Shown piece by piece: positions 1-64,000 of a DNA stretch of 64,000 nucleotides. Within the stretch, counting starts at the first letter, position 1; the number at the start of each line of letters is the position of its first letter. Location of the stretch: the IMG/VR virus record IMGVR_UViG_3300020442_000007, positions 32,001-96,000 of that record; one strand, written 5' to 3'. The position numbers were made by a program, and so were the translations under genes. Source of the DNA: a virus. The notes under the pieces were generated by a model that worked only from the letters and a program-made list of their open reading frames with translations, ran no database searches and was not told where the DNA came from.

Positions 1-1
1 A

Positions 2-346
2 GCCGATGCTCATAAAGCATGGGTTAAGTATTCAAGTAATTTTGGTATGAATTTGAAAGCTCTAAAGGCAAGTTTAGATAAACAAGAAAAAGCAATGGGG
101 CTACGTGAATTTGAAAAATTAACAACTTTCAAAGGCAAAAGCAGTGATGTACAAGACTTTAAAGAAGTTACTCCAGAAGAACTTAAAAAAAGATTAGGTG
201 ATATTCTAGGAGCGTTGGGTGCAAGCGGTGCTTTACAAAATTTAGAAAAAAACTTCAATAAAATGTTGCAACAATTTAAAGGTGATATTGAAGTGATGGA
301 TAAGATATTGCAGCAGAAAGAAGACGAGCTTGGGTTATCGATATGA
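2..346 (+). CDS. hypothetical protein, 5'-truncated by window edge
   Basis: Frame of ORF 47..346 is open back to position 2 (ADAHKAWVKYSSNFGM...); stop overlaps next start (ATGA). Confidence 0.7.
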   Translation, partial: ADAHKAWVKYSSNFGMNLKALKASLDKQEKAMGLREFEKLTTFKGKSSDVQDFKEVTPEELKKRLGDILGALGASGALQNLEKNFNKMLQQFKGDIEVMDKILQQKEDELGLSI

Positions 347-672
347 GATTAAACGAATTCACAGACAAAGAAGAATTACCATTTGACGTAGTAGATGATA
401 CACTTGTATTCATGCGTAATGATCCTGTCTTCTATCGCAAATATTATTATCCAGCAGTATGTGAACTTGCTGATTGCCAACGTGCAGGCAAAGATGCTGA
501 CCCAAAAAAATATCTCACACCTATGATTGAAAAAGGTTGCGATGCATATGTTAAAAAATACAACGTAGGACGTAATTCAGAAGAAGTTTTCACAGCTGAA
601 GACCGCACAAATCTCCTTCAAAAAATAAATGATGAAGAAACTGAAAATATTCGAAAAGGCGATTACACGTGA
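343..672 (+). CDS. hypothetical protein, putative head-packaged
   Basis: ATGA coupling; N-terminus MRLNEF resembles T4 capsid-targeting sequences. Confidence 0.7.
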   Translation: MRLNEFTDKEELPFDVVDDTLVFMRNDPVFYRKYYYPAVCELADCQRAGKDADPKKYLTPMIEKGCDAYVKKYNVGRNSEEVFTAEDRTNLLQKINDEETENIRKGDYT

Positions 673-1448
673 AAATCTATGAAGTTACAGGCGCAAACAA
701 AACAGCTTCTTTTGCACTAGGTAGATTAAATCCAGCAACTACCGGACACGAACTTCTTGTAAATGCAATAAAAAAAGAACAAGGTGACTCTTTCTTATTC
801 CTTACTGATAGGGCGCCAAAGCTACCAAAAGATCCGTTAACATCAGAAGATAAATTAGACTGGGCTCGTAAGAGTTTCAATGGTATAAGTATTGGACTTG
901 CAAAAAATGTTTTAATAGCTGCGGATAGATTATACAAACTTGGGTATAGAGATATTGTTTATTTAGAAGGTATAGATCCGGAAAAACCTTTTCCTTTATC
1001 AAAGCTAATTAAAGATTATAATGGTGTTAAGAAAGATCTACATGATTATAATTTTAATAGTATAAGAGTAGTACAACTTCCAAGAAATGCAAGTGCTGCA
1101 GATGCTAGTGGGATGAGTGCAAGTAAATTACGTCAAACAGTTATGGATAATAATTTAGAAGAATTTAAAGCAGGAGTTACACAAATAGCACAACCATATG
1201 CAGAAGATATGTTTAAAAAATTACAAGGCATAATGGGAGTTGATCCTGTAGAAGAAGGATTGTTAGATTTAATAAGTTTTTCAGGAAATGAAATGGAAGA
1301 AAAATACATTCCATTTGTTATAAAAAATGTTAGGAGATATGGTACTCAGAGAACTGAAAGATTGTTAGTTAAAAAATTTCCTAAAATTAAACCAGTAGAC
1401 GTAAAGAGAGCTATGAGACAAGCTCTAGATATTATGAACAAAGGCTAG
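669..1448 (+). CDS. cytidyltransferase-like (HxGH) nucleotidyltransferase of T4-like phages
   Basis: FALGRLNPATTGH and SGMSASKLR motifs; GTG start; MKIYEV N-terminus. Confidence 0.75.
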   Translation: MKIYEVTGANKTASFALGRLNPATTGHELLVNAIKKEQGDSFLFLTDRAPKLPKDPLTSEDKLDWARKSFNGISIGLAKNVLIAADRLYKLGYRDIVYLEGIDPEKPFPLSKLIKDYNGVKKDLHDYNFNSIRVVQLPRNASAADASGMSASKLRQTVMDNNLEEFKAGVTQIAQPYAEDMFKKLQGIMGVDPVEEGLLDLISFSGNEMEEKYIPFVIKNVRRYGTQRTERLLVKKFPKIKPVDVKRAMRQALDIMNKG

Positions 1449-1452
1449 ACAG

Positions 1453-1671
1453 ATGGATGAACTAGCATACATTAAAAAACTAGCTGGCGTAAATGAATTT
1501 AAAGGATACACAGAATACCAAATAGATGAAAATCCAAGTATTACAGCGGCAGGAATTAAAAAGAAAGAAAAGAAACTAGGGCTTAAACCAGGCGATCCAG
1601 ATTGGTTTAAATTATGGTTTAGTAAACCATACATGACAGGGGCAGTACAATTTAGAGGAAGAAAAAAATGA
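1453..1671 (+). CDS. small hypothetical protein, putative head-associated
   Basis: IKKLAGVNE motif shared with 7687..8274 (SKLAGINE). Confidence 0.65.
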   Translation: MDELAYIKKLAGVNEFKGYTEYQIDENPSITAAGIKKKEKKLGLKPGDPDWFKLWFSKPYMTGAVQFRGRKK

Positions 1672-1907
1672 AAATGTTTCTAATAGTAATTGCAATGATA
1701 GCTAGTCCAGGTTCTAAGGATACGGATTTATATATAATACAAGAACCTAATTTCAAACAACCTCAACATTGTTTACAATTTGTTCAAATCAATACCCGTC
1801 CTTTAATTGAAAAAGCAAAATCTGTATACCCTACCCAAGAAGTTGAAAATATTTATTGTATTACTGAAGAAAAATTAAAGGTATTAATTAGCGGAACCAA
1901 GGCATGA
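1668..1907 (+). CDS. small secreted/membrane protein with two Cys
   Basis: Hydrophobic N-terminus MKMFLIVIAMIA; AGGA RBS; ATGA overlaps on both sides. Confidence 0.65.
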   Translation: MKMFLIVIAMIASPGSKDTDLYIIQEPNFKQPQHCLQFVQINTRPLIEKAKSVYPTQEVENIYCITEEKLKVLISGTKA

Positions 1908-4900
1908 AATTTAAAGACATAAAAGTTAAGGAATACGGCGTAGGTAGAATTACTAAACAAAATACTACCGCGGATGTAAAGCCTGGTGAAACTAAAAGAC
2001 AAGCTGCTAAATTTGGTTTCAAATTAGGTAAAGACGGAAGGCCGCCAACTCTAAGTAAAAAGGTCAAAGGATCTAAAACTAATGTTCTTTTTAACTTTGG
2101 TCTAGCAGAAACAAATAGAAAAAATAATCTTATCGATTTTGTAAATTTTTGTAAAGAACAATTACAATTAAAAAATAGTCCACCTATAAAATTTGTAAGT
2201 GATACAGAAGATACTACTTTTGGATATTTTGACAAAGATAACAAAAATATAGTTGTTCAAAATACTGGTAGGCATCAAATGGATGTGATGCGTACTGTTG
2301 CACATGAATTAATCCATTACAAGCAAGACCAAATGTTTAATAGAGAACTTGATGGAGAAGATGGAAGCCCAGACGAAAATCAAGCAAATGCATTGGCTGG
2401 AGTAATTTTAAGAAGATGGGGACAAAAAAATCCAACTTTATTCACCGAATCGGTTGACGAAGATACCCAAAGTAGTGTATACTTTACTAATATGCAGGAG
2501 CAGTTAGGAGAAATAGGAAAAACCACAGAAATTTATGTAGACATGGACGGAGTGTTAGCTGATTTCTTTGGAGAATGGACAAAGCTAATGAATGTAGATC
2601 ATTGGAGTCAAATTGATAACGATGGCTTATCCGGTGCTTTACAAAAAATTAGAGATACTGACGAGTTTTGGTTAAAGTTACCAATGCTTCCACAAGCAAA
2701 AGAATTACTTCAATTAATAAAAAATATAAAAGGTGAGTATAATATATGTTCTAGTCCCCTAGCAGATGATCCAAATTCGGAACCACACAAGAGACAATGG
2801 ATAAAAGATAACCTTGGATTCTTTCCTCCTAAGAATGTATATATTACACATGACAAAGCACAGTTTGCTAAAAATGTAGATGGCACACCCAACATACTAA
2901 TTGATGATTTTGGTAGGAATGTAAGACAATGGGAGTCTGCAGGTGGCATAGGCTTCAAATATAAAGACCATAAGTTCGAAAGAACTGCAAAACAATTACA
3001 AAAGCATATTGCAGAAAACAAATATTCTGATTTAGGACATAAAAAACCTAAGAACTTAAAAACTGATCTTAAGTTACCTAATGGTGACAAAAAAGTTTTA
3101 CGTGCAGACGATAAAGATCATATCAGAGGACTAGTTGTGAGAAGTAATGCTGATGGAAGTTACGATTCATATTACTGGTATAATGACCCTACAAGAAAAG
3201 TTCCTATAGAAATCACAATTGATGGCAAATCAGTTGCTAAAGATGCAAAAAATATTCATTGGAAGTTTCACCCTGAACTAAATGAAGAAAAAATGAGTAA
3301 AAAAGACCTAAAATCTGCTCATAAAACTGCTGATAAAATTTTAGATAAACCTAAGGCAAAAAAGTCTATTGCAAAATGGGCTAAGGACAAGGGAATGGAT
3401 CCCGAAGGTGCAGTATATGCAATAGCAACAAACATGCAAAAAAAGAAAAAAACAGAAACTTATTCAAGAGATGAGTTACCTCAGCTTAAATTAAAACAAT
3501 TAAAAGAAAAAAACTTTCCTTATAAGATTGTGCCTTTATCTTTGAAAAATATTATTCCTGTACAAAAAGAACGTATTAAAGAAAATTATAAAAAGCATCT
3601 AATTAATATACAAAAAGGTGTTTTCAATCCTATTGTTGTAGATAGTGAGAATAAAATAATAAATGGACATCATAGATATGATGTAATAAAACAAATTGGA
3701 ATGAAAGAAGTATCGGTGGTACAGGTTCCATTTACATTAGAAAGTTTATTAGAAAAGTTGGATCAAAAAAAAAATCTGAATGCTCTAATTACACCAAATC
3801 TAAAAAAACTACATAACATTTTTTCCAAAAATAAATTTGAAGTTCGTATAATTGGCGGAGCTGTTAGAGATATTGCACTAGGTAAACAACCTAAAGATAT
3901 TGATCTAGCAACAGATGCTACTCCTGATGAAATGATTGCTATGTTCGATAAGGCAGGTATTAGACACATTCCTACAGGTATAGAGCATGGAACAGTAACC
4001 GCAGTAATAGATAAAGAACCTTATGAAATTACAACTTTACGTGCAGACGTTGAAACTGATGGAAGAAGAGCAAAGGTAAAATTTGTAAGAAATTGGAAGG
4101 CAGATGCACAAAGAAGAGACTTAACTTATAATGCTATGAGTTTAGACTTTAATGGTAAAATATATGACTATTTTGATGGTATGAATGACTTACAAAATAA
4201 GGTAAGCAAGTTTGTAGGTGATCCTTCAGAACGTATTAAGGAAGACTATTTAAGAATTCTAAGATATTTGCGATTTCAAGGTAGACTTAATAAACCAAAA
4301 TGGGAAGAAGACACGACTACTGCTATCAAAAAAAATGTAAAAGGATTGAAAAATATTAGTGCTGAAAGAGTTTGGCAGGAAATGTCCAAAATTTTGTCTG
4401 GAGGAAATGTAAAAGAAATAGTTTCATACATGGATAAAACTGGAGTAGCAAAACAAATTAATTTGCCTACAAACAATGCAAAAAAATTAGTTGATAATGA
4501 CAATGAAATTATAAATTTAGCTAGATTAGTAGACAATGATGATCTTGCATTAAAATGGAAATTAAGTAAAGACGAACACACTACATTATTAACTCTTGTT
4601 AACAATAAGGACAAAAAACTTACACAAAAAGCGGCAGAAGATTTACTTGTAGATGGAAAAAATAAAGAAATATTAGCAAAACTTGCTGTGTTACAAGGAG
4701 ATCCAGAACTATCAAATTATATACTTAATTTTAATCCGCCGGTATTTCCAGTCACTGGTAATGACTTAATAGCTATGGGATATAAAAGCGGGCCTGAACT
4801 AGGTCAAACGCTTAACAAGGTCAAGTCTGCTTGGAAGCAAAGTAATTTTACAGCTAATAAAGATGATCTTTTACAAAATTTAAAAGAAGATATAAATCCA

Positions 4901-5458
4901 ACAATGCCAAATTTTGATTATGAATGGGGAGAAGCACAACGCTATCCTGAATTTGAAAAACTTGGTAAGGAAAAATGGATTGAGTTAGCTAAACAAGGAA
5001 AAATATTTACTTTAACAAAAAAAGATATTAGGGATATTCATAACACAGATGCTGGAGATATGGGTAGTTTTAAAAAATTAGAATTAGCAAAACAATTAAG
5101 AGTGTTAGATAAACTAAAAAAGGGCGAATATGAATTGCCTATAATTGCTATGTACAGCGACGGTTGGTTAGAATTAATCGGCGGTAACACTCGTCTTACT
5201 GCGATGATTGGCATGCAAGATCAAGCTAAGGTCTGGGTATTTAAAGTTCCTGATGAAGTTGCAAATTTAGCAGTTAATGAAAACTTTGCAGATGGTAAGA
5301 AAAAAGGTAAAAGTCGTCCAGGTAGAGTAAAACGTGCAGGAGCTAGTTGTAAAGGTTCTGTAACAAGCCTTAGAGCAAAGGCTAAAAAAGCAAGTGGCGA
5401 ACGTGCTAAGATGTATCATTGGTGTGCTAACATGAAGAGCGGCCGTAAAAAAGGTTAA
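1904..5458 (+). CDS. cca: multidomain polyprotein: Zn-metallopeptidase + HAD 5'(3')-deoxyribonucleotidase + ParB-like + CCA-adding tRNA nucleotidyltransferase + second ParB-like + basic C-terminal domain
   Basis: VAHELIH (HExxH); IYVDMDGVLADF and ILIDD (HAD); PIVVDSENKIINGHHR (ParB); GGAVRD, DIDLATD, DAQRRD, EDYLRILR, ERVWQE (class II NTase motifs); PIIAM..LIGGNTR (ParB-like). Confidence 0.88.
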   Translation: MKFKDIKVKEYGVGRITKQNTTADVKPGETKRQAAKFGFKLGKDGRPPTLSKKVKGSKTNVLFNFGLAETNRKNNLIDFVNFCKEQLQLKNSPPIKFVSDTEDTTFGYFDKDNKNIVVQNTGRHQMDVMRTVAHELIHYKQDQMFNRELDGEDGSPDENQANALAGVILRRWGQKNPTLFTESVDEDTQSSVYFTNMQEQLGEIGKTTEIYVDMDGVLADFFGEWTKLMNVDHWSQIDNDGLSGALQKIRDTDEFWLKLPMLPQAKELLQLIKNIKGEYNICSSPLADDPNSEPHKRQWIKDNLGFFPPKNVYITHDKAQFAKNVDGTPNILIDDFGRNVRQWESAGGIGFKYKDHKFERTAKQLQKHIAENKYSDLGHKKPKNLKTDLKLPNGDKKVLRADDKDHIRGLVVRSNADGSYDSYYWYNDPTRKVPIEITIDGKSVAKDAKNIHWKFHPELNEEKMSKKDLKSAHKTADKILDKPKAKKSIAKWAKDKGMDPEGAVYAIATNMQKKKKTETYSRDELPQLKLKQLKEKNFPYKIVPLSLKNIIPVQKERIKENYKKHLINIQKGVFNPIVVDSENKIINGHHRYDVIKQIGMKEVSVVQVPFTLESLLEKLDQKKNLNALITPNLKKLHNIFSKNKFEVRIIGGAVRDIALGKQPKDIDLATDATPDEMIAMFDKAGIRHIPTGIEHGTVTAVIDKEPYEITTLRADVETDGRRAKVKFVRNWKADAQRRDLTYNAMSLDFNGKIYDYFDGMNDLQNKVSKFVGDPSERIKEDYLRILRYLRFQGRLNKPKWEEDTTTAIKKNVKGLKNISAERVWQEMSKILSGGNVKEIVSYMDKTGVAKQINLPTNNAKKLVDNDNEIINLARLVDNDDLALKWKLSKDEHTTLLTLVNNKDKKLTQKAAEDLLVDGKNKEILAKLAVLQGDPELSNYILNFNPPVFPVTGNDLIAMGYKSGPELGQTLNKVKSAWKQSNFTANKDDLLQNLKEDINPTMPNFDYEWGEAQRYPEFEKLGKEKWIELAKQGKIFTLTKKDIRDIHNTDAGDMGSFKKLELAKQLRVLDKLKKGEYELPIIAMYSDGWLELIGGNTRLTAMIGMQDQAKVWVFKVPDEVANLAVNENFADGKKKGKSRPGRVKRAGASCKGSVTSLRAKAKKASGERAKMYHWCANMKSGRKKG

Positions 5459-5474
5459 ACTATACTAAAATCAG

Positions 5475-5481
5475 CTAAATA
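5475..5481 (+). promoter_or_regulatory. T4-late-like promoter box (CTAAATA)
   Basis: Intergenic, 18 nt upstream of the ATG at 5500; variant of TATAAATA. Confidence 0.4.
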
Positions 5482-5499
5482 TTACGAGAGGGAATTGAT

Positions 5500-6417
5500 A
5501 TGAGATTCAGTGAAATAATAGCAGAAGATAGATTCAGAAAATTCAAACTGCAACGCAAAGGTTCTAAAGGTCCAGCAGTAAAAGAAATGCAAAAAATGCT
5601 TATTTCTTTAGGTTATTTAGACCCAACATGGACAAGTAAGCGTTCTGGTAAATCATTCCCTAGCGATGATGGAAATTTTGGCAATGGTACACTAAGAGCT
5701 GTAAAGGCATTCCAAGAAGCAGAAGGATTGAAAGTAGATGGATTAGTAGGCAAAAATACTATCAAAGCTATGATGAAACTTGCTGATCGAAAAGAAAAAG
5801 ATGAATTAGTTGCAAAAAAAGATGCATCAGTAGGTAAGTCTAAAGCTGAACTAGATACTATGATTAGCAAAGTTTTAAAGAAGAGAGAAGATAAAAAAAT
5901 TGCTGATCTTGTAGATCAAAAGATTAAAGGCAAAATGCGTAATCCAGATATGTACGATGATCTGAAAGCATTAATATCAGCCAAAGGTAGAGTAAGCGGA
6001 GAAGAATTTGGTAAACTAGCACGAGCTTACATAAACAAATCCCTTGCTAAGTATGTGCAAAAATTAGACTTTGCTGGAGCATTGGACTTTATGCTTCAGA
6101 AAACTACTATGTTACCGCCGGCAGAAAGAAAAGACGTTGTGCAACAAGTTATGGCGATGCGTAATGAAATATTAGCAGTCAAAAAAATGACTCCTGACCA
6201 AGCTGTTGCTAAACATGGAGATGAAAAACAAAAAGCCAAACTTGCAAAATTAAATAAAGAATTAGATATATTAAACAAAAGAGAAAAAGAAATAGATAAC
6301 AGAACATTAGACGGAGTACCTGTAGGACCAGAAGCCGAAAAAGATTTTCAAAATAAGGCAGGATTTAGAAATCCTTTTGATGCAGCGGCCGCAATGAAAG
6401 CAGGGAAAATCAAATGA
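5500..6417 (+). CDS. peptidoglycan-binding domain protein
   Basis: LQRKGSKGPAVKEMQKML..LGY...DGNFGNGTLRAVKAFQ..EGLKVDGLVGKNT (PG_binding_1); MRFSEIIAE N-terminus. Confidence 0.8.
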   Translation: MRFSEIIAEDRFRKFKLQRKGSKGPAVKEMQKMLISLGYLDPTWTSKRSGKSFPSDDGNFGNGTLRAVKAFQEAEGLKVDGLVGKNTIKAMMKLADRKEKDELVAKKDASVGKSKAELDTMISKVLKKREDKKIADLVDQKIKGKMRNPDMYDDLKALISAKGRVSGEEFGKLARAYINKSLAKYVQKLDFAGALDFMLQKTTMLPPAERKDVVQQVMAMRNEILAVKKMTPDQAVAKHGDEKQKAKLAKLNKELDILNKREKEIDNRTLDGVPVGPEAEKDFQNKAGFRNPFDAAAAMKAGKIK

Positions 6418-7088
6418 AATTAAGAGAAATTTACAAAGAGGAAATGGGCATAGGCGGCATAGGCAGTAGTATGATAGCTGTCGCTCCTGTTGGCGTAGGA
6501 GGTATGCAAAAACGTAATCCAGATGGTACTGCTAAAAATGCATTAGATCAAGATAGCTTGTTAGGTAGCACAAAGAAGAAAAAGAAGAAGAAAAAACTAA
6601 GTGAAAACGATATTTCAAAATTAAAAAGTTTAGAAAAAGAACTAAAATCAACTGAGAAAAAAATACAAGCAGGTGATGTAAATTACACAGATAAAGCAAC
6701 AATTGATTTATTTAATAAGACTGCTCATACTATTGCGTCTATAAATTTTGAGCAAATGGCTGTTAATATGTTTAAAAAATTTGTAGAACAAGTTGACCTT
6801 GGTATAAAACAAGGAAAATATAGTGCAGAAGATTTGCCAAAAATGCAAAAAGCTAGAGATGAAATGGCAGCACAAATTCCAACACTAGAAAAATATGCGG
6901 CAAAAGCTAAAGAAAGAATAGCAAAAAATAAAGGAAATGAAGTTGGAATGGAAGATATGAGGATGAACAGTAAAGGTAAACTACAATACGATACTCCTTA
7001 TAGTGACTTTCCTAATGATCTTGAAGATGATTTAGACAATTTAAAAGCAGAATTTGACGCTATGCTAAAACAAATGACGAAACAGTAA
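6414..7088 (+). CDS. hypothetical protein, putative head-packaged
   Basis: MKLREIYKEE N-terminus; poly-Lys tract followed by LSE. Confidence 0.7.
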   Translation: MKLREIYKEEMGIGGIGSSMIAVAPVGVGGMQKRNPDGTAKNALDQDSLLGSTKKKKKKKKLSENDISKLKSLEKELKSTEKKIQAGDVNYTDKATIDLFNKTAHTIASINFEQMAVNMFKKFVEQVDLGIKQGKYSAEDLPKMQKARDEMAAQIPTLEKYAAKAKERIAKNKGNEVGMEDMRMNSKGKLQYDTPYSDFPNDLEDDLDNLKAEFDAMLKQMTKQ

Positions 7089-7090
7089 TG

Positions 7091-7098
7091 CATAAATA
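7091..7098 (+). promoter_or_regulatory. T4-late-like promoter box (CATAAATA)
   Basis: Intergenic, upstream of AAGGAG RBS and ATG 7120. Confidence 0.5.
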
Positions 7099-7119
7099 CT
7101 GTATCAAGGAGAATTAAAA

Positions 7120-7674
7120 ATGGCCAAACAAAATAAAAAAGGTTCTTCGATTAAAGAAGGGTTAGCTGACCTTGCACAAGTCGCTGAACGTGATCACGAA
7201 GTGCAAATGGCTAGAGCACAATTATACAAACTAGCCAAATATTCTATTAAGTTACATGAAATGCTTAAAACAGTTACTGAGCAAGAAGGCTTAGAAGGCT
7301 GGGTACAAGCTAAGATTACAAAAGCATCTGATTATATGAGTAGCGTATATCACCACTTAGATTATGATATGAAATTTGCAGAAGATGGTGTAGCAGAAGG
7401 ACTCACAGTAGGTAAAGACAAAAAGAAAGTCAAAGAAGGTGATGGAATATATCACGATTGTGCGAAAAGTTTTAAACATCCTACATATGGTGAATGTAAA
7501 GTAATTCCAGGTGAACATACATTATATGAAGATGGTACAGTAACACATTACGATGCAACATTTAAAAGTTGTGGACAAGATTATATTGTTAGAAATGTTC
7601 CAGTTGAAAAAATGACAGACGTAGTATACGAAGGTCATCATCATGCGGCAAGAAAAAACAAAAAGAAAAAATAG
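7120..7674 (+). CDS. hypothetical two-domain protein, putative head-associated
   Basis: Strong RBS; DHEVQMARAQL..WVQAKITKASDY segment and a His/Cys-containing second segment, each preceded by a (I/V)KE site. Confidence 0.75.
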   Translation: MAKQNKKGSSIKEGLADLAQVAERDHEVQMARAQLYKLAKYSIKLHEMLKTVTEQEGLEGWVQAKITKASDYMSSVYHHLDYDMKFAEDGVAEGLTVGKDKKKVKEGDGIYHDCAKSFKHPTYGECKVIPGEHTLYEDGTVTHYDATFKSCGQDYIVRNVPVEKMTDVVYEGHHHAARKNKKKK

Positions 7675-7686
7675 CAAGGATATAAG

Positions 7687-8274
7687 ATGTCAGATTTTTA
7701 CGATATAAGTGCAAAAATGAAAGACCTATTTCCTTCTAATGCAGAAGAAGATAGAGCTGCTCTTACAGCTATGGCCAATGCTCCAGTAAAAGAAGATGTC
7801 AAAGTAGATCATATTAACGAAAGTGTATCTGTAAAAAAAGGCAGTTTACCAATAGACTTAGATTTACAAAGTTTTTCAAAATTAGCAGGTATAAATGAAA
7901 AACAAAAAGACGCAGATCAAGTACGAGGTTCAGAACCAACACCAGCTATGTCCAAGCCAGGCGGCAACGAAACTCCGCATCCAATGAAAGACAGACTTGT
8001 AGGGGACAGTATAGAAAACGATGAAGAAAGCACAGAAGGTATAAGCATTGTGCCTACAGGCAAAGATCCAATGGCTGACTTACAAACACAACTTAAAAGA
8101 GGAATGGATTTAGTATCCCAAGGATCGGCAATGATTGAAGATGCACAATCTAAAATGAAAGAAATGATGTCTAAGTTGAGTATGGAAAGTAAACCAAGTG
8201 TTAAGACATCAAACGAGTCAACAATAAATTCAATTAAACAAGAATTATTAGCCAAATTAAAAGCGAGTAAGTGA
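7687..8274 (+). CDS. hypothetical protein, putative head-associated
   Basis: AAGGA RBS; INES, KLAGINE, SNES motifs. Confidence 0.7.
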   Translation: MSDFYDISAKMKDLFPSNAEEDRAALTAMANAPVKEDVKVDHINESVSVKKGSLPIDLDLQSFSKLAGINEKQKDADQVRGSEPTPAMSKPGGNETPHPMKDRLVGDSIENDEESTEGISIVPTGKDPMADLQTQLKRGMDLVSQGSAMIEDAQSKMKEMMSKLSMESKPSVKTSNESTINSIKQELLAKLKASK

Positions 8275-9443
8275 TGCGAGTACTAGAAGTACTAGAAGAA
8301 ACACTTGTATTAGAAAATCCTGAATCTACGGATGACGAGATTAAGAAACTGCAACGTTTTGGAATATCTGCAGACAACATAGATGATTATAAAAAGAAAT
8401 CTACTCTAACAAAAAATTGGCAAACAACATCATTTAGTAAAGATGCTTGGTTCTTAATTTTTGCATTATCTAATAGCAATAGATATGCAGAAACACGCAT
8501 AGGAATCATAAAAAAGAATTTTGATTATTGGTATAAAAAATTAGTTGAGCAACCTAAACCAGACTATTCTATATCATTCTGGCTACAACAGGCATTGGCC
8601 CTTGCTAAATTACAATTAGTTTCTTCAAGTGCAGAAGATATTGTTACAGAATTAATAGGAAGAGTGCAGAATGTGTTAGGTATCACTATTGGTCCTGCTT
8701 GGCAAGCGGATGGCACAAGTGTAAAAAATATTAAAGAGCCATACAAAGATTTTTATGCAAGATTTTTACAAATACTAGGTGCGGCACCTCAAGATTATAA
8801 CTTTGGTAAAGATCCAACAGACCCAGTTGATCAGACAGATATAGACAAAGAGATTCCTCCGTATTCAGTCAAAGAAGCGAATCAAATTGCGGCTAGGTTA
8901 GAAGATGCATTAGATGGTGCATGGAGTGTCTCCCAATTATACAATTGGAGTGCTGATTTTGATGATGATGAAGTGCTAAGTATTTTATTAACAATTAAGT
9001 CTAACACCAATTGGGATCTTGTGCAAAAATCATATAAAGAATTATATGACGAAGATCTTATAGAAGAAATAAAAGACGAACTTGGTCCTAAAAGTATAGC
9101 AACTTTAAATAAACACTTAGTTGGAATAAAAGCAAAAAGTTTAGATCCAAAAAGCATCACTTCATATTCTGACAAACGTGATGGCTATGTAGTTGAATCT
9201 CCACAAGAATTGCTCAAAATAATCAAAGGATTTGAAGAGTACTTTTTCAAACAAGAACCAAAATACAAAAAATTTGCTGAGTCAAAAAGTGGTAAATCTG
9301 CACATCTTGCATTTAGCAAAAATATGTTAGATGAAATGAAAAAGCAGTTCAAAAAAGACAACAGGATTACTGTACGTGATATAAAAAGAATTTTTGCCAA
9401 ACATCGTGACGGTTTTAAGAAAACTGCTGATAATCTCTTATAA
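8271..9443 (+). CDS. protein with one annexin-like repeat
   Basis: IAARLEDALDG..DDDEVLSILLTIKSN..VQKSYKELYDEDLIEEIKDELG follows the annexin repeat consensus; likely start ATG 8274 (MRVLEV). Confidence 0.65.
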   Translation: MMRVLEVLEETLVLENPESTDDEIKKLQRFGISADNIDDYKKKSTLTKNWQTTSFSKDAWFLIFALSNSNRYAETRIGIIKKNFDYWYKKLVEQPKPDYSISFWLQQALALAKLQLVSSSAEDIVTELIGRVQNVLGITIGPAWQADGTSVKNIKEPYKDFYARFLQILGAAPQDYNFGKDPTDPVDQTDIDKEIPPYSVKEANQIAARLEDALDGAWSVSQLYNWSADFDDDEVLSILLTIKSNTNWDLVQKSYKELYDEDLIEEIKDELGPKSIATLNKHLVGIKAKSLDPKSITSYSDKRDGYVVESPQELLKIIKGFEEYFFKQEPKYKKFAESKSGKSAHLAFSKNMLDEMKKQFKKDNRITVRDIKRIFAKHRDGFKKTADNLL

Positions 9444-9475
9444 TTCAAAATATTTTCATATCCCAAATAAAATGC

Positions 9476-9504
9476 TTGACTTTCTGTTAAGTATCTAGTA
9501 TAAT
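9476..9504 (+). promoter_or_regulatory. sigma70 promoter
   Basis: TTGACT-17-TATAAT upstream of AAGGAG RBS and 9535. Confidence 0.85.
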
Positions 9505-9534
9505 ATACAATAACTAATAACTAAGGAGATACCT

Positions 9535-9795
9535 ATGAGTGACCGTACCTATGGCGTAGAAGAAAAAGCCAAATTAGAAAGGCTTGTTAACGAAGGTGTT
9601 ACTGTTCTTCAAGAGATTGAAGATTTAAATGAAGGACTCAAAGATACTGTGAAAGCAGTAGCTGAAGAGTTAAATATTAAACCAAGTTTAATTAATAAAG
9701 CAATTAAGATTGCACAAAAAGGTGATTGGGCCGCACATGCTGATGCGTTTGATGATCTTGAAACACTAGTTGTAACTGTTGGCAAGGACAAGTAA
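9535..9795 (+). CDS. T4 DsbA-like dsDNA-binding / transcription regulator
   Basis: 86-aa helical protein, pattern LQEIEDLNEGLKDTVKAVAEELNIKPSLINKAIK. Confidence 0.6.
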   Translation: MSDRTYGVEEKAKLERLVNEGVTVLQEIEDLNEGLKDTVKAVAEELNIKPSLINKAIKIAQKGDWAAHADAFDDLETLVVTVGKDK

Positions 9796-9797
9796 GT

Positions 9798-10079
9798 TTG
9801 GACAGAATAATAAGTTTTTTCAAAGAGAGCCATCGTCTCAGTCCGACAGCATTCTATTGCGAGATGGCCGAAGCAACTTTTTTAATTTCAGCAAGTGCAA
9901 TTTTGACATTTACTGTATTAGACCCTGCAACTAAAATTTTTATACCAATGTATTTTGTTGGTAGTATATTAGGTGTAATTAGTGCAGTAATAAGGCAAGC
10001 CGCATTTGTAATTGTATTGTGTAGTTGGTTTACACTTATGAATGCAATAGCATTAGTAAAGTTATTTTTTATAGGATAA
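9798..10079 (+). CDS. small membrane protein (about 3 TM)
   Basis: Hydrophobic helices; TTG start after AAGGA. Confidence 0.65.
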   Translation: MDRIISFFKESHRLSPTAFYCEMAEATFLISASAILTFTVLDPATKIFIPMYFVGSILGVISAVIRQAAFVIVLCSWFTLMNAIALVKLFFIG

Positions 10080-10082
10080 GAT

Positions 10083-12752
10083 ATGAGTTATGTAGATGCA
10101 ATTTTTGATCGTGATGCTGACATTATTAGAGCAGTAGAACGCAGAGACGGCAAAAGAAAATTCACAGAGTATCCTATCAAGTATACATTTTACTATGAAG
10201 ATCCTAGAGGAAAATACAAGAGTGTTTATGGTGATCCTCTTACTAGAGTTGTTTGTAAAACAACAAAAGACTTTAGGAAAGAAGTTGCCATAAACAATTC
10301 TAAAAAATTATTTGAAAGTGATATCAATCCTATCTTCCAATGTTTGAGTGAAAACTATCTCAATCAAGATGCACCTAAACTAAACATTGCGTTTTTCGAT
10401 ATTGAGACTGACTTTGATCCAGAGCGTGGCTTTGCTGATCCAAGTGATCCGTTCATGCCAGTGACATCTATAAGTGTATATCTACAATGGATGGAAACAA
10501 TGGTATGTTTAGCAGTCCCTCCTAAAACACTCACTATAGAGCAAGCTAAAGTAGAACTTGAAGGCATTGAAAATGTAATGTTGTTTGAAAAAGAAAGTGA
10601 AATGATTGATACTTTCTTAACACTTATTGAAGATGCAGATATACTATCGGGTTGGAACAGTGAAGGTTATGATATTCCATATCTCATAAACAGAACAAGT
10701 CGTGTACTTTCTAAGGATGATACAAGACGTTTTTGTTTATGGCAACAACTTCCAAAGAAACGTGAATTTGAAAAATATGGAAAAACAGCTGAAACCTATG
10801 ACCTAGTAGGCAGAGTGCATTTAGATAGTTTAAACTTATATCGTAAATACACATATGAAGAAAGACACAGTTACAGACTTGATGCAATCGGAGAAGTTGA
10901 AATTGGCGAAACTAAAGTTCCTTATGAAGGCACTTTGGATCAATTGTACAACAATGACTTTAGAAAGTTCATTGAATACAACATACAAGATACCGCACTA
11001 TTGGACAAGCTGGACAAAAAGCTAAGATTTATTGATCTTAGCAATGAACTTGCACATGCAAATACTGTTTTGCTACAGACCACTATGGGTGCAGTTGCAG
11101 TTACAGAACAAGCGATTGTTAACGAAGCACATCACAGAGGACTTCAAGTTCCAAACAGAAAAAAACGTGACGACGAAAGTACAGCCGCGGCAGGTGCTTA
11201 TGTTGCATTTCCTAAAAAAGGTTTACACAAATGGATTGGCTCTATGGACTTAAACAGTCTATATCCAAGTGTAATTCGTGCATTGAATATGGCTCCAGAA
11301 ACTATTGTAGGACAAATCCGTCCTGATATAAGTGATGCTCGAGTACACGAAGATATAAATTTGAAAAAGAAGTCATTTGCTGGTAGCTGGGAAGGACGTT
11401 TCAGCACAGAAGAATATGAAGCAGTAATGGACAAACGTAAAGATGTTGCACTTACAATTGACTTTGAAAATGGGCAAACAGAAGTACTGAGCGGTGCAGA
11501 GATTAACAAACTTATTTTTGATAGTAATAATCCTTGGATGCTTTCATCTAATGGTACTATTTTTACAACAGAATTTGAAGGTGTGATTCCAGGTATTCTA
11601 AAACGTTGGTATGCTGAAAGAAAAGAATTACAAGCACAACTAAAAAAAGCAAAAGACGCAGGCAATGCTATAGAAACTGAATACTGGGATAAAAGGCAAC
11701 TTGTTAAAAAGATTAACCTAAATAGTTTGTATGGTGCTATCCTAAATCCAGGTTGCAGATTCTTTGATAAACGTATAGGACAATCTACAACACTCTCAGG
11801 TAGAACTATTGTAAAACACATGAGTGCAGAAGTAAACAAAGTAATTACAGGTACTTATGATCACACAGGTGAAGCAGTTATATATGGTGATACAGATTCT
11901 GTATATTTTAGTGCCTTTCCAACTCTTAAGAAAGACATAGAGTCTGGTACTATTCCTTGGTCGAAGGAAAATGTAATTACACTTTATGATCAAGTAGCGG
12001 AAGCGGCTAACGATACATTTGAAGACTTTATGTATGATGCATTTCATTGTCCAAAAAGTAGAGCTGAAGTAATTGCGGCAGGTAGAGAAATTGTTGCAGA
12101 AAGCGGATTGTACATTACTAAAAAACGTTATGCGGCACTAGTGTATGACGTAGAAGGTTTTAGAAGTGACGTAGACGGCAAGCCAGGTAAAGTAAAAGCA
12201 ATGGGCTTAGACTTGCGTAGATCAGATACGCCTGTGTTCATGCAAGAATTCTTAAGTGAAATATTAATGATGGTGTTACAAGAAAAACCACAAGAAGATG
12301 TATTACAACGTATTACACAGTTTAGAAAAGAATTTAGTGAACGTCCTGGATGGGAGAAAGGTTCGCCTAAACGTGCAAACAAGATTGGACACTATCAACG
12401 TCTTGAAGAAAAACAAGGCAAAGCAAATATGCCCGGACACGTTCGAGCAAGTATAAATTGGAATACATTGAAACGTATGAATGGTGACAAGTATTCGCAA
12501 GAGATTGTGGATGGTATGAAGGTTATTGTTTGTAAGCTAAAACAAAATCCATTAGGTTATACTTCAGTGGCGTACCCAACAGACGAGTTGCACATTCCAG
12601 AATGGTTTAAAGAACTTCCGTTTGATGATGCGGCAATGGCAGAAACAATTATTGATAATAAACTTGGAAATTTAATAGGTGTTCTTAATTACCCACTTGA
12701 AGATACAAAACAACATAATACTTTTAACAGCTTGTTTGATTTTGGAGGATAA
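10083..12752 (+). CDS. gp43: family B DNA polymerase (T4 gp43-like)
   Basis: ExoI FFDIETD, ExoII GWNSEGYDIPY, motif A DLNSLYPS, motif B KINLNSLYG, motif C YGDTDS, TKKRY. Confidence 0.97.
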   Translation: MSYVDAIFDRDADIIRAVERRDGKRKFTEYPIKYTFYYEDPRGKYKSVYGDPLTRVVCKTTKDFRKEVAINNSKKLFESDINPIFQCLSENYLNQDAPKLNIAFFDIETDFDPERGFADPSDPFMPVTSISVYLQWMETMVCLAVPPKTLTIEQAKVELEGIENVMLFEKESEMIDTFLTLIEDADILSGWNSEGYDIPYLINRTSRVLSKDDTRRFCLWQQLPKKREFEKYGKTAETYDLVGRVHLDSLNLYRKYTYEERHSYRLDAIGEVEIGETKVPYEGTLDQLYNNDFRKFIEYNIQDTALLDKLDKKLRFIDLSNELAHANTVLLQTTMGAVAVTEQAIVNEAHHRGLQVPNRKKRDDESTAAAGAYVAFPKKGLHKWIGSMDLNSLYPSVIRALNMAPETIVGQIRPDISDARVHEDINLKKKSFAGSWEGRFSTEEYEAVMDKRKDVALTIDFENGQTEVLSGAEINKLIFDSNNPWMLSSNGTIFTTEFEGVIPGILKRWYAERKELQAQLKKAKDAGNAIETEYWDKRQLVKKINLNSLYGAILNPGCRFFDKRIGQSTTLSGRTIVKHMSAEVNKVITGTYDHTGEAVIYGDTDSVYFSAFPTLKKDIESGTIPWSKENVITLYDQVAEAANDTFEDFMYDAFHCPKSRAEVIAAGREIVAESGLYITKKRYAALVYDVEGFRSDVDGKPGKVKAMGLDLRRSDTPVFMQEFLSEILMMVLQEKPQEDVLQRITQFRKEFSERPGWEKGSPKRANKIGHYQRLEEKQGKANMPGHVRASINWNTLKRMNGDKYSQEIVDGMKVIVCKLKQNPLGYTSVAYPTDELHIPEWFKELPFDDAAMAETIIDNKLGNLIGVLNYPLEDTKQHNTFNSLFDFGG

Positions 12753-13160
12753 ATGCAGAAAAAAAATATAAAAAGCAAATTACATTGGACTACTGAAGTA
12801 AGTGAAAAAGGTTTACTTGCAGTGATTGGTGCTCTTACAATGGTAGCCGCTGGCTTAGATATATACGAAATGGTGGTTGTAGAAATGAAAATTGAATTAG
12901 CTGATTTATTTTTACTATTCATTTATGCAGAAATAGTTGGCATGGTGGGTGCTTTTTATGCAAGTAACAGAATACCTGTAACATTACCTATTGTTATTGC
13001 AATAACTGCCTTATGTAGACTAATTGTTTTGAATAGTAAAGATGCTGATCCTTGGTTACTTGTAGCAGAAGCGACTGCAATACTTGTATTAGCTGGTGCG
13101 GCATATTTAATGAGCATGAAGGATAAATTAAGTCTAGAAAAAGAAAGATTACGTAAATGA
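12753..13160 (+). CDS. psiE: phosphate-starvation-inducible PsiE-family membrane protein
   Basis: 4 TM; LADLFLLFIYAEIVGMV..IPVTLPIVIAITALCRLIV. Confidence 0.75.
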   Translation: MQKKNIKSKLHWTTEVSEKGLLAVIGALTMVAAGLDIYEMVVVEMKIELADLFLLFIYAEIVGMVGAFYASNRIPVTLPIVIAITALCRLIVLNSKDADPWLLVAEATAILVLAGAAYLMSMKDKLSLEKERLRK

Positions 13161-13498
13161 AACTACATATAAATGATATAGGCGGCGAAATTGCAAAAGA
13201 AGATGAAAGATATGTTGTAAAAGATAACACAACACTTAAAAATCTAATACTCAGTAGCACAGATTTGAAAGCAATGAAATGTACGACTGGTCATGCACAT
13301 GTAGGACAAGAAGAAATCTATAATTTTGTTAAAGGTTCGGGCAGAATGGAAATGATTGATCTCAACGGTTCTAAATATGATATTCCTTTTAAAGAAGGTG
13401 ACGTAATTTTAATTCCAGATGGCTGGTTTCATCGTGTACATGCAGGACCTTTCGGTACTTACTTTGTATGTATATTTGATGGTAAAAGGAAATATTAA
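13157..13498 (+). CDS. cupin domain protein
   Basis: HAH..QEEIYNFVKGSG and EGDVILIPDGWFHRV cupin motifs. Confidence 0.85.
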   Translation: MKLHINDIGGEIAKEDERYVVKDNTTLKNLILSSTDLKAMKCTTGHAHVGQEEIYNFVKGSGRMEMIDLNGSKYDIPFKEGDVILIPDGWFHRVHAGPFGTYFVCIFDGKRKY

Positions 13499-13902
13499 TG
13501 AAAGTAGGATTTACTTGTTCAACTTTTGACTTACTACATGCTGGTCATGTTATAATGCTTCGTGAAGCAAAAGAACAATGTGATTATCTTATTTGCGGAT
13601 TACAAATTGATCCAAGTATAGATAGAGCAGACAAGAACGCACCTATTCAAACTGTAGTTGAAAGATACACGCAATTAAAAGGTGTAGAGTATGTAGATGA
13701 GATTATTCCGTATGGAACAGAAGCTGATCTTGAAGATATATTAAGTATGTACCCAATTGATATAAGAATATTAGGTGAAGAATATAGAGATAAAGATTTT
13801 ACAGGTAAAGATATCTGTAGGAAAAGAGATATAAAATTACATTTTAACAAAAGAGACCATAGATTTAGCTCTAGCGATTTAAGGAGAAGGGTTTGTGAAT
13901 AA
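13498..13902 (+). CDS. tagD: glycerol-3-phosphate cytidylyltransferase-like
   Basis: STFDLLHAGH, ERY..L..VEYVDEI, RFSSSDLR. Confidence 0.85.
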   Translation: MKVGFTCSTFDLLHAGHVIMLREAKEQCDYLICGLQIDPSIDRADKNAPIQTVVERYTQLKGVEYVDEIIPYGTEADLEDILSMYPIDIRILGEEYRDKDFTGKDICRKRDIKLHFNKRDHRFSSSDLRRRVCE

Positions 13903-14611
13903 ACAAAATAAATTTATATTTGATGTAGACGGAACATTAACTCCAAGTAGATGTCAAATAGATATGGACTTTGCAGTATACTTTACAGATTTTTGTACAG
14001 ATAATCATGTATATCTAGTAACAGGTAGTGACAGAGAAAAAACTTTAGAACAGGTAGGTGAGGAGATATACAGTCTTGCAAAAAGGGTATATAATTGTTC
14101 AGGAAGTGATGTTTGGGAAGGTGAAAAAAATGTTTACACAAGCGATTGGAAACTACCAGAGCAGGCTAGAGAATGGTTGACAAAAGAATTAAAATCTAGT
14201 TCATTTCCATTAAGAACAGGTATACATATTGAGGATAGACCAGGAATGGTTAACTTCAGTATAGTTGGTCGTAATGCAACAATGGGTGAACGAAAGCTAT
14301 ACGTAAGATATGATACTGCAAACGAAGAAAGAGTAAAAATTGCAAAAGAATTTAAAAAACGGTTTCCTGATATTGAAGCAGTAGTCGGCGGTGAAACCGG
14401 CATAGACATATTTCCAGTAGGCAAAGATAAAGCTCAAATCGTAGAGGACTTTAATAAAAAAGATAAATTATATTTTTTCGGTGATAGAATGGATAAGGAC
14501 GGTAATGACTATTCCTTATCTAAAAAAGTACACTATGCTAGATCAGTTACTGGTTGGCAACAAACTAAAGAAACATTATGCTATCTACAAGAGGCGGGAA
14601 TAGCCGCATGA
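13895..14611 (+). CDS. HAD-IIB phosphomannomutase (eukaryote-type PMM family)
   Basis: FDVDGTLTPSR, VTGSD, IEDRPGMVNFS..GR, GGETGIDIFP.GKDK, FFGD..GNDY. Confidence 0.8.
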   Translation: MNKQNKFIFDVDGTLTPSRCQIDMDFAVYFTDFCTDNHVYLVTGSDREKTLEQVGEEIYSLAKRVYNCSGSDVWEGEKNVYTSDWKLPEQAREWLTKELKSSSFPLRTGIHIEDRPGMVNFSIVGRNATMGERKLYVRYDTANEERVKIAKEFKKRFPDIEAVVGGETGIDIFPVGKDKAQIVEDFNKKDKLYFFGDRMDKDGNDYSLSKKVHYARSVTGWQQTKETLCYLQEAGIAA

Positions 14612-15333
14612 AAATATTAATCACAGGTCATGAAGGCTTTATTGGTAAAGTTCTTTTTGACAGACTGTGGCACAAAGGTCATGAACTAATAGGTTTAGAT
14701 ATAAAAAAAGGAGATGATATTACTAAGTGTTCCTTAGAATTTACAGATCTAGATTTAATTATACATTTAGCTGGTAAAAGTGGAGTAAGAGAAAGTTTAA
14801 ATAATCCTGGCGATTATTGGACAACAAACGTTGAAGGCACAAGAAGAATATTTGAAAGATTTAAAAAAGTAAAAATATTGTATGCAAGTTCCAGTAGTGC
14901 ATACGAGCCTACACTTAATCCGTATGCGGCTTCAAAATTTATAATGGAACAAATTGCACCACCTAATAGTTTAGGTATGAGATTTCATACTGTTTATTCA
15001 GACACCCCTAGAAAAGGAATGTTCTTAGACAAATTATTGAAAAATAAATTAGAATATGTAACTAATCACAAAAGAGATTTTATACATATAGAAGACTTGT
15101 GTGATGCTATTGAATTATTATTTGGTAAAGATTTAAACGGAATAATAGATATTGGGACAGGAATAAGTGTTAAAGTCCAAGATCTTGCACCTAATGTTCC
15201 TATCCGTCTAAATACTAAAAATGAAAGGTTATATACACAGGCAAACATACAAACATTACGGAATTTGGGCTTTAAACCTAAATACAACATAGAAAAGTTC
15301 TTGACAAACAAGAATTTAGGCACTATAATATAA
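14608..15333 (+). CDS. NAD-dependent epimerase/dehydratase
   Basis: ILITGHEGFIG, IHLAG, YASSSS, YAASK (YxxxK), RDFIHIED; start MKILITG at 14608. Confidence 0.9.
   Translation: MKILITGHEGFIGKVLFDRLWHKGHELIGLDIKKGDDITKCSLEFTDLDLIIHLAGKSGVRESLNNPGDYWTTNVEGTRRIFERFKKVKILYASSSSAYEPTLNPYAASKFIMEQIAPPNSLGMRFHTVYSDTPRKGMFLDKLLKNKLEYVTNHKRDFIHIEDLCDAIELLFGKDLNGIIDIGTGISVKVQDLAPNVPIRLNTKNERLYTQANIQTLRNLGFKPKYNIEKFLTNKNLGTII
15301..15329 (+). promoter_or_regulatory. sigma70 promoter (perfect consensus)
   Basis: TTGACA-17-TATAAT driving the clamp/dpdA operon. Confidence 0.9.
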
Positions 15334-15356
15334 ACAATACAAATGGAGAAATAGGC

Positions 15357-16100
15357 ATGAAAGACATTTTACAAGACATAGTATCGCATACACATTCTTT
15401 AGGTTTCCTTAACCTAGTTAAAGTTTCCGCTGACAATGATAATACAACTATAGATTCAATGGCAGAAGACAGATCAGTGATACTATCATCGCAAACACAT
15501 AATAAAGTATCTGAATTTGATGGAACTTTTGGTATGCCTAACTTAGATAAGTTAGCATTACATTTAAAGAATCCTGAATATCAAAAAGATGCAAAACTAG
15601 AAGTAGTAAAAGCTGATAGAAACGGCGAAGAAATTCCTACACATATTCACTTTGAAAATGCTACTGGTGATTTCCAAAATGATTATCGTTTTATGAACAA
15701 ACAAATCATTGAAGAAAAATTAAAAACAGTAAAGTTTAAAGGTGCTCAATGGAATGTATCATTCAAACCAACTATTGCCGCAATAAACAGAATGAAATTA
15801 CAAAGTGCAGCACACTCTGAAGAACCAACTTTCAATGTAAAAACTGAAGACACAGGTGGGGCTACAGACTTAATTTTTAGCTTTGGCGATTCTGCTACAC
15901 ATGCTGGAAGTTTTGTATTCCAGAATGCAGTAGAAGGTAAATTAAGTCATACTTGGAGTTGGCCTGTTGCACAAGTTCAATCAATCCTTAATCTGGATGG
16001 AGAATTAACTATGAGCATAAGCGACCAAGGAGCAATGCAAATTAGTGTTGATAGTGGTATGGCAAAATACGACTATATTCTACCAGCTCAGAGTAAATAA
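15357..16100 (+). CDS. DNA polymerase sliding clamp (gp45/PCNA-like)
   Basis: 247 aa with two alpha/beta repeats; ends MQISVDSGMAKYDYILPA like clamps; located near polymerase. Confidence 0.6.
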   Translation: MKDILQDIVSHTHSLGFLNLVKVSADNDNTTIDSMAEDRSVILSSQTHNKVSEFDGTFGMPNLDKLALHLKNPEYQKDAKLEVVKADRNGEEIPTHIHFENATGDFQNDYRFMNKQIIEEKLKTVKFKGAQWNVSFKPTIAAINRMKLQSAAHSEEPTFNVKTEDTGGATDLIFSFGDSATHAGSFVFQNAVEGKLSHTWSWPVAQVQSILNLDGELTMSISDQGAMQISVDSGMAKYDYILPAQSK

Positions 16101-17626
16101 TGAACTGTGATCTAACTTCCACACAAAAAGATTATGCACACTTTTTGCCTGCCTTAAGTGGATTTTATGCTACTTACATAGGAAAACAAAGGTTTGACAA
16201 TTATGTTGAACCTTCACGTATTCCTTATGCTAACGGCATGGAATCTATGAATTGGTTAAACAAAAAAGATGGATTGTTTAATTATCATTGGACTTTATAT
16301 AGTGCTGGACATGCCGAGCTTGATATAAGCAAAGATGCACCTAAAGAAGATATGGTGCGTAACAGAGACAGGCAGAACAGTTGGTTGTTAGGTGATTCAG
16401 GTGGTTTCCAGATTGGTAAAGGTGTATGGGAAGGTGATTGGAAAGATCCTAACTGCCCTAAAGCAAAAAAGAAACGTGAACAAGTCCTTGCCTGGATGGA
16501 TGCATACATGGATTATGGTATGATACTTGATATTCCTGCTTGGGTGTCTAGATCACCTGCAGGTGCTAAAGCAACAGGTATTGATAATTATCAAGATGCT
16601 GTAAATGCAACAAGAATTAACAATGACTATTTTATGAAAAATAGAAATGGTAATTGTAAATTTTTAAATGTGTTACAAGGTGAAAATCATGCTGATGCAG
16701 AAGATTGGTATCAGCAAATGAAAGATTTTTGTGATCCTAAAAAATATTCAAATCATTTTAATGGTTGGTCAATGGGTGGACAAAATATGTGTGATGTTCA
16801 TCTAGTATTAAAAAGATTAGTGTCTTTACGTTTCGATGGACTCTTAGAAAAAGGCGTACATGATGTTATGCACTTTTTAGGCACAAGTAAACTAGAATGG
16901 GCTACATTACTTACTGACATACAAAGAGCAGTTCGTAAGTATCATAATGAAAACTTTATGATTACTTTTGATTGTGCAAGTCCTTTTTTAGCAACCGCAA
17001 ACGGCCAAGTTTATTGTGAACTAGAAACACAGGATAGATCAAAATGGGTGTATAGAATGGTTCCAAGCATAGACGACAAAGCCTTGGCAAAAGACACTAC
17101 ACCTTTTGGACAAGCATTTGTAAGAGAAGGCAAACATTCTAGTTTCAAAGATTCGCCACTTACAAAAAACTTAATGGCAAAAGATATTTGTGTATATGGT
17201 CCAGGAGATTTAAACAAAATAGGCAAAGAAGGAAAAACTAGCTGGGATAGTTTTAGTTATGCTATTCAAATGGGTCATAATGTATGGAGTCATATTGATG
17301 CAGTACAAGAAGCAAATAGACAGTATGATGCAGGCACTATTCCTAGTATGTTAGTACAAGAAAAATTTGACAGAGTGTTCTTTAGAGATATTGTAGAAGC
17401 AATCTTTATGACAGATAATAAAGATGAAGCAAATGCAATCATTGAAGAATTTAGTAAATTTTGGATGGAGATACCTGGTACAAGAGGTGCAGTTGGTAAG
17501 AAAACTGTAAATGCAGGTACTTACTTTGATTCATTGTTTGAAGTTGATAATACAAACGATACAACTACAGATATTGAAGAACTTGACGAAACTAAATTAG
17601 AGAGCCTTGTGGATGAGCAAAATTGA
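16100..17626 (+). CDS. dpdA: TGT-fold guanine transglycosylase, DNA 7-deazaguanine insertion enzyme
   Basis: LLGDSGGFQ, MILDIP, NVLQG, GWSMGG, MHFLG, TFDCAS; context with FolE/QueE. Confidence 0.8.
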   Translation: MNCDLTSTQKDYAHFLPALSGFYATYIGKQRFDNYVEPSRIPYANGMESMNWLNKKDGLFNYHWTLYSAGHAELDISKDAPKEDMVRNRDRQNSWLLGDSGGFQIGKGVWEGDWKDPNCPKAKKKREQVLAWMDAYMDYGMILDIPAWVSRSPAGAKATGIDNYQDAVNATRINNDYFMKNRNGNCKFLNVLQGENHADAEDWYQQMKDFCDPKKYSNHFNGWSMGGQNMCDVHLVLKRLVSLRFDGLLEKGVHDVMHFLGTSKLEWATLLTDIQRAVRKYHNENFMITFDCASPFLATANGQVYCELETQDRSKWVYRMVPSIDDKALAKDTTPFGQAFVREGKHSSFKDSPLTKNLMAKDICVYGPGDLNKIGKEGKTSWDSFSYAIQMGHNVWSHIDAVQEANRQYDAGTIPSMLVQEKFDRVFFRDIVEAIFMTDNKDEANAIIEEFSKFWMEIPGTRGAVGKKTVNAGTYFDSLFEVDNTNDTTTDIEELDETKLESLVDEQN

Positions 17627-17810
17627 TAGTTTAAAAAATCATATAAAAGTTTTAGAAAATAAACATAGAGAACTTGACAAATACATAGAAAGTTGTTATA
17701 ATAACACTAACATTACAGATGAACTTAGGCGTATGAAAACATTAAAATTATGGTACAAAGACGAAATTCATAGACTTAATCAAAAGTTAGTGCATATGGT
17801 GTTAAAATGA
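17613..17810 (+). CDS. DUF465/YdcH-like small coiled-coil protein
   Basis: LENKHRELDKYI...LRRMKTLKLWYKDEI. Confidence 0.6.
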   Translation: MSKIDSLKNHIKVLENKHRELDKYIESCYNNTNITDELRRMKTLKLWYKDEIHRLNQKLVHMVLK

Positions 17811-18325
17811 AAAGAGACTATCAAGATATATCGGCAGATGATGCAACATTTTTTACTGGTAAAGAAGTAGAAAAAACTCCTGCATTTGGCTTAAAAACTT
17901 TATTCGTAGTTGGTATACAAGATACAACTAAAATTCTAAATTGGTATCATACAGAAAACTGTGAGCATATCTTTTTTGGTGCTAATCATAGCTTTAGAGC
18001 TGACAATCATATTACATGGGATCAATGGGAAAATATGATACAAGAATTTTTGGATAAAGATATTTTATGTTCTCTTGATATTCCTCTATCAAATGCAGAA
18101 ACATTTAATGATAGTAGACTAGTAGAATATGATAATTTTATTCCACAAATACGTGTACCATTACCATATATTAGACTTTGGAATTATAATACAATGATTA
18201 AAATTGATGATAAAGGTTTTGATCAAAGTAATCCTGGTGTTTGGTGCCATAGTTTACATGATTTAATGGATAGAGAAAAATTTACAGATTGGGGCAAATA
18301 TAGCCTTGACAAAGTATTAGAGTGA
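17807..18325 (+). CDS. conserved hypothetical protein in the deazaguanine cluster
   Basis: Coupled ORF; FTGKEVEKTPAFGLKTLFVVG, HIFFGANHSF, KIDDKGF..SNPGVWCH. Confidence 0.75.
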   Translation: MKRDYQDISADDATFFTGKEVEKTPAFGLKTLFVVGIQDTTKILNWYHTENCEHIFFGANHSFRADNHITWDQWENMIQEFLDKDILCSLDIPLSNAETFNDSRLVEYDNFIPQIRVPLPYIRLWNYNTMIKIDDKGFDQSNPGVWCHSLHDLMDREKFTDWGKYSLDKVLE

Positions 18326-18334
18326 GTGTAAAAT
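18306..18334 (+). promoter_or_regulatory. sigma70 promoter
   Basis: TTGACA-17-TAAAAT; overlaps ATG 18333, suggesting a downstream start (18387 or 18420). Confidence 0.7.
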
Positions 18335-18824
18335 GTTAGATATTAATAATATAAATGAACGTGAGCATGAACCTTATTGGGAATATATGGGTCGACGCTT
18401 AAGAGAGGAAAATGACAATATGACGTTAAATAATGCTGAAAGAAGTATCTGGGTAACCTTTAAAAAAGAAGGTATCCATAAATATCCAGGAGCAGAGAGT
18501 GATCCAAAACTTGCAACAGGCGATTGGGACGATGTATCGTTTCTTGGCTATCCTCACCGTCATATTTTTCACTTCAGGGTGCGGATTGAGGTGTTCCACG
18601 ACGATAGAGAGATCGAGTTTATACAATTCAAGCGATGGCTCGAAAGACTTTACAGTACTGATAAGAGTGATGAGGTGCTCATTTTAGATCATAAATCCTG
18701 CGAAATGATTGCAGATGAACTTTATGAAAAAGTTTCTACAAAGTATCCCGGCCGCTTTGTTGAAATTGAAGTCTCCGAAGACGGAGAAAATGGCTGTCAA
18801 ATCTACTACCCGAAACCTAAGTAA
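18333..18824 (+). CDS. dpdL: QueD-paralogue T-fold protein, DpdL-like (predicted CDG decarboxylase)
   Basis: LGYPHRHIF (LxxxHRHxF instead of QueD CxxxHGH), SCEMIA, EVSEDGEN; real start may be 18420. Confidence 0.65.
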   Translation: MLDINNINEREHEPYWEYMGRRLREENDNMTLNNAERSIWVTFKKEGIHKYPGAESDPKLATGDWDDVSFLGYPHRHIFHFRVRIEVFHDDREIEFIQFKRWLERLYSTDKSDEVLILDHKSCEMIADELYEKVSTKYPGRFVEIEVSEDGENGCQIYYPKPK

Positions 18825-18836
18825 GGATGAAAGAAA

Positions 18837-19037
18837 ATGAATACAAACTTTCCGCCAGTGGATCAAGTGTTTGATGACTTGGAGAAGTTTAGAGAGTATT
18901 GTCGTTTTGAAGGAAAACCGTATAATGAAAAATTTCTTTATAATGACAACTCACCTGTTTGGCAATCTTACAAACGATGGCAACATTGGATGAAGAATAA
19001 AAAGAACAAAAAAACAAATAAGAGGACGAAGCATTAA
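18837..19037 (+). CDS. hypothetical protein
   Basis: AAGGA RBS, stop/start overlap; VFDDLEKFREYCRFEG. Confidence 0.7.
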   Translation: MNTNFPPVDQVFDDLEKFREYCRFEGKPYNEKFLYNDNSPVWQSYKRWQHWMKNKKNKKTNKRTKH

Positions 19038-20104
19038 TGACAATTTATATTGTAGACATCGAAGCAGTAGACACACGTTATACAAAACAATGGAAAGAAC
19101 ATCTTCCTGTGCAACTGCGACGTGCTACAAATGATGAAGTTGTTGTTATAAGCGGGGGAGAGACGCCTCAGGCTACTACGCCTGGGGCATTTCTTAACTT
19201 CGGTGGCACTAATGTTTACAAGTCTAAGCAATTAGAACAAATTGGTAAATATTTTTGCGATGGACTTATTAAAGACGGCGATTATTTTATCTACACCGAT
19301 GCCTGGAATCCTACAGTTATTCAATTACGTTATATGGCAGAACTATTGGGTGTTAACATTCGCATTGGTGGTCTCTGGCATGCAGGTAGTTATGATCCAC
19401 AAGATTTCCTAGGTAGACTTATAGGTAATAAACCTTGGGTAAGACTAGCTGAACAGTCTATGTTTGAAACATATGATCATAATTTTTTTGCAACTAACTT
19501 CCACATAGAAATGTTTGGTAATACTTTACTTGCTTGTATGCAAGAAGATTATGAACAAGAAGGTAAAATTGTACGTGCAGGATGGCCAATGGAGTATCTT
19601 GCTAGTTCATTAGAACAGTACAAAGGTATGCCTAAAAAAGATTTAATTTTATTTCCACACAGGATTGCTCCTGAAAAACAGGTTGATATATTTAGAAATC
19701 TAAAAGATAAATTACCACAATATGAATTTATAGTTTGCCAAGATCAACAATTAAGTAAAAATGAATACCACAATTTACTAGGTCAAGCCAAACTTGTGTT
19801 TAGTGCAAATCTACAAGAGACACTAGGTATAAGCTGGTATGAAGGAGCCTTAGTAGGGGCTTTGCCTATGGTTCCAGATAGACTTAGTTATACTGAAATG
19901 GCATTAGATACATTTAAATATCCAAGTGAATGGACTGAATCTTACAATTCATACATATCTAATCAGCAAAAAATTGTAGATAAGATTACAGACTATATGG
20001 AAAATTATGAAAAATACCTTCCTAAATTAATTACACAAGTTGATATGTTAAAGAAAGAATATTTTTCTGGTATAGACTTATATAAGGAGATTAAAAATGG
20101 GTGA
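19037..20104 (+). CDS. GT-B fold glycosyltransferase
   Basis: LFPHRIAPEKQ, QETLGISWYEG (Ex7E), MVPDRLSY. Confidence 0.8.
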   Translation: MTIYIVDIEAVDTRYTKQWKEHLPVQLRRATNDEVVVISGGETPQATTPGAFLNFGGTNVYKSKQLEQIGKYFCDGLIKDGDYFIYTDAWNPTVIQLRYMAELLGVNIRIGGLWHAGSYDPQDFLGRLIGNKPWVRLAEQSMFETYDHNFFATNFHIEMFGNTLLACMQEDYEQEGKIVRAGWPMEYLASSLEQYKGMPKKDLILFPHRIAPEKQVDIFRNLKDKLPQYEFIVCQDQQLSKNEYHNLLGQAKLVFSANLQETLGISWYEGALVGALPMVPDRLSYTEMALDTFKYPSEWTESYNSYISNQQKIVDKITDYMENYEKYLPKLITQVDMLKKEYFSGIDLYKEIKNG

Positions 20105-20417
20105 CGATAAAATTACAATTAGTAATATTGACTACACTATGGCGTCAAATGAGTATGGTATTACTGACTCCGGTAGCGAATATGTTATAAATTTGACTAG
20201 CACTTCAGATACTTCATGTGTTACTACCCATTCAACATTTGCTCCTACTTTTACATATGACTTAGGATTAGATAAAGAATTAGATTTAATAGATTTTGAC
20301 GAAATTGAAGAAATGTGTGAAGAATATCCTGGTTTAAAAAATGTTTATTTAAAATTCAAACATGTATATGACCTTGTAAGACAAGATTGGGTAGGTAAAC
20401 AAAAAGATGTTGTTTAA
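20097..20417 (+). CDS. hypothetical protein
   Basis: AAGGAG RBS; MCEEYPGLKNVY..FKHVYDLV. Confidence 0.7.
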   Translation: MGDDKITISNIDYTMASNEYGITDSGSEYVINLTSTSDTSCVTTHSTFAPTFTYDLGLDKELDLIDFDEIEEMCEEYPGLKNVYLKFKHVYDLVRQDWVGKQKDVV

Positions 20418-20832
20418 TTTTTTAAAAGATCGTAAAAGAGTAATACTTGATCGTGTAGGACAAAAACCTTACTTAATACGTTACTATTTGTTCTTAAAAG
20501 AACGCAAATGGTTTCCTTTCAATATCTTTTTACATAAATTTTTACAAGGTGATCCAGATGAATTACATGATCACCCCTGGCCATATTTAACAATCATCTT
20601 AAAAGGAGGATACTGGGAGGTGACACCTAAAGGTAGATTTTGGCGAGGCCCTGGTAGTTTTAGATTTGCAGGACCAAAGAGTTTACACAGAGTAGAATTA
20701 GAAAAAGGTATCAATGCATGGACACTTTTTATTCCTGGACCAAAAGTTAGAGATTGGGGATTTATTGTAAATGGAAAATGGATGCAAAATGAAAAGTATT
20801 TTAAATGGAGAGTGAGTAAGGACGCAAGATGA
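20407..20832 (+). CDS. cupin-fold protein
   Basis: LHKF..D..ELHDHPW...ILKGGYWE...LHRVEL. Confidence 0.75.
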   Translation: MLFNFLKDRKRVILDRVGQKPYLIRYYLFLKERKWFPFNIFLHKFLQGDPDELHDHPWPYLTIILKGGYWEVTPKGRFWRGPGSFRFAGPKSLHRVELEKGINAWTLFIPGPKVRDWGFIVNGKWMQNEKYFKWRVSKDAR

Positions 20833-21389
20833 CAAATAAACATTTTTATTCTTGGACTGATGTAGAAAATATGTGTTTAAGTATTTCTAATCAAATGTTT
20901 AAGGAAAATTGGAAACCAGATTATATTGTAGGAATCACAAGAGGAGGAAATGTACCTGCTACTATACTAAGTAATATGTTAGGTATACGTTGTGAAACAT
21001 TAAAAGTAAGTTTACGTGATGATAGTACCGAAAGCGAAAGTAAATTATGGATGGCCGAAGATGCGTTCGGTTATGAACATGACATTGCTACTTTTAAGAA
21101 CAGATGGAACCCGGCCAAAAGAAAAAATATTTTAATAGTAGATGATATAAACGATACTGGGGCTACGTTTAATTGGATAAAACAGGATTGGCAGGATAGT
21201 TGTTTACCTGATCATTCTGATGTATGGGAAAAAGTTTGGGGAAAGAATGTTAGGTTTGCAGTACTGACAGATAATTTAGCAAGTGAATTTGATCAATGTG
21301 TAAATTATTGTTGTCATTCCGTGAACAAGACAGAAAAAGATGTTTGGTTAGTATATCCTTGGGAAAATGTAGGTCAGTATAATGCATAA
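20829..21389 (+). CDS. type I purine phosphoribosyltransferase (Gpt/Hpt-like)
   Basis: IVGITRGG, ILIVDDINDTGAT (PRPP loop), WLVYPWE. Confidence 0.88.
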   Translation: MTNKHFYSWTDVENMCLSISNQMFKENWKPDYIVGITRGGNVPATILSNMLGIRCETLKVSLRDDSTESESKLWMAEDAFGYEHDIATFKNRWNPAKRKNILIVDDINDTGATFNWIKQDWQDSCLPDHSDVWEKVWGKNVRFAVLTDNLASEFDQCVNYCCHSVNKTEKDVWLVYPWENVGQYNA

Positions 21390-21564
21390 GGATAAGAAAA
21401 ATTACATCAAAGCACTTGAAAAAAGTGTAGCAGAAGATATAGAAACATTAAAAAAAATGCAAGAAAAAAATTCTAAGTTTCAACACATGCAACCAGTAAA
21501 AGAACAAATTTTTAAAAAAAGACGTACAATAGCAAAACTTGAACAGGAAATAAAAAATGGTTAA
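21382..21564 (+). CDS. small hypothetical coiled-coil protein
   Basis: Fills gap with overlaps on both sides. Confidence 0.55.
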   Translation: MHKDKKNYIKALEKSVAEDIETLKKMQEKNSKFQHMQPVKEQIFKKRRTIAKLEQEIKNG

Positions 21565-21955
21565 ACCTTGGACGAACGTTTTGATTGATACTAAAGACTA
21601 TACTGTATATAAAGATGGTTATCCGGTTACAGAAGGACATGTTCTTTTTGTACCCAAAGAAGATAATTGGAAATCAATGGTTACTTGTTTCAAAGCCGCA
21701 TATAGATGGGGTTATGATTGGGTAGACCGAGGATACTGTGATGCATTTAACATTGGACAAAATGTTGGCGAGGCAGCAGGCCAAACTGTAATGTATCCGC
21801 ATATCCATCTTATTCCCCGTCGCAAGGGCGACATGGATGATCCTCGGGGAGGAGTTAGGCACGTAATCCCTGATAAAGGAAATTATAAAAAAGTGCCAGA
21901 CGCAACTAAAGAGTATTATGAACACGTTGCTAAACAGGAACGATTTGATTTTTAG
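21557..21955 (+). CDS. HIT family nucleotide hydrolase
   Basis: YPVTEGHVLFVP, NIGQNVGEAAGQTVMYPHIHLIPR (first His of triad is Y). Confidence 0.88.
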   Translation: MVKPWTNVLIDTKDYTVYKDGYPVTEGHVLFVPKEDNWKSMVTCFKAAYRWGYDWVDRGYCDAFNIGQNVGEAAGQTVMYPHIHLIPRRKGDMDDPRGGVRHVIPDKGNYKKVPDATKEYYEHVAKQERFDF

Positions 21956-21972
21956 TATACAGGAGGTAAAGT

Positions 21973-22194
21973 ATGGCAAGTCAAGGTGAGTATAACAGAG
22001 AGAATATGCTAAAAGCTATTCGAGAACATGCAAATGGACACATTGCAAAACATGCAATGAATGTTGAAATTTATTTGCAAAGAGCTGCAGGTGTTGGTGA
22101 ACACCCAGATATTCTAGATGCTATTGAGAAAGAACTAGGTGTTATTGCTCAATATCATGATCAACTAGAAGTATTAGACAAGTATTTTAAATAA
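21973..22194 (+). CDS. conserved phage hypothetical protein
   Basis: AGGAGG RBS; NVEIYL..AAGVGEHPDI. Confidence 0.75.
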   Translation: MASQGEYNRENMLKAIREHANGHIAKHAMNVEIYLQRAAGVGEHPDILDAIEKELGVIAQYHDQLEVLDKYFK

Positions 22195-22198
22195 ATGC

Positions 22199-22227
22199 TT
22201 GACAAAAACCTAAATACAATGTATAAT
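22199..22227 (+). promoter_or_regulatory. sigma70 promoter (perfect consensus)
   Basis: TTGACA-17-TATAAT upstream of folE. Confidence 0.9.
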
Positions 22228-22282
22228 AAAGTAAAATTATGCATTGTATTGGCAATCCACTGCCTTAACATCGGAGAAAGAA

Positions 22283-22972
22283 ATGAGCAAAAGTGAACAA
22301 ATAAAAGCAAAATTAGAAGAAGCAGGCATTAGATATTGGGCTAATGATAACATTAGTGAAGTATTAGAAGAAGGCGACAAACAGGCACTTATTGAAGAAG
22401 CTATCCCAGCTTTTGAAAATGTATTACAAAAATTATTAATTGATACAAAGACAGATCCTAATAGCCAAGATACTGCAAGACGTATGGCTAAAATGTATAT
22501 TAATGAGATTATGTCTGGTCGTTATGATCCAATGCCTAATCCAAGTAGTTTTCCAAACTATATAGAAAATGGTTATGAAGGCATGTTGGTAGTAAGGAGT
22601 GAACTTACAAGTTTGTGTTCACATCATCACCAGACAGTAAAAGGTGTAGCATACATTGGTATTATTGCAGGACCTAAACTACTTGGATTAAGCAAATATA
22701 CACGTATTGCACAATGGTGTGCTATGAGAGGCACCTTGCAAGAAGAACTAAATGTTATGATTGCAAATGCAATACAAAAAGAAACTGGTAGTGAACACGT
22801 AGGTGTATATGTTCAAGCAACACACGGTTGTTGCGAAAACAGAGGTATTAGAGCAACTAGTAGTTTAACACAAACCACTGTACTACGTGGTGCGTTCAAA
22901 GAAGATCCTGCTACTAAAAAAGAGTTTATCGATAACGTTAAACTTCAACAGGAGTTTGCTTGTGGCAAATAA
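22283..22972 (+). CDS. folE: GTP cyclohydrolase I
   Basis: TARRMAKMY, SLCSHHH, GLSKYTRI, LQEEL, HGCCENRGI; start ATG 22283 after GGAG. Confidence 0.93.
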   Translation: MSKSEQIKAKLEEAGIRYWANDNISEVLEEGDKQALIEEAIPAFENVLQKLLIDTKTDPNSQDTARRMAKMYINEIMSGRYDPMPNPSSFPNYIENGYEGMLVVRSELTSLCSHHHQTVKGVAYIGIIAGPKLLGLSKYTRIAQWCAMRGTLQEELNVMIANAIQKETGSEHVGVYVQATHGCCENRGIRATSSLTQTTVLRGAFKEDPATKKEFIDNVKLQQEFACGK

Positions 22973-23861
22973 ACTTAGGTATTCAGAAGCATTTTATTCT
23001 GTGCAAGGAGAAGGACGCTTTGTAGGTGTTCCTTCTGTCTTTTTAAGAACGTTTGGTTGTAACTTTCGTTGTATGAACTTTGGTACAGATGAAAAAAGAG
23101 ATCGTTGGGAACAACACAAAGATGGAAAAAAGCATAATGCTGAAGTAAAAGCACTTATCGATGCTGGTGTACACGAAACTACAAAAAATTTTAACGACTT
23201 ACCTATTATACATACAGGTTGTGATACATATGCAAGTATCTATCCTGAATTTAAACACTTTAATAAATTAGCTACTATAGATGAAGTAGTGGAACATTTA
23301 TTAAGTTTGACTCCAGAAGGTAAGTGGACACAGGACAACGGTCAAGATATTCATCTAATTTTTACCGGCGGCGAACCTCTACTGGCGTGGCAGAGATTGT
23401 ATGTCGATTTATTTAAACATCCACGAATGAGGGATTTAAAAAATGTCACATTTGAAACAAATACTACACAACCTTTACACGACGAGTTGTTCGACTATCT
23501 ACAAAATCAAAACCACTTTGAAGTCACTTGGAGTTGTTCCCCAAAACTTTCAGTTAGCGGAGAACCTTGGGAAACTGCAATTAAACCTGATGTTGCTTTT
23601 GAGTATCAGCTTGTTAACAATAGCAACATTTATCTCAAGTTTGTTGTCGCTACTCAAAGTGACTTCGATGAAGTTACTAGAGCTGTACAAGCATATCGAG
23701 ACGCAGATATCGATTGCCCAGTATATCTCATGCCGTTGGGCGGACGTTCGGAAGAGTATAACCTCAATGTTAAAGAAGTCGCCGAAGCATGTATGGAGCG
23801 AGGTTGGCGCTTCACACCAAGGCTCCACATCAGCTTATTCGGAAATGCCTGGGGAACATAA
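22962..23861 (+). CDS. queE: 7-carboxy-7-deazaguanine synthase (radical SAM)
   Basis: EAFYSVQGEG..G.PSVFLRTFGCNFRC..CDT, TGGEP, FETN, CSPKL, RFTPRLH; GTG start 22962 after GGAG. Confidence 0.92.
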   Translation: MANKLRYSEAFYSVQGEGRFVGVPSVFLRTFGCNFRCMNFGTDEKRDRWEQHKDGKKHNAEVKALIDAGVHETTKNFNDLPIIHTGCDTYASIYPEFKHFNKLATIDEVVEHLLSLTPEGKWTQDNGQDIHLIFTGGEPLLAWQRLYVDLFKHPRMRDLKNVTFETNTTQPLHDELFDYLQNQNHFEVTWSCSPKLSVSGEPWETAIKPDVAFEYQLVNNSNIYLKFVVATQSDFDEVTRAVQAYRDADIDCPVYLMPLGGRSEEYNLNVKEVAEACMERGWRFTPRLHISLFGNAWGT

Positions 23862-23862
23862 G

Positions 23863-23949
23863 ATGACGTATAAAAATAAACAACATAAAACTGCAATGAA
23901 GGCTGAAATAAAAGATCCTTCGGATGCAATTAGAAAGGCAGGATGGTGA
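23863..23949 (+). CDS. 28-aa small protein
   Basis: MTYKNKQHKTAMKAEIKDPSDAIRKAGW fills the gap between queE and the next gene; purine-rich RBS. Confidence 0.4.
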   Translation: MTYKNKQHKTAMKAEIKDPSDAIRKAGW

Positions 23950-24335
23950 TGAACAAAGTAAAAGACTGGTTCGATAAAGCTATCGGAAAAAAGAAAAAGA
24001 AAAGTCCTCCAACTAACGAACAAACAAGACGTAAAACACTTGAGTTAGAAAAAGAAGCGGCTACAAAAGCTGGTAAACCTTGGGTAGCAGTAATCGATAC
24101 ACAAGTGAATCCGAAAGATATAAAGAACGGATTCTTTGAACTAGACTGGAATAATGAGTTTATCGAGCAACTGCTTGATGCAGGTTATTCTGGTGAAACT
24201 AATGAGCAAATAGTTGATGCATGGTTTAGAACCATTGTTATTCAAATGCTAGAAGAAGAAGGCCACTCTCCAAATAGAGATATGGGCTATATAAATGTTA
24301 TTCCAATTGATAAGAACAAAAGTGAAGTATCATGA
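23943..24335 (+). CDS. conserved phage hypothetical protein
   Basis: KEAATKAGKPWV, NGFFELDWNNEFI, IVDAWF. Confidence 0.75.
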   Translation: MVMNKVKDWFDKAIGKKKKKSPPTNEQTRRKTLELEKEAATKAGKPWVAVIDTQVNPKDIKNGFFELDWNNEFIEQLLDAGYSGETNEQIVDAWFRTIVIQMLEEEGHSPNRDMGYINVIPIDKNKSEVS

Positions 24336-24742
24336 TGCGAGAAGACCTTATGGTCCAACAACAGGTAGAATCTGTATGGCAACATATGGTTGGAGTAATA
24401 TGCCTTAACCAAACTAGTAGAATACAAGTAAAAAGAGTATTACCTGTACTTTTCGATTCATGCCCTACTCCAGAAATTCTTCTTAAAACTTCTCCAAAAT
24501 TAATTAAAGAAATAATAAAACCATTAGGAATGGTTAATGTTCGTGAAAAAAGAATACGCCAAATGTCAAAAGATTTCTTGACATGGGACGGAAATGATGC
24601 TACTATGTTATATGGAATCGGGAAATATGGCAGTGACAGTTATAGATTATTTTACAAAAATGAAATACCCGAAGACATTGGAGACCATGAACTTAAACGA
24701 TACGTAAGAGAAGAATTAAATGAGCACATACATACTAGTTGA
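24332..24742 (+). CDS. HhH-GPD DNA glycosylase, MBD4 catalytic-domain-like
   Basis: WQHMVGVICLNQTS, IKPLGM..R, LYGIGKYGSDSYRLF, DHELKRY. Confidence 0.8.
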   Translation: MMREDLMVQQQVESVWQHMVGVICLNQTSRIQVKRVLPVLFDSCPTPEILLKTSPKLIKEIIKPLGMVNVREKRIRQMSKDFLTWDGNDATMLYGIGKYGSDSYRLFYKNEIPEDIGDHELKRYVREELNEHIHTS

Positions 24743-25709
24743 TACCGCAAATACATTTTTTAGAGCAAGGCACGTAATTAGAGGCGATCTTGATACAAAG
24801 ATTGGTATGGCGTTGCATATTACTCTTAATAGTGTAAAAAAAGCATGGAATGACTTTGAAGCAGATCATGTTGTATTTTGCTTAGAAGGACGTAGTTGGC
24901 GTAAGGATTATTACGAGCCTTACAAAAGAAATCGTACTGAAGCTAGAGATGCTTTGACAGAAGCACAACAAGAAGAAGATAAAGTATTCTGGGAAATCTT
25001 TGATGAATTTAAAGACTTCATTGGTACAAAAACTAATTGTACTATGATGCAACATCCGCAATTAGAAGCAGATGATCTTATTGCAGGTTGGATACATGCA
25101 CACCCTAAAGATAATCATGTTATCATTAGTACTGACGGTGACTTTGCACAATTGATTGCTCCTAACGTAAAGCAATATAATGGTGTCAGTAACACTATTA
25201 TTACACATGAAGGATACTTTGATGATAAAAAACGTAAGCCTGTAATAGATAAAAAAACAGGTGAGCCTAAGCCTGCTCCTAATCCTGAATTTATGTTATT
25301 TGAGAAATGTATGAGAGGCGATACTAGTGATAATGTGTTTAGTGCATATCCAGGTGTACGTAAAAAAGGCACAAAGAACAAAGTCGGCTTAATAGAAGCA
25401 TTCGCTGACAAAGATACTAAAGGATACAACTGGAATAACATGATGTTACAACGATGGGTTGATCATGATGGTAATGAGCATCGTGTATTGGACGATTACA
25501 ACCGCAATGTTACACTATGCGATTTGACTGCACAACCTAGTGACATTAGAAAAATACTTGATGATGTAATAGAAGAGCATATGATTGCAAAAGATATCAG
25601 TCAAGTAGGTATGAGATTAATGAAATTTTGTGCAAAATGGGATATGCAAAGGGTTGCAGATCAAGCTACACATTTTGCTGAACCACTAAATGCGAGGTAT
25701 CCACAATGA
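24720..25709 (+). CDS. rnh: RNase H / 5'-3' exonuclease (T4 rnh, FEN family)
   Basis: ILVDTAN, SWRKDYYEPYKRNR, LEADDLI, ISTDGDFAQL, GDTSDNV. Confidence 0.9.
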   Translation: MSTYILVDTANTFFRARHVIRGDLDTKIGMALHITLNSVKKAWNDFEADHVVFCLEGRSWRKDYYEPYKRNRTEARDALTEAQQEEDKVFWEIFDEFKDFIGTKTNCTMMQHPQLEADDLIAGWIHAHPKDNHVIISTDGDFAQLIAPNVKQYNGVSNTIITHEGYFDDKKRKPVIDKKTGEPKPAPNPEFMLFEKCMRGDTSDNVFSAYPGVRKKGTKNKVGLIEAFADKDTKGYNWNNMMLQRWVDHDGNEHRVLDDYNRNVTLCDLTAQPSDIRKILDDVIEEHMIAKDISQVGMRLMKFCAKWDMQRVADQATHFAEPLNARYPQ

Positions 25710-26176
25710 CAATAAAAGCAAAAGAAGTTTTGAAAAATAAATTTTGGCTCGTTGAAGACGATGGTGAGAAAATTGGTACACTATCATACGACAATGAAAA
25801 ATACATGTTAAATGACAGTCATGGACAATGTCATTACTTTAATACACAAAACGCAATATCTAAAAACTTAGGAAAAATTAACTGGACTAAATTAGATATA
25901 ACAGAGACTGCACCTTCAGAAAAAATTGTACATGGTATGCCTACCAGTTGTATACCGCACAATCCTGTGTACGATGTAAAACGAAAATTACCAATGTTTA
26001 GTAAATCTAATAAATCTAAAAGCCTTTATTGTGCAGGTTATTTTATAATTAGATTTGATAAGGGTTGGGTAAAAAGTTTTTGTCCGAAGCTAATTACTAT
26101 TGAACGTTATGAAAGCAAAGGGCCTTTTAAAACTGAATTAGAAATGCGAACGGAGTTATCACGTGTCAACAAATGA
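25706..26176 (+). CDS. hypothetical protein
   Basis: ATGA-coupled ORF; SKSLYCAGYF, SFCPKLITI. Confidence 0.75.
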   Translation: MTIKAKEVLKNKFWLVEDDGEKIGTLSYDNEKYMLNDSHGQCHYFNTQNAISKNLGKINWTKLDITETAPSEKIVHGMPTSCIPHNPVYDVKRKLPMFSKSNKSKSLYCAGYFIIRFDKGWVKSFCPKLITIERYESKGPFKTELEMRTELSRVNK

Positions 26177-26405
26177 ACCTTTAAATACCAGTGCAATACA
26201 AAACTTTATTCAAATGGTTAAAAGTGCAGAAGGTTCTAATGCTCCAGAGATACGTTTACCTATAGCCCAGGCTAAGAACCTTGCATATACCTTAGGTATT
26301 ACTATGGCAAGATTACATGGTGACTTAGAAAAATTTGTCAAAGAGAACAAATCCAATAATGATGAAGTTATAGAAGTAAACATGGATATGGGCGGGAAAT
26401 GGTAA
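26163..26405 (+). CDS. hypothetical protein
   Basis: GTG start after GGAG. Confidence 0.65.
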   Translation: MSTNEPLNTSAIQNFIQMVKSAEGSNAPEIRLPIAQAKNLAYTLGITMARLHGDLEKFVKENKSNNDEVIEVNMDMGGKW

Positions 26406-26443
26406 AATTTACCATTATTAAGTACATACTTAACTAAAAAAGA

Positions 26444-26451
26444 GATAAATA
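26444..26451 (+). promoter_or_regulatory. T4-late-like promoter box (GATAAATA)
   Basis: Intergenic, upstream of 26482. Confidence 0.45.
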
Positions 26452-26481
26452 TACGTAGTTAACTAACAAGGACTATGTATA

Positions 26482-26772
26482 ATGAGTAGACCAAAACCTA
26501 ACATATTATTAGAACATGTCGATAAAAAGACATATAAGAGTGAACAAGTATTACAAGCCGATGCTATCTGGGCTGTATTTTACGAAGGTGCTCCTTTTAA
26601 TCTTAAAACACAAAATATACTTACAAGCTATCCTGGTCCAAAATATAAAAAAGTTAGTTTTAGTAATCCAGGACATGCAATTAATCTTGCAAAGAAACTA
26701 AACGACACATTTGATTGCAATAAATTTTCAGTAGTAAAACTCACTAAAGGTGAAGAAGTTACTGAATCATGA
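26482..26772 (+). CDS. conserved phage hypothetical protein
   Basis: MSRPKP..YPGPKYKKVSFSNPGHA.NLAKKLN. Confidence 0.75.
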   Translation: MSRPKPNILLEHVDKKTYKSEQVLQADAIWAVFYEGAPFNLKTQNILTSYPGPKYKKVSFSNPGHAINLAKKLNDTFDCNKFSVVKLTKGEEVTES

Positions 26773-27158
26773 ATTGGAAAGAAGCATACACAAAAATATT
26801 CTTGAAAGAAGTTGGTAAATCAGTAAATGAATCTACTTTACAAGAATATATGCCTGTATGGTGGCAAAATACAAGGAACAAAGATGCAGGCGGCTTACGT
26901 TTGACTGACATTGGTATTGAGTTTGTCACAGAAGAACTTAAATTAACAACATATGATGTCCCTTTCCCTCAAGACTTTAAATTGACTTCCAACGTTTTGG
27001 TTTGGCTAGATGAATTTATAGACTGTCCATATTGGATTGGATCACACGGAATGATTGTAACGAACGAAAAGAAAGCATTAGAACTGCATCTTTTTTCTGG
27101 TGATGTGAAAAAATATGGCATAAACAAAGCATTATCAAGACAAAAAAAATCAAAATAA
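26769..27158 (+). CDS. conserved phage hypothetical protein
   Basis: WWQNTR..GGLRLT..G; ATGA coupling. Confidence 0.75.
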   Translation: MNWKEAYTKIFLKEVGKSVNESTLQEYMPVWWQNTRNKDAGGLRLTDIGIEFVTEELKLTTYDVPFPQDFKLTSNVLVWLDEFIDCPYWIGSHGMIVTNEKKALELHLFSGDVKKYGINKALSRQKKSK

Positions 27159-27171
27159 TTGCAAAAAAAGG

Positions 27172-27199
27172 TTGACTTTTATTCTAAAGGTGCTATACT
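27172..27199 (+). promoter_or_regulatory. sigma70 promoter with extended -10
   Basis: TTGACT-16-TATACT with TG upstream of -10 and an A-rich UP element. Confidence 0.75.
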
Positions 27200-27250
27200 A
27201 TATACATACTTAGAAATTAAGTATGGCACTGAAAAAAGAAGGAGTACATT

Positions 27251-28345
27251 ATGTCAACAGAAACACTAACAAGAACCGTAAGTCCCAATAAAGCTAAGAA
27301 AAGTATTTTACGGGCTTTTAACAAAAAACGTCCAATATTTTTATGGGGACCTCCAGGTATTGGTAAATCCGAAATTGTAGGACAAATTAATGATAACGTC
27401 CTAAAAAATAGTTTCCTTATTGATATTAGATTATCACTTTGGGAACCTACAGATATTAAAGGTATTCCATACTTTGATAGTAATTTATCTTCGATGGTAT
27501 GGGCACCTCCTGCAGAACTTCCTACAGAAGAGTTTGCATCTAAGTACGATAATATTGTATTGTTCTTAGACGAAATGAATTCAGCCGCTCCGGCAGTACA
27601 AGCGGCGGCTTATCAACTTATCCTAAACAGGAGAGTTGGACAATATAAACTTCCTGACAACGTTCTGATTGTTGCGGCAGGTAACAGAGAAGCCGATAAA
27701 GGTGTCACATATAGAATGCCTGCTCCGTTAGCTAACCGTTTTGTTCATTTAGAACTTGCCGTTGATTTTGATGATTGGTTTGCATGGGCAACTGAAAACA
27801 AAATCCACAAAGACGTTGTTGGTTATTTGACTTTTGCAAAGAAAGACTTGTATGACTTTGACCCTAAAAGTCCAAGTCGATCTTTTGCAACACCTCGTTC
27901 TTGGTCATTTGTGTCCGAATTACTTGAAGACGACGATGACGAGAATACCACTACTGATTTAGTTAGTGGCGCAGTCGGCGAAGGTTTGGCTGTGAAATTT
28001 AGTGCTCACCGTAAAATTGCGTCGAGCTTGCCTAATCCAACTGACATATTGGACGGCAAAGTAACAGACTTGAACACCCAAGAAATCAGTGCCATGTATT
28101 CCTTAACGGTGTCATTATGTTACGAATTGAAAGAAGCATCAGACAAAAATGATAAAAAGTTTGATGACAAAGTCAACAACTTTTTGAAGTTCTCAATGGC
28201 AAACTTTGAAACTGAGTTAGTTGTAATGGGTATTAAACTTGCACTTACTCAGTATGGTTTACCAATTGACCCGGATGAAGTTGCATGCTTTGATGAATTC
28301 CATGAGAAATATGGAAGGTATATCACAGCCGCTCAAAAGGCGTAA
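27251..28345 (+). CDS. MoxR/dynein-related AAA+ ATPase
   Basis: Walker A GPPGIGKS, Walker B LFLDEMN, AAGNR, PLANRF, TPRSW. Confidence 0.92.
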   Translation: MSTETLTRTVSPNKAKKSILRAFNKKRPIFLWGPPGIGKSEIVGQINDNVLKNSFLIDIRLSLWEPTDIKGIPYFDSNLSSMVWAPPAELPTEEFASKYDNIVLFLDEMNSAAPAVQAAAYQLILNRRVGQYKLPDNVLIVAAGNREADKGVTYRMPAPLANRFVHLELAVDFDDWFAWATENKIHKDVVGYLTFAKKDLYDFDPKSPSRSFATPRSWSFVSELLEDDDDENTTTDLVSGAVGEGLAVKFSAHRKIASSLPNPTDILDGKVTDLNTQEISAMYSLTVSLCYELKEASDKNDKKFDDKVNNFLKFSMANFETELVVMGIKLALTQYGLPIDPDEVACFDEFHEKYGRYITAAQKA

Positions 28346-28352
28346 CGGTGAC

Positions 28353-28395
28353 AATGAGTTTGGACGTTCTCATTCAAAAAAACGTCCTTTTTCTC
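28353..28395 (+). terminator. hairpin + U-tract terminator that can also fold as an H-type pseudoknot
   Basis: GGACGTT(28362-68)/AACGTCC(28381-87) then TTTTTCTC; loop CTCATT pairs with upstream AATGAG(28353-58). Confidence 0.65.
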
Positions 28396-28424
28396 TTGAC
28401 TTTTGACGTTAAATATAGTATTAT
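28396..28424 (+). promoter_or_regulatory. sigma70 promoter
   Basis: TTGACT-17-TATTAT upstream of 28461. Confidence 0.7.
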
Positions 28425-28460
28425 TAATACATAATAAGGCACTGAACAAAGGAATATATT

Positions 28461-29768
28461 ATGACAACTTGCACTACAAAGGTAACAGATGTTACAAAAA
28501 TAGGCAAAAAACATTGGCAACCTGATCCAAACATTACACAAGAAGAATTAGAAACTATGAGAGCAGACGTTATAGAACGTATTGTTGTTGCTCGTGTTGG
28601 ATTATTGCTTAGACATCCTTTTTTCGGTAACATGGCTACACGTCTACGTATTAAAGAAGCTGACGAATGGATTCCTACCGCGGCTGTAGATGGTCGTAAC
28701 TTATATTTCAATACACAATTTTTCAATGCAATGTCTAACAAAGAGATTGAATTTGTTATTGCACATGAAATATTACATTGTGTTTTTGATCATCTTACAC
28801 GTAGAGAAGATAGAGATGCTCGTATTCATAACATTGCGGCTGACTATATTGTAAACAATTTATTGGTACGTGATAGAATTGGTGAAAAACCTAAATTAAT
28901 TGACTGCTATCAAGATTTTAAATATGATGGTTGGACATCTGAAGCAGTATATGATGACATATTTGAAAAGTATGACGAAGAAGAATTAGAACAACTAGGC
29001 GAATTATTAGACGAACATGTTGACTGGGAAGGCGCAGGAGATAAACAAGGTTCAGGTCCAGGCGTAAAAACAAAATCTAAAAATGGGAAGCCTTCTTATA
29101 CTAAAGATGAGCTTAAAAAGATCCGTGATGAAATAAAAGAAAATATGATGTCTGCGGCACAAGCCGCTGGTGCAGGTAATGTTCCTGGTGAAATTGAAAG
29201 AATGATAAAGGAACTTACTGAACCTAAGATGAGCTGGCGTGAGATATTGAGACAACAAATACAGTCTACAATACGTAATGATTTTACGTTTAGTCGACCT
29301 AACAGAAAAGGTTGGCATACTGGTGCAATACTTCCAGGACTTAATTTCGATGAAACAATAGACATTGCAATTGGTATCGATATGAGTGGTTCTATTGGTA
29401 ATGATCAGGCAAAAGATTTTCTAAGTGAAGTCAAAGGAATCATGGACGAATACAAAGACTTTAATATCAAATTATGGTGTTTTGATACTAAGGTCTACAA
29501 CGAACAAGACTTTACTGCTGATAACGGAATGGATATTAGAGATTACCAAATTATGGGAGGTGGCGGCACCGAATTTGATTGTAATTGGAATTATATGAAA
29601 GAAAACGATATACGACCTAAAAAATTTATTATGTTTACAGATGGTTATCCTTGGGAGAGTTGGGGTGACGAGAACTATTGTGATACAGTATTTGTAATAC
29701 ATAGTCATCACGATAAAAACCTTGAAGCACCATTTGGACTTACTACACACTATGAACAAGCCGCATAA
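28461..29768 (+). CDS. metallopeptidase + vWA domain protein (DUF2201-type), partner of the MoxR ATPase
   Basis: TAAVDG, IAHEILH (HExxH), NIAADY.VN; MIDAS DMSGS, GGGGT, FTDGY. Confidence 0.88.
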   Translation: MTTCTTKVTDVTKIGKKHWQPDPNITQEELETMRADVIERIVVARVGLLLRHPFFGNMATRLRIKEADEWIPTAAVDGRNLYFNTQFFNAMSNKEIEFVIAHEILHCVFDHLTRREDRDARIHNIAADYIVNNLLVRDRIGEKPKLIDCYQDFKYDGWTSEAVYDDIFEKYDEEELEQLGELLDEHVDWEGAGDKQGSGPGVKTKSKNGKPSYTKDELKKIRDEIKENMMSAAQAAGAGNVPGEIERMIKELTEPKMSWREILRQQIQSTIRNDFTFSRPNRKGWHTGAILPGLNFDETIDIAIGIDMSGSIGNDQAKDFLSEVKGIMDEYKDFNIKLWCFDTKVYNEQDFTADNGMDIRDYQIMGGGGTEFDCNWNYMKENDIRPKKFIMFTDGYPWESWGDENYCDTVFVIHSHHDKNLEAPFGLTTHYEQAA

Positions 29769-30042
29769 ACTTAAAGATCCCAATGCATTAAACTTTTTTA
29801 AGTTACGGAAACTTAACAGAATCCCACCACATTTTGAATTCATTTCTGTGCCATTAACTTATAATTTACAAGGAAGTATTGAGAAATGGATAATGACTAA
29901 TCTAAAAGGTAGGTACTACATCGATAAAAATATAGACGTTGATGACAGAGATTCTATCCAAAATGTCCTAAAAATTGGGTTTGAAGAGGGCAAAGAGATG
30001 AGTTATTTCACTTTAGCCTGCCCACATTTGAAATATAAGTAA
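29752..30042 (+). CDS. hypothetical protein
   Basis: Likely start MNKPHK; WI..NLKGRY, IGFE..E.SYF.LACP. Confidence 0.7.
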   Translation: MNKPHKLKDPNALNFFKLRKLNRIPPHFEFISVPLTYNLQGSIEKWIMTNLKGRYYIDKNIDVDDRDSIQNVLKIGFEEGKEMSYFTLACPHLKYK

Positions 30043-30064
30043 ATAATACGAAGGAGAAATACTT

Positions 30065-30367
30065 ATGAGCGAAGACGCAAAGATCAACGAACTAGGAGAT
30101 ATTTCCGCTGCCGCGCCAACACCAGAGCAAAATAAAGATGCTGGTAAGCCTGCAGATCCTGCTACACCTCCAGGAGAAGGAAAGACCTTAGAATTAACTG
30201 TAAACGATTTACAGTTATTACGCCAATCAATTGAAGTGGCAACATCAAGAGGTGCTTTTAAAGCAAATGAAATGTTGACTATCGGAACGGTATTTAATAA
30301 GTTAGAAACCTTTTTAAATATGGTTGCCCAGCAACAACAAAAACAAGGAGACGCAAATGGCTCTTAA
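30065..30367 (+). CDS. hypothetical protein
   Basis: AAGGAG RBS; LTVNDL..I.VATSRGAFKANEM. Confidence 0.75.
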   Translation: MSEDAKINELGDISAAAPTPEQNKDAGKPADPATPPGEGKTLELTVNDLQLLRQSIEVATSRGAFKANEMLTIGTVFNKLETFLNMVAQQQQKQGDANGS

Positions 30368-30974
30368 ACATGTCGGAAGACTAAAAAACAATAAAAATAA
30401 AGTTGTAGTAGCATATAGAACTGTACCTGGCGATGCCAAACATGCAGTTGTAGTAAACACTCCAGCTTTGTCCGCAGACGAACATGATTCATTGATGAAA
30501 TATGTAGAATCACAAGCAGGACAGGATGCTTATGAGTTTGCAGAAATGATGGCTAGAGCAACATTACCAGATGGTAGAAATATGTTAGCCGCATTTCATA
30601 CTACAGGAAAAATGATGAAAGTTGCAGTTGAAGAAGTAGAAATGCAACCTGATCATCAAACTGTAATGCCTTTAGATGAACTCAATCAAATGATTGCAGA
30701 ACAAAAAGGTGTAACTATTGACGAACTTGCAATCAAACCAGATGTGCCAGTAAATGAAAGCACAGAAGCAACACCAGTTGCGAGTATGCAAACAGCTGAT
30801 ATACCAACTTCACAGGACAATAATGTATTGTCAGATGCAGACTTAGCTGCACAATATCGTAGTCAGGCAGATGGTTTGTACAAAGAAGCAAAAGCTCTTA
30901 GAGCGAAAGCTGAAGAACTAGTACCGACTATTAAAAAGTCTAAAGCAAAAGCTACGTCAAGTGTCGCCGGATAA
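30357..30974 (+). CDS. hypothetical protein
   Basis: Start MALKHVG after AAGGAG. Confidence 0.75.
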   Translation: MALKHVGRLKNNKNKVVVAYRTVPGDAKHAVVVNTPALSADEHDSLMKYVESQAGQDAYEFAEMMARATLPDGRNMLAAFHTTGKMMKVAVEEVEMQPDHQTVMPLDELNQMIAEQKGVTIDELAIKPDVPVNESTEATPVASMQTADIPTSQDNNVLSDADLAAQYRSQADGLYKEAKALRAKAEELVPTIKKSKAKATSSVAG

Positions 30975-31281
30975 GACAAAACTTCCGAAGCATGTAATAG
31001 ATATATGGCCGGATGTATTTAAAGACATAGACTTAAAAGTAGTCCCAATCGACTACATACATACCATTAGGGTAGTGTTTCATGATGGCAAAATATGGGA
31101 CATAGACATACAAAAGTCTAAAGATGAAAATGGACGTAAAGTAAATGTTCAAAAAGAACTTGAAGGCATCTTTAGACAGTATGAAAAAGATATTTCCAAT
31201 GTAGATTTTAGACTAGATACTGAACGTTTGAAAAGGGACATCAAGAAAAGAACTGCTCTTTTTATGAAAAAACGAAGGTAG
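30961..31281 (+). CDS. hypothetical protein
   Basis: GTG start; WPDVF..I..VP..Y. Confidence 0.7.
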   Translation: MSPDKTKLPKHVIDIWPDVFKDIDLKVVPIDYIHTIRVVFHDGKIWDIDIQKSKDENGRKVNVQKELEGIFRQYEKDISNVDFRLDTERLKRDIKKRTALFMKKRR

Positions 31282-31286
31282 ATCTA

Positions 31287-32420
31287 ATGAAAGCATTTGT
31301 TATACAACATGATAATCCTTTAGATTCTTGGTTTTATCGAGTAGTAACAAACTATACAAAATTAAACTTTGATTATTGTATGGCAAATCGTTTCAAAGAA
31401 AATCAAGACTGGAAATTCTTTGAATCTTATTCTCCTATTGATAATTGCATTGAAGATTTTGAATATACAATAGTTGTCAAACCAGGAGTAATTTTTCCTT
31501 ATTCTTATTTCCAACGTGAGATAGAACATAAACTTGGAAAGTACAAAATTACAAAAATCGGTCCTGCTAAAGTTTATCATTCAGATTTAAGCCTACCACA
31601 AGAGGGCACTTTACATGTGTCTTATAGATTTCCTTATATTGATCCAACAAACGAAGATACATTTGCTTCAACTCACGATCAAGGAATAGAAATGTTGTTG
31701 AAGAATTCTAACTTGTCTTATGTTGTACACAATGAAATACCAGAACCAACCTACAATTTAAATATGCCTATAAAATGGGCAATGACTGTGAGTTCTGGCT
31801 TTTATATAAATTATATTTTAGATGCCGGAGGTTTTGATACTGATACTATTATCAATCACGTTGATATAAGCAAAAGTAGTTTGGAAGTTAGAAGGTATAC
31901 GATAGATTATTGGAATGGGTTAGATTATTTAAAATGGCTTGATCATTTATATGAAAAATTTCCTCTATTGAATGTATTTAACGGAAAACAGTTTAGACGT
32001 GGACATCAACCTACACATAAAGTATTAGACCATATGCGAGAAAAATGGTCAGAAGAAGCATGGCTCAAACATTGGAACAAATATCAAAAATGCACACACA
32101 ACTATTACCATTGTAATTTTGCTGATACTAAAAATCTACGGAAAATTTTGAAAAAATTTCATGCTCCTTACTATGGTAGTGTATTTTGGTATGATGGAGC
32201 ATTGAAAAGAATGCCTGCTAATATAAACAAAACTAGTGAACAAAGCCATAAAAATGCAAAAGCATTTATGCGTTCATTAGTAGATTACAATCCAAGTATG
32301 CTAGTATATGGTTCAGATCATTGTTGTGCTACATTCAATGGAATAAGTGCTGCAGATGCCCTAGCAAATATGCAAGAGGATACAAGGCAAAAATTATGGA
32401 GGGAAATTAATGCGATATAG
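31287..32420 (+). CDS. hypothetical protein, possibly a degenerate transferase
   Basis: 377-aa ORF; no motif recognised with confidence. Confidence 0.6.
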   Translation: MKAFVIQHDNPLDSWFYRVVTNYTKLNFDYCMANRFKENQDWKFFESYSPIDNCIEDFEYTIVVKPGVIFPYSYFQREIEHKLGKYKITKIGPAKVYHSDLSLPQEGTLHVSYRFPYIDPTNEDTFASTHDQGIEMLLKNSNLSYVVHNEIPEPTYNLNMPIKWAMTVSSGFYINYILDAGGFDTDTIINHVDISKSSLEVRRYTIDYWNGLDYLKWLDHLYEKFPLLNVFNGKQFRRGHQPTHKVLDHMREKWSEEAWLKHWNKYQKCTHNYYHCNFADTKNLRKILKKFHAPYYGSVFWYDGALKRMPANINKTSEQSHKNAKAFMRSLVDYNPSMLVYGSDHCCATFNGISAADALANMQEDTRQKLWREINAI

Positions 32421-33024
32421 AGGTATATCAGAAGCTGAGCATCATCGGGTCTTACATGAAATAAAAATAGATAGACAATCGTTTATAGACTTTTACAATA
32501 TGTTTCCAAAAGAAACACATCTTCCTTGGAATGAATTTAAATTAAAATATAATGCGAATAATCCTTACAGACGCAATCTTACAGACAAATTTAAAATGGT
32601 ATATGCTCCTGCATATGAAGGTAAAGAACTTATAGAATATCCAATTATACAAGAATTAATTAGTAAATTTAATTTCAGGAATCCACTGATAGTCACTGAT
32701 ATACAAATACTAACTTATGACCCTGGCTTTAGATTTAAAACACATATTGATGCAGAAGTTAATTGGAGTATGTTTTTGCCTTTGATACCAGAAGATGGTG
32801 GAGAACCTTTAGTGTATCACGAAGGCGAAAATATGAAAGATCCTGGTCCAGAAATATACCGTGTGCATTATTGTACTGAACACTTGACTCTTACAACAGG
32901 AGCAGTAATACATAGAGTTCCGGAAATGGCTGGGCCAAGAGTGCTTTTACGCATCAGGAGTGGCGATGAAACCTATCAAGAGCTTATTGATAAGATTAAT
33001 AAAGGCACATTCTTTAATATATAA
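32410..33024 (+). CDS. putative Fe(II)/2OG oxygenase-fold (DSBH) protein
   Basis: FKTHIDAE ... VIHRVPE..PRVLLRI (HxD...H, R). Confidence 0.6.
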   Translation: MRYRGISEAEHHRVLHEIKIDRQSFIDFYNMFPKETHLPWNEFKLKYNANNPYRRNLTDKFKMVYAPAYEGKELIEYPIIQELISKFNFRNPLIVTDIQILTYDPGFRFKTHIDAEVNWSMFLPLIPEDGGEPLVYHEGENMKDPGPEIYRVHYCTEHLTLTTGAVIHRVPEMAGPRVLLRIRSGDETYQELIDKINKGTFFNI

Positions 33025-33034
33025 GTATTTTGCT

Positions 33035-33094
33035 TATAAATACATTATACAAAGCAAAAACGAAGATAAGTATTATTGCAATATGGCATAAATA
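33035..33094 (+). promoter_or_regulatory. T4-late-like promoter boxes
   Basis: TATAAATA at 33035-42 and CATAAATA at 33087-94 upstream of the tail fibre gene. Confidence 0.55.
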
Positions 33095-33127
33095 CATATA
33101 AGAAACGATATTTCAGGAGTTCTATAA

Positions 33128-34522
33128 ATGGCTTTAAGACTTAGACGTGGTACTAATGCAGAAAGACTGTTAGTTACCCCATTAGAGGGCGAATTAGTAT
33201 ATACCACAGACACAAAAAAGATTTTCGCGGGAGATGGCACAACTATTGGCGGTACAGAAATTGCGGGCCTGAATAGTGTAGTAGCAGATACTACTCCTCA
33301 ACTAGGTGGAAACCTAGATTTAAATAGTCAAAATATAACAGGTATAGGTAACATCACAATAGATGGTACTATTACTGCACCACAATTTGAAGGTAACATA
33401 TTAGCAGACGATAGTACATTGGTGTTCAATAGTGCTACTCAAGCACTAGCAATTACAAACTTAACAATTTCCGGTGATGTAGATTTAACCGAAGCTACAA
33501 ATAAATTAGACGTATTTTCCAATCATGCTAGTACATCTAGCAACATAGTTTTAAATAGATCAAAAGGGACTAAAGCCAGCCCAACTGCTCTTAGTGATAA
33601 TGACAATATTTTTGGTATTAAATTTGTAGGACATGATGGGACTAGCTATACCGGTGGTGCAAGTATTATTTCTGATATTGATGGAACAGTATCAACAGGT
33701 AATGTACCAGCTGATTTATCTTTCAAAGTAACTAATTCAAGTGGTACAGAATTAACACCTATTAAATTAAATTCAAGTGGTATAATTGAAACTAACACAC
33801 AAGTAAACAATTTTGAAAGTTCATTTTTTTATAGTGTAGGAAATTCATCAAATGCTAGAAGTATAGAAAGATACAGATCAAGAGGCTCAGTCGCCGCTCC
33901 AGTAGTCAATAATGTAAACGATCTAATCTACCAAGACAAGTACTATGGTTATGATGGTGCGGCTCATAAGATGGTTGTAAGAACACAAGGTATGGTTGGT
34001 AACAGTAGTATATCATCAGGTGTAATGAGTGGTAGATATCGTGTGCGTATGACAGACGCATCAGGTACAGAAAAGACGTACTTAGATATCAGAGGTAATG
34101 ATGATAAAATACAAATTCGTAGTGATTTAGAAATTCCACAATTTAGTTTAGTAGTAGGTGGTATAAAACATTTTGAGAATAGAATTGTTGGTCTTGATTC
34201 AAACGCAGATATTGAAATCCAAGCATCTGGTACAGGTGATGTAGTAGTATCAGGTGGTTTAAGATCAGATGGTATTAAATTTGAAGGCAACACTATTAAA
34301 ACTACGGATTCCAACGCACCATTAGAGCTTTCAGCTTCAGGCACAGGCATTGTTTCAGCAACAAATTTGACTGCTTTGAATTACATGCAACTTCCGGTGT
34401 ATGCTAACAATACTGCAAGAGATTCAGCAATAAGTTCACCAAACGCAGGTATGCTTATATTCAATTCAACAGGCACTAAATTCCAAGGTTATACTGGTGC
34501 TGCTTGGGTAGACCTAAATTAA
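33128..34522 (+). CDS. tail fibre / virion appendage protein
   Basis: Mtd_N-like start LRLRRGT..EGELVYTTDTKKIFAGDG; DTTPQLGGNLDLN; Gly/Ser/Thr-rich internal repeats; C-terminal GMLIFN..KFQGY. Confidence 0.8.
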   Translation: MALRLRRGTNAERLLVTPLEGELVYTTDTKKIFAGDGTTIGGTEIAGLNSVVADTTPQLGGNLDLNSQNITGIGNITIDGTITAPQFEGNILADDSTLVFNSATQALAITNLTISGDVDLTEATNKLDVFSNHASTSSNIVLNRSKGTKASPTALSDNDNIFGIKFVGHDGTSYTGGASIISDIDGTVSTGNVPADLSFKVTNSSGTELTPIKLNSSGIIETNTQVNNFESSFFYSVGNSSNARSIERYRSRGSVAAPVVNNVNDLIYQDKYYGYDGAAHKMVVRTQGMVGNSSISSGVMSGRYRVRMTDASGTEKTYLDIRGNDDKIQIRSDLEIPQFSLVVGGIKHFENRIVGLDSNADIEIQASGTGDVVVSGGLRSDGIKFEGNTIKTTDSNAPLELSASGTGIVSATNLTALNYMQLPVYANNTARDSAISSPNAGMLIFNSTGTKFQGYTGAAWVDLN

Positions 34523-34525
34523 CAG

Positions 34526-34554
34526 TTGACAATATAAGTAATTCATAGTATAAT
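34526..34554 (+). promoter_or_regulatory. sigma70 promoter (perfect consensus), probably leaderless transcript
   Basis: TTGACA-17-TATAAT, ATG 6 nt after -10, no RBS. Confidence 0.88.
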
Positions 34555-34560
34555 TAAACT

Positions 34561-35208
34561 ATGAAAACTAATCCCATTATAGTAGTAAACGCCCTTATGG
34601 GTTCTAAAGGACATCAGATTGCAAGACTGATAGCTAGTTGTTCTAATGTGCGATGGTATGATCATCATTGGAATGGTGCCAATCCTTGGGAACCTTGTAG
34701 TCATATCTTAAATCATGAATATAGCAAATATCATTTTGATAGAAGATTTAGTGATAACTCAACTATACCTCCTGTACTAGATTTTGCAGAACGTAGCAAT
34801 CATGAAGCACAAAAAATTCCATATGATATATTAGGCAAAGATGAAAAATTGATTTATGTTACACATGGAGATTTGGGCGAATCACGTGATTTCTTTAATG
34901 GCAAACATTTGGTAGTTTTTGATAAAGATATAAAAAGATTTTTTGAAACATCTTGGAAATACAAAGTGGGAAAAACAAGAACTCTTATAAGTGAACTATA
35001 TACTGTAGCAGAAGCAAAAGCTATGCTAAAAGGCGTCTTAGACAGCTATACAACGCATCTAAGCGGTGATGACTTTGCTATACATAGTGTAGAGGACCTT
35101 CTTAATATAGACATGTTTAAAATGCTTTGTAGCAAGTTTAATTTGAATTTTGACGAGAACGCATATAATAAAGTATGTAAATTTATAGATGAAAATAGAA
35201 ATAATTAA
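34561..35208 (+). CDS. sulfotransferase-like P-loop protein
   Basis: IIVVNALMGSKGHQIARLI, degenerate 5'-PSB-type loop. Confidence 0.45.
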   Translation: MKTNPIIVVNALMGSKGHQIARLIASCSNVRWYDHHWNGANPWEPCSHILNHEYSKYHFDRRFSDNSTIPPVLDFAERSNHEAQKIPYDILGKDEKLIYVTHGDLGESRDFFNGKHLVVFDKDIKRFFETSWKYKVGKTRTLISELYTVAEAKAMLKGVLDSYTTHLSGDDFAIHSVEDLLNIDMFKMLCSKFNLNFDENAYNKVCKFIDENRNN

Positions 35209-35740
35209 TGATAACCTAAAACCAAAATTGAGATCCTTTTGCCAAAAAGCAGAAGCACTAGGGTATAGTAATAATGCTAGTCTTGATGCAATGAAATTTG
35301 ATTGGTGCCAAGAAATTGGTAAATGGCTATGTGCAATAGAAAATGATGAAATAATTGCAGTAGCAGGATGCCATCCCCTTCCAGAAGTTTCAAAAAATGC
35401 TTGGAGAATAATGTTCAGAGGTTGCGAGCTACCCAAAAAAGATAATTTTAAAGGATTAGGCAAAGGAGATTGGAATAGTATTACACAACGTGAAATGATT
35501 CCATATTTCATTAATTACTGTCCTACAAAGGAAATTTACATAACTACTAATATAGACAACGAACATTCTAATGGCAAGGCTAGCCGTAACCATAGATTAA
35601 TGGGGTTACTAGCCAAACAAGGAATACTTGATTGGCACTCTAATATTACATTATACTATACTGAACAAACTGTTTGGAAACTTAATATAGAGGAATATAC
35701 AAGACGCAGGAATTTGTTAGGAGGAAAATATGTGGGTTAA
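35189..35740 (+). CDS. GNAT-like acetyltransferase
   Basis: IENDEIIAVAGCH..WRIMFRG.ELP...GLG. Confidence 0.55.
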   Translation: MKIEIINDNLKPKLRSFCQKAEALGYSNNASLDAMKFDWCQEIGKWLCAIENDEIIAVAGCHPLPEVSKNAWRIMFRGCELPKKDNFKGLGKGDWNSITQREMIPYFINYCPTKEIYITTNIDNEHSNGKASRNHRLMGLLAKQGILDWHSNITLYYTEQTVWKLNIEEYTRRRNLLGGKYVG

Positions 35741-35987
35741 TTGGAAACATTTAAATGAAGCGAAAACAAAAGCAGGAAGACCAGATGCTGGTTATTTTTG
35801 GCACTTTAAACTTGCAATTAACGAATTCTTTTTCTTGCTTTTTGTATGCATAGGTAGTTTGATACATGCTTTCTTTCCGTGGGTGCTTGATTTTAAATTG
35901 TTAGAATGGCGCATAAACAGGTTAAAAGAATTAAAGAAAAAATTACCAGATGATCCACAACTTAAAAAGGTGAAGTTTTATGACTAA
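35730..35987 (+). CDS. small DUF6356-like protein
   Basis: HL.E...YF.H...IHAFFPW; paralogue of 48378..48623. Confidence 0.55.
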   Translation: MWVNWKHLNEAKTKAGRPDAGYFWHFKLAINEFFFLLFVCIGSLIHAFFPWVLDFKLLEWRINRLKELKKKLPDDPQLKKVKFYD

Positions 35988-36816
35988 TGTTTTAGATTTA
36001 ATTGCATATAAAAATGGAGAATATAAACCATTAGGACAAATAGGTCCAACAATTTTAGATTTTGGATTTATTCATTGCGATGCTACATATGATGTGATGC
36101 CAGTATATGACGGAAAAGCATTTTGTTATGATAGACATTTGCAGAGATTTAAAAATAGTGCTGAACGATACGGACTTACACTTCCAGACGTTGATCCTTT
36201 AGAAATAATAAAAGAATTAGCAAAACGCAATCCTATTGAAAATGCATTTGTTTGGTTTTTGATATGGCGTGGTTATCCACCTAGTGGAAATCCAAGAGAC
36301 TTAGAAAATTGTCCTGTAAATTTTGCAATGTATATAAAACCAAGTTATCCTATAGCAAGTACGCCTCAAGTGAAATTATTTTTAGATAGAGATACAAAAC
36401 GTGTAAATGATGATTATTATGGACAAACATATAAAAACATGGCTTGGATAGAACTTACAATGAGTCAACGTAACAGGCCAAATAATTATGATACAACTGT
36501 TTTAGTTGACACAAACGGTTTTATAACCGAAGGTCCTGGATTTAATGTTGGCATTGTTAAAGATAAAATTATAATGACATCTGATAAAAATGTACTAAAA
36601 GGTATAACAATGAGTGTCGTTGAAGACATTGCCAACGAAAACGGTTCTACTTTCAAACGCTTACCTATAAGTGCAGAATTTTTTGAATCTGCTGATGAAG
36701 TTTTTATTACAAGCTCAAGTGGAGGTGTAACGGCTACTGATAAAACAGGTGTGGTCACAGATTTTTTGATTGCACAATATGAGAAGAAAAAAACTGAGTA
36801 TGCAACAGAGTTATGA
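35980..36816 (+). CDS. PLP-dependent class IV aminotransferase, (R)-amine transaminase-like
   Basis: DFGFIHCDATYDV, HLQRF..SA, YKNMAW (catalytic Lys), EGPGFN, LKGIT, ADEVFITSSSGG. Confidence 0.88.
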   Translation: MTNVLDLIAYKNGEYKPLGQIGPTILDFGFIHCDATYDVMPVYDGKAFCYDRHLQRFKNSAERYGLTLPDVDPLEIIKELAKRNPIENAFVWFLIWRGYPPSGNPRDLENCPVNFAMYIKPSYPIASTPQVKLFLDRDTKRVNDDYYGQTYKNMAWIELTMSQRNRPNNYDTTVLVDTNGFITEGPGFNVGIVKDKIIMTSDKNVLKGITMSVVEDIANENGSTFKRLPISAEFFESADEVFITSSSGGVTATDKTGVVTDFLIAQYEKKKTEYATEL

Positions 36817-37550
36817 CAGACTTCAAACAAATATTAAAAGAAGGTTGCACTATATCAAGTAGTGGAACCACTGGCACGCCTAAACAAATTTTTAGATCTC
36901 CAAAAAATTTAGAAGCATGTAATGCTGTTGCTATCAAGGATCAGCATATCACATCAAAGAGCAAAATATTTACTTGCACAAGAATGACTCATGCTGGAGG
37001 GTTATTACTGCAAAGTTTACCTGCATATACATTAGGATGTGATATTCACATTACAAAATTTAATCCTTTTAGTTTTATTAAAGATTTTGAAAAATACACA
37101 CACACCTTTTTACCTCCTGCTATGTGTGAAGCCATAATAAAAACTAAAGGATTTTCAAACGCTAATTTTAACGGAAAAATAATAGCAATGGGCAGTGATA
37201 TAATACCTTGGGATCATATTCGTAAATTTGTAAGCAAAGGCGCAACAGTTATTGCTAATTGGGGTATGAGTGAAATAGGTCCATGTGCAATAAACACAAC
37301 ATTTGAGACACTAAAGTATGTTGACAGGCATGCAGAATGGGCACCTAATGGATTACCTATTATGGGTGAAAATTTAAATTGTTGCTATCAAATTGATTAT
37401 AAAACAGACGAACTACTTGTTAAAGGAGATATCTGTATTCATGATGATTGGTTTGCAACAGGCGATAAAGTGCATTTACATTATAAAATGCCGCAACTAG
37501 GTTATTTTCCTATATTATATTATAAAGCAAGATTAGCACACGCCAGTTGA
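36813..37550 (+). CDS. minimal AMP-binding (ANL) adenylate-forming enzyme
   Basis: SSSGTTGTPK, HAGG, WGMSEIGP, WFATGD; lacks C-terminal subdomain. Confidence 0.8.
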   Translation: MTDFKQILKEGCTISSSGTTGTPKQIFRSPKNLEACNAVAIKDQHITSKSKIFTCTRMTHAGGLLLQSLPAYTLGCDIHITKFNPFSFIKDFEKYTHTFLPPAMCEAIIKTKGFSNANFNGKIIAMGSDIIPWDHIRKFVSKGATVIANWGMSEIGPCAINTTFETLKYVDRHAEWAPNGLPIMGENLNCCYQIDYKTDELLVKGDICIHDDWFATGDKVHLHYKMPQLGYFPILYYKARLAHAS

Positions 37551-38264
37551 AATTCTTTCAACTATGTGATTTAAGGCTGGATAATAATCATCATCTTTTG
37601 GGTCATGCTTACTTAACACATCAGCAAGTTTATCATCTCTTTTACAAAATTCATTAAAACTTATCGTTTTATTTGGTAAACCTAACCCTTCGAAAATTTC
37701 TTGTACTGTATTATTTCTTATAGTAGGAAAAAAATTTGTGATATTTTGATTTTCAATAGCAATTTGTTTTTTCATACCTACATCATCTTTATACCAAAAA
37801 TAATGAGGATATGATATATCCCAACCTCCACAGATATGCCACCATTCAAAACATTCTTCATTAGTTCTTTGAACACCTATAAACTTTGCATCTGGAAACA
37901 TATTTTTTAGATAGTCAAGATGATAAGCAAACCAATGACTTTTGATTATTTTTTTACCATGATTCCAGTCTGTGTAAGGTTTTTTAAAATCCTCAACAAT
38001 TTGTTCTTTGCTAAGTGTATCAAGTATATCAAACTGTTTTCCAAACTCATGATCAGGACCCCAATACGCACCTCTATGCCAACCCCTGGTAACTAATTTA
38101 CCTGTATCAGGATTGATAGTCTCATGATTGTAAACTCTATCAGGGGTTTCATCAGAAATATTTATATCTATGTTTGATGTTATCATACGTAGTATTCCGC
38201 TCCATCTACTGCCTGGAGCACCTGTCGCTAAAATTAAATCTTTACCTGTGTAATCTTCATACAT
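37533..38264 (-). CDS. sulfotransferase-like P-loop protein
   Basis: ILATGAPGSRWS, IIKSHWF, FPDAKFI.V.R; paralogue of 40024..40731. Confidence 0.6.
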   Translation of the reverse strand: MYEDYTGKDLILATGAPGSRWSGILRMITSNIDINISDETPDRVYNHETINPDTGKLVTRGWHRGAYWGPDHEFGKQFDILDTLSKEQIVEDFKKPYTDWNHGKKIIKSHWFAYHLDYLKNMFPDAKFIGVQRTNEECFEWWHICGGWDISYPHYFWYKDDVGMKKQIAIENQNITNFFPTIRNNTVQEIFEGLGLPNKTISFNEFCKRDDKLADVLSKHDPKDDDYYPALNHIVERISTGVC

Positions 38265-39051
38265 TTTTTATTCCTTCTAAAATCATTTCTGCCATAATTT
38301 TATGTGATTCAACTCCAGGATGAAACCCATCTCTTGCTAAATCTACTACAGTTTCTTTTGCTTCAAACGGCACCTTGGATATATTATGTAGACTTGGCAC
38401 AATAGACTTCCACGCCCTTCTTTCACAATATGCAAGAATTAGTCTTGAATTCGGAAACAAACCTTTTAAAAAAAAGTCAAATAATTTTAAACAGTCAACA
38501 TCTGAATTAGTAAAATGTTTTTTGTATCCTTCTTCTTGTTCTAACTTTCTTATTTTATATATTTCACGTAAAGCCCAACCATAATTTTGAAAAAACCTTG
38601 TATCATTTAAAACAACATAATCAGGATTAAAATTTTTAAATTCTATTAATGGATCTATAATATCAGTTAATGAATCAGCTGAGCTAAAATTTATATAAGA
38701 TGCATTTAATTTTTCTGCCACTAAATATGGAAAACTTTCTTCTACATTCACTCCGGTACCTAGACATAAACTTCCACCGGCAAATATAATCTTAACATCA
38801 GCGTCATAATTTGGTTCAGGTCCTCGGAGACCTAAGCTATTCCATCTATATTCTACATGTTTATTTACAGCATCTTTTTGAGCTATATGTGCCGTAAATA
38901 GATCTCTCCCTCTGCCCCCAACCCAAGGTTTACTATTTTCCTCATTATCTTTTCCGTTCCAAAGATCTATTGTGCAAGGTTCGTTAAACATTTGTTTACG
39001 TATCTTAGGTTGTTGTCCTTTTGTTTTTCTTGGGGTAATAGGTTCAGACAT
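38257..39051 (-). CDS. SGNH/GDSL hydrolase-like protein
   Basis: NSLGLRG, FAGGSLCLG.GV, ARDGFHPG..SH (DxxH). Confidence 0.65.
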   Translation of the reverse strand: MSEPITPRKTKGQQPKIRKQMFNEPCTIDLWNGKDNEENSKPWVGGRGRDLFTAHIAQKDAVNKHVEYRWNSLGLRGPEPNYDADVKIIFAGGSLCLGTGVNVEESFPYLVAEKLNASYINFSSADSLTDIIDPLIEFKNFNPDYVVLNDTRFFQNYGWALREIYKIRKLEQEEGYKKHFTNSDVDCLKLFDFFLKGLFPNSRLILAYCERRAWKSIVPSLHNISKVPFEAKETVVDLARDGFHPGVESHKIMAEMILEGIKNV

Positions 39052-40015
39052 TAATTATATGCTCTTTAGATCCGTTGTTCATTAAATTAGTAAACTTTTC
39101 ATTTATAAATCCAGTAGCTTGTAAAGTTATTCTTGGTGTGTAGCCCATATTAGAAGCAGCATGCGGCATATTACACCAATCATACACAACACATTCACCT
39201 GCATCATAACCTTGATAATATGTATTTCCGAACTGCCATACATGTCCATAATCCCAAGGTGTTAAAGCTATCAGTATCCTACGTAACATAAGTGGATTTT
39301 TATCTGCTCCTGCGGCAATCCATTTTTCTCTCCATTCTGGTCTAGCATATCTCATCTGTTGATCAATATGGAAAGGTGTTACTTCTCCTAGACGTTGTAT
39401 ATGCACTCTTGATTGATGTACATCATACATACCTACTGCTTCTAACATTCTAAAAAAAACAGCAGAATCAGGATGAGTATCTCTTCTTTCATTATGAGCA
39501 ATTTGATGATGATACATGCAAGATACATCATCTTTGCCTGATGCACGTTTAATGTCCATCATTTCACCTTCATGTAAATCTTTATCTTGCTGACTAGAAT
39601 TACGTGGTCTATAGTTTCCTATAGTATGTTCTTTACATTTTCTTAAAGCTCTTTGTACACCAGCTTCCCAGTCACCTTTAAATTTACACATAACTGTAAA
39701 AGTTTTTTCTTGTGGATCACCTTTTGGATCAAAATGCCAAGTAGACCGCAATTTATTATGATACCATCTACTAGGAATTCCGTCAACCGTGTAAACATTC
39801 ATGTTAGATTTTTTATGACGTTGTAGTTGCTCCTCTGAATACATATCATCTTGGTAATTGCTATCATTAATGTTCACACCTTCTTCAAGTTGTGGAATTT
39901 GATCCGGTACAAGATCTTTGACACGATCACCGGAATAATAATTAACATTATCTTTATCACCTTCAATTGATTTTTTTAAAATTTTGTTTGCATCATCTGC
40001 GTAATCTTTTTCCAT
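39044..40015 (-). CDS. Fe(II)/2OG oxygenase (Asp/Asn beta-hydroxylase-like fold)
   Basis: HIQRLG..PFHIDQ, RILIAL..W..G, DWCNMPHAASN..PRITLQ. Confidence 0.7.
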   Translation of the reverse strand: MEKDYADDANKILKKSIEGDKDNVNYYSGDRVKDLVPDQIPQLEEGVNINDSNYQDDMYSEEQLQRHKKSNMNVYTVDGIPSRWYHNKLRSTWHFDPKGDPQEKTFTVMCKFKGDWEAGVQRALRKCKEHTIGNYRPRNSSQQDKDLHEGEMMDIKRASGKDDVSCMYHHQIAHNERRDTHPDSAVFFRMLEAVGMYDVHQSRVHIQRLGEVTPFHIDQQMRYARPEWREKWIAAGADKNPLMLRRILIALTPWDYGHVWQFGNTYYQGYDAGECVVYDWCNMPHAASNMGYTPRITLQATGFINEKFTNLMNNGSKEHIINV

Positions 40016-40023
40016 ATTTGCTC

Positions 40024-40731
40024 CTAAAAATTGTATTCACACACGTTTACATCAAGCACATATCTTCCATTAAAATTATTAACTTCTTTCGGTTGGCTTT
40101 TCTCTATAGAAGAAATATAAAAATCTAACCAATCATATTCTTCTTTTGATTCTAACCCCCAGCGTTCTTTAAAATAATACCTATCACAAACATTAACTCT
40201 TAATTTGTTTTCTCCTACCCAATTATTCGCTGCGGCTACTTCTTCAAATATTTTTTCTTTGAGTAGGTCATAATTTTTATAATATGTATGATAATCTGGA
40301 TAATCAATAGACTCAAATCCTCCAGCACCTTTCCAGCCTCTGAAATTTTTTATTTCAGTTCTAAGCACAATCATTATTTTTGCTAATGGAAAAGTTTTTC
40401 TTATGTAATCTAATTGTAAGGAAAAATGATGACATTTAATAATTCTATAAGTATCCCAAGTTTTGTCAGCATATGGTCCGTCTATTTCTTGAATTATTTC
40501 TTCTTTAGTCAAAGTATCTAGTTTATCAAATTTTTGTCCGTATTCTTGTCCAGGACCCCAGTACGCTCCTAAGTGCTGTACTGGAGATCTTGTATGTGTA
40601 TACACTCTGTCATCTCTGTGATCAGATATGTTAATTGGCATAATAGTATTTTTTGATATTACGTTAGATACTGCACTCCATTTACTACCTGGGGCTCCAG
40701 TAAAGAATATTAGTTTACTTTCATCATACAT
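40024..40731 (-). CDS. sulfotransferase-like P-loop protein
   Basis: IFFTGAPGSKWS, GAYWGP, IIKCHHF, FPLAKIMIVLR. Confidence 0.6.
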   Translation of the reverse strand: MYDESKLIFFTGAPGSKWSAVSNVISKNTIMPINISDHRDDRVYTHTRSPVQHLGAYWGPGQEYGQKFDKLDTLTKEEIIQEIDGPYADKTWDTYRIIKCHHFSLQLDYIRKTFPLAKIMIVLRTEIKNFRGWKGAGGFESIDYPDYHTYYKNYDLLKEKIFEEVAAANNWVGENKLRVNVCDRYYFKERWGLESKEEYDWLDFYISSIEKSQPKEVNNFNGRYVLDVNVCEYNF

Positions 40732-40754
40732 TAATTTTTTTCCTATGTAAATAT

Positions 40755-41495
40755 TTATTTTGGCTTGTAAAACTCAAAATACAATCTGTCACCGTTATCT
40801 TTTTTAAACTTTTCTAATTCAAGATTGTGTTCTTTTGCTAGTTCATATGCTACTTCAAACGACCAAGGAAAGATATCTACAAAAGGTCCTTTTGGCCATA
40901 AATGCCCAGGATTAGCACGAAAATACATTCTACCTCCAGGCATTAATATTTCTACAAGTTTTGCAAATCTTGTATTAATATCACCTCTATCACCGAAGTT
41001 TAAACTACCGAACACTATGATATGATCATAGCTCTCTGGCTCAACAGCAAATTCTAATATATCAACCATATAGTCTGCACTATTATTATATGGATCTATA
41101 CCAATTAGATTTTTAATTCTATTTTTAAATGGATGATATCCACAACCAAAGTCTAACACCGCTTTTGGATCTGTATTGTTTATTGTATCTACTAATGCCC
41201 ATCCGCTGTATTGATATATTTCAGTTTTAGGTTGCCAAATCTCCCCAAAAAACCTATGCATATATCTTGAATCAAGATCAGATACTAATTCTTTCACAGT
41301 AACATCTAAAGTTTCTATATCAAGTTGTAACTTAGATGACACATTGTCTTTAAACTTACGTAACCTAGCTGGTGACCAAGGTAACGAACCGATATTTGTA
41401 TCGATTGTAATCTGATCATTAATATTGTTATACTTAGGTAAATTGAAGGAGTTTTTTAAATTTTCGTCGATTAGACTAAAAATTCGAGTGTTCAT
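40755..41495 (-). CDS. class I SAM methyltransferase with N-terminal ACP-like segment
   Basis: VLDFGCG, IGIDP, YDHIIVFGSLNF, LMPGG. Confidence 0.8.
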   Translation of the reverse strand: MNTRIFSLIDENLKNSFNLPKYNNINDQITIDTNIGSLPWSPARLRKFKDNVSSKLQLDIETLDVTVKELVSDLDSRYMHRFFGEIWQPKTEIYQYSGWALVDTINNTDPKAVLDFGCGYHPFKNRIKNLIGIDPYNNSADYMVDILEFAVEPESYDHIIVFGSLNFGDRGDINTRFAKLVEILMPGGRMYFRANPGHLWPKGPFVDIFPWSFEVAYELAKEHNLELEKFKKDNGDRLYFEFYKPK

Positions 41496-41668
41496 AAAAA
41501 AAATCTCCTTTTTGATAAATAAATGTATGCAATAATAAAAAAAGATTCACTTTTAAAAATTTTTTTATCCGCATCATATAATTACTTATGTTATATGTAT
41601 TATTTAAGGATCAACTCTGAAACTTAAAAATTTAATAATGAAGTATAAACTAAAGGAGATATAACATT

Positions 41669-42724
41669 ATGAAGAAACTAATCATTGGAGTCTTTATGGC
41701 TTTGACGATGTCAGCTACAACAGCTTTTGCTGATTATACGCTGATTGTTCCTCAGGCACCTGGTAAGGGTACTTCTGTATGGAGCGAAATTATCGCTAAG
41801 AACTTAGAAAAGTTCATCGGTGAACCAGTCGTGGTTCGTCATATTCCAGGCGCAAGAGATATTCCTGGTTTTAACAAGTTCCACAACAGCCTACGTTTTG
41901 ATGACAAAACAATTATGGTTGCACACGGTGGTAACGGTGTGTCGTACTTGTTGGATAAAGTTGACTACAACTATTTCGACTATGAACTAATGGGTTCTAT
42001 GAACAATGATATTGTTCTTGGTAAACATGCTGGTGCTGATGAAAAATCAGGAAACTGGACTATTGCAGGTGGATCAGGTTTTGAACCAGATGCAGCGGCA
42101 GTGGCAATGTTACTTTGTGGTCCACAAGGTGACAACACAGTAGACGACTATCTAAAATGTTGGAGAGAACGTGTAACTTGGGTTAACGGTGTATCAGGAG
42201 GCGAAAAGCGTCTTGGTTTTAAAAACGGTGAATTTGATGTAGCACGTGAATCGCCTGCGGCTTGGAAACGTTTCTACGAAGGTATCGAAGGTAATGAACT
42301 TTGGTTCACACACGGTATCCTAGACTTGGAAAATAAAGTACAAATGGCAGACCCAAACTTTCCAGGTACACAGTTCGAGGACTTGTACGAAAAGTTATGG
42401 GGCGAAGCACCAAAAGGTGATTTGTATGAAGCATATCGCTTAACACGTAACTGGCGTGATGCTATCCAAAAGTCTCTTTGGGTAAACAAAGGCAATCCTA
42501 ATGCGGCAAAGATCAAAGCTGCTGTAACTGAAATGATTAATGATCCAGTTGCGAGTGCTGAAATTTATGCTAAAACAGGAACTTATCCTTGGATCCAAGA
42601 TGGCCCAGCATTATTAGCTACTCTAAAATCCCTAATTACAGAGAAAGCTCTTAAAGATGCGGTTAAATGGAATCAGGAAGCATATGGCTTTCCATCAATT
42701 TATAAGCCAGAGCTTTTAAAGTAA
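41669..42724 (+). CDS. tctC: tripartite tricarboxylate transporter substrate-binding protein
   Basis: Signal peptide ..TTAFA; LIVPQAPGKGT, IGEPVVVRHIPGA; adjacent to tctA. Confidence 0.8.
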   Translation: MKKLIIGVFMALTMSATTAFADYTLIVPQAPGKGTSVWSEIIAKNLEKFIGEPVVVRHIPGARDIPGFNKFHNSLRFDDKTIMVAHGGNGVSYLLDKVDYNYFDYELMGSMNNDIVLGKHAGADEKSGNWTIAGGSGFEPDAAAVAMLLCGPQGDNTVDDYLKCWRERVTWVNGVSGGEKRLGFKNGEFDVARESPAAWKRFYEGIEGNELWFTHGILDLENKVQMADPNFPGTQFEDLYEKLWGEAPKGDLYEAYRLTRNWRDAIQKSLWVNKGNPNAAKIKAAVTEMINDPVASAEIYAKTGTYPWIQDGPALLATLKSLITEKALKDAVKWNQEAYGFPSIYKPELLK

Positions 42725-42735
42725 AGGATTAACCT

Positions 42736-44244
42736 ATGGACTATGTTATCTGGGCATTAATTGGCACCATGTATGGAATGCTAGTTGGTATTATACCTAT
42801 TGCAGGTGTAACTACCGCCCTGATAACTGTCTTTAGCATGGGAGCATACTTTATGGCTGACCCTTATTTGGGGTTAGTCTTTCTTACTGCAATAGTAGCA
42901 AGTTGTGCAAGTGCAGATAGTTATACAAGTATTCTTACAGGCATACCAGGAGCAAGTACAACTGCGGCCTGTGTTATAGATGGTTATCCAATGGCGAAAA
43001 AAGGCCAAGCCTCAAGAGCAATGGGCATTGCTATTGCTGACTCTACTTTTAACGGAGTTGTATTTGCAGCACTGACATTCTTTTTACTTCCTTATTATGG
43101 GAAGATTATAGTATTATTTGGACGTCCAGAGTTTCTGGGCTTCATGACAATGGCACTAGCCTGTGTAGGCTTTGTGGCAAGTAAAAACGTATTTTTAAGT
43201 ATATGTGCAATCATATTCGGACTAGCAGTAGGTATGGTTGGCGAAGATGTTGTAAGTAATCCTAGACTAACATTTGGTTGGGAATATTTACAAAATGGAA
43301 TAGGAATGGTAGTTTTACTATCAGGCCTGTTTGGAGTACCAGAATTATTAGATGGATTTAGAAGAAAATTAAAATCCGCAGCACCACCAATAAATGGAAG
43401 TTATTGGACAGGTCTTTTCCAAGGCTTCCGTGATGTAAAAACACACTGGCGTGATATGATACGTGGTGGGTTGATTGGTTTCGTTACTGGTTTATTACCA
43501 GGTGTAGGAGGCGCAGTAGGTGACTTCTTAGCATACGGTGCCACAAAGGCTGCACATAAAGAAAAAGACCAAGAAGTTCCTTTTGGTGAAGGTAACCCTG
43601 TAGGATTATTAGGGTGTGAAGGAGCAAACAATGCACAAAAGGTGTCTAGTATGATTCCTGCATGTTTGTTTGGAATACCAGCTGCGCCTTTTGCCGCAAT
43701 GGTAATGGCAATATGTATGTATTTCGGTATGGAGATTGGTACACCAAGTCTATTAGATGATATACAGTTTACAAATAGTTTAGCATTTGGTTATATTTTT
43801 GGGACTATTGGTGTTGCATTGTTAAGTATATTTTTATACAAGTATATACTTAAAATATTAGAAGTGCCTTTTTGGATTTACGCAACTTTTATTTTAGCAG
43901 TAATTGTTTATGCTAATATGCAATACACAGGTGGTTGGGAAGATTTAGCTTTACTTGCTATCTTAAGTGCTATAGGAGTCTTATGTAAAATGTGGAACAT
44001 TAGTAGACCAGCAATTCTAGTTGCATACGTTGTAGCTTTTAAGATAGATGAATACTTTTGGGGAACATTGCAGATTTATGGTTATAAACAATGGAAACCA
44101 GGATTAAGTTCAATGTCTGACTTTAGGTGGTTTGAATTATTTAACATATATAACCATCCTATATTCCTTATATGTATTGTTGTTGCATTAGGAATATTTA
44201 TAAACAGTTTAGTTAGAAAAGATAAAGGACTTGATTACGTATGA
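42736..44244 (+). CDS. tctA: tripartite tricarboxylate transporter large permease
   Basis: About 12 TM; IPGASTTAACVIDGYPMAKKG, GLLPGVGG..FLAY, EGANNA..SMIP..FGIP. Confidence 0.92.
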   Translation: MDYVIWALIGTMYGMLVGIIPIAGVTTALITVFSMGAYFMADPYLGLVFLTAIVASCASADSYTSILTGIPGASTTAACVIDGYPMAKKGQASRAMGIAIADSTFNGVVFAALTFFLLPYYGKIIVLFGRPEFLGFMTMALACVGFVASKNVFLSICAIIFGLAVGMVGEDVVSNPRLTFGWEYLQNGIGMVVLLSGLFGVPELLDGFRRKLKSAAPPINGSYWTGLFQGFRDVKTHWRDMIRGGLIGFVTGLLPGVGGAVGDFLAYGATKAAHKEKDQEVPFGEGNPVGLLGCEGANNAQKVSSMIPACLFGIPAAPFAAMVMAICMYFGMEIGTPSLLDDIQFTNSLAFGYIFGTIGVALLSIFLYKYILKILEVPFWIYATFILAVIVYANMQYTGGWEDLALLAILSAIGVLCKMWNISRPAILVAYVVAFKIDEYFWGTLQIYGYKQWKPGLSSMSDFRWFELFNIYNHPIFLICIVVALGIFINSLVRKDKGLDYV

Positions 44245-44987
44245 TGCACAAAACAAATTGGACTAAAACTTTAGAACCTGCAGACAATTATAAAAGTAAT
44301 TGGGATTGGACTGTAGCACACAGTGAATATCATTTTGATAATAATATTCAAGACAAGGAAGGCGAATGGGTTAAAGTTTTAGGCCGATTTGATAATCCTG
44401 AGTTATGGAAAGCAGATAGAGATAGATTAGTTAAAAATGCGACTAAAGCTATAAATTGGGAAACAAGAAAATTCTTTGGACATAAAGAAGATGCATCTCC
44501 AATGTTGAAACAAGAAGAATATGATATTACACAAGGAGGGGGTGATCCTAAAAAACTTATGCTTACAAATATGAAAGATGAGTTAGAGGATTATCCAATG
44601 CTTGTAAAAATGAAAGAACACTTTGGCGTAGTAGGTGGTAAGGACGAATTAAAATATCGTGCCCATGTTCAACTTACAGGTCAAATGTTTAATTTACACA
44701 TTGACAAACTTTGGGATAGATGCATAGAAGATCCTGAACAAGTATGTCGTATTACATTTTTCTTAGATGATTGGCAACCAGGACAGTTCTATATGTATGG
44801 TAATTTTATCTATGAAAGATGGAAAGCCGGAGAAGCTCATATATTTGATTGGCCTAATGTGCCACACGCAACCGCTAACGCAAGTAATTTTGCAAGACCC
44901 TGCATACAGATTACAGGCTTAAAATCAGATAAAACTAGGGAAATTATTGCTAATGGATCGCGTGATACAGTATGGACACTAAAGTAA
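44241..44987 (+). CDS. Fe(II)/2OG oxygenase (Asp/Asn beta-hydroxylase-like fold)
   Basis: HVQLTGQMFNLHIDK, DWPNVPHATAN..R..IQITG. Confidence 0.7.
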   Translation: MMHKTNWTKTLEPADNYKSNWDWTVAHSEYHFDNNIQDKEGEWVKVLGRFDNPELWKADRDRLVKNATKAINWETRKFFGHKEDASPMLKQEEYDITQGGGDPKKLMLTNMKDELEDYPMLVKMKEHFGVVGGKDELKYRAHVQLTGQMFNLHIDKLWDRCIEDPEQVCRITFFLDDWQPGQFYMYGNFIYERWKAGEAHIFDWPNVPHATANASNFARPCIQITGLKSDKTREIIANGSRDTVWTLK

Positions 44988-45172
44988 GAAGTCTCGTAAA
45001 GACAGTATCATGGAGATTAACTGGTACACTTTGCACATTTTTAATTAGTTACGCAATATTACGTGACATTAGTATAAGCGGTTCTATTGCAATTATACAA
45101 CTTACTGCTAACACATTTATATTTTATATACACGAACGTATATGGAATATAATAAAATGGGGTAAACTTTGA
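44972..45172 (+). CDS. DUF2061 small membrane protein
   Basis: RSLVKTVSWR...FYIHERIW..IKWG. Confidence 0.8.
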   Translation: MDTKVRSLVKTVSWRLTGTLCTFLISYAILRDISISGSIAIIQLTANTFIFYIHERIWNIIKWGKL

Positions 45173-45810
45173 AACCTTTACTTACTATAATGACTGGCCC
45201 GCAAGGAGCCGGTAATCACTTATTCAGTAAAGCACTAGGACAAAATAAAAATATATTTGTATGGCCTGCATTACAAGAAAAGTATTGGGAAGGTCATGAT
45301 TTAGAACCTTTTGCAGAATGCTGGAAAGATCCTTTAAAACTAAATGATTTTGACTGGAAACAAAGTCAGTATTTCATCACAAGTATCAGTTGCCCATATT
45401 TTGATGATGGTGTAGAAACTATTCCAGCATATGATAATTTTATAGAAGTAGCAAGAAAGTTTTGTAGAATTCAATTTCTCATAATAGGGAGAGATAGTAA
45501 TATTTTAAAATTACAACAAGAACGTGTAAGAGAAAAACACACAACACCGTTTTTTATGAAACAGTTAGATAGTATAATACTTGGCAATAAAACAATATTT
45601 GCTAGTCAAGAGTTATTATACTTGTACAAGATAAGATATTTACAATCGTTAGAAAAACAACTAGGATTGTTACCAAATGAAGTAACATTAGATGATACTA
45701 AACTACTAGAAATATTATCTAAAGATGCGAATAAGAAATACATATCACAAGCAGAATCAACATTAGATAAAACAATTCAATTAGCAAGTAGCAGGAAAGG
45801 CGCAGTATGA
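45169..45810 (+). CDS. sulfotransferase-like P-loop protein
   Basis: LTIMTGPQGAGNHLFSKAL, IIGRD.NIL..QQ.R. Confidence 0.55.
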   Translation: MKPLLTIMTGPQGAGNHLFSKALGQNKNIFVWPALQEKYWEGHDLEPFAECWKDPLKLNDFDWKQSQYFITSISCPYFDDGVETIPAYDNFIEVARKFCRIQFLIIGRDSNILKLQQERVREKHTTPFFMKQLDSIILGNKTIFASQELLYLYKIRYLQSLEKQLGLLPNEVTLDDTKLLEILSKDANKKYISQAESTLDKTIQLASSRKGAV

Positions 45811-46232
45811 AAATATTAATATTTGGCTTGCCTGGTAGTGGTAAAACCACGCTGGCAAAACCTTTTGCAGAATTAATTGGTGCAATTCATATAAATGCAG
45901 ATGCTGTAAGAGACAAATATAAAGACTGGGATTTTAGTTTAGAAGGCAGAGTCAGACAAGCACAAAGAATGCGTTATCTAGCGGATGGTGTTGTTAGTGC
46001 AGGAAAAGTTGCAGTTGCTGACTTTATTTGTCCTACAGAAAGAGCAAGACAAGAATTTGATGCAGATTATCAAGTTTGGATGGATACTATTAAGGAAGGT
46101 AGATACGAAGACACAAATAAAATGTTTGAAAAACCTTCTAGCGTTAACTATCATGTTTCAAAATGGTTTGAGGATACACATGCACAATTAATGGAGGTAG
46201 TGAAAAATTACATGGAGAAAAATAATGTTTAA
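45807..46232 (+). CDS. cysC: adenylyl-sulfate (APS) kinase-like
   Basis: IFGLPGSGKTTLA, NADAVR, DFSLEGR, DFICP, FEKP. Confidence 0.75.
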   Translation: MKILIFGLPGSGKTTLAKPFAELIGAIHINADAVRDKYKDWDFSLEGRVRQAQRMRYLADGVVSAGKVAVADFICPTERARQEFDADYQVWMDTIKEGRYEDTNKMFEKPSSVNYHVSKWFEDTHAQLMEVVKNYMEKNNV

Positions 46233-46635
46233 CGTTTTTAAGCCTACAACACAAATGTTAGGACGTTGGCAACCTTGGCACAAAGGACACACTGAATTAT
46301 TTAAACGTGCTTTAGCTGAAACAGGACAAGTATGTATTATGATCAGAACTGTGCCGCAAGACACAGATGCATCAGGCGGACGTACAATGACGCAGGATGA
46401 CAATCCATTTATTGTGGCTGATGTAGAAGATAATATAAAAAAGGAACTTGCTAAAGAGGGTTTTGAATATTATAGGGAATACAATATTATGATTGTTCCG
46501 AATATTGTAGATATTAGTTATGGTCGTGGGGTAGGATATACCTTTACAGAGCATGACTTAGGAAAAGAGATACATAGTATTAGTGCTACAGAATTACGTG
46601 CCAAGATGCGTAAAGAAGGTAAGCTGCAGACTTAA
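46225..46635 (+). CDS. HxGH nucleotidyltransferase (cytidyltransferase/ATP-sulfurylase-like)
   Basis: GRWQPWHKGH, YGRGVGY, ISATELR. Confidence 0.8.
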   Translation: MFNVFKPTTQMLGRWQPWHKGHTELFKRALAETGQVCIMIRTVPQDTDASGGRTMTQDDNPFIVADVEDNIKKELAKEGFEYYREYNIMIVPNIVDISYGRGVGYTFTEHDLGKEIHSISATELRAKMRKEGKLQT

Positions 46636-46656
46636 ATACTAGAAAGGTAGATATGT

Positions 46657-47373
46657 ATGGCATTTAGATTTGATAAAGATAAGATGAAATATTTGACTAA
46701 TCCTGATGACTATAAAAGTAATTGGGAATGGACAAAAAGTAATAGTAATTACCATTTTGATAAAAACACTATCGATGGTGTCAGTGAAACATTTAGAGTG
46801 TGTGGAACTTTTCATGGTGATTGGGAAGAAGAATTAAAACAAGTTATAAAAGATAGCAAACCAGTTACTTGGGCAACAAGAGGTAAAAAAGGCGAACGTA
46901 AAGACAAGTTTATAGAACAAGAAGAATATGATCTTACATCTGCAGGAGCAAGTGCTGACTTAGAAGTTTCTAACTTTAATAGAAAATGTGAGAAGTATAC
47001 CAAGATAAATGAAATAGCAGAATATTTTAAACTTGAAAATTTTCAAAAAAGAATACATGTACAAACTACAGGGCAAGTTTGGAATCTACACATAGACAAA
47101 CTTTATCAATTTAATCCTGAGGATCCATCTAAAGTAGTAAGAATAACAATCATGCTGAATGACTGGGAACCAGGACAATTTTATATGTATGGTAATCGAA
47201 TGTATGAAAGATGGAAAGCAGGTGAAATACATATATTTGATTGGCCTAATGTTCCTCATTCTACTGCAAATACAAGTTATGTACCAAGAGTAAGTTTACA
47301 ACTTACAGGTGTTAAAACAGAAGACACTGACAGAATACTTAACGAACGAGATCACTATTATTCTGTGGAATGA
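46657..47373 (+). CDS. Fe(II)/2OG oxygenase (Asp/Asn beta-hydroxylase-like fold)
   Basis: HVQTTGQVWNLHIDK, DWPNVPHSTAN..PRVSLQ; close paralogue of 44241..44987. Confidence 0.7.
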   Translation: MAFRFDKDKMKYLTNPDDYKSNWEWTKSNSNYHFDKNTIDGVSETFRVCGTFHGDWEEELKQVIKDSKPVTWATRGKKGERKDKFIEQEEYDLTSAGASADLEVSNFNRKCEKYTKINEIAEYFKLENFQKRIHVQTTGQVWNLHIDKLYQFNPEDPSKVVRITIMLNDWEPGQFYMYGNRMYERWKAGEIHIFDWPNVPHSTANTSYVPRVSLQLTGVKTEDTDRILNERDHYYSVE

Positions 47374-47378
47374 TTTGA

Positions 47379-47732
47379 ATGATAGACATACTAGTTGCAA
47401 ATATAATCTATGTATCTTATAGATTGCTTGTAACTGCTCATATAGTAAAATTTTTATACAAGTACATTCCTTACGGCTTTGCAGTTTTATTAGCCGCACA
47501 AATAAGTTTTTTATACGATGGGGGTGTATTTGCTTATCTATTTCAGGCAAAAGAATTACCAGCACTAATGGATTTTGTTCAAGCTAACGTATTATATACT
47601 TTTCGAGTTGGTGTGGCATGGTGGATTATTAAGATACTATGGGATCAATTGAGTAATTATTATTTGGCTGTGTTTATGGGTGCTCAGCTTACATTCATAG
47701 TAGACTATTTTATTTTTGAGGGAGTGTTTTAG
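47379..47732 (+). CDS. small membrane protein (about 4 TM)
   Basis: Hydrophobic, two-fold internal repeat (Y..AV..AQ.SF.YD / YY.AV..AQ.TF.VD). Confidence 0.7.
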   Translation: MIDILVANIIYVSYRLLVTAHIVKFLYKYIPYGFAVLLAAQISFLYDGGVFAYLFQAKELPALMDFVQANVLYTFRVGVAWWIIKILWDQLSNYYLAVFMGAQLTFIVDYFIFEGVF

Positions 47733-47743
47733 AGGTTAAATAC

Positions 47744-48385
47744 ATGCAAGGAACTAGTTTTATGGATATACAAGATTTTACAGAGTTTGATCAAAGTAGA
47801 TTAAAATTTTTCCAATTGCCTGAAAATTTATCTAGGTTTAGTGCAAAAAGAAACAATGCAAAAATCTCTAAAGAACACGATATACGTGAAATATTTCCTC
47901 TTGATGCAAATATAGTTGATGCTGGTTGTGGAGTAAATCCTTACAAAAAGTATTTTCCTAATTTGATAGGATTTGATTTTGTTGATTATGGTAATCAAGA
48001 TTATGTATGCAAAATTTTAGATGCTCCAATCGAACTAGAAAGTCAAGACGGTGTCTTGTGTTTAGGAGTTTTACATGAGTGTCCGGATGATTATCATCTA
48101 CCTAACATAGAAAAAATGTTATCTTGGTTACGGCCAGGCGGGCTACTTATAATGAGACATAAAAAAGAAACAGAAGCTGATTATGAAGAAAGAAGAAAAC
48201 AACACGGATTTTGGATAGGAATAGGATCTTGGCCACGTAGTAGGATTGATGAATTTACAAATAATTTAAATGTTAATTTAGAATGGATTGTTGAACATTC
48301 AACAAAAAGAACATTTAAACATAATGGTCAAGATTTAAAAAAGACATTTGATGGTCATATATGGTGTTGGAGGAAATATGTATAA
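47744..48385 (+). CDS. class I SAM methyltransferase
   Basis: IVDAGCG, IGFDF, DGVLCLGVLH, LRPGG. Confidence 0.82.
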   Translation: MQGTSFMDIQDFTEFDQSRLKFFQLPENLSRFSAKRNNAKISKEHDIREIFPLDANIVDAGCGVNPYKKYFPNLIGFDFVDYGNQDYVCKILDAPIELESQDGVLCLGVLHECPDDYHLPNIEKMLSWLRPGGLLIMRHKKETEADYEERRKQHGFWIGIGSWPRSRIDEFTNNLNVNLEWIVEHSTKRTFKHNGQDLKKTFDGHIWCWRKYV

Positions 48386-48623
48386 AAAAATTAAAGAACA
48401 TTTAGAAGAAACAGAATGGGGATATTGGAAACACTTAACGCATAGTGTTCACCAAAGTAATAAACTGATAGCCTGTGCAATTAAATCTTACATACATGGA
48501 ATTTTTCCATGTTGGTATAAAGCTGATGGGCCAATAACTATTTTTAAAATGTATCATCAAATAAAACGTATTCATCATGTAGCAAAATTAGAACGTGAAA
48601 TGAAAGACAAGGGTGAAATATAA
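48378..48623 (+). CDS. small DUF6356-like protein
   Basis: GGAGG RBS, start MYKKIKEH; HL.E..GY.KH...IHGIFP. Confidence 0.6.
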   Translation: MYKKIKEHLEETEWGYWKHLTHSVHQSNKLIACAIKSYIHGIFPCWYKADGPITIFKMYHQIKRIHHVAKLEREMKDKGEI

Positions 48624-49207
48624 TGGATGTGATGAGCTTACATAGTATACTTTGTTCATATGGAGACGTGGTAGAATTAGATTATAAATTTTCAGAAAAA
48701 ACAATTACAGAACTAAAACAAATAAAGGATTGGTTACCAGGGCCTAATGGAAAAACTGCAATCAATCTAACTGGTCCTATAGAAGATTTAGGTTTAGACA
48801 CTCCTGCCGAAATTAAGCATGCAAGAAATCAACCATATAATGATAACTTATTAAAATGTCCTAGTATTATAAAGTTTTTTGATAAATGGACAGAACTTGC
48901 AAGGTGTAGGGTAGCAACTATGGACAAAGGTAGTTTTTTTAGATTACACAGAGATGCATTTAGACTAAACGATCAATTTCGTATTTTTATTCCTTTAAAT
49001 AAAACTACAGATGATGAATGGATGTTTATATATGACGGAAAAATACAAAGATTTAAAGAAGGCGTTCCATACGTACTAAACACAAGAAAAACACACGGCA
49101 GTTTCGCAATGGCAGACGATATATATCACATTCTAATGAGTTTATACATTAACGAAAATAATATTAAACAAATAGCAAAAATGCTACCTAATTGTAAAGA
49201 ACACTAA
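48623..49207 (+). CDS. Fe(II)/2OG oxygenase (Asp/Asn beta-hydroxylase-like)
   Basis: GSFFRLHRD, RIFIPL, LNTRKTHGS. Confidence 0.7.
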   Translation: MDVMSLHSILCSYGDVVELDYKFSEKTITELKQIKDWLPGPNGKTAINLTGPIEDLGLDTPAEIKHARNQPYNDNLLKCPSIIKFFDKWTELARCRVATMDKGSFFRLHRDAFRLNDQFRIFIPLNKTTDDEWMFIYDGKIQRFKEGVPYVLNTRKTHGSFAMADDIYHILMSLYINENNIKQIAKMLPNCKEH

Positions 49208-49211
49208 TTAT

Positions 49212-49219
49212 GATAAATA
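49212..49219 (+). promoter_or_regulatory. T4-late-like promoter box (GATAAATA)
   Basis: Intergenic, upstream of GGAG RBS and 49248. Confidence 0.45.
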
Positions 49220-49247
49220 AACATAGTAAGTCTAACGGAGAAAAAAT

Positions 49248-49976
49248 ATGAATTATTACTTAATTGTAGGCTTTGGATTTGGTGAAATACGAACTATTGC
49301 AACTAAATTAACTGAAAAGCTATCTGCAAAATATGGCGAAAAAACTGTGCTTAGAGAACAATGGGGCGTACTAAGAGCATGGCGACATAATGATGAGCAA
49401 AATGGTATTAATAATTTTATTATGCCAGCAGGTTTAAGTGGTTTAGCTAGATTTGGTGATAGATTAGCCAAAAATATAACTGATGATACACAACACATTG
49501 TATTACATGGTCCAGGTGTTCTTTTAAATTACGAAAAATTATCTAATATTTTAGCAAGTAATAAAACTGATAGTGTAGATCATGTTAAATTAACCGTAGA
49601 TTCAACCGTTACAACTTATCTAGTCAAGACTACAGAAAACTCAGCAACAATGGCAAATCGTTTACAAACTCAATGGGATACGACTGTTGGTGATATGGTA
49701 CATAGTGGTACAGGAATTGTTAATCCTACAGCTGAACAAATACAAGCATCTAAAGATGCATACTACAAATGGTGTACAAACTATGCTAATACAGCCGCTA
49801 CAATGTTTGGAGATTATGATGAAGAAGCATGGCAACCATGGGGTGGTTGGCAAGATGATTTATCGCCTACTTCAGTTGGTGTAGGAATAACAGACGTCAA
49901 CACTTTTACTAGAAAAGACGGAACAATTTCTAAATTTACACCACATAGTCATCAAATATATTGGACTACACCTTAA
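49248..49976 (+). CDS. hypothetical protein
   Basis: GGAG RBS; last gene before the strand switch. Confidence 0.7.
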   Translation: MNYYLIVGFGFGEIRTIATKLTEKLSAKYGEKTVLREQWGVLRAWRHNDEQNGINNFIMPAGLSGLARFGDRLAKNITDDTQHIVLHGPGVLLNYEKLSNILASNKTDSVDHVKLTVDSTVTTYLVKTTENSATMANRLQTQWDTTVGDMVHSGTGIVNPTAEQIQASKDAYYKWCTNYANTAATMFGDYDEEAWQPWGGWQDDLSPTSVGVGITDVNTFTRKDGTISKFTPHSHQIYWTTP

Positions 49977-49977
49977 T

Positions 49978-50619
49978 TTATTTGATACCAATTTTCATAA
50001 ATCTAATATAACCGCCTTGATCTGTGAGATCAAGTTCTCCTTCGTAAAGTGTTTCTGACATATGTACACTTTCACTAAATTCTTTAAGACTTTTACTACA
50101 ATTTACGTGTTCTTCTAATTTTGTAAAATTATTACTCTGCAAAATTACCAGCTTGTCTTTAGGAATATTTGAGTACCAATCACTGAAGTTAGCAATATGT
50201 TCACAACTTGTGTTTATAATAGTATCTGGCATATCAGTTAATGTAACAAACTTTTTATCATATGTTAAAGTTTCATAAGTTGTTGGGTATTGCATAGTAT
50301 TAATATCTAACGTTGTTGCTTTAAACTTCCAATTATCAACTACCCAAGGCATATTAAATTTTTCTGCTATTTCTTTACAACTGTCATCCACATCAAAACT
50401 TCTAATTTTTGTTACAAGAACATTAGATTCAAATAACATTGTAGCAAGTGTAGCATACCAACCCGCACATAAAAAAACTATGCCAAGATCAGGACAGTAT
50501 TCTTCTACTTTTTTAACAAGCCATTCTTTACTTTTTAATTGTCCGCCACTAATGCAATCCTTATTAAAATCAGGATTGTCTAAAACATAATATAGACTTT
50601 TAATTAATTGTGATGTCAT
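49978..50619 (-). CDS. class I SAM methyltransferase-like
   Basis: VFLCAGWYA, IRSFDVD, IINTSCEH, ILQSNN. Confidence 0.7.
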   Translation of the reverse strand: MTSQLIKSLYYVLDNPDFNKDCISGGQLKSKEWLVKKVEEYCPDLGIVFLCAGWYATLATMLFESNVLVTKIRSFDVDDSCKEIAEKFNMPWVVDNWKFKATTLDINTMQYPTTYETLTYDKKFVTLTDMPDTIINTSCEHIANFSDWYSNIPKDKLVILQSNNFTKLEEHVNCSKSLKEFSESVHMSETLYEGELDLTDQGGYIRFMKIGIK

Positions 50620-51631
50620 TAAACTTTTCTTTTAACCAAACAAAATCGTTAATTTTTTTTAGTTCAGTTGCATTTCCCTTCCATTTTTGACCATATTCTT
50701 TACCAGCGTTAGCACCAGCAATACAATATTCACCAAAAGACTTATTTTTTCCTTTGGTGCACCATTCATTTAATCTTATCTCTGTTTCTTTATCATTTTG
50801 TCCTTGAATTACTTTACTACTGAGTTTTACACATTCTCTAAATGCACTTTTCCAAGTGCTGAATGGATCTGTATTAAATAAAGAAATATTACTTACCTCA
50901 GGCATTGCTTTAAAACGCACACTTATGCTTGTAGTCATATCTGTACTTTCTGTATCTACGTTAAGTGTAAGTTTCCTTGGTAATAATTTTACTCCTCCGT
51001 TGCCATATGTAAGCCTGTTTATAGGATTTTGACTCCTCCATACATGTACAATATTTTGCTCATTAATAGATACTGTCATTTGAAAATCAAAATTATCATT
51101 TATATAAGCATCTCCATCAACAACATAAAACATATCAGATTTACAAAGTTTTGCTGCCTCTATATGAGCTTGATGTATACCAGAAACACCATGTACTCTC
51201 TTAGCCCAAGGCATTTTGTCTAAAAGACGCCTGTAATTTACATCTGCATTAGGTTCATCATAGCTTATAAACACAACATCATACGTTGGTTTAGGTGTAC
51301 TTGCTAATATATCTATTTCTTTCTTGTCTGCGAAAAATCTATATTGTGCTTCTCTAGGATGTACTTCAACTCTTTTAGGGTACAAACAAATGCCATTATA
51401 CTTGTCAGCATTTTTAAATACATGAATTACTTTTTGATCCCATTTTTCAGGTGCATAAGAAAAATCAAAATTATTTTCAACTAGCAAGTCGTCCCATATA
51501 ACCCAAAACATAGTTGTAACTGCTAATTTTTGAGCAGAATCAAAATCTGGAGCATATTTAAGTCCAAAAAATTTATCTTTCAAATCTGTATAATGTTGTG
51601 TCTTTTCACCAACAAAAATTATATCATACAT
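50600..51631 (-). CDS. glycosyltransferase-like (GT-A) protein with tandem duplicated domain
   Basis: YDIIF..MFWVIWDD then YDVVFISYDEPNA..MFYVVDGD, YGNGGVKL, AFRECVKL. Confidence 0.65.
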   Translation of the reverse strand: MYDIIFVGEKTQHYTDLKDKFFGLKYAPDFDSAQKLAVTTMFWVIWDDLLVENNFDFSYAPEKWDQKVIHVFKNADKYNGICLYPKRVEVHPREAQYRFFADKKEIDILASTPKPTYDVVFISYDEPNADVNYRRLLDKMPWAKRVHGVSGIHQAHIEAAKLCKSDMFYVVDGDAYINDNFDFQMTVSINEQNIVHVWRSQNPINRLTYGNGGVKLLPRKLTLNVDTESTDMTTSISVRFKAMPEVSNISLFNTDPFSTWKSAFRECVKLSSKVIQGQNDKETEIRLNEWCTKGKNKSFGEYCIAGANAGKEYGQKWKGNATELKKINDFVWLKEKFNDITIN

Positions 51632-51636
51632 TCTTA

Positions 51637-51665
51637 ATTATATACTTTCTTATGCAAAATGTCAA
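51637..51665 (-). promoter_or_regulatory. sigma70 promoter (perfect consensus), probably leaderless transcript
   Basis: Minus-strand TTGACA-17-TATAAT, ATG 5 nt after -10. Confidence 0.85.
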
Positions 51666-52825
51666 CCATATCGTATTGCGTCAAATAATTTTAGAAACAT
51701 AGGCATGTGGGACCTTTCTAAGAATTTGGCTTTATTAACTTTAGCAAATTTATTCAACGTTTTCAACGCATTTTTTGTTTCTTCTGATCTACAATTATTT
51801 TTTAACCTTGTTAATTCATGACAAATTAAGTCAGCACGTATACTTACATCTGCATATGTATCATATTTTTCATTTAACAAATCAAAAAAAGTAAAATATC
51901 CTTGCTGATTTAAATATTTCATAGTTTGTTGACATCCAAAAACCATAAATGGCTTTCCCATTACTAGTAACTGCCAAATATCCAGATTAGTGAACAAAGC
52001 GTTTACTTCACTCATGTAAGCCATTCTGTTATTAGGTGCCCAAGGTGTTAAAATTGATATAAGACTATTAGCATGATAATCAATACTATCGTTCTTATGT
52101 ATTATACTACCATGATCATACAATTCGTTTGCCTCTAAAGCAGAATATAGCTGTACACAATTTGGTGCTTGTGGGTATTCTGAAAAATTATGAAATAAAA
52201 GTTTAGGATTGAATTGATCTATGTCAAAATCTAACACAGGCATAGGATCATTTATTGGTTTAAAAAAATTTTTATATTTTACCGTGTCGTTATTGATAAT
52301 TAATCTTGATTCAATTTGCCACCAATCTATAGAATATGACTTATAAGGATCTAATAGCTCTTGGTATGTATTATTCAAATCAGCGGTAACTAAAATAATA
52401 TTTTCCACAGGAACTTTGCATCTCATAAACATTTCTGCCACATGTCTAAGCCTAATTACTTCGTTAGCACCTTGTAATGTTTGCCCTAGCAATAAGACTT
52501 TCATTTTTCCTGCACGTAAATAGTCTAAAGTTTTATGCGGTATATTAATATTGATACCATAAGATACTTCAAATGGGTAGAATATGTCTTCTTTAAATCC
52601 TCTTACAGGATTAAATATATCATCTCCTGTGAATAACTGTATTTCACAATCATTTTTTACCATAGTATAATAAAAACTAGAAATAACTTCTACCATACTG
52701 TCTATGCTGTCTCTATCACCAAACGGATAAGGCCAAGTCTCAGGATGATTATCATGATAAGATGTTATACCGTTAGGAACAGGCCCGCAATCCTTAATAA
52801 CATCATAATAAAAATTAATCGCCAT
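51662..52825 (-). CDS. glycosyltransferase-like hypothetical protein
   Basis: C-terminal MGKPFMVFG..MKYL..QGYFTF..NEKYD pattern seen in phage GT-B-like proteins. Confidence 0.45.
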   Translation of the reverse strand: MAINFYYDVIKDCGPVPNGITSYHDNHPETWPYPFGDRDSIDSMVEVISSFYYTMVKNDCEIQLFTGDDIFNPVRGFKEDIFYPFEVSYGININIPHKTLDYLRAGKMKVLLLGQTLQGANEVIRLRHVAEMFMRCKVPVENIILVTADLNNTYQELLDPYKSYSIDWWQIESRLIINNDTVKYKNFFKPINDPMPVLDFDIDQFNPKLLFHNFSEYPQAPNCVQLYSALEANELYDHGSIIHKNDSIDYHANSLISILTPWAPNNRMAYMSEVNALFTNLDIWQLLVMGKPFMVFGCQQTMKYLNQQGYFTFFDLLNEKYDTYADVSIRADLICHELTRLKNNCRSEETKNALKTLNKFAKVNKAKFLERSHMPMFLKLFDAIRYG

Positions 52826-54101
52826 ATTCTTTATACCATTTATTCCATATTTCAGTTAATTTAGGATGAATTTTTGTTACATCTTGATTCCTAATTCTAT
52901 CATAGGTAATTGTTCTTCTTACAAAATGTGTACGCCAATTTTTGTATTTGTCTATTGTTTCTAAATCTACTGGATCTGGTAATTCTAATCTTGCAATAAC
53001 ATGAGGCAAACGACTAATCCTTAATTGTTCATCTGTCAATAGATGTAATCTTGATTTTAATTCTTCTGCTATTTCGATTTTATAACTAAAAGGTATAAGA
53101 TCTATCATTAAATCTATAGGGCCATTTACTGGATTAAACACAATGTTTGTAGATTTGCCATGCTTATACCAATAATCTACTAATTTAGGTAAATCCCATG
53201 CATTGTAAATTTGTGCTGTTGCAAGTAATTGTACTGTGACTGGCATTTTTAAATAATGCTGATATGCTTTATCTAATTCATTCCAGTTTGCTCCATATCT
53301 TATGTAATCGTTTGCATATCCTATACCACACATACTAAATTGCAAGTCAACTTGTCTAAATTTAGGCAAAAGATTTGTTGTTTTACTCTTTAATCTACTG
53401 CCATTGGTAGTAATATCAAGCATTAAATGTGTATTTCCGCTTTCTACACACCATTTTAGTAGTTTATACACGCCTGGCATGAATAACGGTTCGCCGCCTG
53501 CCAGTTTTATAGAAGCCATTTTAGGAATATGTTTTTTTACACTTTCAAAACATACAGGATCGTCAATCCAATCTTGTACATCTTTCCATTCTTCGTTCAT
53601 TATTTCTTGTGTTTCAGGATGTTGTTGCTGTTCTTTAGCAATAGTGCTACTAATTGCACCAAAACACATTCTGCAACCAAAATTACAAAGACGTCCTGGT
53701 CTATAATCCGCCCATGTTGGACCGCCGGTATTATTACCTTTCTCAATATCAAGACGCAAATCTGGATTCTTTTTGAGTCTATATTTTAAATAAACCTCAT
53801 TCAAACTTTCTCTGTCTGAGCCGCCACCTTGTTTATCTTGTTTCCAGCAAGTTGTACAACGTTTTTCAAATTTTCCTTCTAACATTGTCTTACGAACCTC
53901 TTGCATGTCTTCACTTTCCCATACTTCTTGTAAATCATGCCCTTGTACATTTTTTACAATAGGAAAATTATAGTCTGCTAAACAACAAAGATTAACAAAT
54001 CCGTCAGTTGCAATATATTGATGTGTAAAAGGCATGGTACAAAATGCAGGATTATTTTTTATTTGCCATTCTACATTTAAATTATATTTCTTTTCCATCA
54101 C
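52815..54101 (-). CDS. radical SAM protein with N-terminal SPASM/twitch domain
   Basis: CTMPF..DGFVNLCC, CTTCW; CNFGCRMC; AGGEP; TTNG. Confidence 0.9.
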   Translation of the reverse strand: MMEKKYNLNVEWQIKNNPAFCTMPFTHQYIATDGFVNLCCLADYNFPIVKNVQGHDLQEVWESEDMQEVRKTMLEGKFEKRCTTCWKQDKQGGGSDRESLNEVYLKYRLKKNPDLRLDIEKGNNTGGPTWADYRPGRLCNFGCRMCFGAISSTIAKEQQQHPETQEIMNEEWKDVQDWIDDPVCFESVKKHIPKMASIKLAGGEPLFMPGVYKLLKWCVESGNTHLMLDITTNGSRLKSKTTNLLPKFRQVDLQFSMCGIGYANDYIRYGANWNELDKAYQHYLKMPVTVQLLATAQIYNAWDLPKLVDYWYKHGKSTNIVFNPVNGPIDLMIDLIPFSYKIEIAEELKSRLHLLTDEQLRISRLPHVIARLELPDPVDLETIDKYKNWRTHFVRRTITYDRIRNQDVTKIHPKLTEIWNKWYKEYGD

Positions 54102-56340
54102 AATCCTTTATCATTTGTGCAATATCTGACAACGAGTCTTGCCAAGATTCATTTCTTATTTTATCTAATCTCTCCATCCAAGGCCACAAACCTTCATATG
54201 CTACTTCGTCTGGCTCTTTATCCCACATATGTGTTAATATACTTTTGCATCTCTGTTCCACTCTTCTACAAAAAGCAACTTCATCTACATTAGAATCCCA
54301 TCTAGCATACAATCTATCTAGGAAATTTTTGTACTTTTTATCAATGTATTTTTTATATACCACAGGTAAATTTTGTATGTTAAGGACATCAGGTCCATAT
54401 AAATTATGTACAATAATAACTTCTTCAATCCTATTCCAATTTTGCTCCTTCATCCACCATTGCATTTCAGGATAGTGCAAAACGTTTTGTATACTTAATG
54501 TAAGGGTAATACTTGCAATAAGTTTTTCAAATCCATCTTCTCTATCTACACGGCGCATATTTTTTAATACAGTTGAAAACTTTCCTGGATGCCGAATAAA
54601 TTCAAAATGTTTGTTTATCCCATCTATACTCATTCCTAGATTGACTTGCTTAAAATGTTTCCATTGCTTGAATACTGCACTAGGTACTCCTGCCATATTA
54701 GTATTATAGTCTAAAGTAACTTCGTTTGCAGTTCCTTTGTCAATATAGTAATCTAATAATTCTCTATGTTTTAAATTAATTGTTGGTTCGCCGCCTGTAA
54801 AATAATACCTTTTGATAGTATCTAAATTATTCATTATATGTTTCCATAAACTAGAATATGTTTGATCTGGATCAAATAGGTCAGGCACAGTATTTGTACC
54901 GTCTGGTAAAGTTTCAATTTTGACTTTGTTATGTCCTCTATAGTTAAAACGTGTATCTTCAGGATGGAGTTTTACCCAATCGTCGTACCATAAACTGCTA
55001 TCTGTAGGACCACAGCTTCTGCATTTGAGATTACATTTGTTTCCAAATCTTAAGTCCATATATGTAATAGGAAAATCAGTATCTTTAATCGAACCATCTT
55101 TTTCTGTGTTAACTATTGCTTTGTAATAAACATCAGTATACAACTTGCGAGTCCATTGTCTTTTGCTACCTATACCATTAGTCTCCTCGTTAGTACATAG
55201 TTTACATATTTCAGGATCTATACCACTTATCATCTCTTTTCTAATTTGTTTCCATACTGGTGAATTTCTATGTTTAGTGATATCATCTTTGCCGGTCAAA
55301 AGTGTACCATCTTCTTTGTATACAGTTCCAAACGGTGAATTTATCATTTGACAACACATTCTAATGCTTCCGTCAGCATTTGTAGCTAAATGATTCCAGG
55401 GTATAGGGCAAAAAGCATTCCATCTATCTTTATGTACAAGCATGTTTTCCTGTACTGCATCTATGACTTCAGTAGGTTTAATAAGCCTACTTCTTAAATA
55501 AGTTTTAATTCTTTTTCCTTGCGGAGTATCATTATCTACTAAACCTGGCTTACGATAAAGTGCTTCGAGTACTTCTTGATCAGTGTCATGTAAAGCAACA
55601 ATTTCTAAAACATCGTCAGGACAGTCTGGATGTAATATCATTTCTATTCTTTGTTCTGAAGTTCTTACAATATCTAAATCAAATGATATATTATTTGTTT
55701 GTGTTATTTCGCGTTGTACTATGGGTTTGACAAAACCCTGTAAAACTTTATTATTTTTCTTAATCCATTTTTGCACAATTTTTTTAAACTTTTTTGTATC
55801 TAAATTAGGAAAAATTCTTTGTAATTGTACAATAAGACTACCACTAGATTCATGCAATCCATCTATGTTTATAAGATGCATGTTAGCAAAATGATTTTTA
55901 TATTGTTTTAAAGCATCTAAATCTTTTTGAAACTGTCCTACGTGATTTTCAACAAACTTTGTAGGTAAATTTTCTACTTTATTAAGTTTTTGCCAAGCTA
56001 AATTAGTCCAATATTCGAAATTTTTTGTTAAGTGAAATCCAAGAACGGTCATTCTTTGATCCCAATAATTAATTACTTCAGGATCATAGTGATCTTTGTA
56101 CAAATCATGTTTATTTGGATCGTCTTCTCCAACATATTCCCACGGCAAATTTCTATCTCTACAATATCCTATTTTACATTTTGTAAACCATCTGTTTTCT
56201 CCAACGTCTTTTGTAGGTATGGCATTGATTTCAGGTACACATTGGCTCAAAGCGTATGTGATAATTTCTCCGCCGGTGCCGGCTGTATATAATACAAGGT
56301 AATTAACCCTGTTGTTGGAAAAATCTAATTTCATTATCAC
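54082..56340 (-). CDS. fusion: sulfotransferase-like P-loop domain + helical linker + SPASM/twitch + radical SAM
   Basis: VLYTAGTGGE N-domain (paralogue of 57688..58572); CPIPW..DGSIRMCC; CNLKCRSC; TGGEP. Confidence 0.85.
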   Translation of the reverse strand: MIMKLDFSNNRVNYLVLYTAGTGGEIITYALSQCVPEINAIPTKDVGENRWFTKCKIGYCRDRNLPWEYVGEDDPNKHDLYKDHYDPEVINYWDQRMTVLGFHLTKNFEYWTNLAWQKLNKVENLPTKFVENHVGQFQKDLDALKQYKNHFANMHLINIDGLHESSGSLIVQLQRIFPNLDTKKFKKIVQKWIKKNNKVLQGFVKPIVQREITQTNNISFDLDIVRTSEQRIEMILHPDCPDDVLEIVALHDTDQEVLEALYRKPGLVDNDTPQGKRIKTYLRSRLIKPTEVIDAVQENMLVHKDRWNAFCPIPWNHLATNADGSIRMCCQMINSPFGTVYKEDGTLLTGKDDITKHRNSPVWKQIRKEMISGIDPEICKLCTNEETNGIGSKRQWTRKLYTDVYYKAIVNTEKDGSIKDTDFPITYMDLRFGNKCNLKCRSCGPTDSSLWYDDWVKLHPEDTRFNYRGHNKVKIETLPDGTNTVPDLFDPDQTYSSLWKHIMNNLDTIKRYYFTGGEPTINLKHRELLDYYIDKGTANEVTLDYNTNMAGVPSAVFKQWKHFKQVNLGMSIDGINKHFEFIRHPGKFSTVLKNMRRVDREDGFEKLIASITLTLSIQNVLHYPEMQWWMKEQNWNRIEEVIIVHNLYGPDVLNIQNLPVVYKKYIDKKYKNFLDRLYARWDSNVDEVAFCRRVEQRCKSILTHMWDKEPDEVAYEGLWPWMERLDKIRNESWQDSLSDIAQMIKDCDGKEI

Positions 56341-57688
56341 TATATCCTACTAGCTTACCGCTATCATGACCCCTTATAGGTACTAAACTTATTGCTCCTA
56401 TCTGCCTACCATTTGCTCCTAAATCATTTATTCCTAATTTAATAATTTTATCATAAAAACTTTGAGCTCTATCTAACATGCCAGGCGGTGTCATTAATTT
56501 AATTTCTAACCAATGATCATCTGGTACTTTTTTATGCCTTTGAATAATAATTTCACAGTTTTTAATAAACCTTTCTTCATTACCAGGATAAAGATCCATA
56601 CTTCCGAAATGAGCACTCATATTTACACTATTAATATATTTACTTGCTTCAGTCCAGTATTTTGTGCTACGACTACCATTTGTAGTAACAAGGACCCATT
56701 GATTCCTACTTTTTAAATGTTTCAAGATATCTAAAAATTTAGGATTCATTGTAGGCTCACCGCCTCCAAAATTCCATCTTATAGTTTCTCCTTTACTCCA
56801 AGAGTCTATGGCTTTATCTATTGTTTCTATAATTTTTTCATAGTCATGATGTGCTTCTTTATTATTATGCACACTTGGCCAGCAATAATCACAATCATAA
56901 TTACATCTTCTTGTTATATCCCACAAGATTTGATGATTAATTGGAAAATTCATTTCTATACCGACTGGAGTAGTATCAAATGCATTTTGTGGATTTTTTA
57001 CTGGGTCTTGAAAATGGCCTTTATCTTGACCATCATAACCATATCTAGTTACATTTAAATTTTCTAAAGCAGGCTCGTCTTTTGCTTTACTTAAAATTAC
57101 ATCTGCTCCGCAACCACAGCTATCAAAAGGACAACTAGTCCATTGTTTAGGAGTTTCCCAACCTGTAAAAATACTTCCCTGTAATCCCCAAATATCATCA
57201 TTCTTTTCTGCTTTCCATTGCCAAGTAGCAGGATCCTTCATAAATTGTTTATACGGATCATCAAAGAATTGTTTTTCTAATTTTTTAATAAAGGACATTA
57301 GCGTAATATGTTGCTCACAAGTTTCCCAATTTTTTTTTGGCATAGGCCAACCATCTCTTGTATTTTCTTCAATCCATTCTTTGTGCGGATATGCTCCTAT
57401 AAATGATTCTCTATATTCTTTCCATAATCTATCAACTAAATCAGGATCATGATTTGTAAAATTTTTAACTTTTTGTTCATGAACTTTACCGTACTGAGAT
57501 GCACTTGCACAATTTGCAATCCACACATTACCATCATAGTCTATGTATAAACTTCTTACACCTGCACTACATTTCCAATCTTTCCAATGGTTAAGATTAT
57601 TAGCAATAACTTCATCAACACTATACAGACTATACTGATTATTTTTATTGTATATTCTTAATTGCCTATTGCCTGTAGGTTGGTCCAT
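56303..57688 (-). CDS. radical SAM protein with split N-terminal twitch domain
   Basis: WKCSAG..IDYDGNV..C [insert] CPFDSCGC; CNYDCDYC; GGGEP; TTNGSR. Confidence 0.88.
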   Translation of the reverse strand: MDQPTGNRQLRIYNKNNQYSLYSVDEVIANNLNHWKDWKCSAGVRSLYIDYDGNVWIANCASASQYGKVHEQKVKNFTNHDPDLVDRLWKEYRESFIGAYPHKEWIEENTRDGWPMPKKNWETCEQHITLMSFIKKLEKQFFDDPYKQFMKDPATWQWKAEKNDDIWGLQGSIFTGWETPKQWTSCPFDSCGCGADVILSKAKDEPALENLNVTRYGYDGQDKGHFQDPVKNPQNAFDTTPVGIEMNFPINHQILWDITRRCNYDCDYCWPSVHNNKEAHHDYEKIIETIDKAIDSWSKGETIRWNFGGGEPTMNPKFLDILKHLKSRNQWVLVTTNGSRSTKYWTEASKYINSVNMSAHFGSMDLYPGNEERFIKNCEIIIQRHKKVPDDHWLEIKLMTPPGMLDRAQSFYDKIIKLGINDLGANGRQIGAISLVPIRGHDSGKLVGYSDNEIRFFQQQG

Positions 57689-58572
57689 TAGATATACCCG
57701 CCTCGCATAGAGTTATATACAACATTGTTTCTGTTAATGTAATTTGCTAATTCTGGTTTTGCAGTATCTATAGCAAAATCTCTATACAATATTCTCAACT
57801 GTTTAACGATGCGATCTGCTGATTTAGGTAAAGTATCTATATCTAATGTATAATAAGAGTTAAATTTTGATCGTAAATTATCTAACAAATAATCATTTTC
57901 TTTGTATTTTTTTGAAAAACTTGTTATAGAATCTTTTATAGATTTTTTGTGTTCGTATGGTGCTGAATCGTTATTAATAATTTTATGATAAAGAGACCAT
58001 ACGTCATTCAACCAAACCCATTCATATTCCAAACCTATTCTATCTGAAATTTTTTGTGCAATATCATCACTACAACCTATTCTGTATGTTATAAAATTAG
58101 GATCAACAGGAGTTTTTAATTTATGAGCTGTTTTAGCATAATACAATGTAGCAAAATATTCATAGGCATAAGATGAACTAAACTTAATGTGTAAAACATT
58201 TACCTTATCTGCAATAGGCGTCAACAATTTTATTGTAGTGCGATCTACATGATCACGAACAACAAAGTTTTTTGTTAAATCTAAATCATTTGTCAAATAG
58301 TATTCTTCATTTATCCAATTACTTTTATTTTCCCTTTCATGTAGTTGACCTATGAAATGTAATCTGGGAATAATACATTGACATTCATATCTATTGCTAG
58401 GAATATTTAAATTATGGTTCCATTGTATACTATAAGAAGGTACATTATTGAAAGATGCAGTATGATTAGCAACAAGTTGGGTAAGATATTCACCGCATGC
58501 TCCTGATGGATACATAACCACAGTAATTTTTTTTTCGTCTAAAAGTTTGTTTACTAGATCACCTTTATCCAT
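57688..58572 (-). CDS. sulfotransferase-like P-loop protein
   Basis: VVMYPSGACGEYL, VVRDH. Confidence 0.5.
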   Translation of the reverse strand: MDKGDLVNKLLDEKKITVVMYPSGACGEYLTQLVANHTASFNNVPSYSIQWNHNLNIPSNRYECQCIIPRLHFIGQLHERENKSNWINEEYYLTNDLDLTKNFVVRDHVDRTTIKLLTPIADKVNVLHIKFSSSYAYEYFATLYYAKTAHKLKTPVDPNFITYRIGCSDDIAQKISDRIGLEYEWVWLNDVWSLYHKIINNDSAPYEHKKSIKDSITSFSKKYKENDYLLDNLRSKFNSYYTLDIDTLPKSADRIVKQLRILYRDFAIDTAKPELANYINRNNVVYNSMRGGYI

Positions 58573-59546
58573 TACTTTTCCTTTTTACTCATAATATCAA
58601 AATTACAATGGCAGTAGCTTTTATTACAAATGACTGGTTTTGTTGGCCAAGCAATACTTTCTGGCTCTTTCATATTACCCAATGAGCCTCCAACTCTACA
58701 CCAACCTATCATTACAGTACCGTCAAAATCTACTACGATTTGTTCAACACCGCTATAACATTTCCATCCTTCCCAGTTATTTGTATTATCAGCAATAAAT
58801 CTATGTGCGGCACGATTTTTTGTTTCACCCGTTTTAGAATTAATCATGTCCATACTACCTCTATACAGTTTGAAGTCGTTGTCTCCTGTATACTTAATAT
58901 GTTTGCCAAAATCTTCCCATTGTCTATCTATAATATCTAGCTGTTCTTGTGTATAAGGAAACCTTTCACTTCCAAAATCAATCACTAGTGGTTGTAGAGC
59001 AAGGCTGAAATTTGTTGCTTCTTTTACTAATTTTTTTGTTAATTCTACGCCGTTGTTAAATCTATCAATGTCAGTGTGCATCATTATATTTACATGTGTT
59101 CTACACACCTTGGTCATAATTTTAACAACTTCTAAAAAATGATCAGCTTCTGCACTTTCAGGATGAAAACTTAAACATACATGATCAAAGTTATTTTTAT
59201 TTTTCTCCCACCATCTTATTGTACGACTAGCGTTACTTATAAAGCCTATATCGTGACCTTTAGACTTAATGTATTGGGCACACTTTATAAAGTCTTTCCA
59301 TAGTGTAACCTCTCCACCTGTAAATTCAAAATAAACTTTTCTTGGTGCATAATGTTTTTCACATGCATCAATAAATTTTTTTATAATTTCAAAATCATTC
59401 CATCCATATGAACCATTATTAAGTACAGGAGGGCAGTAACTACAAGAGTAGTTGCAGGTATTACCTAGATTCCAATTGACAACAACCCAATCTTTAGCTT
59501 CCTTGTGATGATGGTCTAAGACATCATACACCATATCAGTTTGCAT
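58572..59546 (-). CDS. radical SAM protein with C-terminal twitch domain
   Basis: CNYSCSYC, TGGEV, WKCYSG..VDFDG..WC..CNKSYCHC. Confidence 0.9.
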   Translation of the reverse strand: MQTDMVYDVLDHHHKEAKDWVVVNWNLGNTCNYSCSYCPPVLNNGSYGWNDFEIIKKFIDACEKHYAPRKVYFEFTGGEVTLWKDFIKCAQYIKSKGHDIGFISNASRTIRWWEKNKNNFDHVCLSFHPESAEADHFLEVVKIMTKVCRTHVNIMMHTDIDRFNNGVELTKKLVKEATNFSLALQPLVIDFGSERFPYTQEQLDIIDRQWEDFGKHIKYTGDNDFKLYRGSMDMINSKTGETKNRAAHRFIADNTNNWEGWKCYSGVEQIVVDFDGTVMIGWCRVGGSLGNMKEPESIAWPTKPVICNKSYCHCNFDIMSKKEK

Positions 59547-59547
59547 A

Positions 59548-60477
59548 TTATTTTACCCCCGATCCGCTTAATCCTTTGTGTCGATTAACACGATCAGGCT
59601 GTTGATATATTGATTTAAAAAATTTACTTGCACCTGGTGTAAAAGGCTCGCTATCAATTGGCAACTGTAATTCATTTATTAATTTAATTCCGTAATCCTT
59701 AGAAGAATTAGTCACATCTTCAACACTAGAAAATTCACTTTTCCATAAATCATTAAGATATTCAAAGTCACGAACATTTACATAATCCCAGTCTGTACAC
59801 ATTGTTTTATACACAGCTGCTCTTGTACCAAGCATTGCCCAATCACCATTTTTTACATCTGCTCCAACCATTGCCCAAATATACAACCAATGTAAACATC
59901 TCCAATGCAAATTTAAAAATTCATCTTTGTTTGGTTTGATACCCTGATTAAGTGATAATTTTACACCTTCTCTAAAACCAGCTCTCCATGCTTGTTGAGG
60001 TGTAGCATTATTATATACATCAGAGAAGCAACTATTCATTTGTACATATTTGAGGTCCCAACAAAAATCTACTTGTGCATGTTCATTATCTGGATCTGCG
60101 TTTTCGTGTGTACGCATATTTAACACGTATTCTTTTGGCCAGCATTTTAAACCGCCATTACCATAAACAAGTCCGTTAACTTCATTTTTTCCTGCCCAAC
60201 TTATAACACAATTTTCTAATTCTACGTCATCTTCAAAAGATATTTCTTCTTTTAAAAAATTATTTTTTATTTTATTATCACCGTCTACTGTGATAAATCT
60301 ATCCGTTTCACTTAACTTTGCACATTCTTTATGTGCAGCGTCTGAACCTTTAACTCCATGAACACGTTTTGCCCAAGGAACCTTTGTTAATAAGTCAGCA
60401 TAATTTTCTTCTGCATTGGGTTCATCATAACTTAAATATACTACATCATAATCAAGTACTTTAAATTTATTAGGCAT
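59548..60477 (-). CDS. glycosyltransferase-like (GT-A) protein
   Basis: YDVVYLSYDEPNA, FITVDGD, YGNGGLK, AWRAGFREGVKL; paralogue of 50600..51631. Confidence 0.65.
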   Translation of the reverse strand: MPNKFKVLDYDVVYLSYDEPNAEENYADLLTKVPWAKRVHGVKGSDAAHKECAKLSETDRFITVDGDNKIKNNFLKEEISFEDDVELENCVISWAGKNEVNGLVYGNGGLKCWPKEYVLNMRTHENADPDNEHAQVDFCWDLKYVQMNSCFSDVYNNATPQQAWRAGFREGVKLSLNQGIKPNKDEFLNLHWRCLHWLYIWAMVGADVKNGDWAMLGTRAAVYKTMCTDWDYVNVRDFEYLNDLWKSEFSSVEDVTNSSKDYGIKLINELQLPIDSEPFTPGASKFFKSIYQQPDRVNRHKGLSGSGVK

Positions 60478-60484
60478 CTGGCAA

Positions 60485-61048
60485 TCATTTCCTTACGATA
60501 TGATAAAAATTTTCATCATTTACAGGACAATACAAACTTATTTTATCTAATGTTACTAAATGTGCATCATCTGTTTCTATATCGAATAATTTTTTGTTAG
60601 TAAATTTTTTCATATCAATAGTAAGTTGTCCTAGTAAAATATTAGGGTTATTTTCTTCTGTAACATATACTTTTTTAAACTGACTTAAATATTTATTGTT
60701 GATAATTCTTGACTCAACTAGTCCTGAAATATGTGCTTTACCTTGCCATTTTTCTTTCTTTTTGTCTTGGAAGATATAAAAAGATAAAGGATCATAGCCG
60801 GTAATCTTATCTAGCCGTTTTATTTCATGAATACTTTTATCTACATCAAAATTTTCTGTTTCATCTTTTCTTAAAAATTTTGGAGGAGCTTCAGGACTTA
60901 GTAAAACATAATAATCAACAAGGTTACACTTACCTGATACAAAATCTACATATAAGTCTTTATCGATAACTAAGTGTGGATCATCACTTTTGTTTTCATT
61001 TGTTACTGATAATAAATCTCCTGATTCACTGTAATACACATAAAACAT
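60485..61048 (-). CDS. hypothetical protein
   Basis: GGAG RBS; coupled ORF. Confidence 0.7.
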   Translation of the reverse strand: MFYVYYSESGDLLSVTNENKSDDPHLVIDKDLYVDFVSGKCNLVDYYVLLSPEAPPKFLRKDETENFDVDKSIHEIKRLDKITGYDPLSFYIFQDKKKEKWQGKAHISGLVESRIINNKYLSQFKKVYVTEENNPNILLGQLTIDMKKFTNKKLFDIETDDAHLVTLDKISLYCPVNDENFYHIVRK

Positions 61049-61881
61049 TAAACTGACTCCAATCTACTGATTAACCTATCAGTGAGAAATTCTGGTTCAA
61101 CATAATGTAAAATATTTCGTTGTAAAAAATTTCCAATCATCATAGTTTTATCTTTTGTAAAATAACCACCTAATACTGTGGTCCATTTACTAGGTACTTC
61201 ATGCCAATTTTGACAATGAGGTTTCATGTGAGTAAATGTAATAAAAGAGTTTGGATCTGTTATGTCTAAAGTATTATCTAATATCTTACTAGCAATACTA
61301 CAACTTAAATCCATACTACACCATTTTTGATAATAGTTCCCTGCGAATCTTCCATAAAATAATTCCCAGTTGATCATAATTATTTCTAAAAGTTTAAAAA
61401 ACTCATGAGCTTCGTCGCTTTTCTTAAAATAATAAAATGCAGAATATAAATTAGGCAAATTATTTTCGTCCCATGTTTTTCTGTAATACCTAGTAGTTAC
61501 ATTTTCATTACGATAATTCTTTACATTACTTACAAAAAATAAATTTCTTTTTTTAAGTTCGGACCACCAATGAGTAATATCATGTAATATTAACATATCA
61601 ACATCCATTACAATAGTATGTTCATAAGGAGAAGCATGGTATACTTTCCATCTATTTTCAATCTTCCAATTAGTATCCTTTGCTTGATCTGTCCAAGGAA
61701 TATCTATAATCTTATCAAACACAGATTTGTACTTTTCAGGTACTTTATCATTTGTAATTAATGATATATTTTGATCTTTATTAAATTTATGTATGCTAGT
61801 AGCTAAAGCATATGCCTGCTTAATATAATCAACTTCAGCATTATTCTGTGCTAGTAAACAAAATCCGTCACTCATTTTCAA
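61048..61881 (-). CDS. GT8-like glycosyltransferase
   Basis: DYIKQA..LA.SI, SPYEHTIVMDVDML (DxD), FTHMKP. Confidence 0.75.
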   Translation of the reverse strand: MKMSDGFCLLAQNNAEVDYIKQAYALATSIHKFNKDQNISLITNDKVPEKYKSVFDKIIDIPWTDQAKDTNWKIENRWKVYHASPYEHTIVMDVDMLILHDITHWWSELKKRNLFFVSNVKNYRNENVTTRYYRKTWDENNLPNLYSAFYYFKKSDEAHEFFKLLEIIMINWELFYGRFAGNYYQKWCSMDLSCSIASKILDNTLDITDPNSFITFTHMKPHCQNWHEVPSKWTTVLGGYFTKDKTMMIGNFLQRNILHYVEPEFLTDRLISRLESV

Positions 61882-62725
61882 ACTCTTTATCTATTGCTCT
61901 ACCTAAACTAAATTTATTCATAACATGTACATTTGCATCTTCAACTGTAGCACCTACAAAACTTCCTCCACTTGTGTAATCACAAATAAATGTCATTTTA
62001 TTTCCATCTAGATTGTGTAACATATCTCCATCTGAAGCCATATACATATTTCCTGGCATAGTACGTGGCCAAGGACCTAGTTGAAATCCTTGCAATATAT
62101 GAATTGCAATGCTAAAAGCAAAATCATTTCTATAATTGTTATTAGGTATTTGATATATTAATCTATAATAGTTCCAATTGTCTTTTATGTGCTGTATTAA
62201 ATTAAAATACATTTGCATAAAGTCAGATTTCTTAAAATAAAATCCAGTAGCCCACCACATGTCTATTGAACGATCACTTATCCTATCAAATTTTTGTAAT
62301 CTTCTTAAAGTTTTTGCAACATCTGTTGGATGCCTATAAATCAAAAAATCTTGATCCATATTAAAACAATTTAATAATTGATTATTACAAATAATAAAAT
62401 CAACATCTAACACAATAGTTTCATCAAACGGAGTAAGATTGTAACAATCTGGTCTTGAATGATTTTTCCAAGCTAATTTTTTTGTACTATATACTCCGTC
62501 TAAAAAAATTCTTTTTTGTTCTGTATGGGTTATTGGTATTGGTAGAACTTGATCAATATACTTTTGATAGAAAGTGAAAGCTCTTTCGAGATATTCAGGA
62601 TTGTCTGTAACTAATGCTACAGGCAACTTCAAATGTTCTTTTATTTTCTTTGCACAAAAAACTGCTTGTTTTATATAATCTACTTCTAAATTGTTAAGTG
62701 CAAAGAGTAACACACCTTGCGTCAT
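61868..62725 (-). CDS. GT8-like glycosyltransferase
   Basis: DYIKQA, TPFDETIVLDVDFI (DxD), RNDFAFSIA, HVMNK; paralogue of 61048..61881. Confidence 0.75.
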   Translation of the reverse strand: MTQGVLLFALNNLEVDYIKQAVFCAKKIKEHLKLPVALVTDNPEYLERAFTFYQKYIDQVLPIPITHTEQKRIFLDGVYSTKKLAWKNHSRPDCYNLTPFDETIVLDVDFIICNNQLLNCFNMDQDFLIYRHPTDVAKTLRRLQKFDRISDRSIDMWWATGFYFKKSDFMQMYFNLIQHIKDNWNYYRLIYQIPNNNYRNDFAFSIAIHILQGFQLGPWPRTMPGNMYMASDGDMLHNLDGNKMTFICDYTSGGSFVGATVEDANVHVMNKFSLGRAIDKEFENE

Positions 62726-63069
62726 AAATTTAGAATGCCTTCAATTGTTCTAGTCTTTTTAAGCTCATTAAATTTTTGTAGATATGCATTTGCATTTGTA
62801 GAATAGATATTCAAAATTTCGTCTAAGAAATCTTGTAAATTTTCTATTTCTATAGGTGAATTATTATCATCTAATAAAATTGAACTGGATTGATTATTTT
62901 GTATTAAAGTATTACAAAAATTAATTAATTCTCTGTTTACATTAAATTTCCCACCATTTACATAATGTACACAATTTTCCAAAAATTTTTCATGTATAAG
63001 ATTACGCTGGTTATTTAACGTAATCATGTGATTAGAAAAATCTAGTGCTTTTTCTAGCCTATCGTCCAT
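62722..63069 (-). CDS. conserved phage hypothetical protein
   Basis: AAGGAG RBS; MDDRLEKALDFSN..NGGKF..LI.F..ILLDDN..P. Confidence 0.75.
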   Translation of the reverse strand: MDDRLEKALDFSNHMITLNNQRNLIHEKFLENCVHYVNGGKFNVNRELINFCNTLIQNNQSSSILLDDNNSPIEIENLQDFLDEILNIYSTNANAYLQKFNELKKTRTIEGILNL

Positions 63070-63094
63070 AGAATACTCCTTAAGTAATACTACT

Positions 63095-63123
63095 ATTATA
63101 TACTAAAAATTGCTTGTTGTCAA
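63095..63123 (-). promoter_or_regulatory. sigma70 promoter (perfect consensus)
   Basis: Minus-strand TTGACA-17-TATAAT heading the GT/radical SAM operon. Confidence 0.88.
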
Positions 63124-63136
63124 TGGTATAATTGGC

Positions 63137-64000
63137 TTATGCTATTCCTGAGCCAACGAACGCATATGTTGGTGTTGCTATAGAAATTGGACCGTTACAA
63201 CGGGTTTGTGACATGGTAAGATCTATGTCCAAATCTACTTGTTCATCTGTAAAAGGGTCGCCAGTATCAGCATCAGTCCATGAAAATTTGAAAGTAATAG
63301 TCCCATTATTATCATGTTTTGCTTCTACCTTTATACTGTTTTCTGCATACAATACATCAGATCCAAATTTTACAGCAATATCTTGATAACTTGTTGTTAA
63401 ATCTTCTGAACCAAACCCAGCTCCTACTGTTGCTGTTCCGGTTGTTGTAGTTGAACTATTTTTAAATGTTATGGTGCCAAAATTAGATAACATAGTTGCC
63501 CAATCTGCTGACTTAGTACCTGAACCATTTGAACCTGAAGTTGAAAATCTTATGTCTCCTCCAGTATTAAAAAAATGTCTTCTATGGTCATCACCGGTAG
63601 CAGTGACAGCACTACCATCATCATTCTTACATGTATATCCTCCAGCAAAAGTTACATTTACTTCTGCTGTAAGTGTAGTATTCCAACTAGATGTATATGA
63701 TGCTCCTGAAGTAGACGGCGTAATTTTTGATTCTAATACTAAGTGACTTGCAAACACTTGTTCAGGATCTGCTTCTATAGCTGTGAACGTTGGTCCAAAA
63801 TCATTTACGCCTTTATTAGCATCTGGATTTACAATAGTAAATGTATCTGTTGGATTGTCTCTCAACACCGTACTACCTGTACCAACATTTGATTCATCAG
63901 CACCGATAATATTACCACTTACTATTTCACCAATAGCAGTAGAAGTATTCAACTGATGTGCATGTATTAAATTTAAATCTGTTCTTAATCCAGCCCACTG
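63137..64000 (-). CDS. virion structural protein, 5'-truncated by window edge
   Basis: Frame open to 64000 (QWAGLRTDLNLIHAHQ...); Thr/Gly/Ser-rich; RRHFFNTGGDIRF. Confidence 0.7.
   Translation of the reverse strand, partial: QWAGLRTDLNLIHAHQLNTSTAIGEIVSGNIIGADESNVGTGSTVLRDNPTDTFTIVNPDANKGVNDFGPTFTAIEADPEQVFASHLVLESKITPSTSGASYTSSWNTTLTAEVNVTFAGGYTCKNDDGSAVTATGDDHRRHFFNTGGDIRFSTSGSNGSGTKSADWATMLSNFGTITFKNSSTTTTGTATVGAGFGSEDLTTSYQDIAVKFGSDVLYAENSIKVEAKHDNNGTITFKFSWTDADTGDPFTDEQVDLDIDLTMSQTRCNGPISIATPTYAFVGSGIA

Follow-up and report, generated by a model that had tools for sequence, protein, structure and literature searches.

The question raised by this locus is whether a marine phage carries, in 15 kb, a single coherent pathway that imports a carboxylate and builds a sulfated, hydroxylated and aminated product, as the first-pass annotation had proposed. 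The window analyzed is a 64,000-nucleotide stretch (positions 32,001 to 96,000) of the IMG/VR record IMGVR_UViG_3300020442_000007. Its source contig, of 165 kb and estimated by CheckV to be 47% complete, belongs to an uncultured, marine, T4-like phage that is probably jumbo-sized. The island consists of 23 tightly packed ORFs lying exactly where they had been placed, in the convergent/divergent operons described before: the convergent junctions lie at 37533-37550 and 49976/49978 and the divergent one at 41495-41669, and start and stop codons overlap by 4-20 bp at many gene junctions. An Mtd_N tail-fibre gene adjoins the island, which sits in a hypervariable arm. Gene by gene, profile, structure and homology evidence indicated that the annotated gene content is largely real.

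A predicted importer is encoded on the plus strand. TctA (42736..44244), the large membrane subunit of a tripartite tricarboxylate transporter (TTT), matched its Pfam profile over its full length (7.2e-86), so this half of the annotated TctC/TctA pair is firm. Support is weaker for the TctC-like periplasmic binding protein (41669..42724), which has a signal peptide and aligned by tblastn with annotated TTT substrate-binding proteins (E 6e-13, 26-30% identity over 80-92% of the length) but did not match PF03401 even at E<=10. TctC relatives form >1668 metagenomic clusters. TctA relatives are encoded by 470 IMG/VR stretches; among 185,579 species genomes only 6 contigs carry one, all from metagenome-assembled genomes and all with viral-type cassettes, and GenBank phage records contained no close homologue. 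As judged from these surveys, the TctA-TctC importer appears to be essentially virus-restricted. A Pfam search for TctB found none with the importer. TM117 (47379..47732, plus strand), a 4-helix membrane protein by its hydrophobic pattern, did not match the TctB profile either; it is present in 5/17 TctA representative loci (8-kb flanks), spread over deep lineages, and is a possible TctB substitute. Given the failure of TctC to match PF03401 and the missing TctB, transport competence of the predicted importer is putative.

To analyze the gene neighborhood of the importer, we used approximately 150 IMG/VR loci for synteny and 17 representative viral TctA loci (<90% TctA identity, at least 3 kb of flank) for linkage. 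Within 5 kb of TctA, we found TctC in 17/17 loci, an MTa-type methyltransferase in 16/17, a sulfotransferase-like protein in 15/17 and a 2OGa/b/c-type oxygenase in 14/17, counts that do not represent phylogenetically independent contrasts. As controls, we took 30 loci from phages of a similar kind that lack TctA (477 kb of ORFs); there, these families turned up 0, 1 and 1 times. The core linkage was kept at 42-48% TctA identity, with the TctA-TctC order inverted. These counts support the view that the transporter and the sulfation-type, hydroxylation and methylation enzymes would form a unit, and to this extent the proposed pathway holds. This unit, module B (40755-47732), has a conserved core of TctC, TctA, methyltransferase, sulfotransferase-like protein and 2OG oxygenase, and as optional members an APS-kinase/nucleotidyltransferase pair, a DUF2061 protein and the 4-TM protein.

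The Fe/2OG oxygenase 2OGb (44241..44987, plus strand) starts 4 bp before the end of TctA. In its predicted model (pLDDT 91.8), the best 50 VIA matches were all Fe/2OG oxygenases (Z 12.2-8.5); the top matches in both Foldseek and VIA were proline/prolyl hydroxylases (Z 12.2), and near structures included the protein prolyl hydroxylases PHD, EF-Tu P4H and viral collagen P4H. Two paralogues, 2OGc (46657..47373, plus strand; 45% identical to 2OGb, with the same invariant residues) and 2OGa (39044..40015, minus strand; with a long N-terminal extension), align with it, and HxD..H..R is invariant in the three. The best PDB sequence match of their profile was the 2OG-dependent alkylsulfatase AtsK, at an E of only 0.28. 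2OGd (48623..49207, plus strand), from a second family with invariant HxD..H, matched by PDB profile a 2OG beta-hydroxylase (7e-5) and Pro cis-4-hydroxylase (1e-3), its best match being a hydroxylase of a nucleoside-antibiotic pathway; its homologue in locus L158 gave a weak Asp_Arg_Hydrox match. Paralogy and structure matches for 2OGa/b/c, and profile and motif for 2OGd, thus bear out the annotation of four Fe/2OG oxygenases. The core methyltransferase-like protein MTa (40755..41495, minus strand) carries an invariant DxGCG motif, and its weak PDB matches were class I SAM methyltransferases without exception. MTb (47744..48385, plus strand) is its paralogue (hhalign probability 98.4%, E 6e-15). 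Two homologous, class I-like methyltransferases were therefore recovered as annotated, but not the ACP-like head ascribed to one of them, since Pfam gave no ACP match in the head of MTa.

From TctA through 2OGb, DUF2061, PL2 and the APS-kinase-like protein to the HxGH protein, gene ends overlap by 4-16 bp. The DUF2061 small membrane protein (44972..45172, plus strand) was confirmed by Pfam (3.4e-19). In the predicted model of PL2 (45169..45810, plus strand; pLDDT 84), the top 13 VIA rows were all sulfotransferases (Z 12.7-9.1), with tyrosylprotein sulfotransferases at Z 11.8-11.1, and an atlas shape search led to a viral cluster with 9886 members. The loop GPQGSGNH, which resembles a PSB loop, is atypical and contains neither Lys nor Arg. 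The adjacent P-loop kinase (45807..46232, plus strand; 141 aa, with a short C-terminus) is APS-kinase-like, in line with the earlier claim: it matched PF01583 above the Pfam cut-off (33.8 bits, N-terminal positions 2-92 only) and the APS kinase 2yvu by PDB profile (3e-8), and scored 28 bits with NCBIfam apsK, under the 139-bit cut-off. The neighboring gene, translationally coupled to that of the kinase, encodes a minimal HxGH nucleotidyltransferase (46225..46635, plus strand) that by its matches looks closest to a NadM-type NMNAT (PDB 2qjt and 1f9a, approximately 7e-4; NCBIfam PRK01153, 1e-6, below cut-off; sulfate adenylyltransferase only at E 0.066). With these NadM-type best matches, and with PF01747 absent, an identity as ATP sulfurylase is not supported. 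Because the APS-kinase/HxGH pair accompanies only 3-4/17 TctA representatives, a PAPS supply of the phage's own is dispensable.

At lower coordinates, on the minus strand, lies module C, consisting of ST_a (37533..38264), an SGNH/GDSL-like protein (38257..39051), 2OGa and ST_b (40024..40731). ST_a matched Sulfotransfer_3 below threshold (6e-4), as did 6/11 members of the family that it forms with its paralogue ST_b; the ST_a family alignment shows invariant GAPGSxWS, K-x-H and an Arg, and the ESM look-alikes of ST_b are viral sulfotransferase clusters. Of four proteins annotated as sulfotransferase-like, PL2 thus has the fold, ST_a and ST_b have weak support, and PL1 drops out (see below). The SGNH assignment is likewise weak (NCBIfam GDSL_LA_2490, E 2e-3), with GGS and DxxH motifs visible in the protein. 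Between relatives ST_a is 70% identical versus 94-100% for its neighbors, a mosaic divergence, and the block as a whole is sporadic across loci. At the other end of the island, DUF6356 b (48348..48623, plus strand; Pfam 1.2e-10) has an annotated TTG start with a 38-bp overlap, and its translation probably begins at an ATG further inside. The plus-strand run is closed by u242 (49248..49976), which is conserved only in L001 and L023 and for which family searches gave no significant match. Module C and the tail from 2OGc to u242 are accessory paralogues.

Module A (34526-37550, plus strand) has its own promoter, a perfect sigma-70 consensus (TTGACA-N17-TATAAT, 34526..34554) in the 38-bp gap upstream of PL1. 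Ten such perfect sites occur in the 165-kb contig, versus 0-2 in 20 first-order Markov simulations, and consensus sigma-70 promoters suggest expression by the host polymerase, probably pre-late. The first gene, PL1 (34561..35208, 215 aa), has no assigned function: Pfam, PDB and hhalign comparisons gave no signal, sulfotransferase or other, its family comprises 64 unnamed metagenomic clusters, and in relatives it is linked to GNAT/ANL. The annotated GNAT (35189..35740) found weak support in a PDB profile match to the GNAT 3t9y (E 1e-3) but none in Pfam. It is followed by the DUF6356-like small membrane protein a (35730..35987; Pfam 2e-4, sub-threshold), so that both annotated DUF6356-like proteins are retained, and by a class IV (fold IV) PLP aminotransferase (35980..36816) that Aminotran_4 confirmed (1.2e-34), with equal NCBIfam DAAT and BCAT scores, all under equivalog cut-offs. 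The annotated ANL adenylating enzyme (36813..37550) has an AMP-binding core (Pfam 7.5e-16) but is not complete: it covers positions 170-380 of 384 of the AMP-binding profile (NCBIfam 176-381 of 531), with motifs A3, A5 and A7 only. Relatives keep a similar length (223-251 aa), and the alignments indicate that the gene encodes a conserved 245-aa core fragment without a C-terminal domain.

The reading in which all of the approximately 23 genes between 34561 and 49976 build one product was set against the alternative of genes that assort independently without any conserved core, and the outcome was mixed. The full 15-kb layout is repeated in a single 88%-identical contig only; a lineage further away, L023, largely keeps it but is missing the genes for the aminotransferase, DUF2061, APSK and HxGH. 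Module A is found at 30 loci that have no TctA but next to just 2/17 TctA representatives, and these AT4 loci without TctA contain GNAT (29/30), DUF6356 (30/30) and ANL (22/30). The coding strand also changes three times, and this, together with the separate promoter, divides the region. On the other side, module B adjoins module A in 7/37 AT4 loci, including L158, and in the L158/L037 lineage module A, a methyltransferase and TctA-TctC form a single 8-kb block; some cross-talk between the two modules is possible. Because the full layout rarely recurs and the modules are split across relatives, the island is not one coherent 15-kb pathway. Gene order largely refutes the single-pathway reading, which we consider very unlikely. 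Synteny did reveal a conserved core, with module A assorting alone and module C sporadic. Altogether, the stretch is mosaic, pieced together from three or more operon modules, each with its own inheritance.

From the observed gene families, folds, linkage statistics and promoters, we infer an import-and-tailor function for the core of this mosaic: module B would be a phage importer linked to enzymes that tailor the imported organic acid or a derivative, a reading to which we assign a probability of roughly 0.5. During infection, the phage would install its own binding-protein-dependent organic-acid importer, made of the secreted TctC-like protein and TctA without TctB and genetically tied to the methyltransferase, sulfotransferase-fold proteins and 2OG oxygenase; both direction and substrate are predicted. 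The linked enzymes may then hydroxylate, methylate and sulfate the imported compound or a derivative, giving a putative tailored product, and the kinase/nucleotidyltransferase pair may produce or replenish a 3'-phospho-adenylyl donor, with PAPS as the presumed one. Module A, as a separate sigma-70-driven unit, would make or use an amine or amino-acid-like intermediate. Several features weigh against this explanation, namely the PL2 loop devoid of Lys/Arg, the ST family below Pfam thresholds and the NMNAT-like HxGH protein; the tail-fibre neighborhood and the many paralogues fit macromolecule modification equally well.

Such modification, of virion proteins (tail fibres) or host-envelope polymers, is an alternative that we regard as unlikely but worth weighing. 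TctC/TctA would import 2-oxoglutarate or a precursor, the APS-kinase/nucleotidyltransferase pair would supply PAPS, and MtnN-like genes of relatives would clear SAH and 5'-deoxyadenosine. The invariable proximity of the Mtd_N fibre gene, the protein prolyl hydroxylases near 2OGb, the tyrosylprotein sulfotransferases matched by PL2, the PNP_UDP_1 (MtnN-like) and HIT genes that relatives add beside radical SAM genes, and a paralogue multiplicity and mosaic divergence resembling arms-race surfaces are all consistent with it. However, the link of TctA to the methyltransferase and sulfotransferase is at least as strong as that to the oxygenase, the promoters suggest pre-late expression, and the enzymes are minimal (200-250 aa), without extra recognition domains. 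The importer could instead be a scavenging device that brings the infected cell a scarce compound, such as an organosulfur one; its neighbors would then be catabolic (oxygenolytic sulfite/sulfate release, sulfate-group handling) or independent auxiliary metabolic genes (AMGs) in a permissive region. The separate listing of viral tctA and 2OG oxygenases as AMGs of SUP05 viruses (PMC4164917), the marginal AtsK match, the sulfur-rich theme (APS-kinase-like protein, sulfotransferase folds) and the highly plastic gene content point this way, but the four families stay non-randomly linked in deeply diverged and reshuffled loci, which speaks against a chance collection, structure searches put proline/prolyl hydroxylases first, and the methyltransferase has no obvious catabolic role; we find this reading quite improbable. 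Least credible is a hypermodification of phage DNA bases or the nucleotide pool. Relatives with a longer module A carry IMPDH/GMP-reductase-like, B12-radical SAM and radical SAM genes, and the best PDB match of 2OGd comes from nucleoside-antibiotic synthesis, but the IMPDH-like and radical SAM genes are absent from the window's own module A, DNA-binding, glycosylase-like and TET/JBP-like features were not found, and DNA modification has no place for an importer built on a periplasmic binding protein.

Compared with known systems, the island shares with bacterial biosynthetic gene clusters its Fe/2OG hydroxylases, SAM methyltransferases, class IV aminotransferase and ANL ligase, its operon packing and the way tailoring genes come and go as modules. 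Unlike them, it is viral and lies beside a tail fibre, its ANL protein is a core fragment, and a scaffold enzyme (NRPS, PKS, terpene, RiPP precursor) was not identified in it. Systems that make or use PAPS (CysC; TPST, NDST, the olefin synthase ST domain) resemble it in the APS-kinase-like N-terminal core, the PL2 sulfotransferase fold and the adjacent, coupled kinase and nucleotidyltransferase, but the phage region has no ATP sulfurylase and an NMNAT-like nucleotidyltransferase instead, its kinase lacks the usual C-terminal part, and in PL2 the 5'-phosphosulfate loop is missing its Lys/Arg. Cyanophage PstS is a phage auxiliary metabolic gene for uptake. As with such genes, host-type uptake and 2OG oxygenase genes lie here in a variable region. 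In SUP05 viruses, tctA and a 2OG-Fe(II) oxygenase were listed as separate putative AMGs of unknown role (PMC4164917); those are isolated domain matches, whereas here a multi-gene cassette shows conserved linkage. Like TctCBA of Salmonella and the Bug/TTT family, the phage importer has a full-length TctA with a secreted binding protein encoded directly upstream, but it lacks TctB, its binding protein has diverged beyond the reach of PF03401, and its family is essentially virus-restricted and hard-linked to tailoring enzymes. By these predicted functions, an uncultured large marine phage brings its own nutrient importer, which in hundreds of its relatives stays linked to methylating, sulfating-type and hydroxylating enzymes.

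The source contig is a single viral sequence of 165,479 bp with a CheckV completeness of 47%, from which a whole genome of approximately 350 kb follows. Its DNA polymerase is of the T4 type (phrog_262), and its best matches among GenBank phages are jumbo phages with 43% to 50% identity. G+C content is approximately 32%, and the GC skew is followed by the strand switches across the island region. The island (34561-49976) starts 38 bp after the end of a 464-aa tail-fiber-like gene with an Mtd_N domain and consists of 23 ORFs arranged nearly without gaps, with frequent start/stop overlaps of 4 to 20 bp. Its end coincides with the onset of a long minus-strand run (49978-60477) encoding three unknown proteins of 213, 343, and 387 aa and, after them, four radical SAM proteins, of which one has a SPASM domain and one is 752 aa long; in many relatives, module A, the aminotransferase module described below, is accompanied by homologues of the genes for the 213- and 343-aa proteins. 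Outside the island and just upstream of the tail-fiber gene, a fifth HxD..H protein of 204 aa is encoded at 32410-33024 (weak match to 2OG-FeII_Oxy_3, E 0.13).

The first-pass annotation had presented this island as one coherent 15-kb pathway. For synteny, we collected IMG/VR loci around TctA (33) and the aminotransferase (38), added 80 of the 470 confirmed stretches that encode divergent TctA relatives, and scored all of these by tblastn and with HMMs built from family alignments. Neighbors were counted within 5 kb of TctA in 17 representatives sharing less than 90% TctA identity and having at least 3 kb on each side. In module B (40755-47732), TctC was present in 17/17 representatives, a methyltransferase of the MTa type in 16/17, a sulfotransferase-like gene (ST_a/ST_b or PL2 type) in 15/17, and an oxygenase of the 2OGa/b/c type in 14/17. 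Four other genes of this module are optional: the HxGH gene, which encodes a minimal nucleotidyltransferase, was found at 4 of the 17 loci, the adjacent APS-kinase-like gene at 3, TM117, which encodes a 4-TM protein, at 4 (5/17 when flanks of 8 kb are considered), and DUF2061 at 1 or more. The linkage of module B was kept at 42% to 48% TctA identity, despite a TctA-TctC gene order and rearranged neighbors. As a control, we used 30 aminotransferase-centered loci without TctA from similar phages (477 kb of ORFs), in which MTa and PL2 homologues were not found and ST_a/b and 2OGa/b/c homologues were found once each. These same 30 loci contained parts of module A (34526-37550), namely DUF6356 (30), the GNAT-like gene (29), and the short ANL gene (22, several loci being cut by contig ends), and a 2OGd-like oxygenase was present in 22 of them. 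Only 2 of the 17 TctA representatives had parts of module A nearby, and of 37 aminotransferase loci, 7 contained TctA. The genes of module C, which are ST_a, SGNH, 2OGa, and ST_b, were confined to a few contigs.

The importer, methyltransferase, sulfotransferase-fold, and 2OG oxygenase genes are tightly linked and translationally coupled, and the aminotransferase module is independent. The gene cluster is real and its module B is linked, but modules A, B, and C differ in their distribution, so the island is not co-inherited as a single biosynthetic cluster and the proposal of one pathway was only partly right. The object of interest is the virus-specific TctC/TctA-methyltransferase-sulfotransferase-oxygenase core, and for long "biosynthetic islands" located beside phage tail fibers, synteny should be used to separate the modules before anyone postulates one pathway.

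The entire layout was found in one further collinear contig (88% nucleotide identity), and with losses in locus L023, which has no aminotransferase, DUF2061, kinase, or HxGH gene. Most island proteins are 94% to 100% identical between the window and the collinear contig; ST_a (37533-38264, against L001:1785-2519) is 70% identical, the product of u242, the last plus-strand gene, 80%, and the first radical SAM protein 79%, which suggests local replacement or fast evolution. In many relatives, a methyltransferase, a B12-radical SAM, a radical SAM, and an IMPDH/GMP-reductase-like gene are added between the aminotransferase and the ANL gene. A longer module A of this kind (L046:5277-13922) comprises GNAT, DUF6356, aminotransferase, two unknown genes, a SAM methyltransferase, a B12-binding radical SAM, a radical SAM, an IMPDH/GMP-reductase-like gene, and the short ANL gene, and hints at nucleotide-like chemistry in such relatives. 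In a 342-kb relative (L004:14224-16819), the kinase/HxGH pair is followed by PNP_UDP_1 (MtnN-like nucleosidase), HIT, and radical SAM genes. In a 359-kb contig (L161:1406-3483), at a distance of a few kb from TctC/TctA, DUF6356 adjoins a gene of the Trp_halogenase family and one for a hexapeptide-repeat transferase; it seems that DUF6356 occurs together with tailoring enzymes of various kinds. A lineage with module A adjacent to TctA-TctC carries a second, longer AMP-binding gene (387 aa, L158:8050-9213) after TctC and immediately before the fiber gene.

Perfect TTGACA-N17-TATAAT sites occur ten times in the 165-kb contig versus 0 to 2 times in simulations; in the window they are located at 15301, 17674, 22199, and 34526 on the plus strand and at 51665 and 63123 on the minus strand. 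The 17-nt spacing holds throughout and most sites read TTGACAA. Their positions include the 38-bp gap before PL1 (the 215-aa protein heading module A), the region upstream of the minus-strand gene u343, and the beginning of the operon with the radical SAM genes. For module B, the best match (10/12) lies in the 173-bp divergent intergenic region, and ribosome-binding sites are strong. Generic promoter and terminator scans stayed at chance level overall, the enrichment being limited to perfect consensus sites. The T4 late box TATAAATA was rejected as an operon marker since it is depleted (3 sites versus 13.6 expected). This promoter pattern fits separate transcription of the modules by the host polymerase.

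Families and folds were established among the encoded proteins, with strong assignments for TctA, the class IV aminotransferase, DUF2061, one DUF6356 protein, the AMP-binding core, the 2OG oxygenases, the fold of PL2, and the methyltransferase-like pair MTa and MTb, and weaker ones for the TctC-like, GNAT-like, SGNH-like, and ST_a/ST_b proteins. TctA matches PF01970 over profile positions 2 to 422 of 423 (288.9 bits, E 7.2e-86). The TctC-like protein had no match to PF03401 at E ≤ 10 by hmmscan or six-frame search, and its profile had no significant match among PDB sequences. It does align by tblastn with plasmid-encoded proteins of Rhodobacterales that are annotated as TTT binding proteins (E 6e-13 to 1e-11, 26% to 30% identity over 80% to 92%), it carries a signal peptide, and its gene adjoins TctA in all 17 representatives. 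A search of the 165-kb contig for TctB (PF07331) with a limit of E ≤ 10 gave no match, and the 4-TM ORF at 47379-47732 (TM117) is a candidate TctB substitute only. The TctC-like gene (41669-42724) has a G+C content of 0.41 and a GC3 of 0.32, versus approximately 0.32 and 0.16 to 0.25 in its neighbors, and between contigs TctC and TctA are 85% to 95% conserved versus 40% to 88% for adjacent genes.

Of the four proteins that had been annotated as sulfotransferase-like, PL2 was the one modeled (pLDDT 84), and its predicted model has the sulfotransferase fold. The top 13 rows of an exhaustive VIA search with this model were all sulfotransferases (Z 12.7 to 9.1), with P-loop kinases at 9.1 or below; Foldseek alone was ambiguous, and an atlas shape search returned a 9,886-member viral cluster together with sulfotransferase-annotated clusters. 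ST_a scored 20.5 bits against the 27-bit gathering cut-off of Sulfotransfer_3, with 6 of 11 family members matching below threshold, and ESM look-alikes of ST_a and ST_b agree with this weak assignment. PL1 and PL2 had no Pfam sulfotransferase match, and the PL2, ST_a/b, and PL1 profiles retrieved nothing significant from PDB sequences. ST_a/b contain the loop GAPGS(K/R)WS and an invariant Arg124, and PL2 contains the loop GPQGSGNH, without Lys or Arg, and an invariant R108; in both cases the correspondence with the basic residue of the 5'-phosphosulfate-binding loop (PSB) and with the 3'-phosphate-binding Arg (PB) of PAPS-dependent sulfotransferases was judged by eye. Because no pair among PL1, PL2, and ST_a/b was significant by hhalign, the notion of four paralogous sulfotransferases in a single family was rejected; a sulfotransferase identity of PL1 found no support, and the ORF following ANL in relatives was rejected as a PL1 homologue. 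MTa and MTb are mutually homologous and class I methyltransferase-like, and the ACP-like head ascribed to MTa was not supported.

The predicted model of 2OGb (pLDDT 91.8) has a double-stranded beta-helix fold, the best 50 VIA rows all being Fe/2OG oxygenases (Z 12.2 to 8.5). Its structural neighbors include proline 3-hydroxylase (Z 12.2) and prolyl hydroxylases, and Foldseek relates it to proline cis-4-hydroxylase (2e-6). In the 2OGa/b/c paralogues, H153, D155, H209, and R219 (the HxD..H metal triad plus a basic residue for the C5 carboxylate of 2OG) are invariant or nearly so across 21 sequences; their profile found nothing significant among PDB sequences, the best being AtsK at E 0.28. 2OGd is a member of another oxygenase family, in which H109, D111, and H158 are invariant. 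The 141-aa APS-kinase-like protein exceeds the PF01583 cut-off (33.8 versus 21.1 bits) but covers positions 2 to 92 of 152 only; it scores 28 bits against the 138.7-bit cut-off of the NCBIfam apsK equivalog and matches PDB APS kinases at 3e-8 over residues 4 to 82. The HxGH protein does not qualify as an ATP sulfurylase: its best matches are NadM-type NMNATs, it scores 12 bits against sopT (E 0.066), and nothing in the contig matches PF01747. NadV (PF04095), searched for with an NAD-salvage reading of the kinase/HxGH pair in mind, was not found in this 47% complete contig. The aminotransferase scores 120.6 bits against PF01063 (cut-off 28.5) but misses every equivalog cut-off, DAAT and BCAT being tied at approximately 1e-23. 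The supposed ANL adenylating enzyme does have the AMP-binding core, but spans profile positions 170 to 380 of 384 alone and stops just past the TGD motif, thus lacking the first approximately 170 positions and the entire C-terminal domain (catalytic Lys, A10); in place of the complete ANL architecture, this short form is conserved in relatives.

The TctC-like family comprises more than 1,668 metagenomic clusters, all unnamed. A megablast search of GenBank phages with the island as query gave no match, and no close TctA was present in approximately 50,700 GenBank phage records, where tblastn yielded only bacterial-looking fragments of approximately 25% identity. An exact-pattern scan with the window TctA found none in 185,579 species genomes (one genome per species); an alignment-based scan of the same genomes found 6 contigs, all from metagenome-assembled genomes and all with viral-type cassettes. 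The genomes that contain these TctA/TctC loci (L151-L156) are assigned to six groups without close kinship, among them Legionellales, Omnitrophota, Ignavibacteriaceae, and Weeksellaceae; several of the loci include a linked methyltransferase or sulfotransferase-like gene, and all are probably viral contigs binned there in error. In the literature that could be searched, viral tctA is mentioned only as a domain match of unknown role (PMC4164917, PMC6359870), and searches on DUF2061, on DUF6356, and on TctA in connection with phages and sulfotransferases turned up no account of the cassette.

We tentatively propose, with a probability of roughly 0.3, that the core is a virus-restricted import-and-tailor cassette of large uncultured aquatic phages, in which a two-part, TctB-less TTT importer acts together with a methyltransferase, sulfotransferase-fold enzymes, an Fe/2OG hydroxylase, and sometimes its own synthesis of a PAPS-like donor by the APS-kinase-like and minimal NMNAT-like proteins, so that an imported organic acid would be sulfated, methylated, and hydroxylated to yield a metabolite in the course of infection. 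The phage would install a binding-protein-dependent organic-acid importer, and the linked enzymes would tailor the imported compound. Where present, the kinase/nucleotidyltransferase pair may build a 3'-phospho-adenylyl donor, much as APS kinase follows sulfate adenylylation or CoaE follows CoaD. The main rival, which we consider less likely, accounts for the same linked parts differently: the transporter and the kinase would supply co-substrates (2-oxoglutarate and PAPS), and the enzymes would modify macromolecules of the virion or envelope. Should the core function as a single unit, it would represent a widespread, undescribed route by which large phages rewire host small-molecule or sulfur metabolism, and it would also provide sulfotransferase-fold, 2OG oxygenase, and fold-IV aminotransferase enzymes of small size.

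We know of no characterized phage pathway of the import-and-tailor kind. Phage-encoded uptake systems are known chiefly for phosphate, whereas in hundreds of uncultured viral contigs three tailoring chemistries have a constant neighbor in a binding-protein-dependent importer, putatively for organic acids. Compared with the TTT transporter (TctABC), neither a PF03401-recognized TctC nor TctB was found for this importer in the contig, which encodes TctA and an adjacent secreted TTT-homologous binding protein.

Follow-up and report, generated by a model that had tools for sequence, protein, structure and literature searches.

The pair of genes at positions 41669 to 44244 of the 64,000-nt stretch of DNA that we analysed (the window) raises the question of whether a phage encodes a tripartite tricarboxylate transporter (TTT) made of a TctC-type binding protein and a TctA permease, and what such a system would do during infection; complete transporters are rare in phages. 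We found that the pair is, as the initial annotation had proposed, a genuine phage-borne TTT-type system of binding protein and permease with no recognisable TctB. The window is part of a 165,479-bp IMG/VR record, a jumbo phage, and the window itself encodes an endolysin, an exonuclease and a T4-type DNA polymerase that is nearest to those of Rak2/Atu_ph07-like jumbo phages, confirming the phage setting of the transporter genes. In relatives, TerL, PhoH and ClpX adjoin the tctC/tctA pair, and one complete relative genome carrying it measures 342.6 kb and has terminal repeats. The pair therefore shows what is asked of viral auxiliary genes, namely a bona fide viral genome, viral flanking genes and conservation within a viral lineage.

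We considered whether these genes are instead cellular DNA, present because the assembly is chimeric, because a host fragment was binned wrongly or because the phage recently picked up a host passenger that has no function. GC content between 42 and 44 kb reaches 0.395, compared to about 0.32 in adjoining DNA, and the pair occurs on six MAG contigs (185,579 species genomes searched; a single-protein query returned nothing and an alignment-based query returned the six), one of which places the relatives amid bacterial-looking genes (YcaO, DUF2058, GlcF-like). By far the most occurrences of the pair are, however, viral, at 487 IMG/VR contigs against these six. The elevated GC is mainly limited to tctC and is found lineage-wide, and most of the MAG matches have the same phage-type neighbours as the viral contigs. 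Identical gene order and junctions were found again in independent assemblies, among them one of 155 kb with 98% identity, and the order is also present in dozens of other viral contigs, some of which have a terminase gene two genes upstream of tctC; the source contig is thus not a chimera, and the danger of chimerism that the initial annotation had itself raised was not borne out. Phage TctA proteins also form a single monophyletic clade (SH-like support 100, stem 0.64), answering in the affirmative whether the clade is phage-specific, and dN/dS values of 0.05-0.13 for tctC and tctA indicate strong purifying selection. A cellular origin is therefore largely refuted, and we hold it to be very improbable.

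The first gene, tctC (41669..42724, plus strand), encodes a 351-aa periplasmic solute-binding protein with a TctC/Bug fold, that is, a Bug-type class II periplasmic binding fold together with a signal peptide. The signal peptide is of the Sec type and comprises residues 1-21 (41669..41731, plus strand), with an A-F-A end before D-Y; across 35 homologues A21 never varies and A19 and Y23 hardly do, in keeping with the signal peptide first noted for this gene. The mature protein would comprise residues 22-351, and its invariant residues include P28, Q29, G32, G34, T35, W38, H86-N89, G137, W171, R181, R193, W212 and H215. The protein founds a divergent family outside Pfam, with no match to PF03401 or any other Pfam entry at E 10, and it is too divergent for PF03401, having P-G-K-G-T-S compared to P-G-G-x-x-D in typical members. 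Its family profile found only faint links to BugE, BugD and Bug27 (E 0.1-1.3), and its alignment to Salmonella TctC is also faint (hhalign E 5e-4 across 91 residues). The family numbers more than 1,000 database sequences, every one annotated as hypothetical or unnamed, and is thus a large family missed by current domain libraries.

The second gene, tctA (42736..44244, plus strand), encodes a full-length permease of 502 aa. PF01970 covers profile positions 2-422 of 423 (E 7.2e-86), and the protein is collinear with Salmonella TctA at 25% identity (residues 4-459 versus 24-473). TctA proteins carry one copy per half of the motif G-Hy3-G-Hy3-G-Hy2-P-G-Hy-G, as the work of Winnen et al. (2003) is relayed in PMC5812351, and both G-x3-G-x3-G-x2-P motifs are invariant in phage TctA: G10, G14, G18, P21 and G24 in the first copy, which has P-I-A-G in place of P-G-x-G, and G244, G248, G252, P255 and G256 in the second, where G258 is nearly so. 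An AF2 model of the phage protein has a pLDDT of 83. At the aligned position of the acidic residue in BctA helix 4, proposed to bind substrate or cation (bioRxiv 10.64898/2026.07.27.740893), phage TctA has Ala, suggesting that its chemistry may differ from that of known TTT members. We rejected the possibility of a TctB domain fused inside TctA, given its collinearity with the 504-aa Salmonella protein and the position of fused forms outside the clade; all 14 representatives of the clade span 470-507 aa.

The two genes travel together. They abut in 74 of 79 loci (gap of -76 to +23 bp), in either order, and in distant subclades recovered by TctA-first searches the binding protein is again adjacent. 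In INPHARED phage genomes we detected no homologue of the binding protein, and the TctA matches there looked like contaminants.

Just 11 bp (42725-42735) separate tctC from tctA, and the gene after tctA starts before tctA has ended, so that the reported lack of a tctB between them holds. PF07331 (TctB) had no match in the 165-kb record at E<=10 and none in five relatives, including the complete 342.6-kb genome, at E<=1; a purpose-built TctB profile run over 92 related loci also found no TctB (best E 0.078). TctB is notoriously poorly conserved: even a dedicated review had no success in finding it by sequence (PMC5812351), and a negative profile search is therefore a weak argument that the subunit is missing. 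The system could accordingly be tripartite after all, its third subunit being a host TctB or a small phage membrane protein without TctB similarity. Both membrane subunits of Comamonas TpiBA are essential (PMC5812351), and one bacterial MAG that contains a phage-type pair encodes three canonical TctA proteins besides, making a TTT-bearing host plausible. Small membrane proteins of three kinds are found repeatedly around the pair, namely DUF2061 (19 loci), DUF6552 (15 loci) and a 117-aa family (14 loci). None of them accompanies the pair throughout, and in 29 of 88 loci the surrounding 6 kb or so lacks any small ORF with at least two TM segments; nor is any nearby small membrane ORF TctB-like. 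A conserved interface with host TctB is also doubtful, given an identity of only about 25-30% between the phage and cellular TctA proteins. Taken together, these data make a third subunit fairly unlikely in our judgement.

The 117-aa protein (47379..47732, plus strand) had been singled out by the initial annotation as the one candidate of similar size. It does have about four TM or hydrophobic segments, as described, and its proposed role as a TctB stand-in was rejected: BLASTP against Salmonella TctB gave no match, the ORF was absent among matches to our TctB profile (E up to 10), its Atlas scores of 0.81-0.82 are at chance level, and it occurs in just 14 of 88 loci. DUF2061, represented in the window by a 66-aa protein (44972..45172, plus strand; PF09834 E 3.4e-19), and DUF6552 were likewise rejected, with about two helices each rather than four, presence in less than one-fourth of loci and no significant match to the TctB profile.

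Codon usage sets tctC apart from its neighbours. GC3 is 0.32 compared to a window mean of 0.21 (sd 0.04), and tctC prefers AAC for Asn (0.65 versus 0.25 in the window), TTC for Phe (0.40 versus 0.15), GGT for Gly (0.67 versus 0.44) and CGT for Arg (0.73 versus 0.20). The codon style reported for this gene is therefore real, and it is lineage-wide, being seen in about 80% of 74 related loci, where tctA lacks it. RNA-library contigs from two marine studies are 100% identical to parts of tctC; these are contigs rather than reads, come from runs picked with the same stretch and cover mostly tctC, so that they inform neither on expression level nor on transcript ends. The lineage-wide codon bias and the metatranscriptome contigs are both consistent with putatively high tctC expression. 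Contaminating DNA could also give rise to such RNA contigs. The window genes that share high GC3 encode an ATPase, a QueE-like protein and one protein of unknown function, with no virion proteins among them, which leaves the high-expression reading without calibration inside the window. A ribosome-binding site, AAGGAGA (41653..41659, plus strand), lies 9 nt ahead of the tctC start codon, and the divergent intergenic region upstream holds a candidate sigma-70-like promoter, TTAAAA-18-TATAAT (41553..41582, plus strand; 10 of 12 positions), a mere candidate since promoter and terminator counts were not above shuffled expectation in our scan.

The pair sits among genes for apparent tailoring enzymes. 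Downstream, with a start that overlaps the tctA stop, lies a protein of family c3 (44241..44987, plus strand), an HxD...H protein resembling 2OG oxygenases of the Asp/Asn beta-hydroxylase type, in which H153, D155 and H209 are conserved; in Atlas it resembles viral PF05118 clusters at a score of 0.97, and distant loci hold PF05118 proteins at the same position. Further c3 paralogues lie at 39044..40015 (minus strand) and 46657..47373 (plus strand). Divergent from tctC is a class I SAM-methyltransferase-like protein of family c1 (40755..41495, minus strand), present in 70 of 87 loci, with an invariant D-x-G-C-G motif and weak profile matches to PDB methyltransferases; a second copy lies at 47744..48385 (plus strand). 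Family c4 comprises sulfotransferase-like P-loop proteins (40024..40731 and a paralogue at 37533..38264, both minus strand) with a conserved G-x-P-G-S-x-W-S, and 7 of its 21 members match PF13469 Sulfotransfer_3 (best E 2.6e-5). The plus strand also encodes a P-loop protein of family c6 (45169..45810; conserved G-P-Q-G-S-G-N-H), its fold unassigned and with no match in Pfam or PDB, a 141-aa APS-kinase-like P-loop kinase (45807..46232; PF01583 33.4 bits, cut-off 21.1) and a small protein with a weak, below-cut-off match to cytidylyltransferase-like nucleotidyltransferases (46225..46635; PF01467 E 0.0015). Of the ten genes of the 165-kb record that belong to families c1, c3, c4 or c6, eight fall within 6 kb of tctCA, and these families still flank the pair at TctA identities as low as 40%. 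Their linkage to the pair is made to look stronger by the several copies of each family and their tendency to duplicate in tandem.

We consider it probable that the pair is a phage-lineage-specific two-gene TTT, a bipartite, binding-protein-dependent importer that feeds the phage tailoring enzymes. Two proteins would be produced during infection: a binding protein of TctC fold, which host Sec machinery would carry into the periplasm, and a TctA permease, which would insert in the inner membrane of the host. The former would bind one specific small anion with high affinity and pass it to TctA, which would move it to the cytoplasm by ion-coupled symport, probably of the elevator type, with no encoded TctB subunit; a carboxylate or sulfonate had been put forward by the initial annotation as the candidate cargo. 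The imported compound would most likely be a substrate or co-substrate of the SAM methyltransferase, AspH-like 2OG oxygenases, sulfotransferase-like proteins and APS-kinase-like protein that flank the pair. We favour this importer because TctA is full length with invariant motifs, the genes abut and are under purifying selection, the clade is viral and monophyletic, no TctB was found and the enzyme neighbours recur; the codon bias of tctC across the lineage, the RNA contigs and modelling of BctCBA, which places both elevator and scaffold domains within TctA alone and sees in TctB no more than a possible scaffold extension (bioRxiv 10.64898/2026.07.27.740893), point the same way. It is weakened by the difficulty of finding TctB, the need of TpiBA for both subunits, the possible supply of TctB by the host, the change of the BctA acidic residue to Ala, doubt over the RNA contigs and duplication-inflated linkage. 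More tentatively, as something possible that we would not yet expect, TctA and its binding protein may form a complete transporter, the first natural binding-protein-dependent TTT without any TctB, feeding phage hydroxylation, methylation and sulfation of one imported molecule.

The pair has putative substrate-site residues unlike those of BctA and sits inside an apparent biosynthetic or tailoring island, so a role outside nutrition could also be imagined, in sensing, in the exclusion of other phages or in export of the neighbouring enzymes' product. We think this improbable: none of the linked genes encodes a sensor kinase, it is hard to see what a secreted binding protein of high affinity would do in export, and binding-protein-dependent secondary transporters (TRAP, TTT) are established to be importers only (PMC5812351). 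If the bipartite importer, conserved over hundreds of contigs of large aquatic phages, is real, these viruses would alter which compounds infected cells draw from seawater or lake water, reaching beyond internal metabolism; on the more tentative reading above, giant aquatic phages would import and chemically remodel one specific dissolved compound while infecting. The recurrent oxygenase, methyltransferase and sulfotransferase-like neighbours offer a concrete route to the ligand.

Cyanophage PstS, a phage-encoded phosphate-binding protein close to host genes, depends wholly on the host membrane transporter. The present system is similar in that the phage supplies a predicted high-affinity periplasmic binding protein that would boost uptake in nutrient-poor water; here, however, the permease is also phage-encoded and the family is virus-specific. 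With canonical TctCBA and BctCBA of Salmonella and Bordetella (TC 2.A.80) it shares a TctA of about 500 aa with a duplicated glycine-rich motif, an exported binding protein of TctC fold and an operon that contains both genes, whereas it is virus-encoded, has no TctB, has a TctA just 25% identical and is ordered C-A or A-C rather than C-B-A. The nearest relatives outside the phage clade, at about 30% identity, are the TctA-TctB fusion permeases (610-730 aa), which likewise belong to systems of two genes instead of three but keep a C-terminal TctB domain (weak PF07331 matches) that the phage permeases lack. Archaeal stand-alone TctA proteins, as reported by Winnen et al. (2003) in the account given in PMC5812351, also have no detectable TctB, which was read there as an indication that the core of the transporter is TctA; on that account their genes are without TctC too, whereas the phage system retains a dedicated binding protein. 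The phage clade provides a natural experiment on the role of TctB, and if permease and binding protein suffice, TctB would be dispensable for the core mechanism. Our literature search found no description of phage TTT systems beyond a tctA domain match in SUP05 viruses, reported as a putative viral auxiliary gene of unknown role (Roux et al., 2014, PMC4164917). That report and the present one both place a TctA domain on viral contigs; binding protein, clade and gene context, which the earlier one was without, are all described here for the pair.

We examined the putative binding-protein gene tctC (41669-42724, plus strand), which is preceded by a strong ribosome-binding site; the 351-aa product has a hydrophobic leader, and its A-x-A cleavage site is conserved. 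Pfam gave no match to this protein even at an E-value of 10, and PF03401 matched nothing in the whole 165,479-bp record. A profile built from 35 homologues reached BugE, BugD, Bug27 and Polaromonas TctC at E-values of only 0.1–1.3, and hhalign aligned its first 91 residues with Salmonella TctC (E = 5e-4). The AF2 model is confident (pLDDT 91.4, pTM 0.88) and its top Foldseek hits are every solved TctC-family protein; the modelled TctC-type fold is clear, and we regard the protein as a genuine TctC that has diverged very far. Its first loop is P-G-K-G-T-S, whereas ordinary members have P-G-G-x-x-D. The invariant residues are grouped in the loops following strands 1, 2 and 3 and in a G-G-S-G loop. 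In Bug structures these loops hold the ligand, and the clustering suggests that all members of the family bind a single conserved class of ligand; the databases contain more than 1,000 of these members, none of them named.

The adjacent permease gene tctA (42736-44244, plus strand; 502 aa) covers the PF01970 TctA model in full (E = 7.2e-86), and its product can be aligned over its full length with Salmonella TctA (504 aa, 25% identity). A glycine-rich motif is described as the defining mark of both TctA halves (Winnen 2003, as quoted in PMC5812351). This motif is invariant in 30 clade members (G10/G14/G18/P21/G24 and G244/G248/G252/P255/G256). The AF2 model of the permease is confident (pLDDT 83), and its structural matches, which are weak because to our knowledge no TTT permease has a solved structure, were given no weight in the identification. 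A modelling preprint places a helix-4 glutamate in the BctA substrate pocket (bioRxiv 10.64898/2026.07.27.740893); in our alignment this residue is instead an alanine in phage TctA, followed three residues later by an invariant aspartate.

We then searched for the missing small membrane subunit. The two genes are separated by only 11 bp and the tctA stop overlaps the start of the next gene, in agreement with the initial annotation that no tctB lies between them. The TctB model PF07331 found nothing in the 165-kb record at E≤10 or in five relatives, including a complete 342.6-kb genome, at E≤1. A custom profile combining Salmonella TctB with the C-terminal domains of 75 TctA-TctB fusions, which are the nearest outsiders, gave a best match of E = 0.078 across all ORFs of at least 40 aa in the record and 92 related loci. 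tctC and tctA abut (gap of −76 to +23 bp) in 74 of the 79 loci having both, and an oxygenase or methyltransferase gene lies between them in the remaining five; the order tctC-tctA occurs mainly with permeases of 501–507 aa (34 of 37 loci) and the reverse order with permeases of about 473–493 aa. The ORF at 47379-47732, proposed as the only similar-sized TctB candidate, does have about four hydrophobic segments, but it shows no TctB similarity, its Atlas look-alikes are at chance level and it is present in only 14 of 88 loci. Two-helix proteins are encoded in some loci (DUF2061 in 19, DUF6552 in 15), and in 29 of the 88 no small ORF with multiple TM segments lies within about 6 kb of the pair. 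This absence carries a real caveat: conservation of TctB is low enough to have defeated sequence searches for it in a dedicated review, which also notes that a Comamonas TTT needs both membrane subunits (PMC5812351). Pointing the other way, archaeal TctA genes likewise lack TctB (PMC5812351), and modelling of BctCBA places the elevator and scaffold domains both within TctA, with TctB as a possible scaffold extension (bioRxiv 10.64898/2026.07.27.740893).

We consider a phage-encoded, TctB-less, binding-protein-dependent importer the most likely predicted function of the pair, and hold this with moderate confidence. It is predicted to work like a TTT importer but lacks TctB, a defining feature of canonical TTTs, and a PF03401 match, the sequence mark of that class; for both reasons we file it as a bipartite viral variant of the TTT rather than a canonical member. 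The earlier phage TTT interpretation is supported in part: it stands as a genuine viral two-gene system without recognisable TctB, and falls in respect of the 47379 ORF as a stand-in. The searchable literature yielded only a 2014 remark on tctA in SUP05 viral contigs, a 'protein domain hit only' (Roux et al. 2014, PMC4164917), and its repetition in a 2019 review; on jumbo phages it yielded nothing.

To place the pair in a lineage, we scanned for the binding protein by pattern, and found it in 487 IMG/VR contigs; the same type of scan of 185,579 prokaryote species (one genome each) returned six contigs; all came from MAGs, whose phyla are scattered, and three have the same phage-type neighbours round the pair. 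One of the six (33.7 kb, from the 4.4-Mb marine MAG 'Marine bacterium B5-7') carries a phage-type TctA, a divergent TctC and a c4 sulfotransferase-like gene (L004:6518-9677) among bacterial-looking genes (YcaO, DUF2058, a CCG/4Fe-4S GlcF-like protein and a 2OG oxygenase), in a genome that encodes three ordinary TctA genes as well. The trio may be truly cellular, as a rare copy, or may remain from a prophage, and it could hint at which lineage is the host or donor. When TctA homologues were sought exhaustively with HMMER, about ten representative clusters emerged at 36–62% identity, all 470–504 aa, beyond which identity falls to about 30%. In a 79-sequence FastTree phylogeny, whose outsider tips carry no organism labels, all 14 phage-type permeases group together with an SH-like support of 100, and the stem of this group is long (0.64), answering the earlier suggestion to look for a phage-specific clade. 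Searches seeded with two deep members, P0250 (about 40% identity) and P0247, returned viral contigs only, each with the divergent binding protein adjoining TctA and no TctB. Both genes are strongly constrained (dN/dS 0.05–0.13 at dS of at least 0.7). The possibility that the contig is chimeric here, raised in the initial annotation, is excluded because a 155-kb contig from a separate assembly has the identical 17-gene order at 98% identity and other contigs carry a large terminase gene two genes upstream of tctC, so that the junctions recur across assemblies. The pair belongs to a viral lineage rather than being stray host DNA. Outside the phage clade, the TctA proteins nearest to it (P0259-P0393) are very often permeases of 610–730 aa with a weak C-terminal TctB domain, as are many of the matches near 30% identity; such fusions account for about two thirds of the 65 outsiders closest to the clade in the tree, whereas a review calls them 'rare' (PMC5812351).

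The unusual codon style reported for tctC was borne out and extends across the lineage: among 74 related loci, C-ending two-fold codons are more frequent in tctC than in its neighbours in 81%, and CGT for arginine is so in 80%, counts that are not independent because the loci are related. tctA is without this bias. Such codon usage fits better with selection for the efficient translation of a periplasmic protein made in abundance than with recent transfer. Pieces of tctC, of its 5' leader and of the junction of tctA with the next gene are matched at 99–100% identity (one mismatch in ten pieces) by metatranscriptome contigs from two marine studies, in runs chosen using this same stretch and with DNA carry-over possible. 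A raised GC3 like that of tctC is seen, at 0.30–0.35, in three other genes, 18333-18824 (unknown, phrog_17812), 22887-23861 (QueE-like radical SAM protein) and 27251-28345 (ATPase). About 120 nt into tctA (42855-42879, plus strand) there is a hairpin with a 10-bp stem and a T-rich tail after it, of a type whose number is at chance level; if it attenuates transcription, tctC transcript would exceed that of tctA.

Recurring paralogue families surround the pair: a class I SAM-methyltransferase type (c1), an HxD...H protein resembling viral Asp/Asn beta-hydroxylase-type 2OG oxygenases (c3), a sulfotransferase-like family (c4) and an unassigned P-loop protein (c6). Of the ten copies of these families in the 165-kb record, eight are located no more than 6 kb from tctCA, and the same families also adjoin the pair in the most remote subclade and in the copy that may be cellular. 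APS-kinase-like, small nucleotidyltransferase-like and DUF2061 genes are often beside it too, and directly upstream are class IV aminotransferase and adenylate-forming genes. Of the clues to function this linkage is the best: the imported compound is probably acted on by the neighbouring enzymes. The set varies between subclades, because in a distant 504-aa TctA subclade (contigs to about 200 kb; L091, 2862-4281 and 7512-8853) the neighbours of the pair include a class I glutamine amidotransferase, a small PF05118 hydroxylase, DUF2452 and a short-chain dehydrogenase fragment.

The window covers bases 32001-96000 of its IMG/VR source record. This virus record (165,479 bp, 47% complete by CheckV) encodes a T4-type DNA polymerase (phrog_262, E = 2.5e-200), and its nearest isolates are the jumbo phages Sinorhizobium phage Phosso, Agrobacterium phage Atu_ph07 and the Rak2-like group, at 42–50% identity; a relative of 342,607 bp with direct terminal repeats, rated 100% complete, bears the same cassette. 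These features establish the setting as a giant uncultured phage of about 33% GC. An endolysin, an exonuclease, a QueE-like enzyme and several radical SAM proteins are also encoded. A single 1184-aa ORF (1904-5458, plus strand) combines 5'-3' deoxyribonucleotidase-like, ParB-like nuclease and CCA-adding-type tRNA nucleotidyltransferase regions, and three large radical-SAM-domain proteins (428, 752 and 461 aa) lie in a row at 51662-57688, downstream of the island on the minus, opposite strand.
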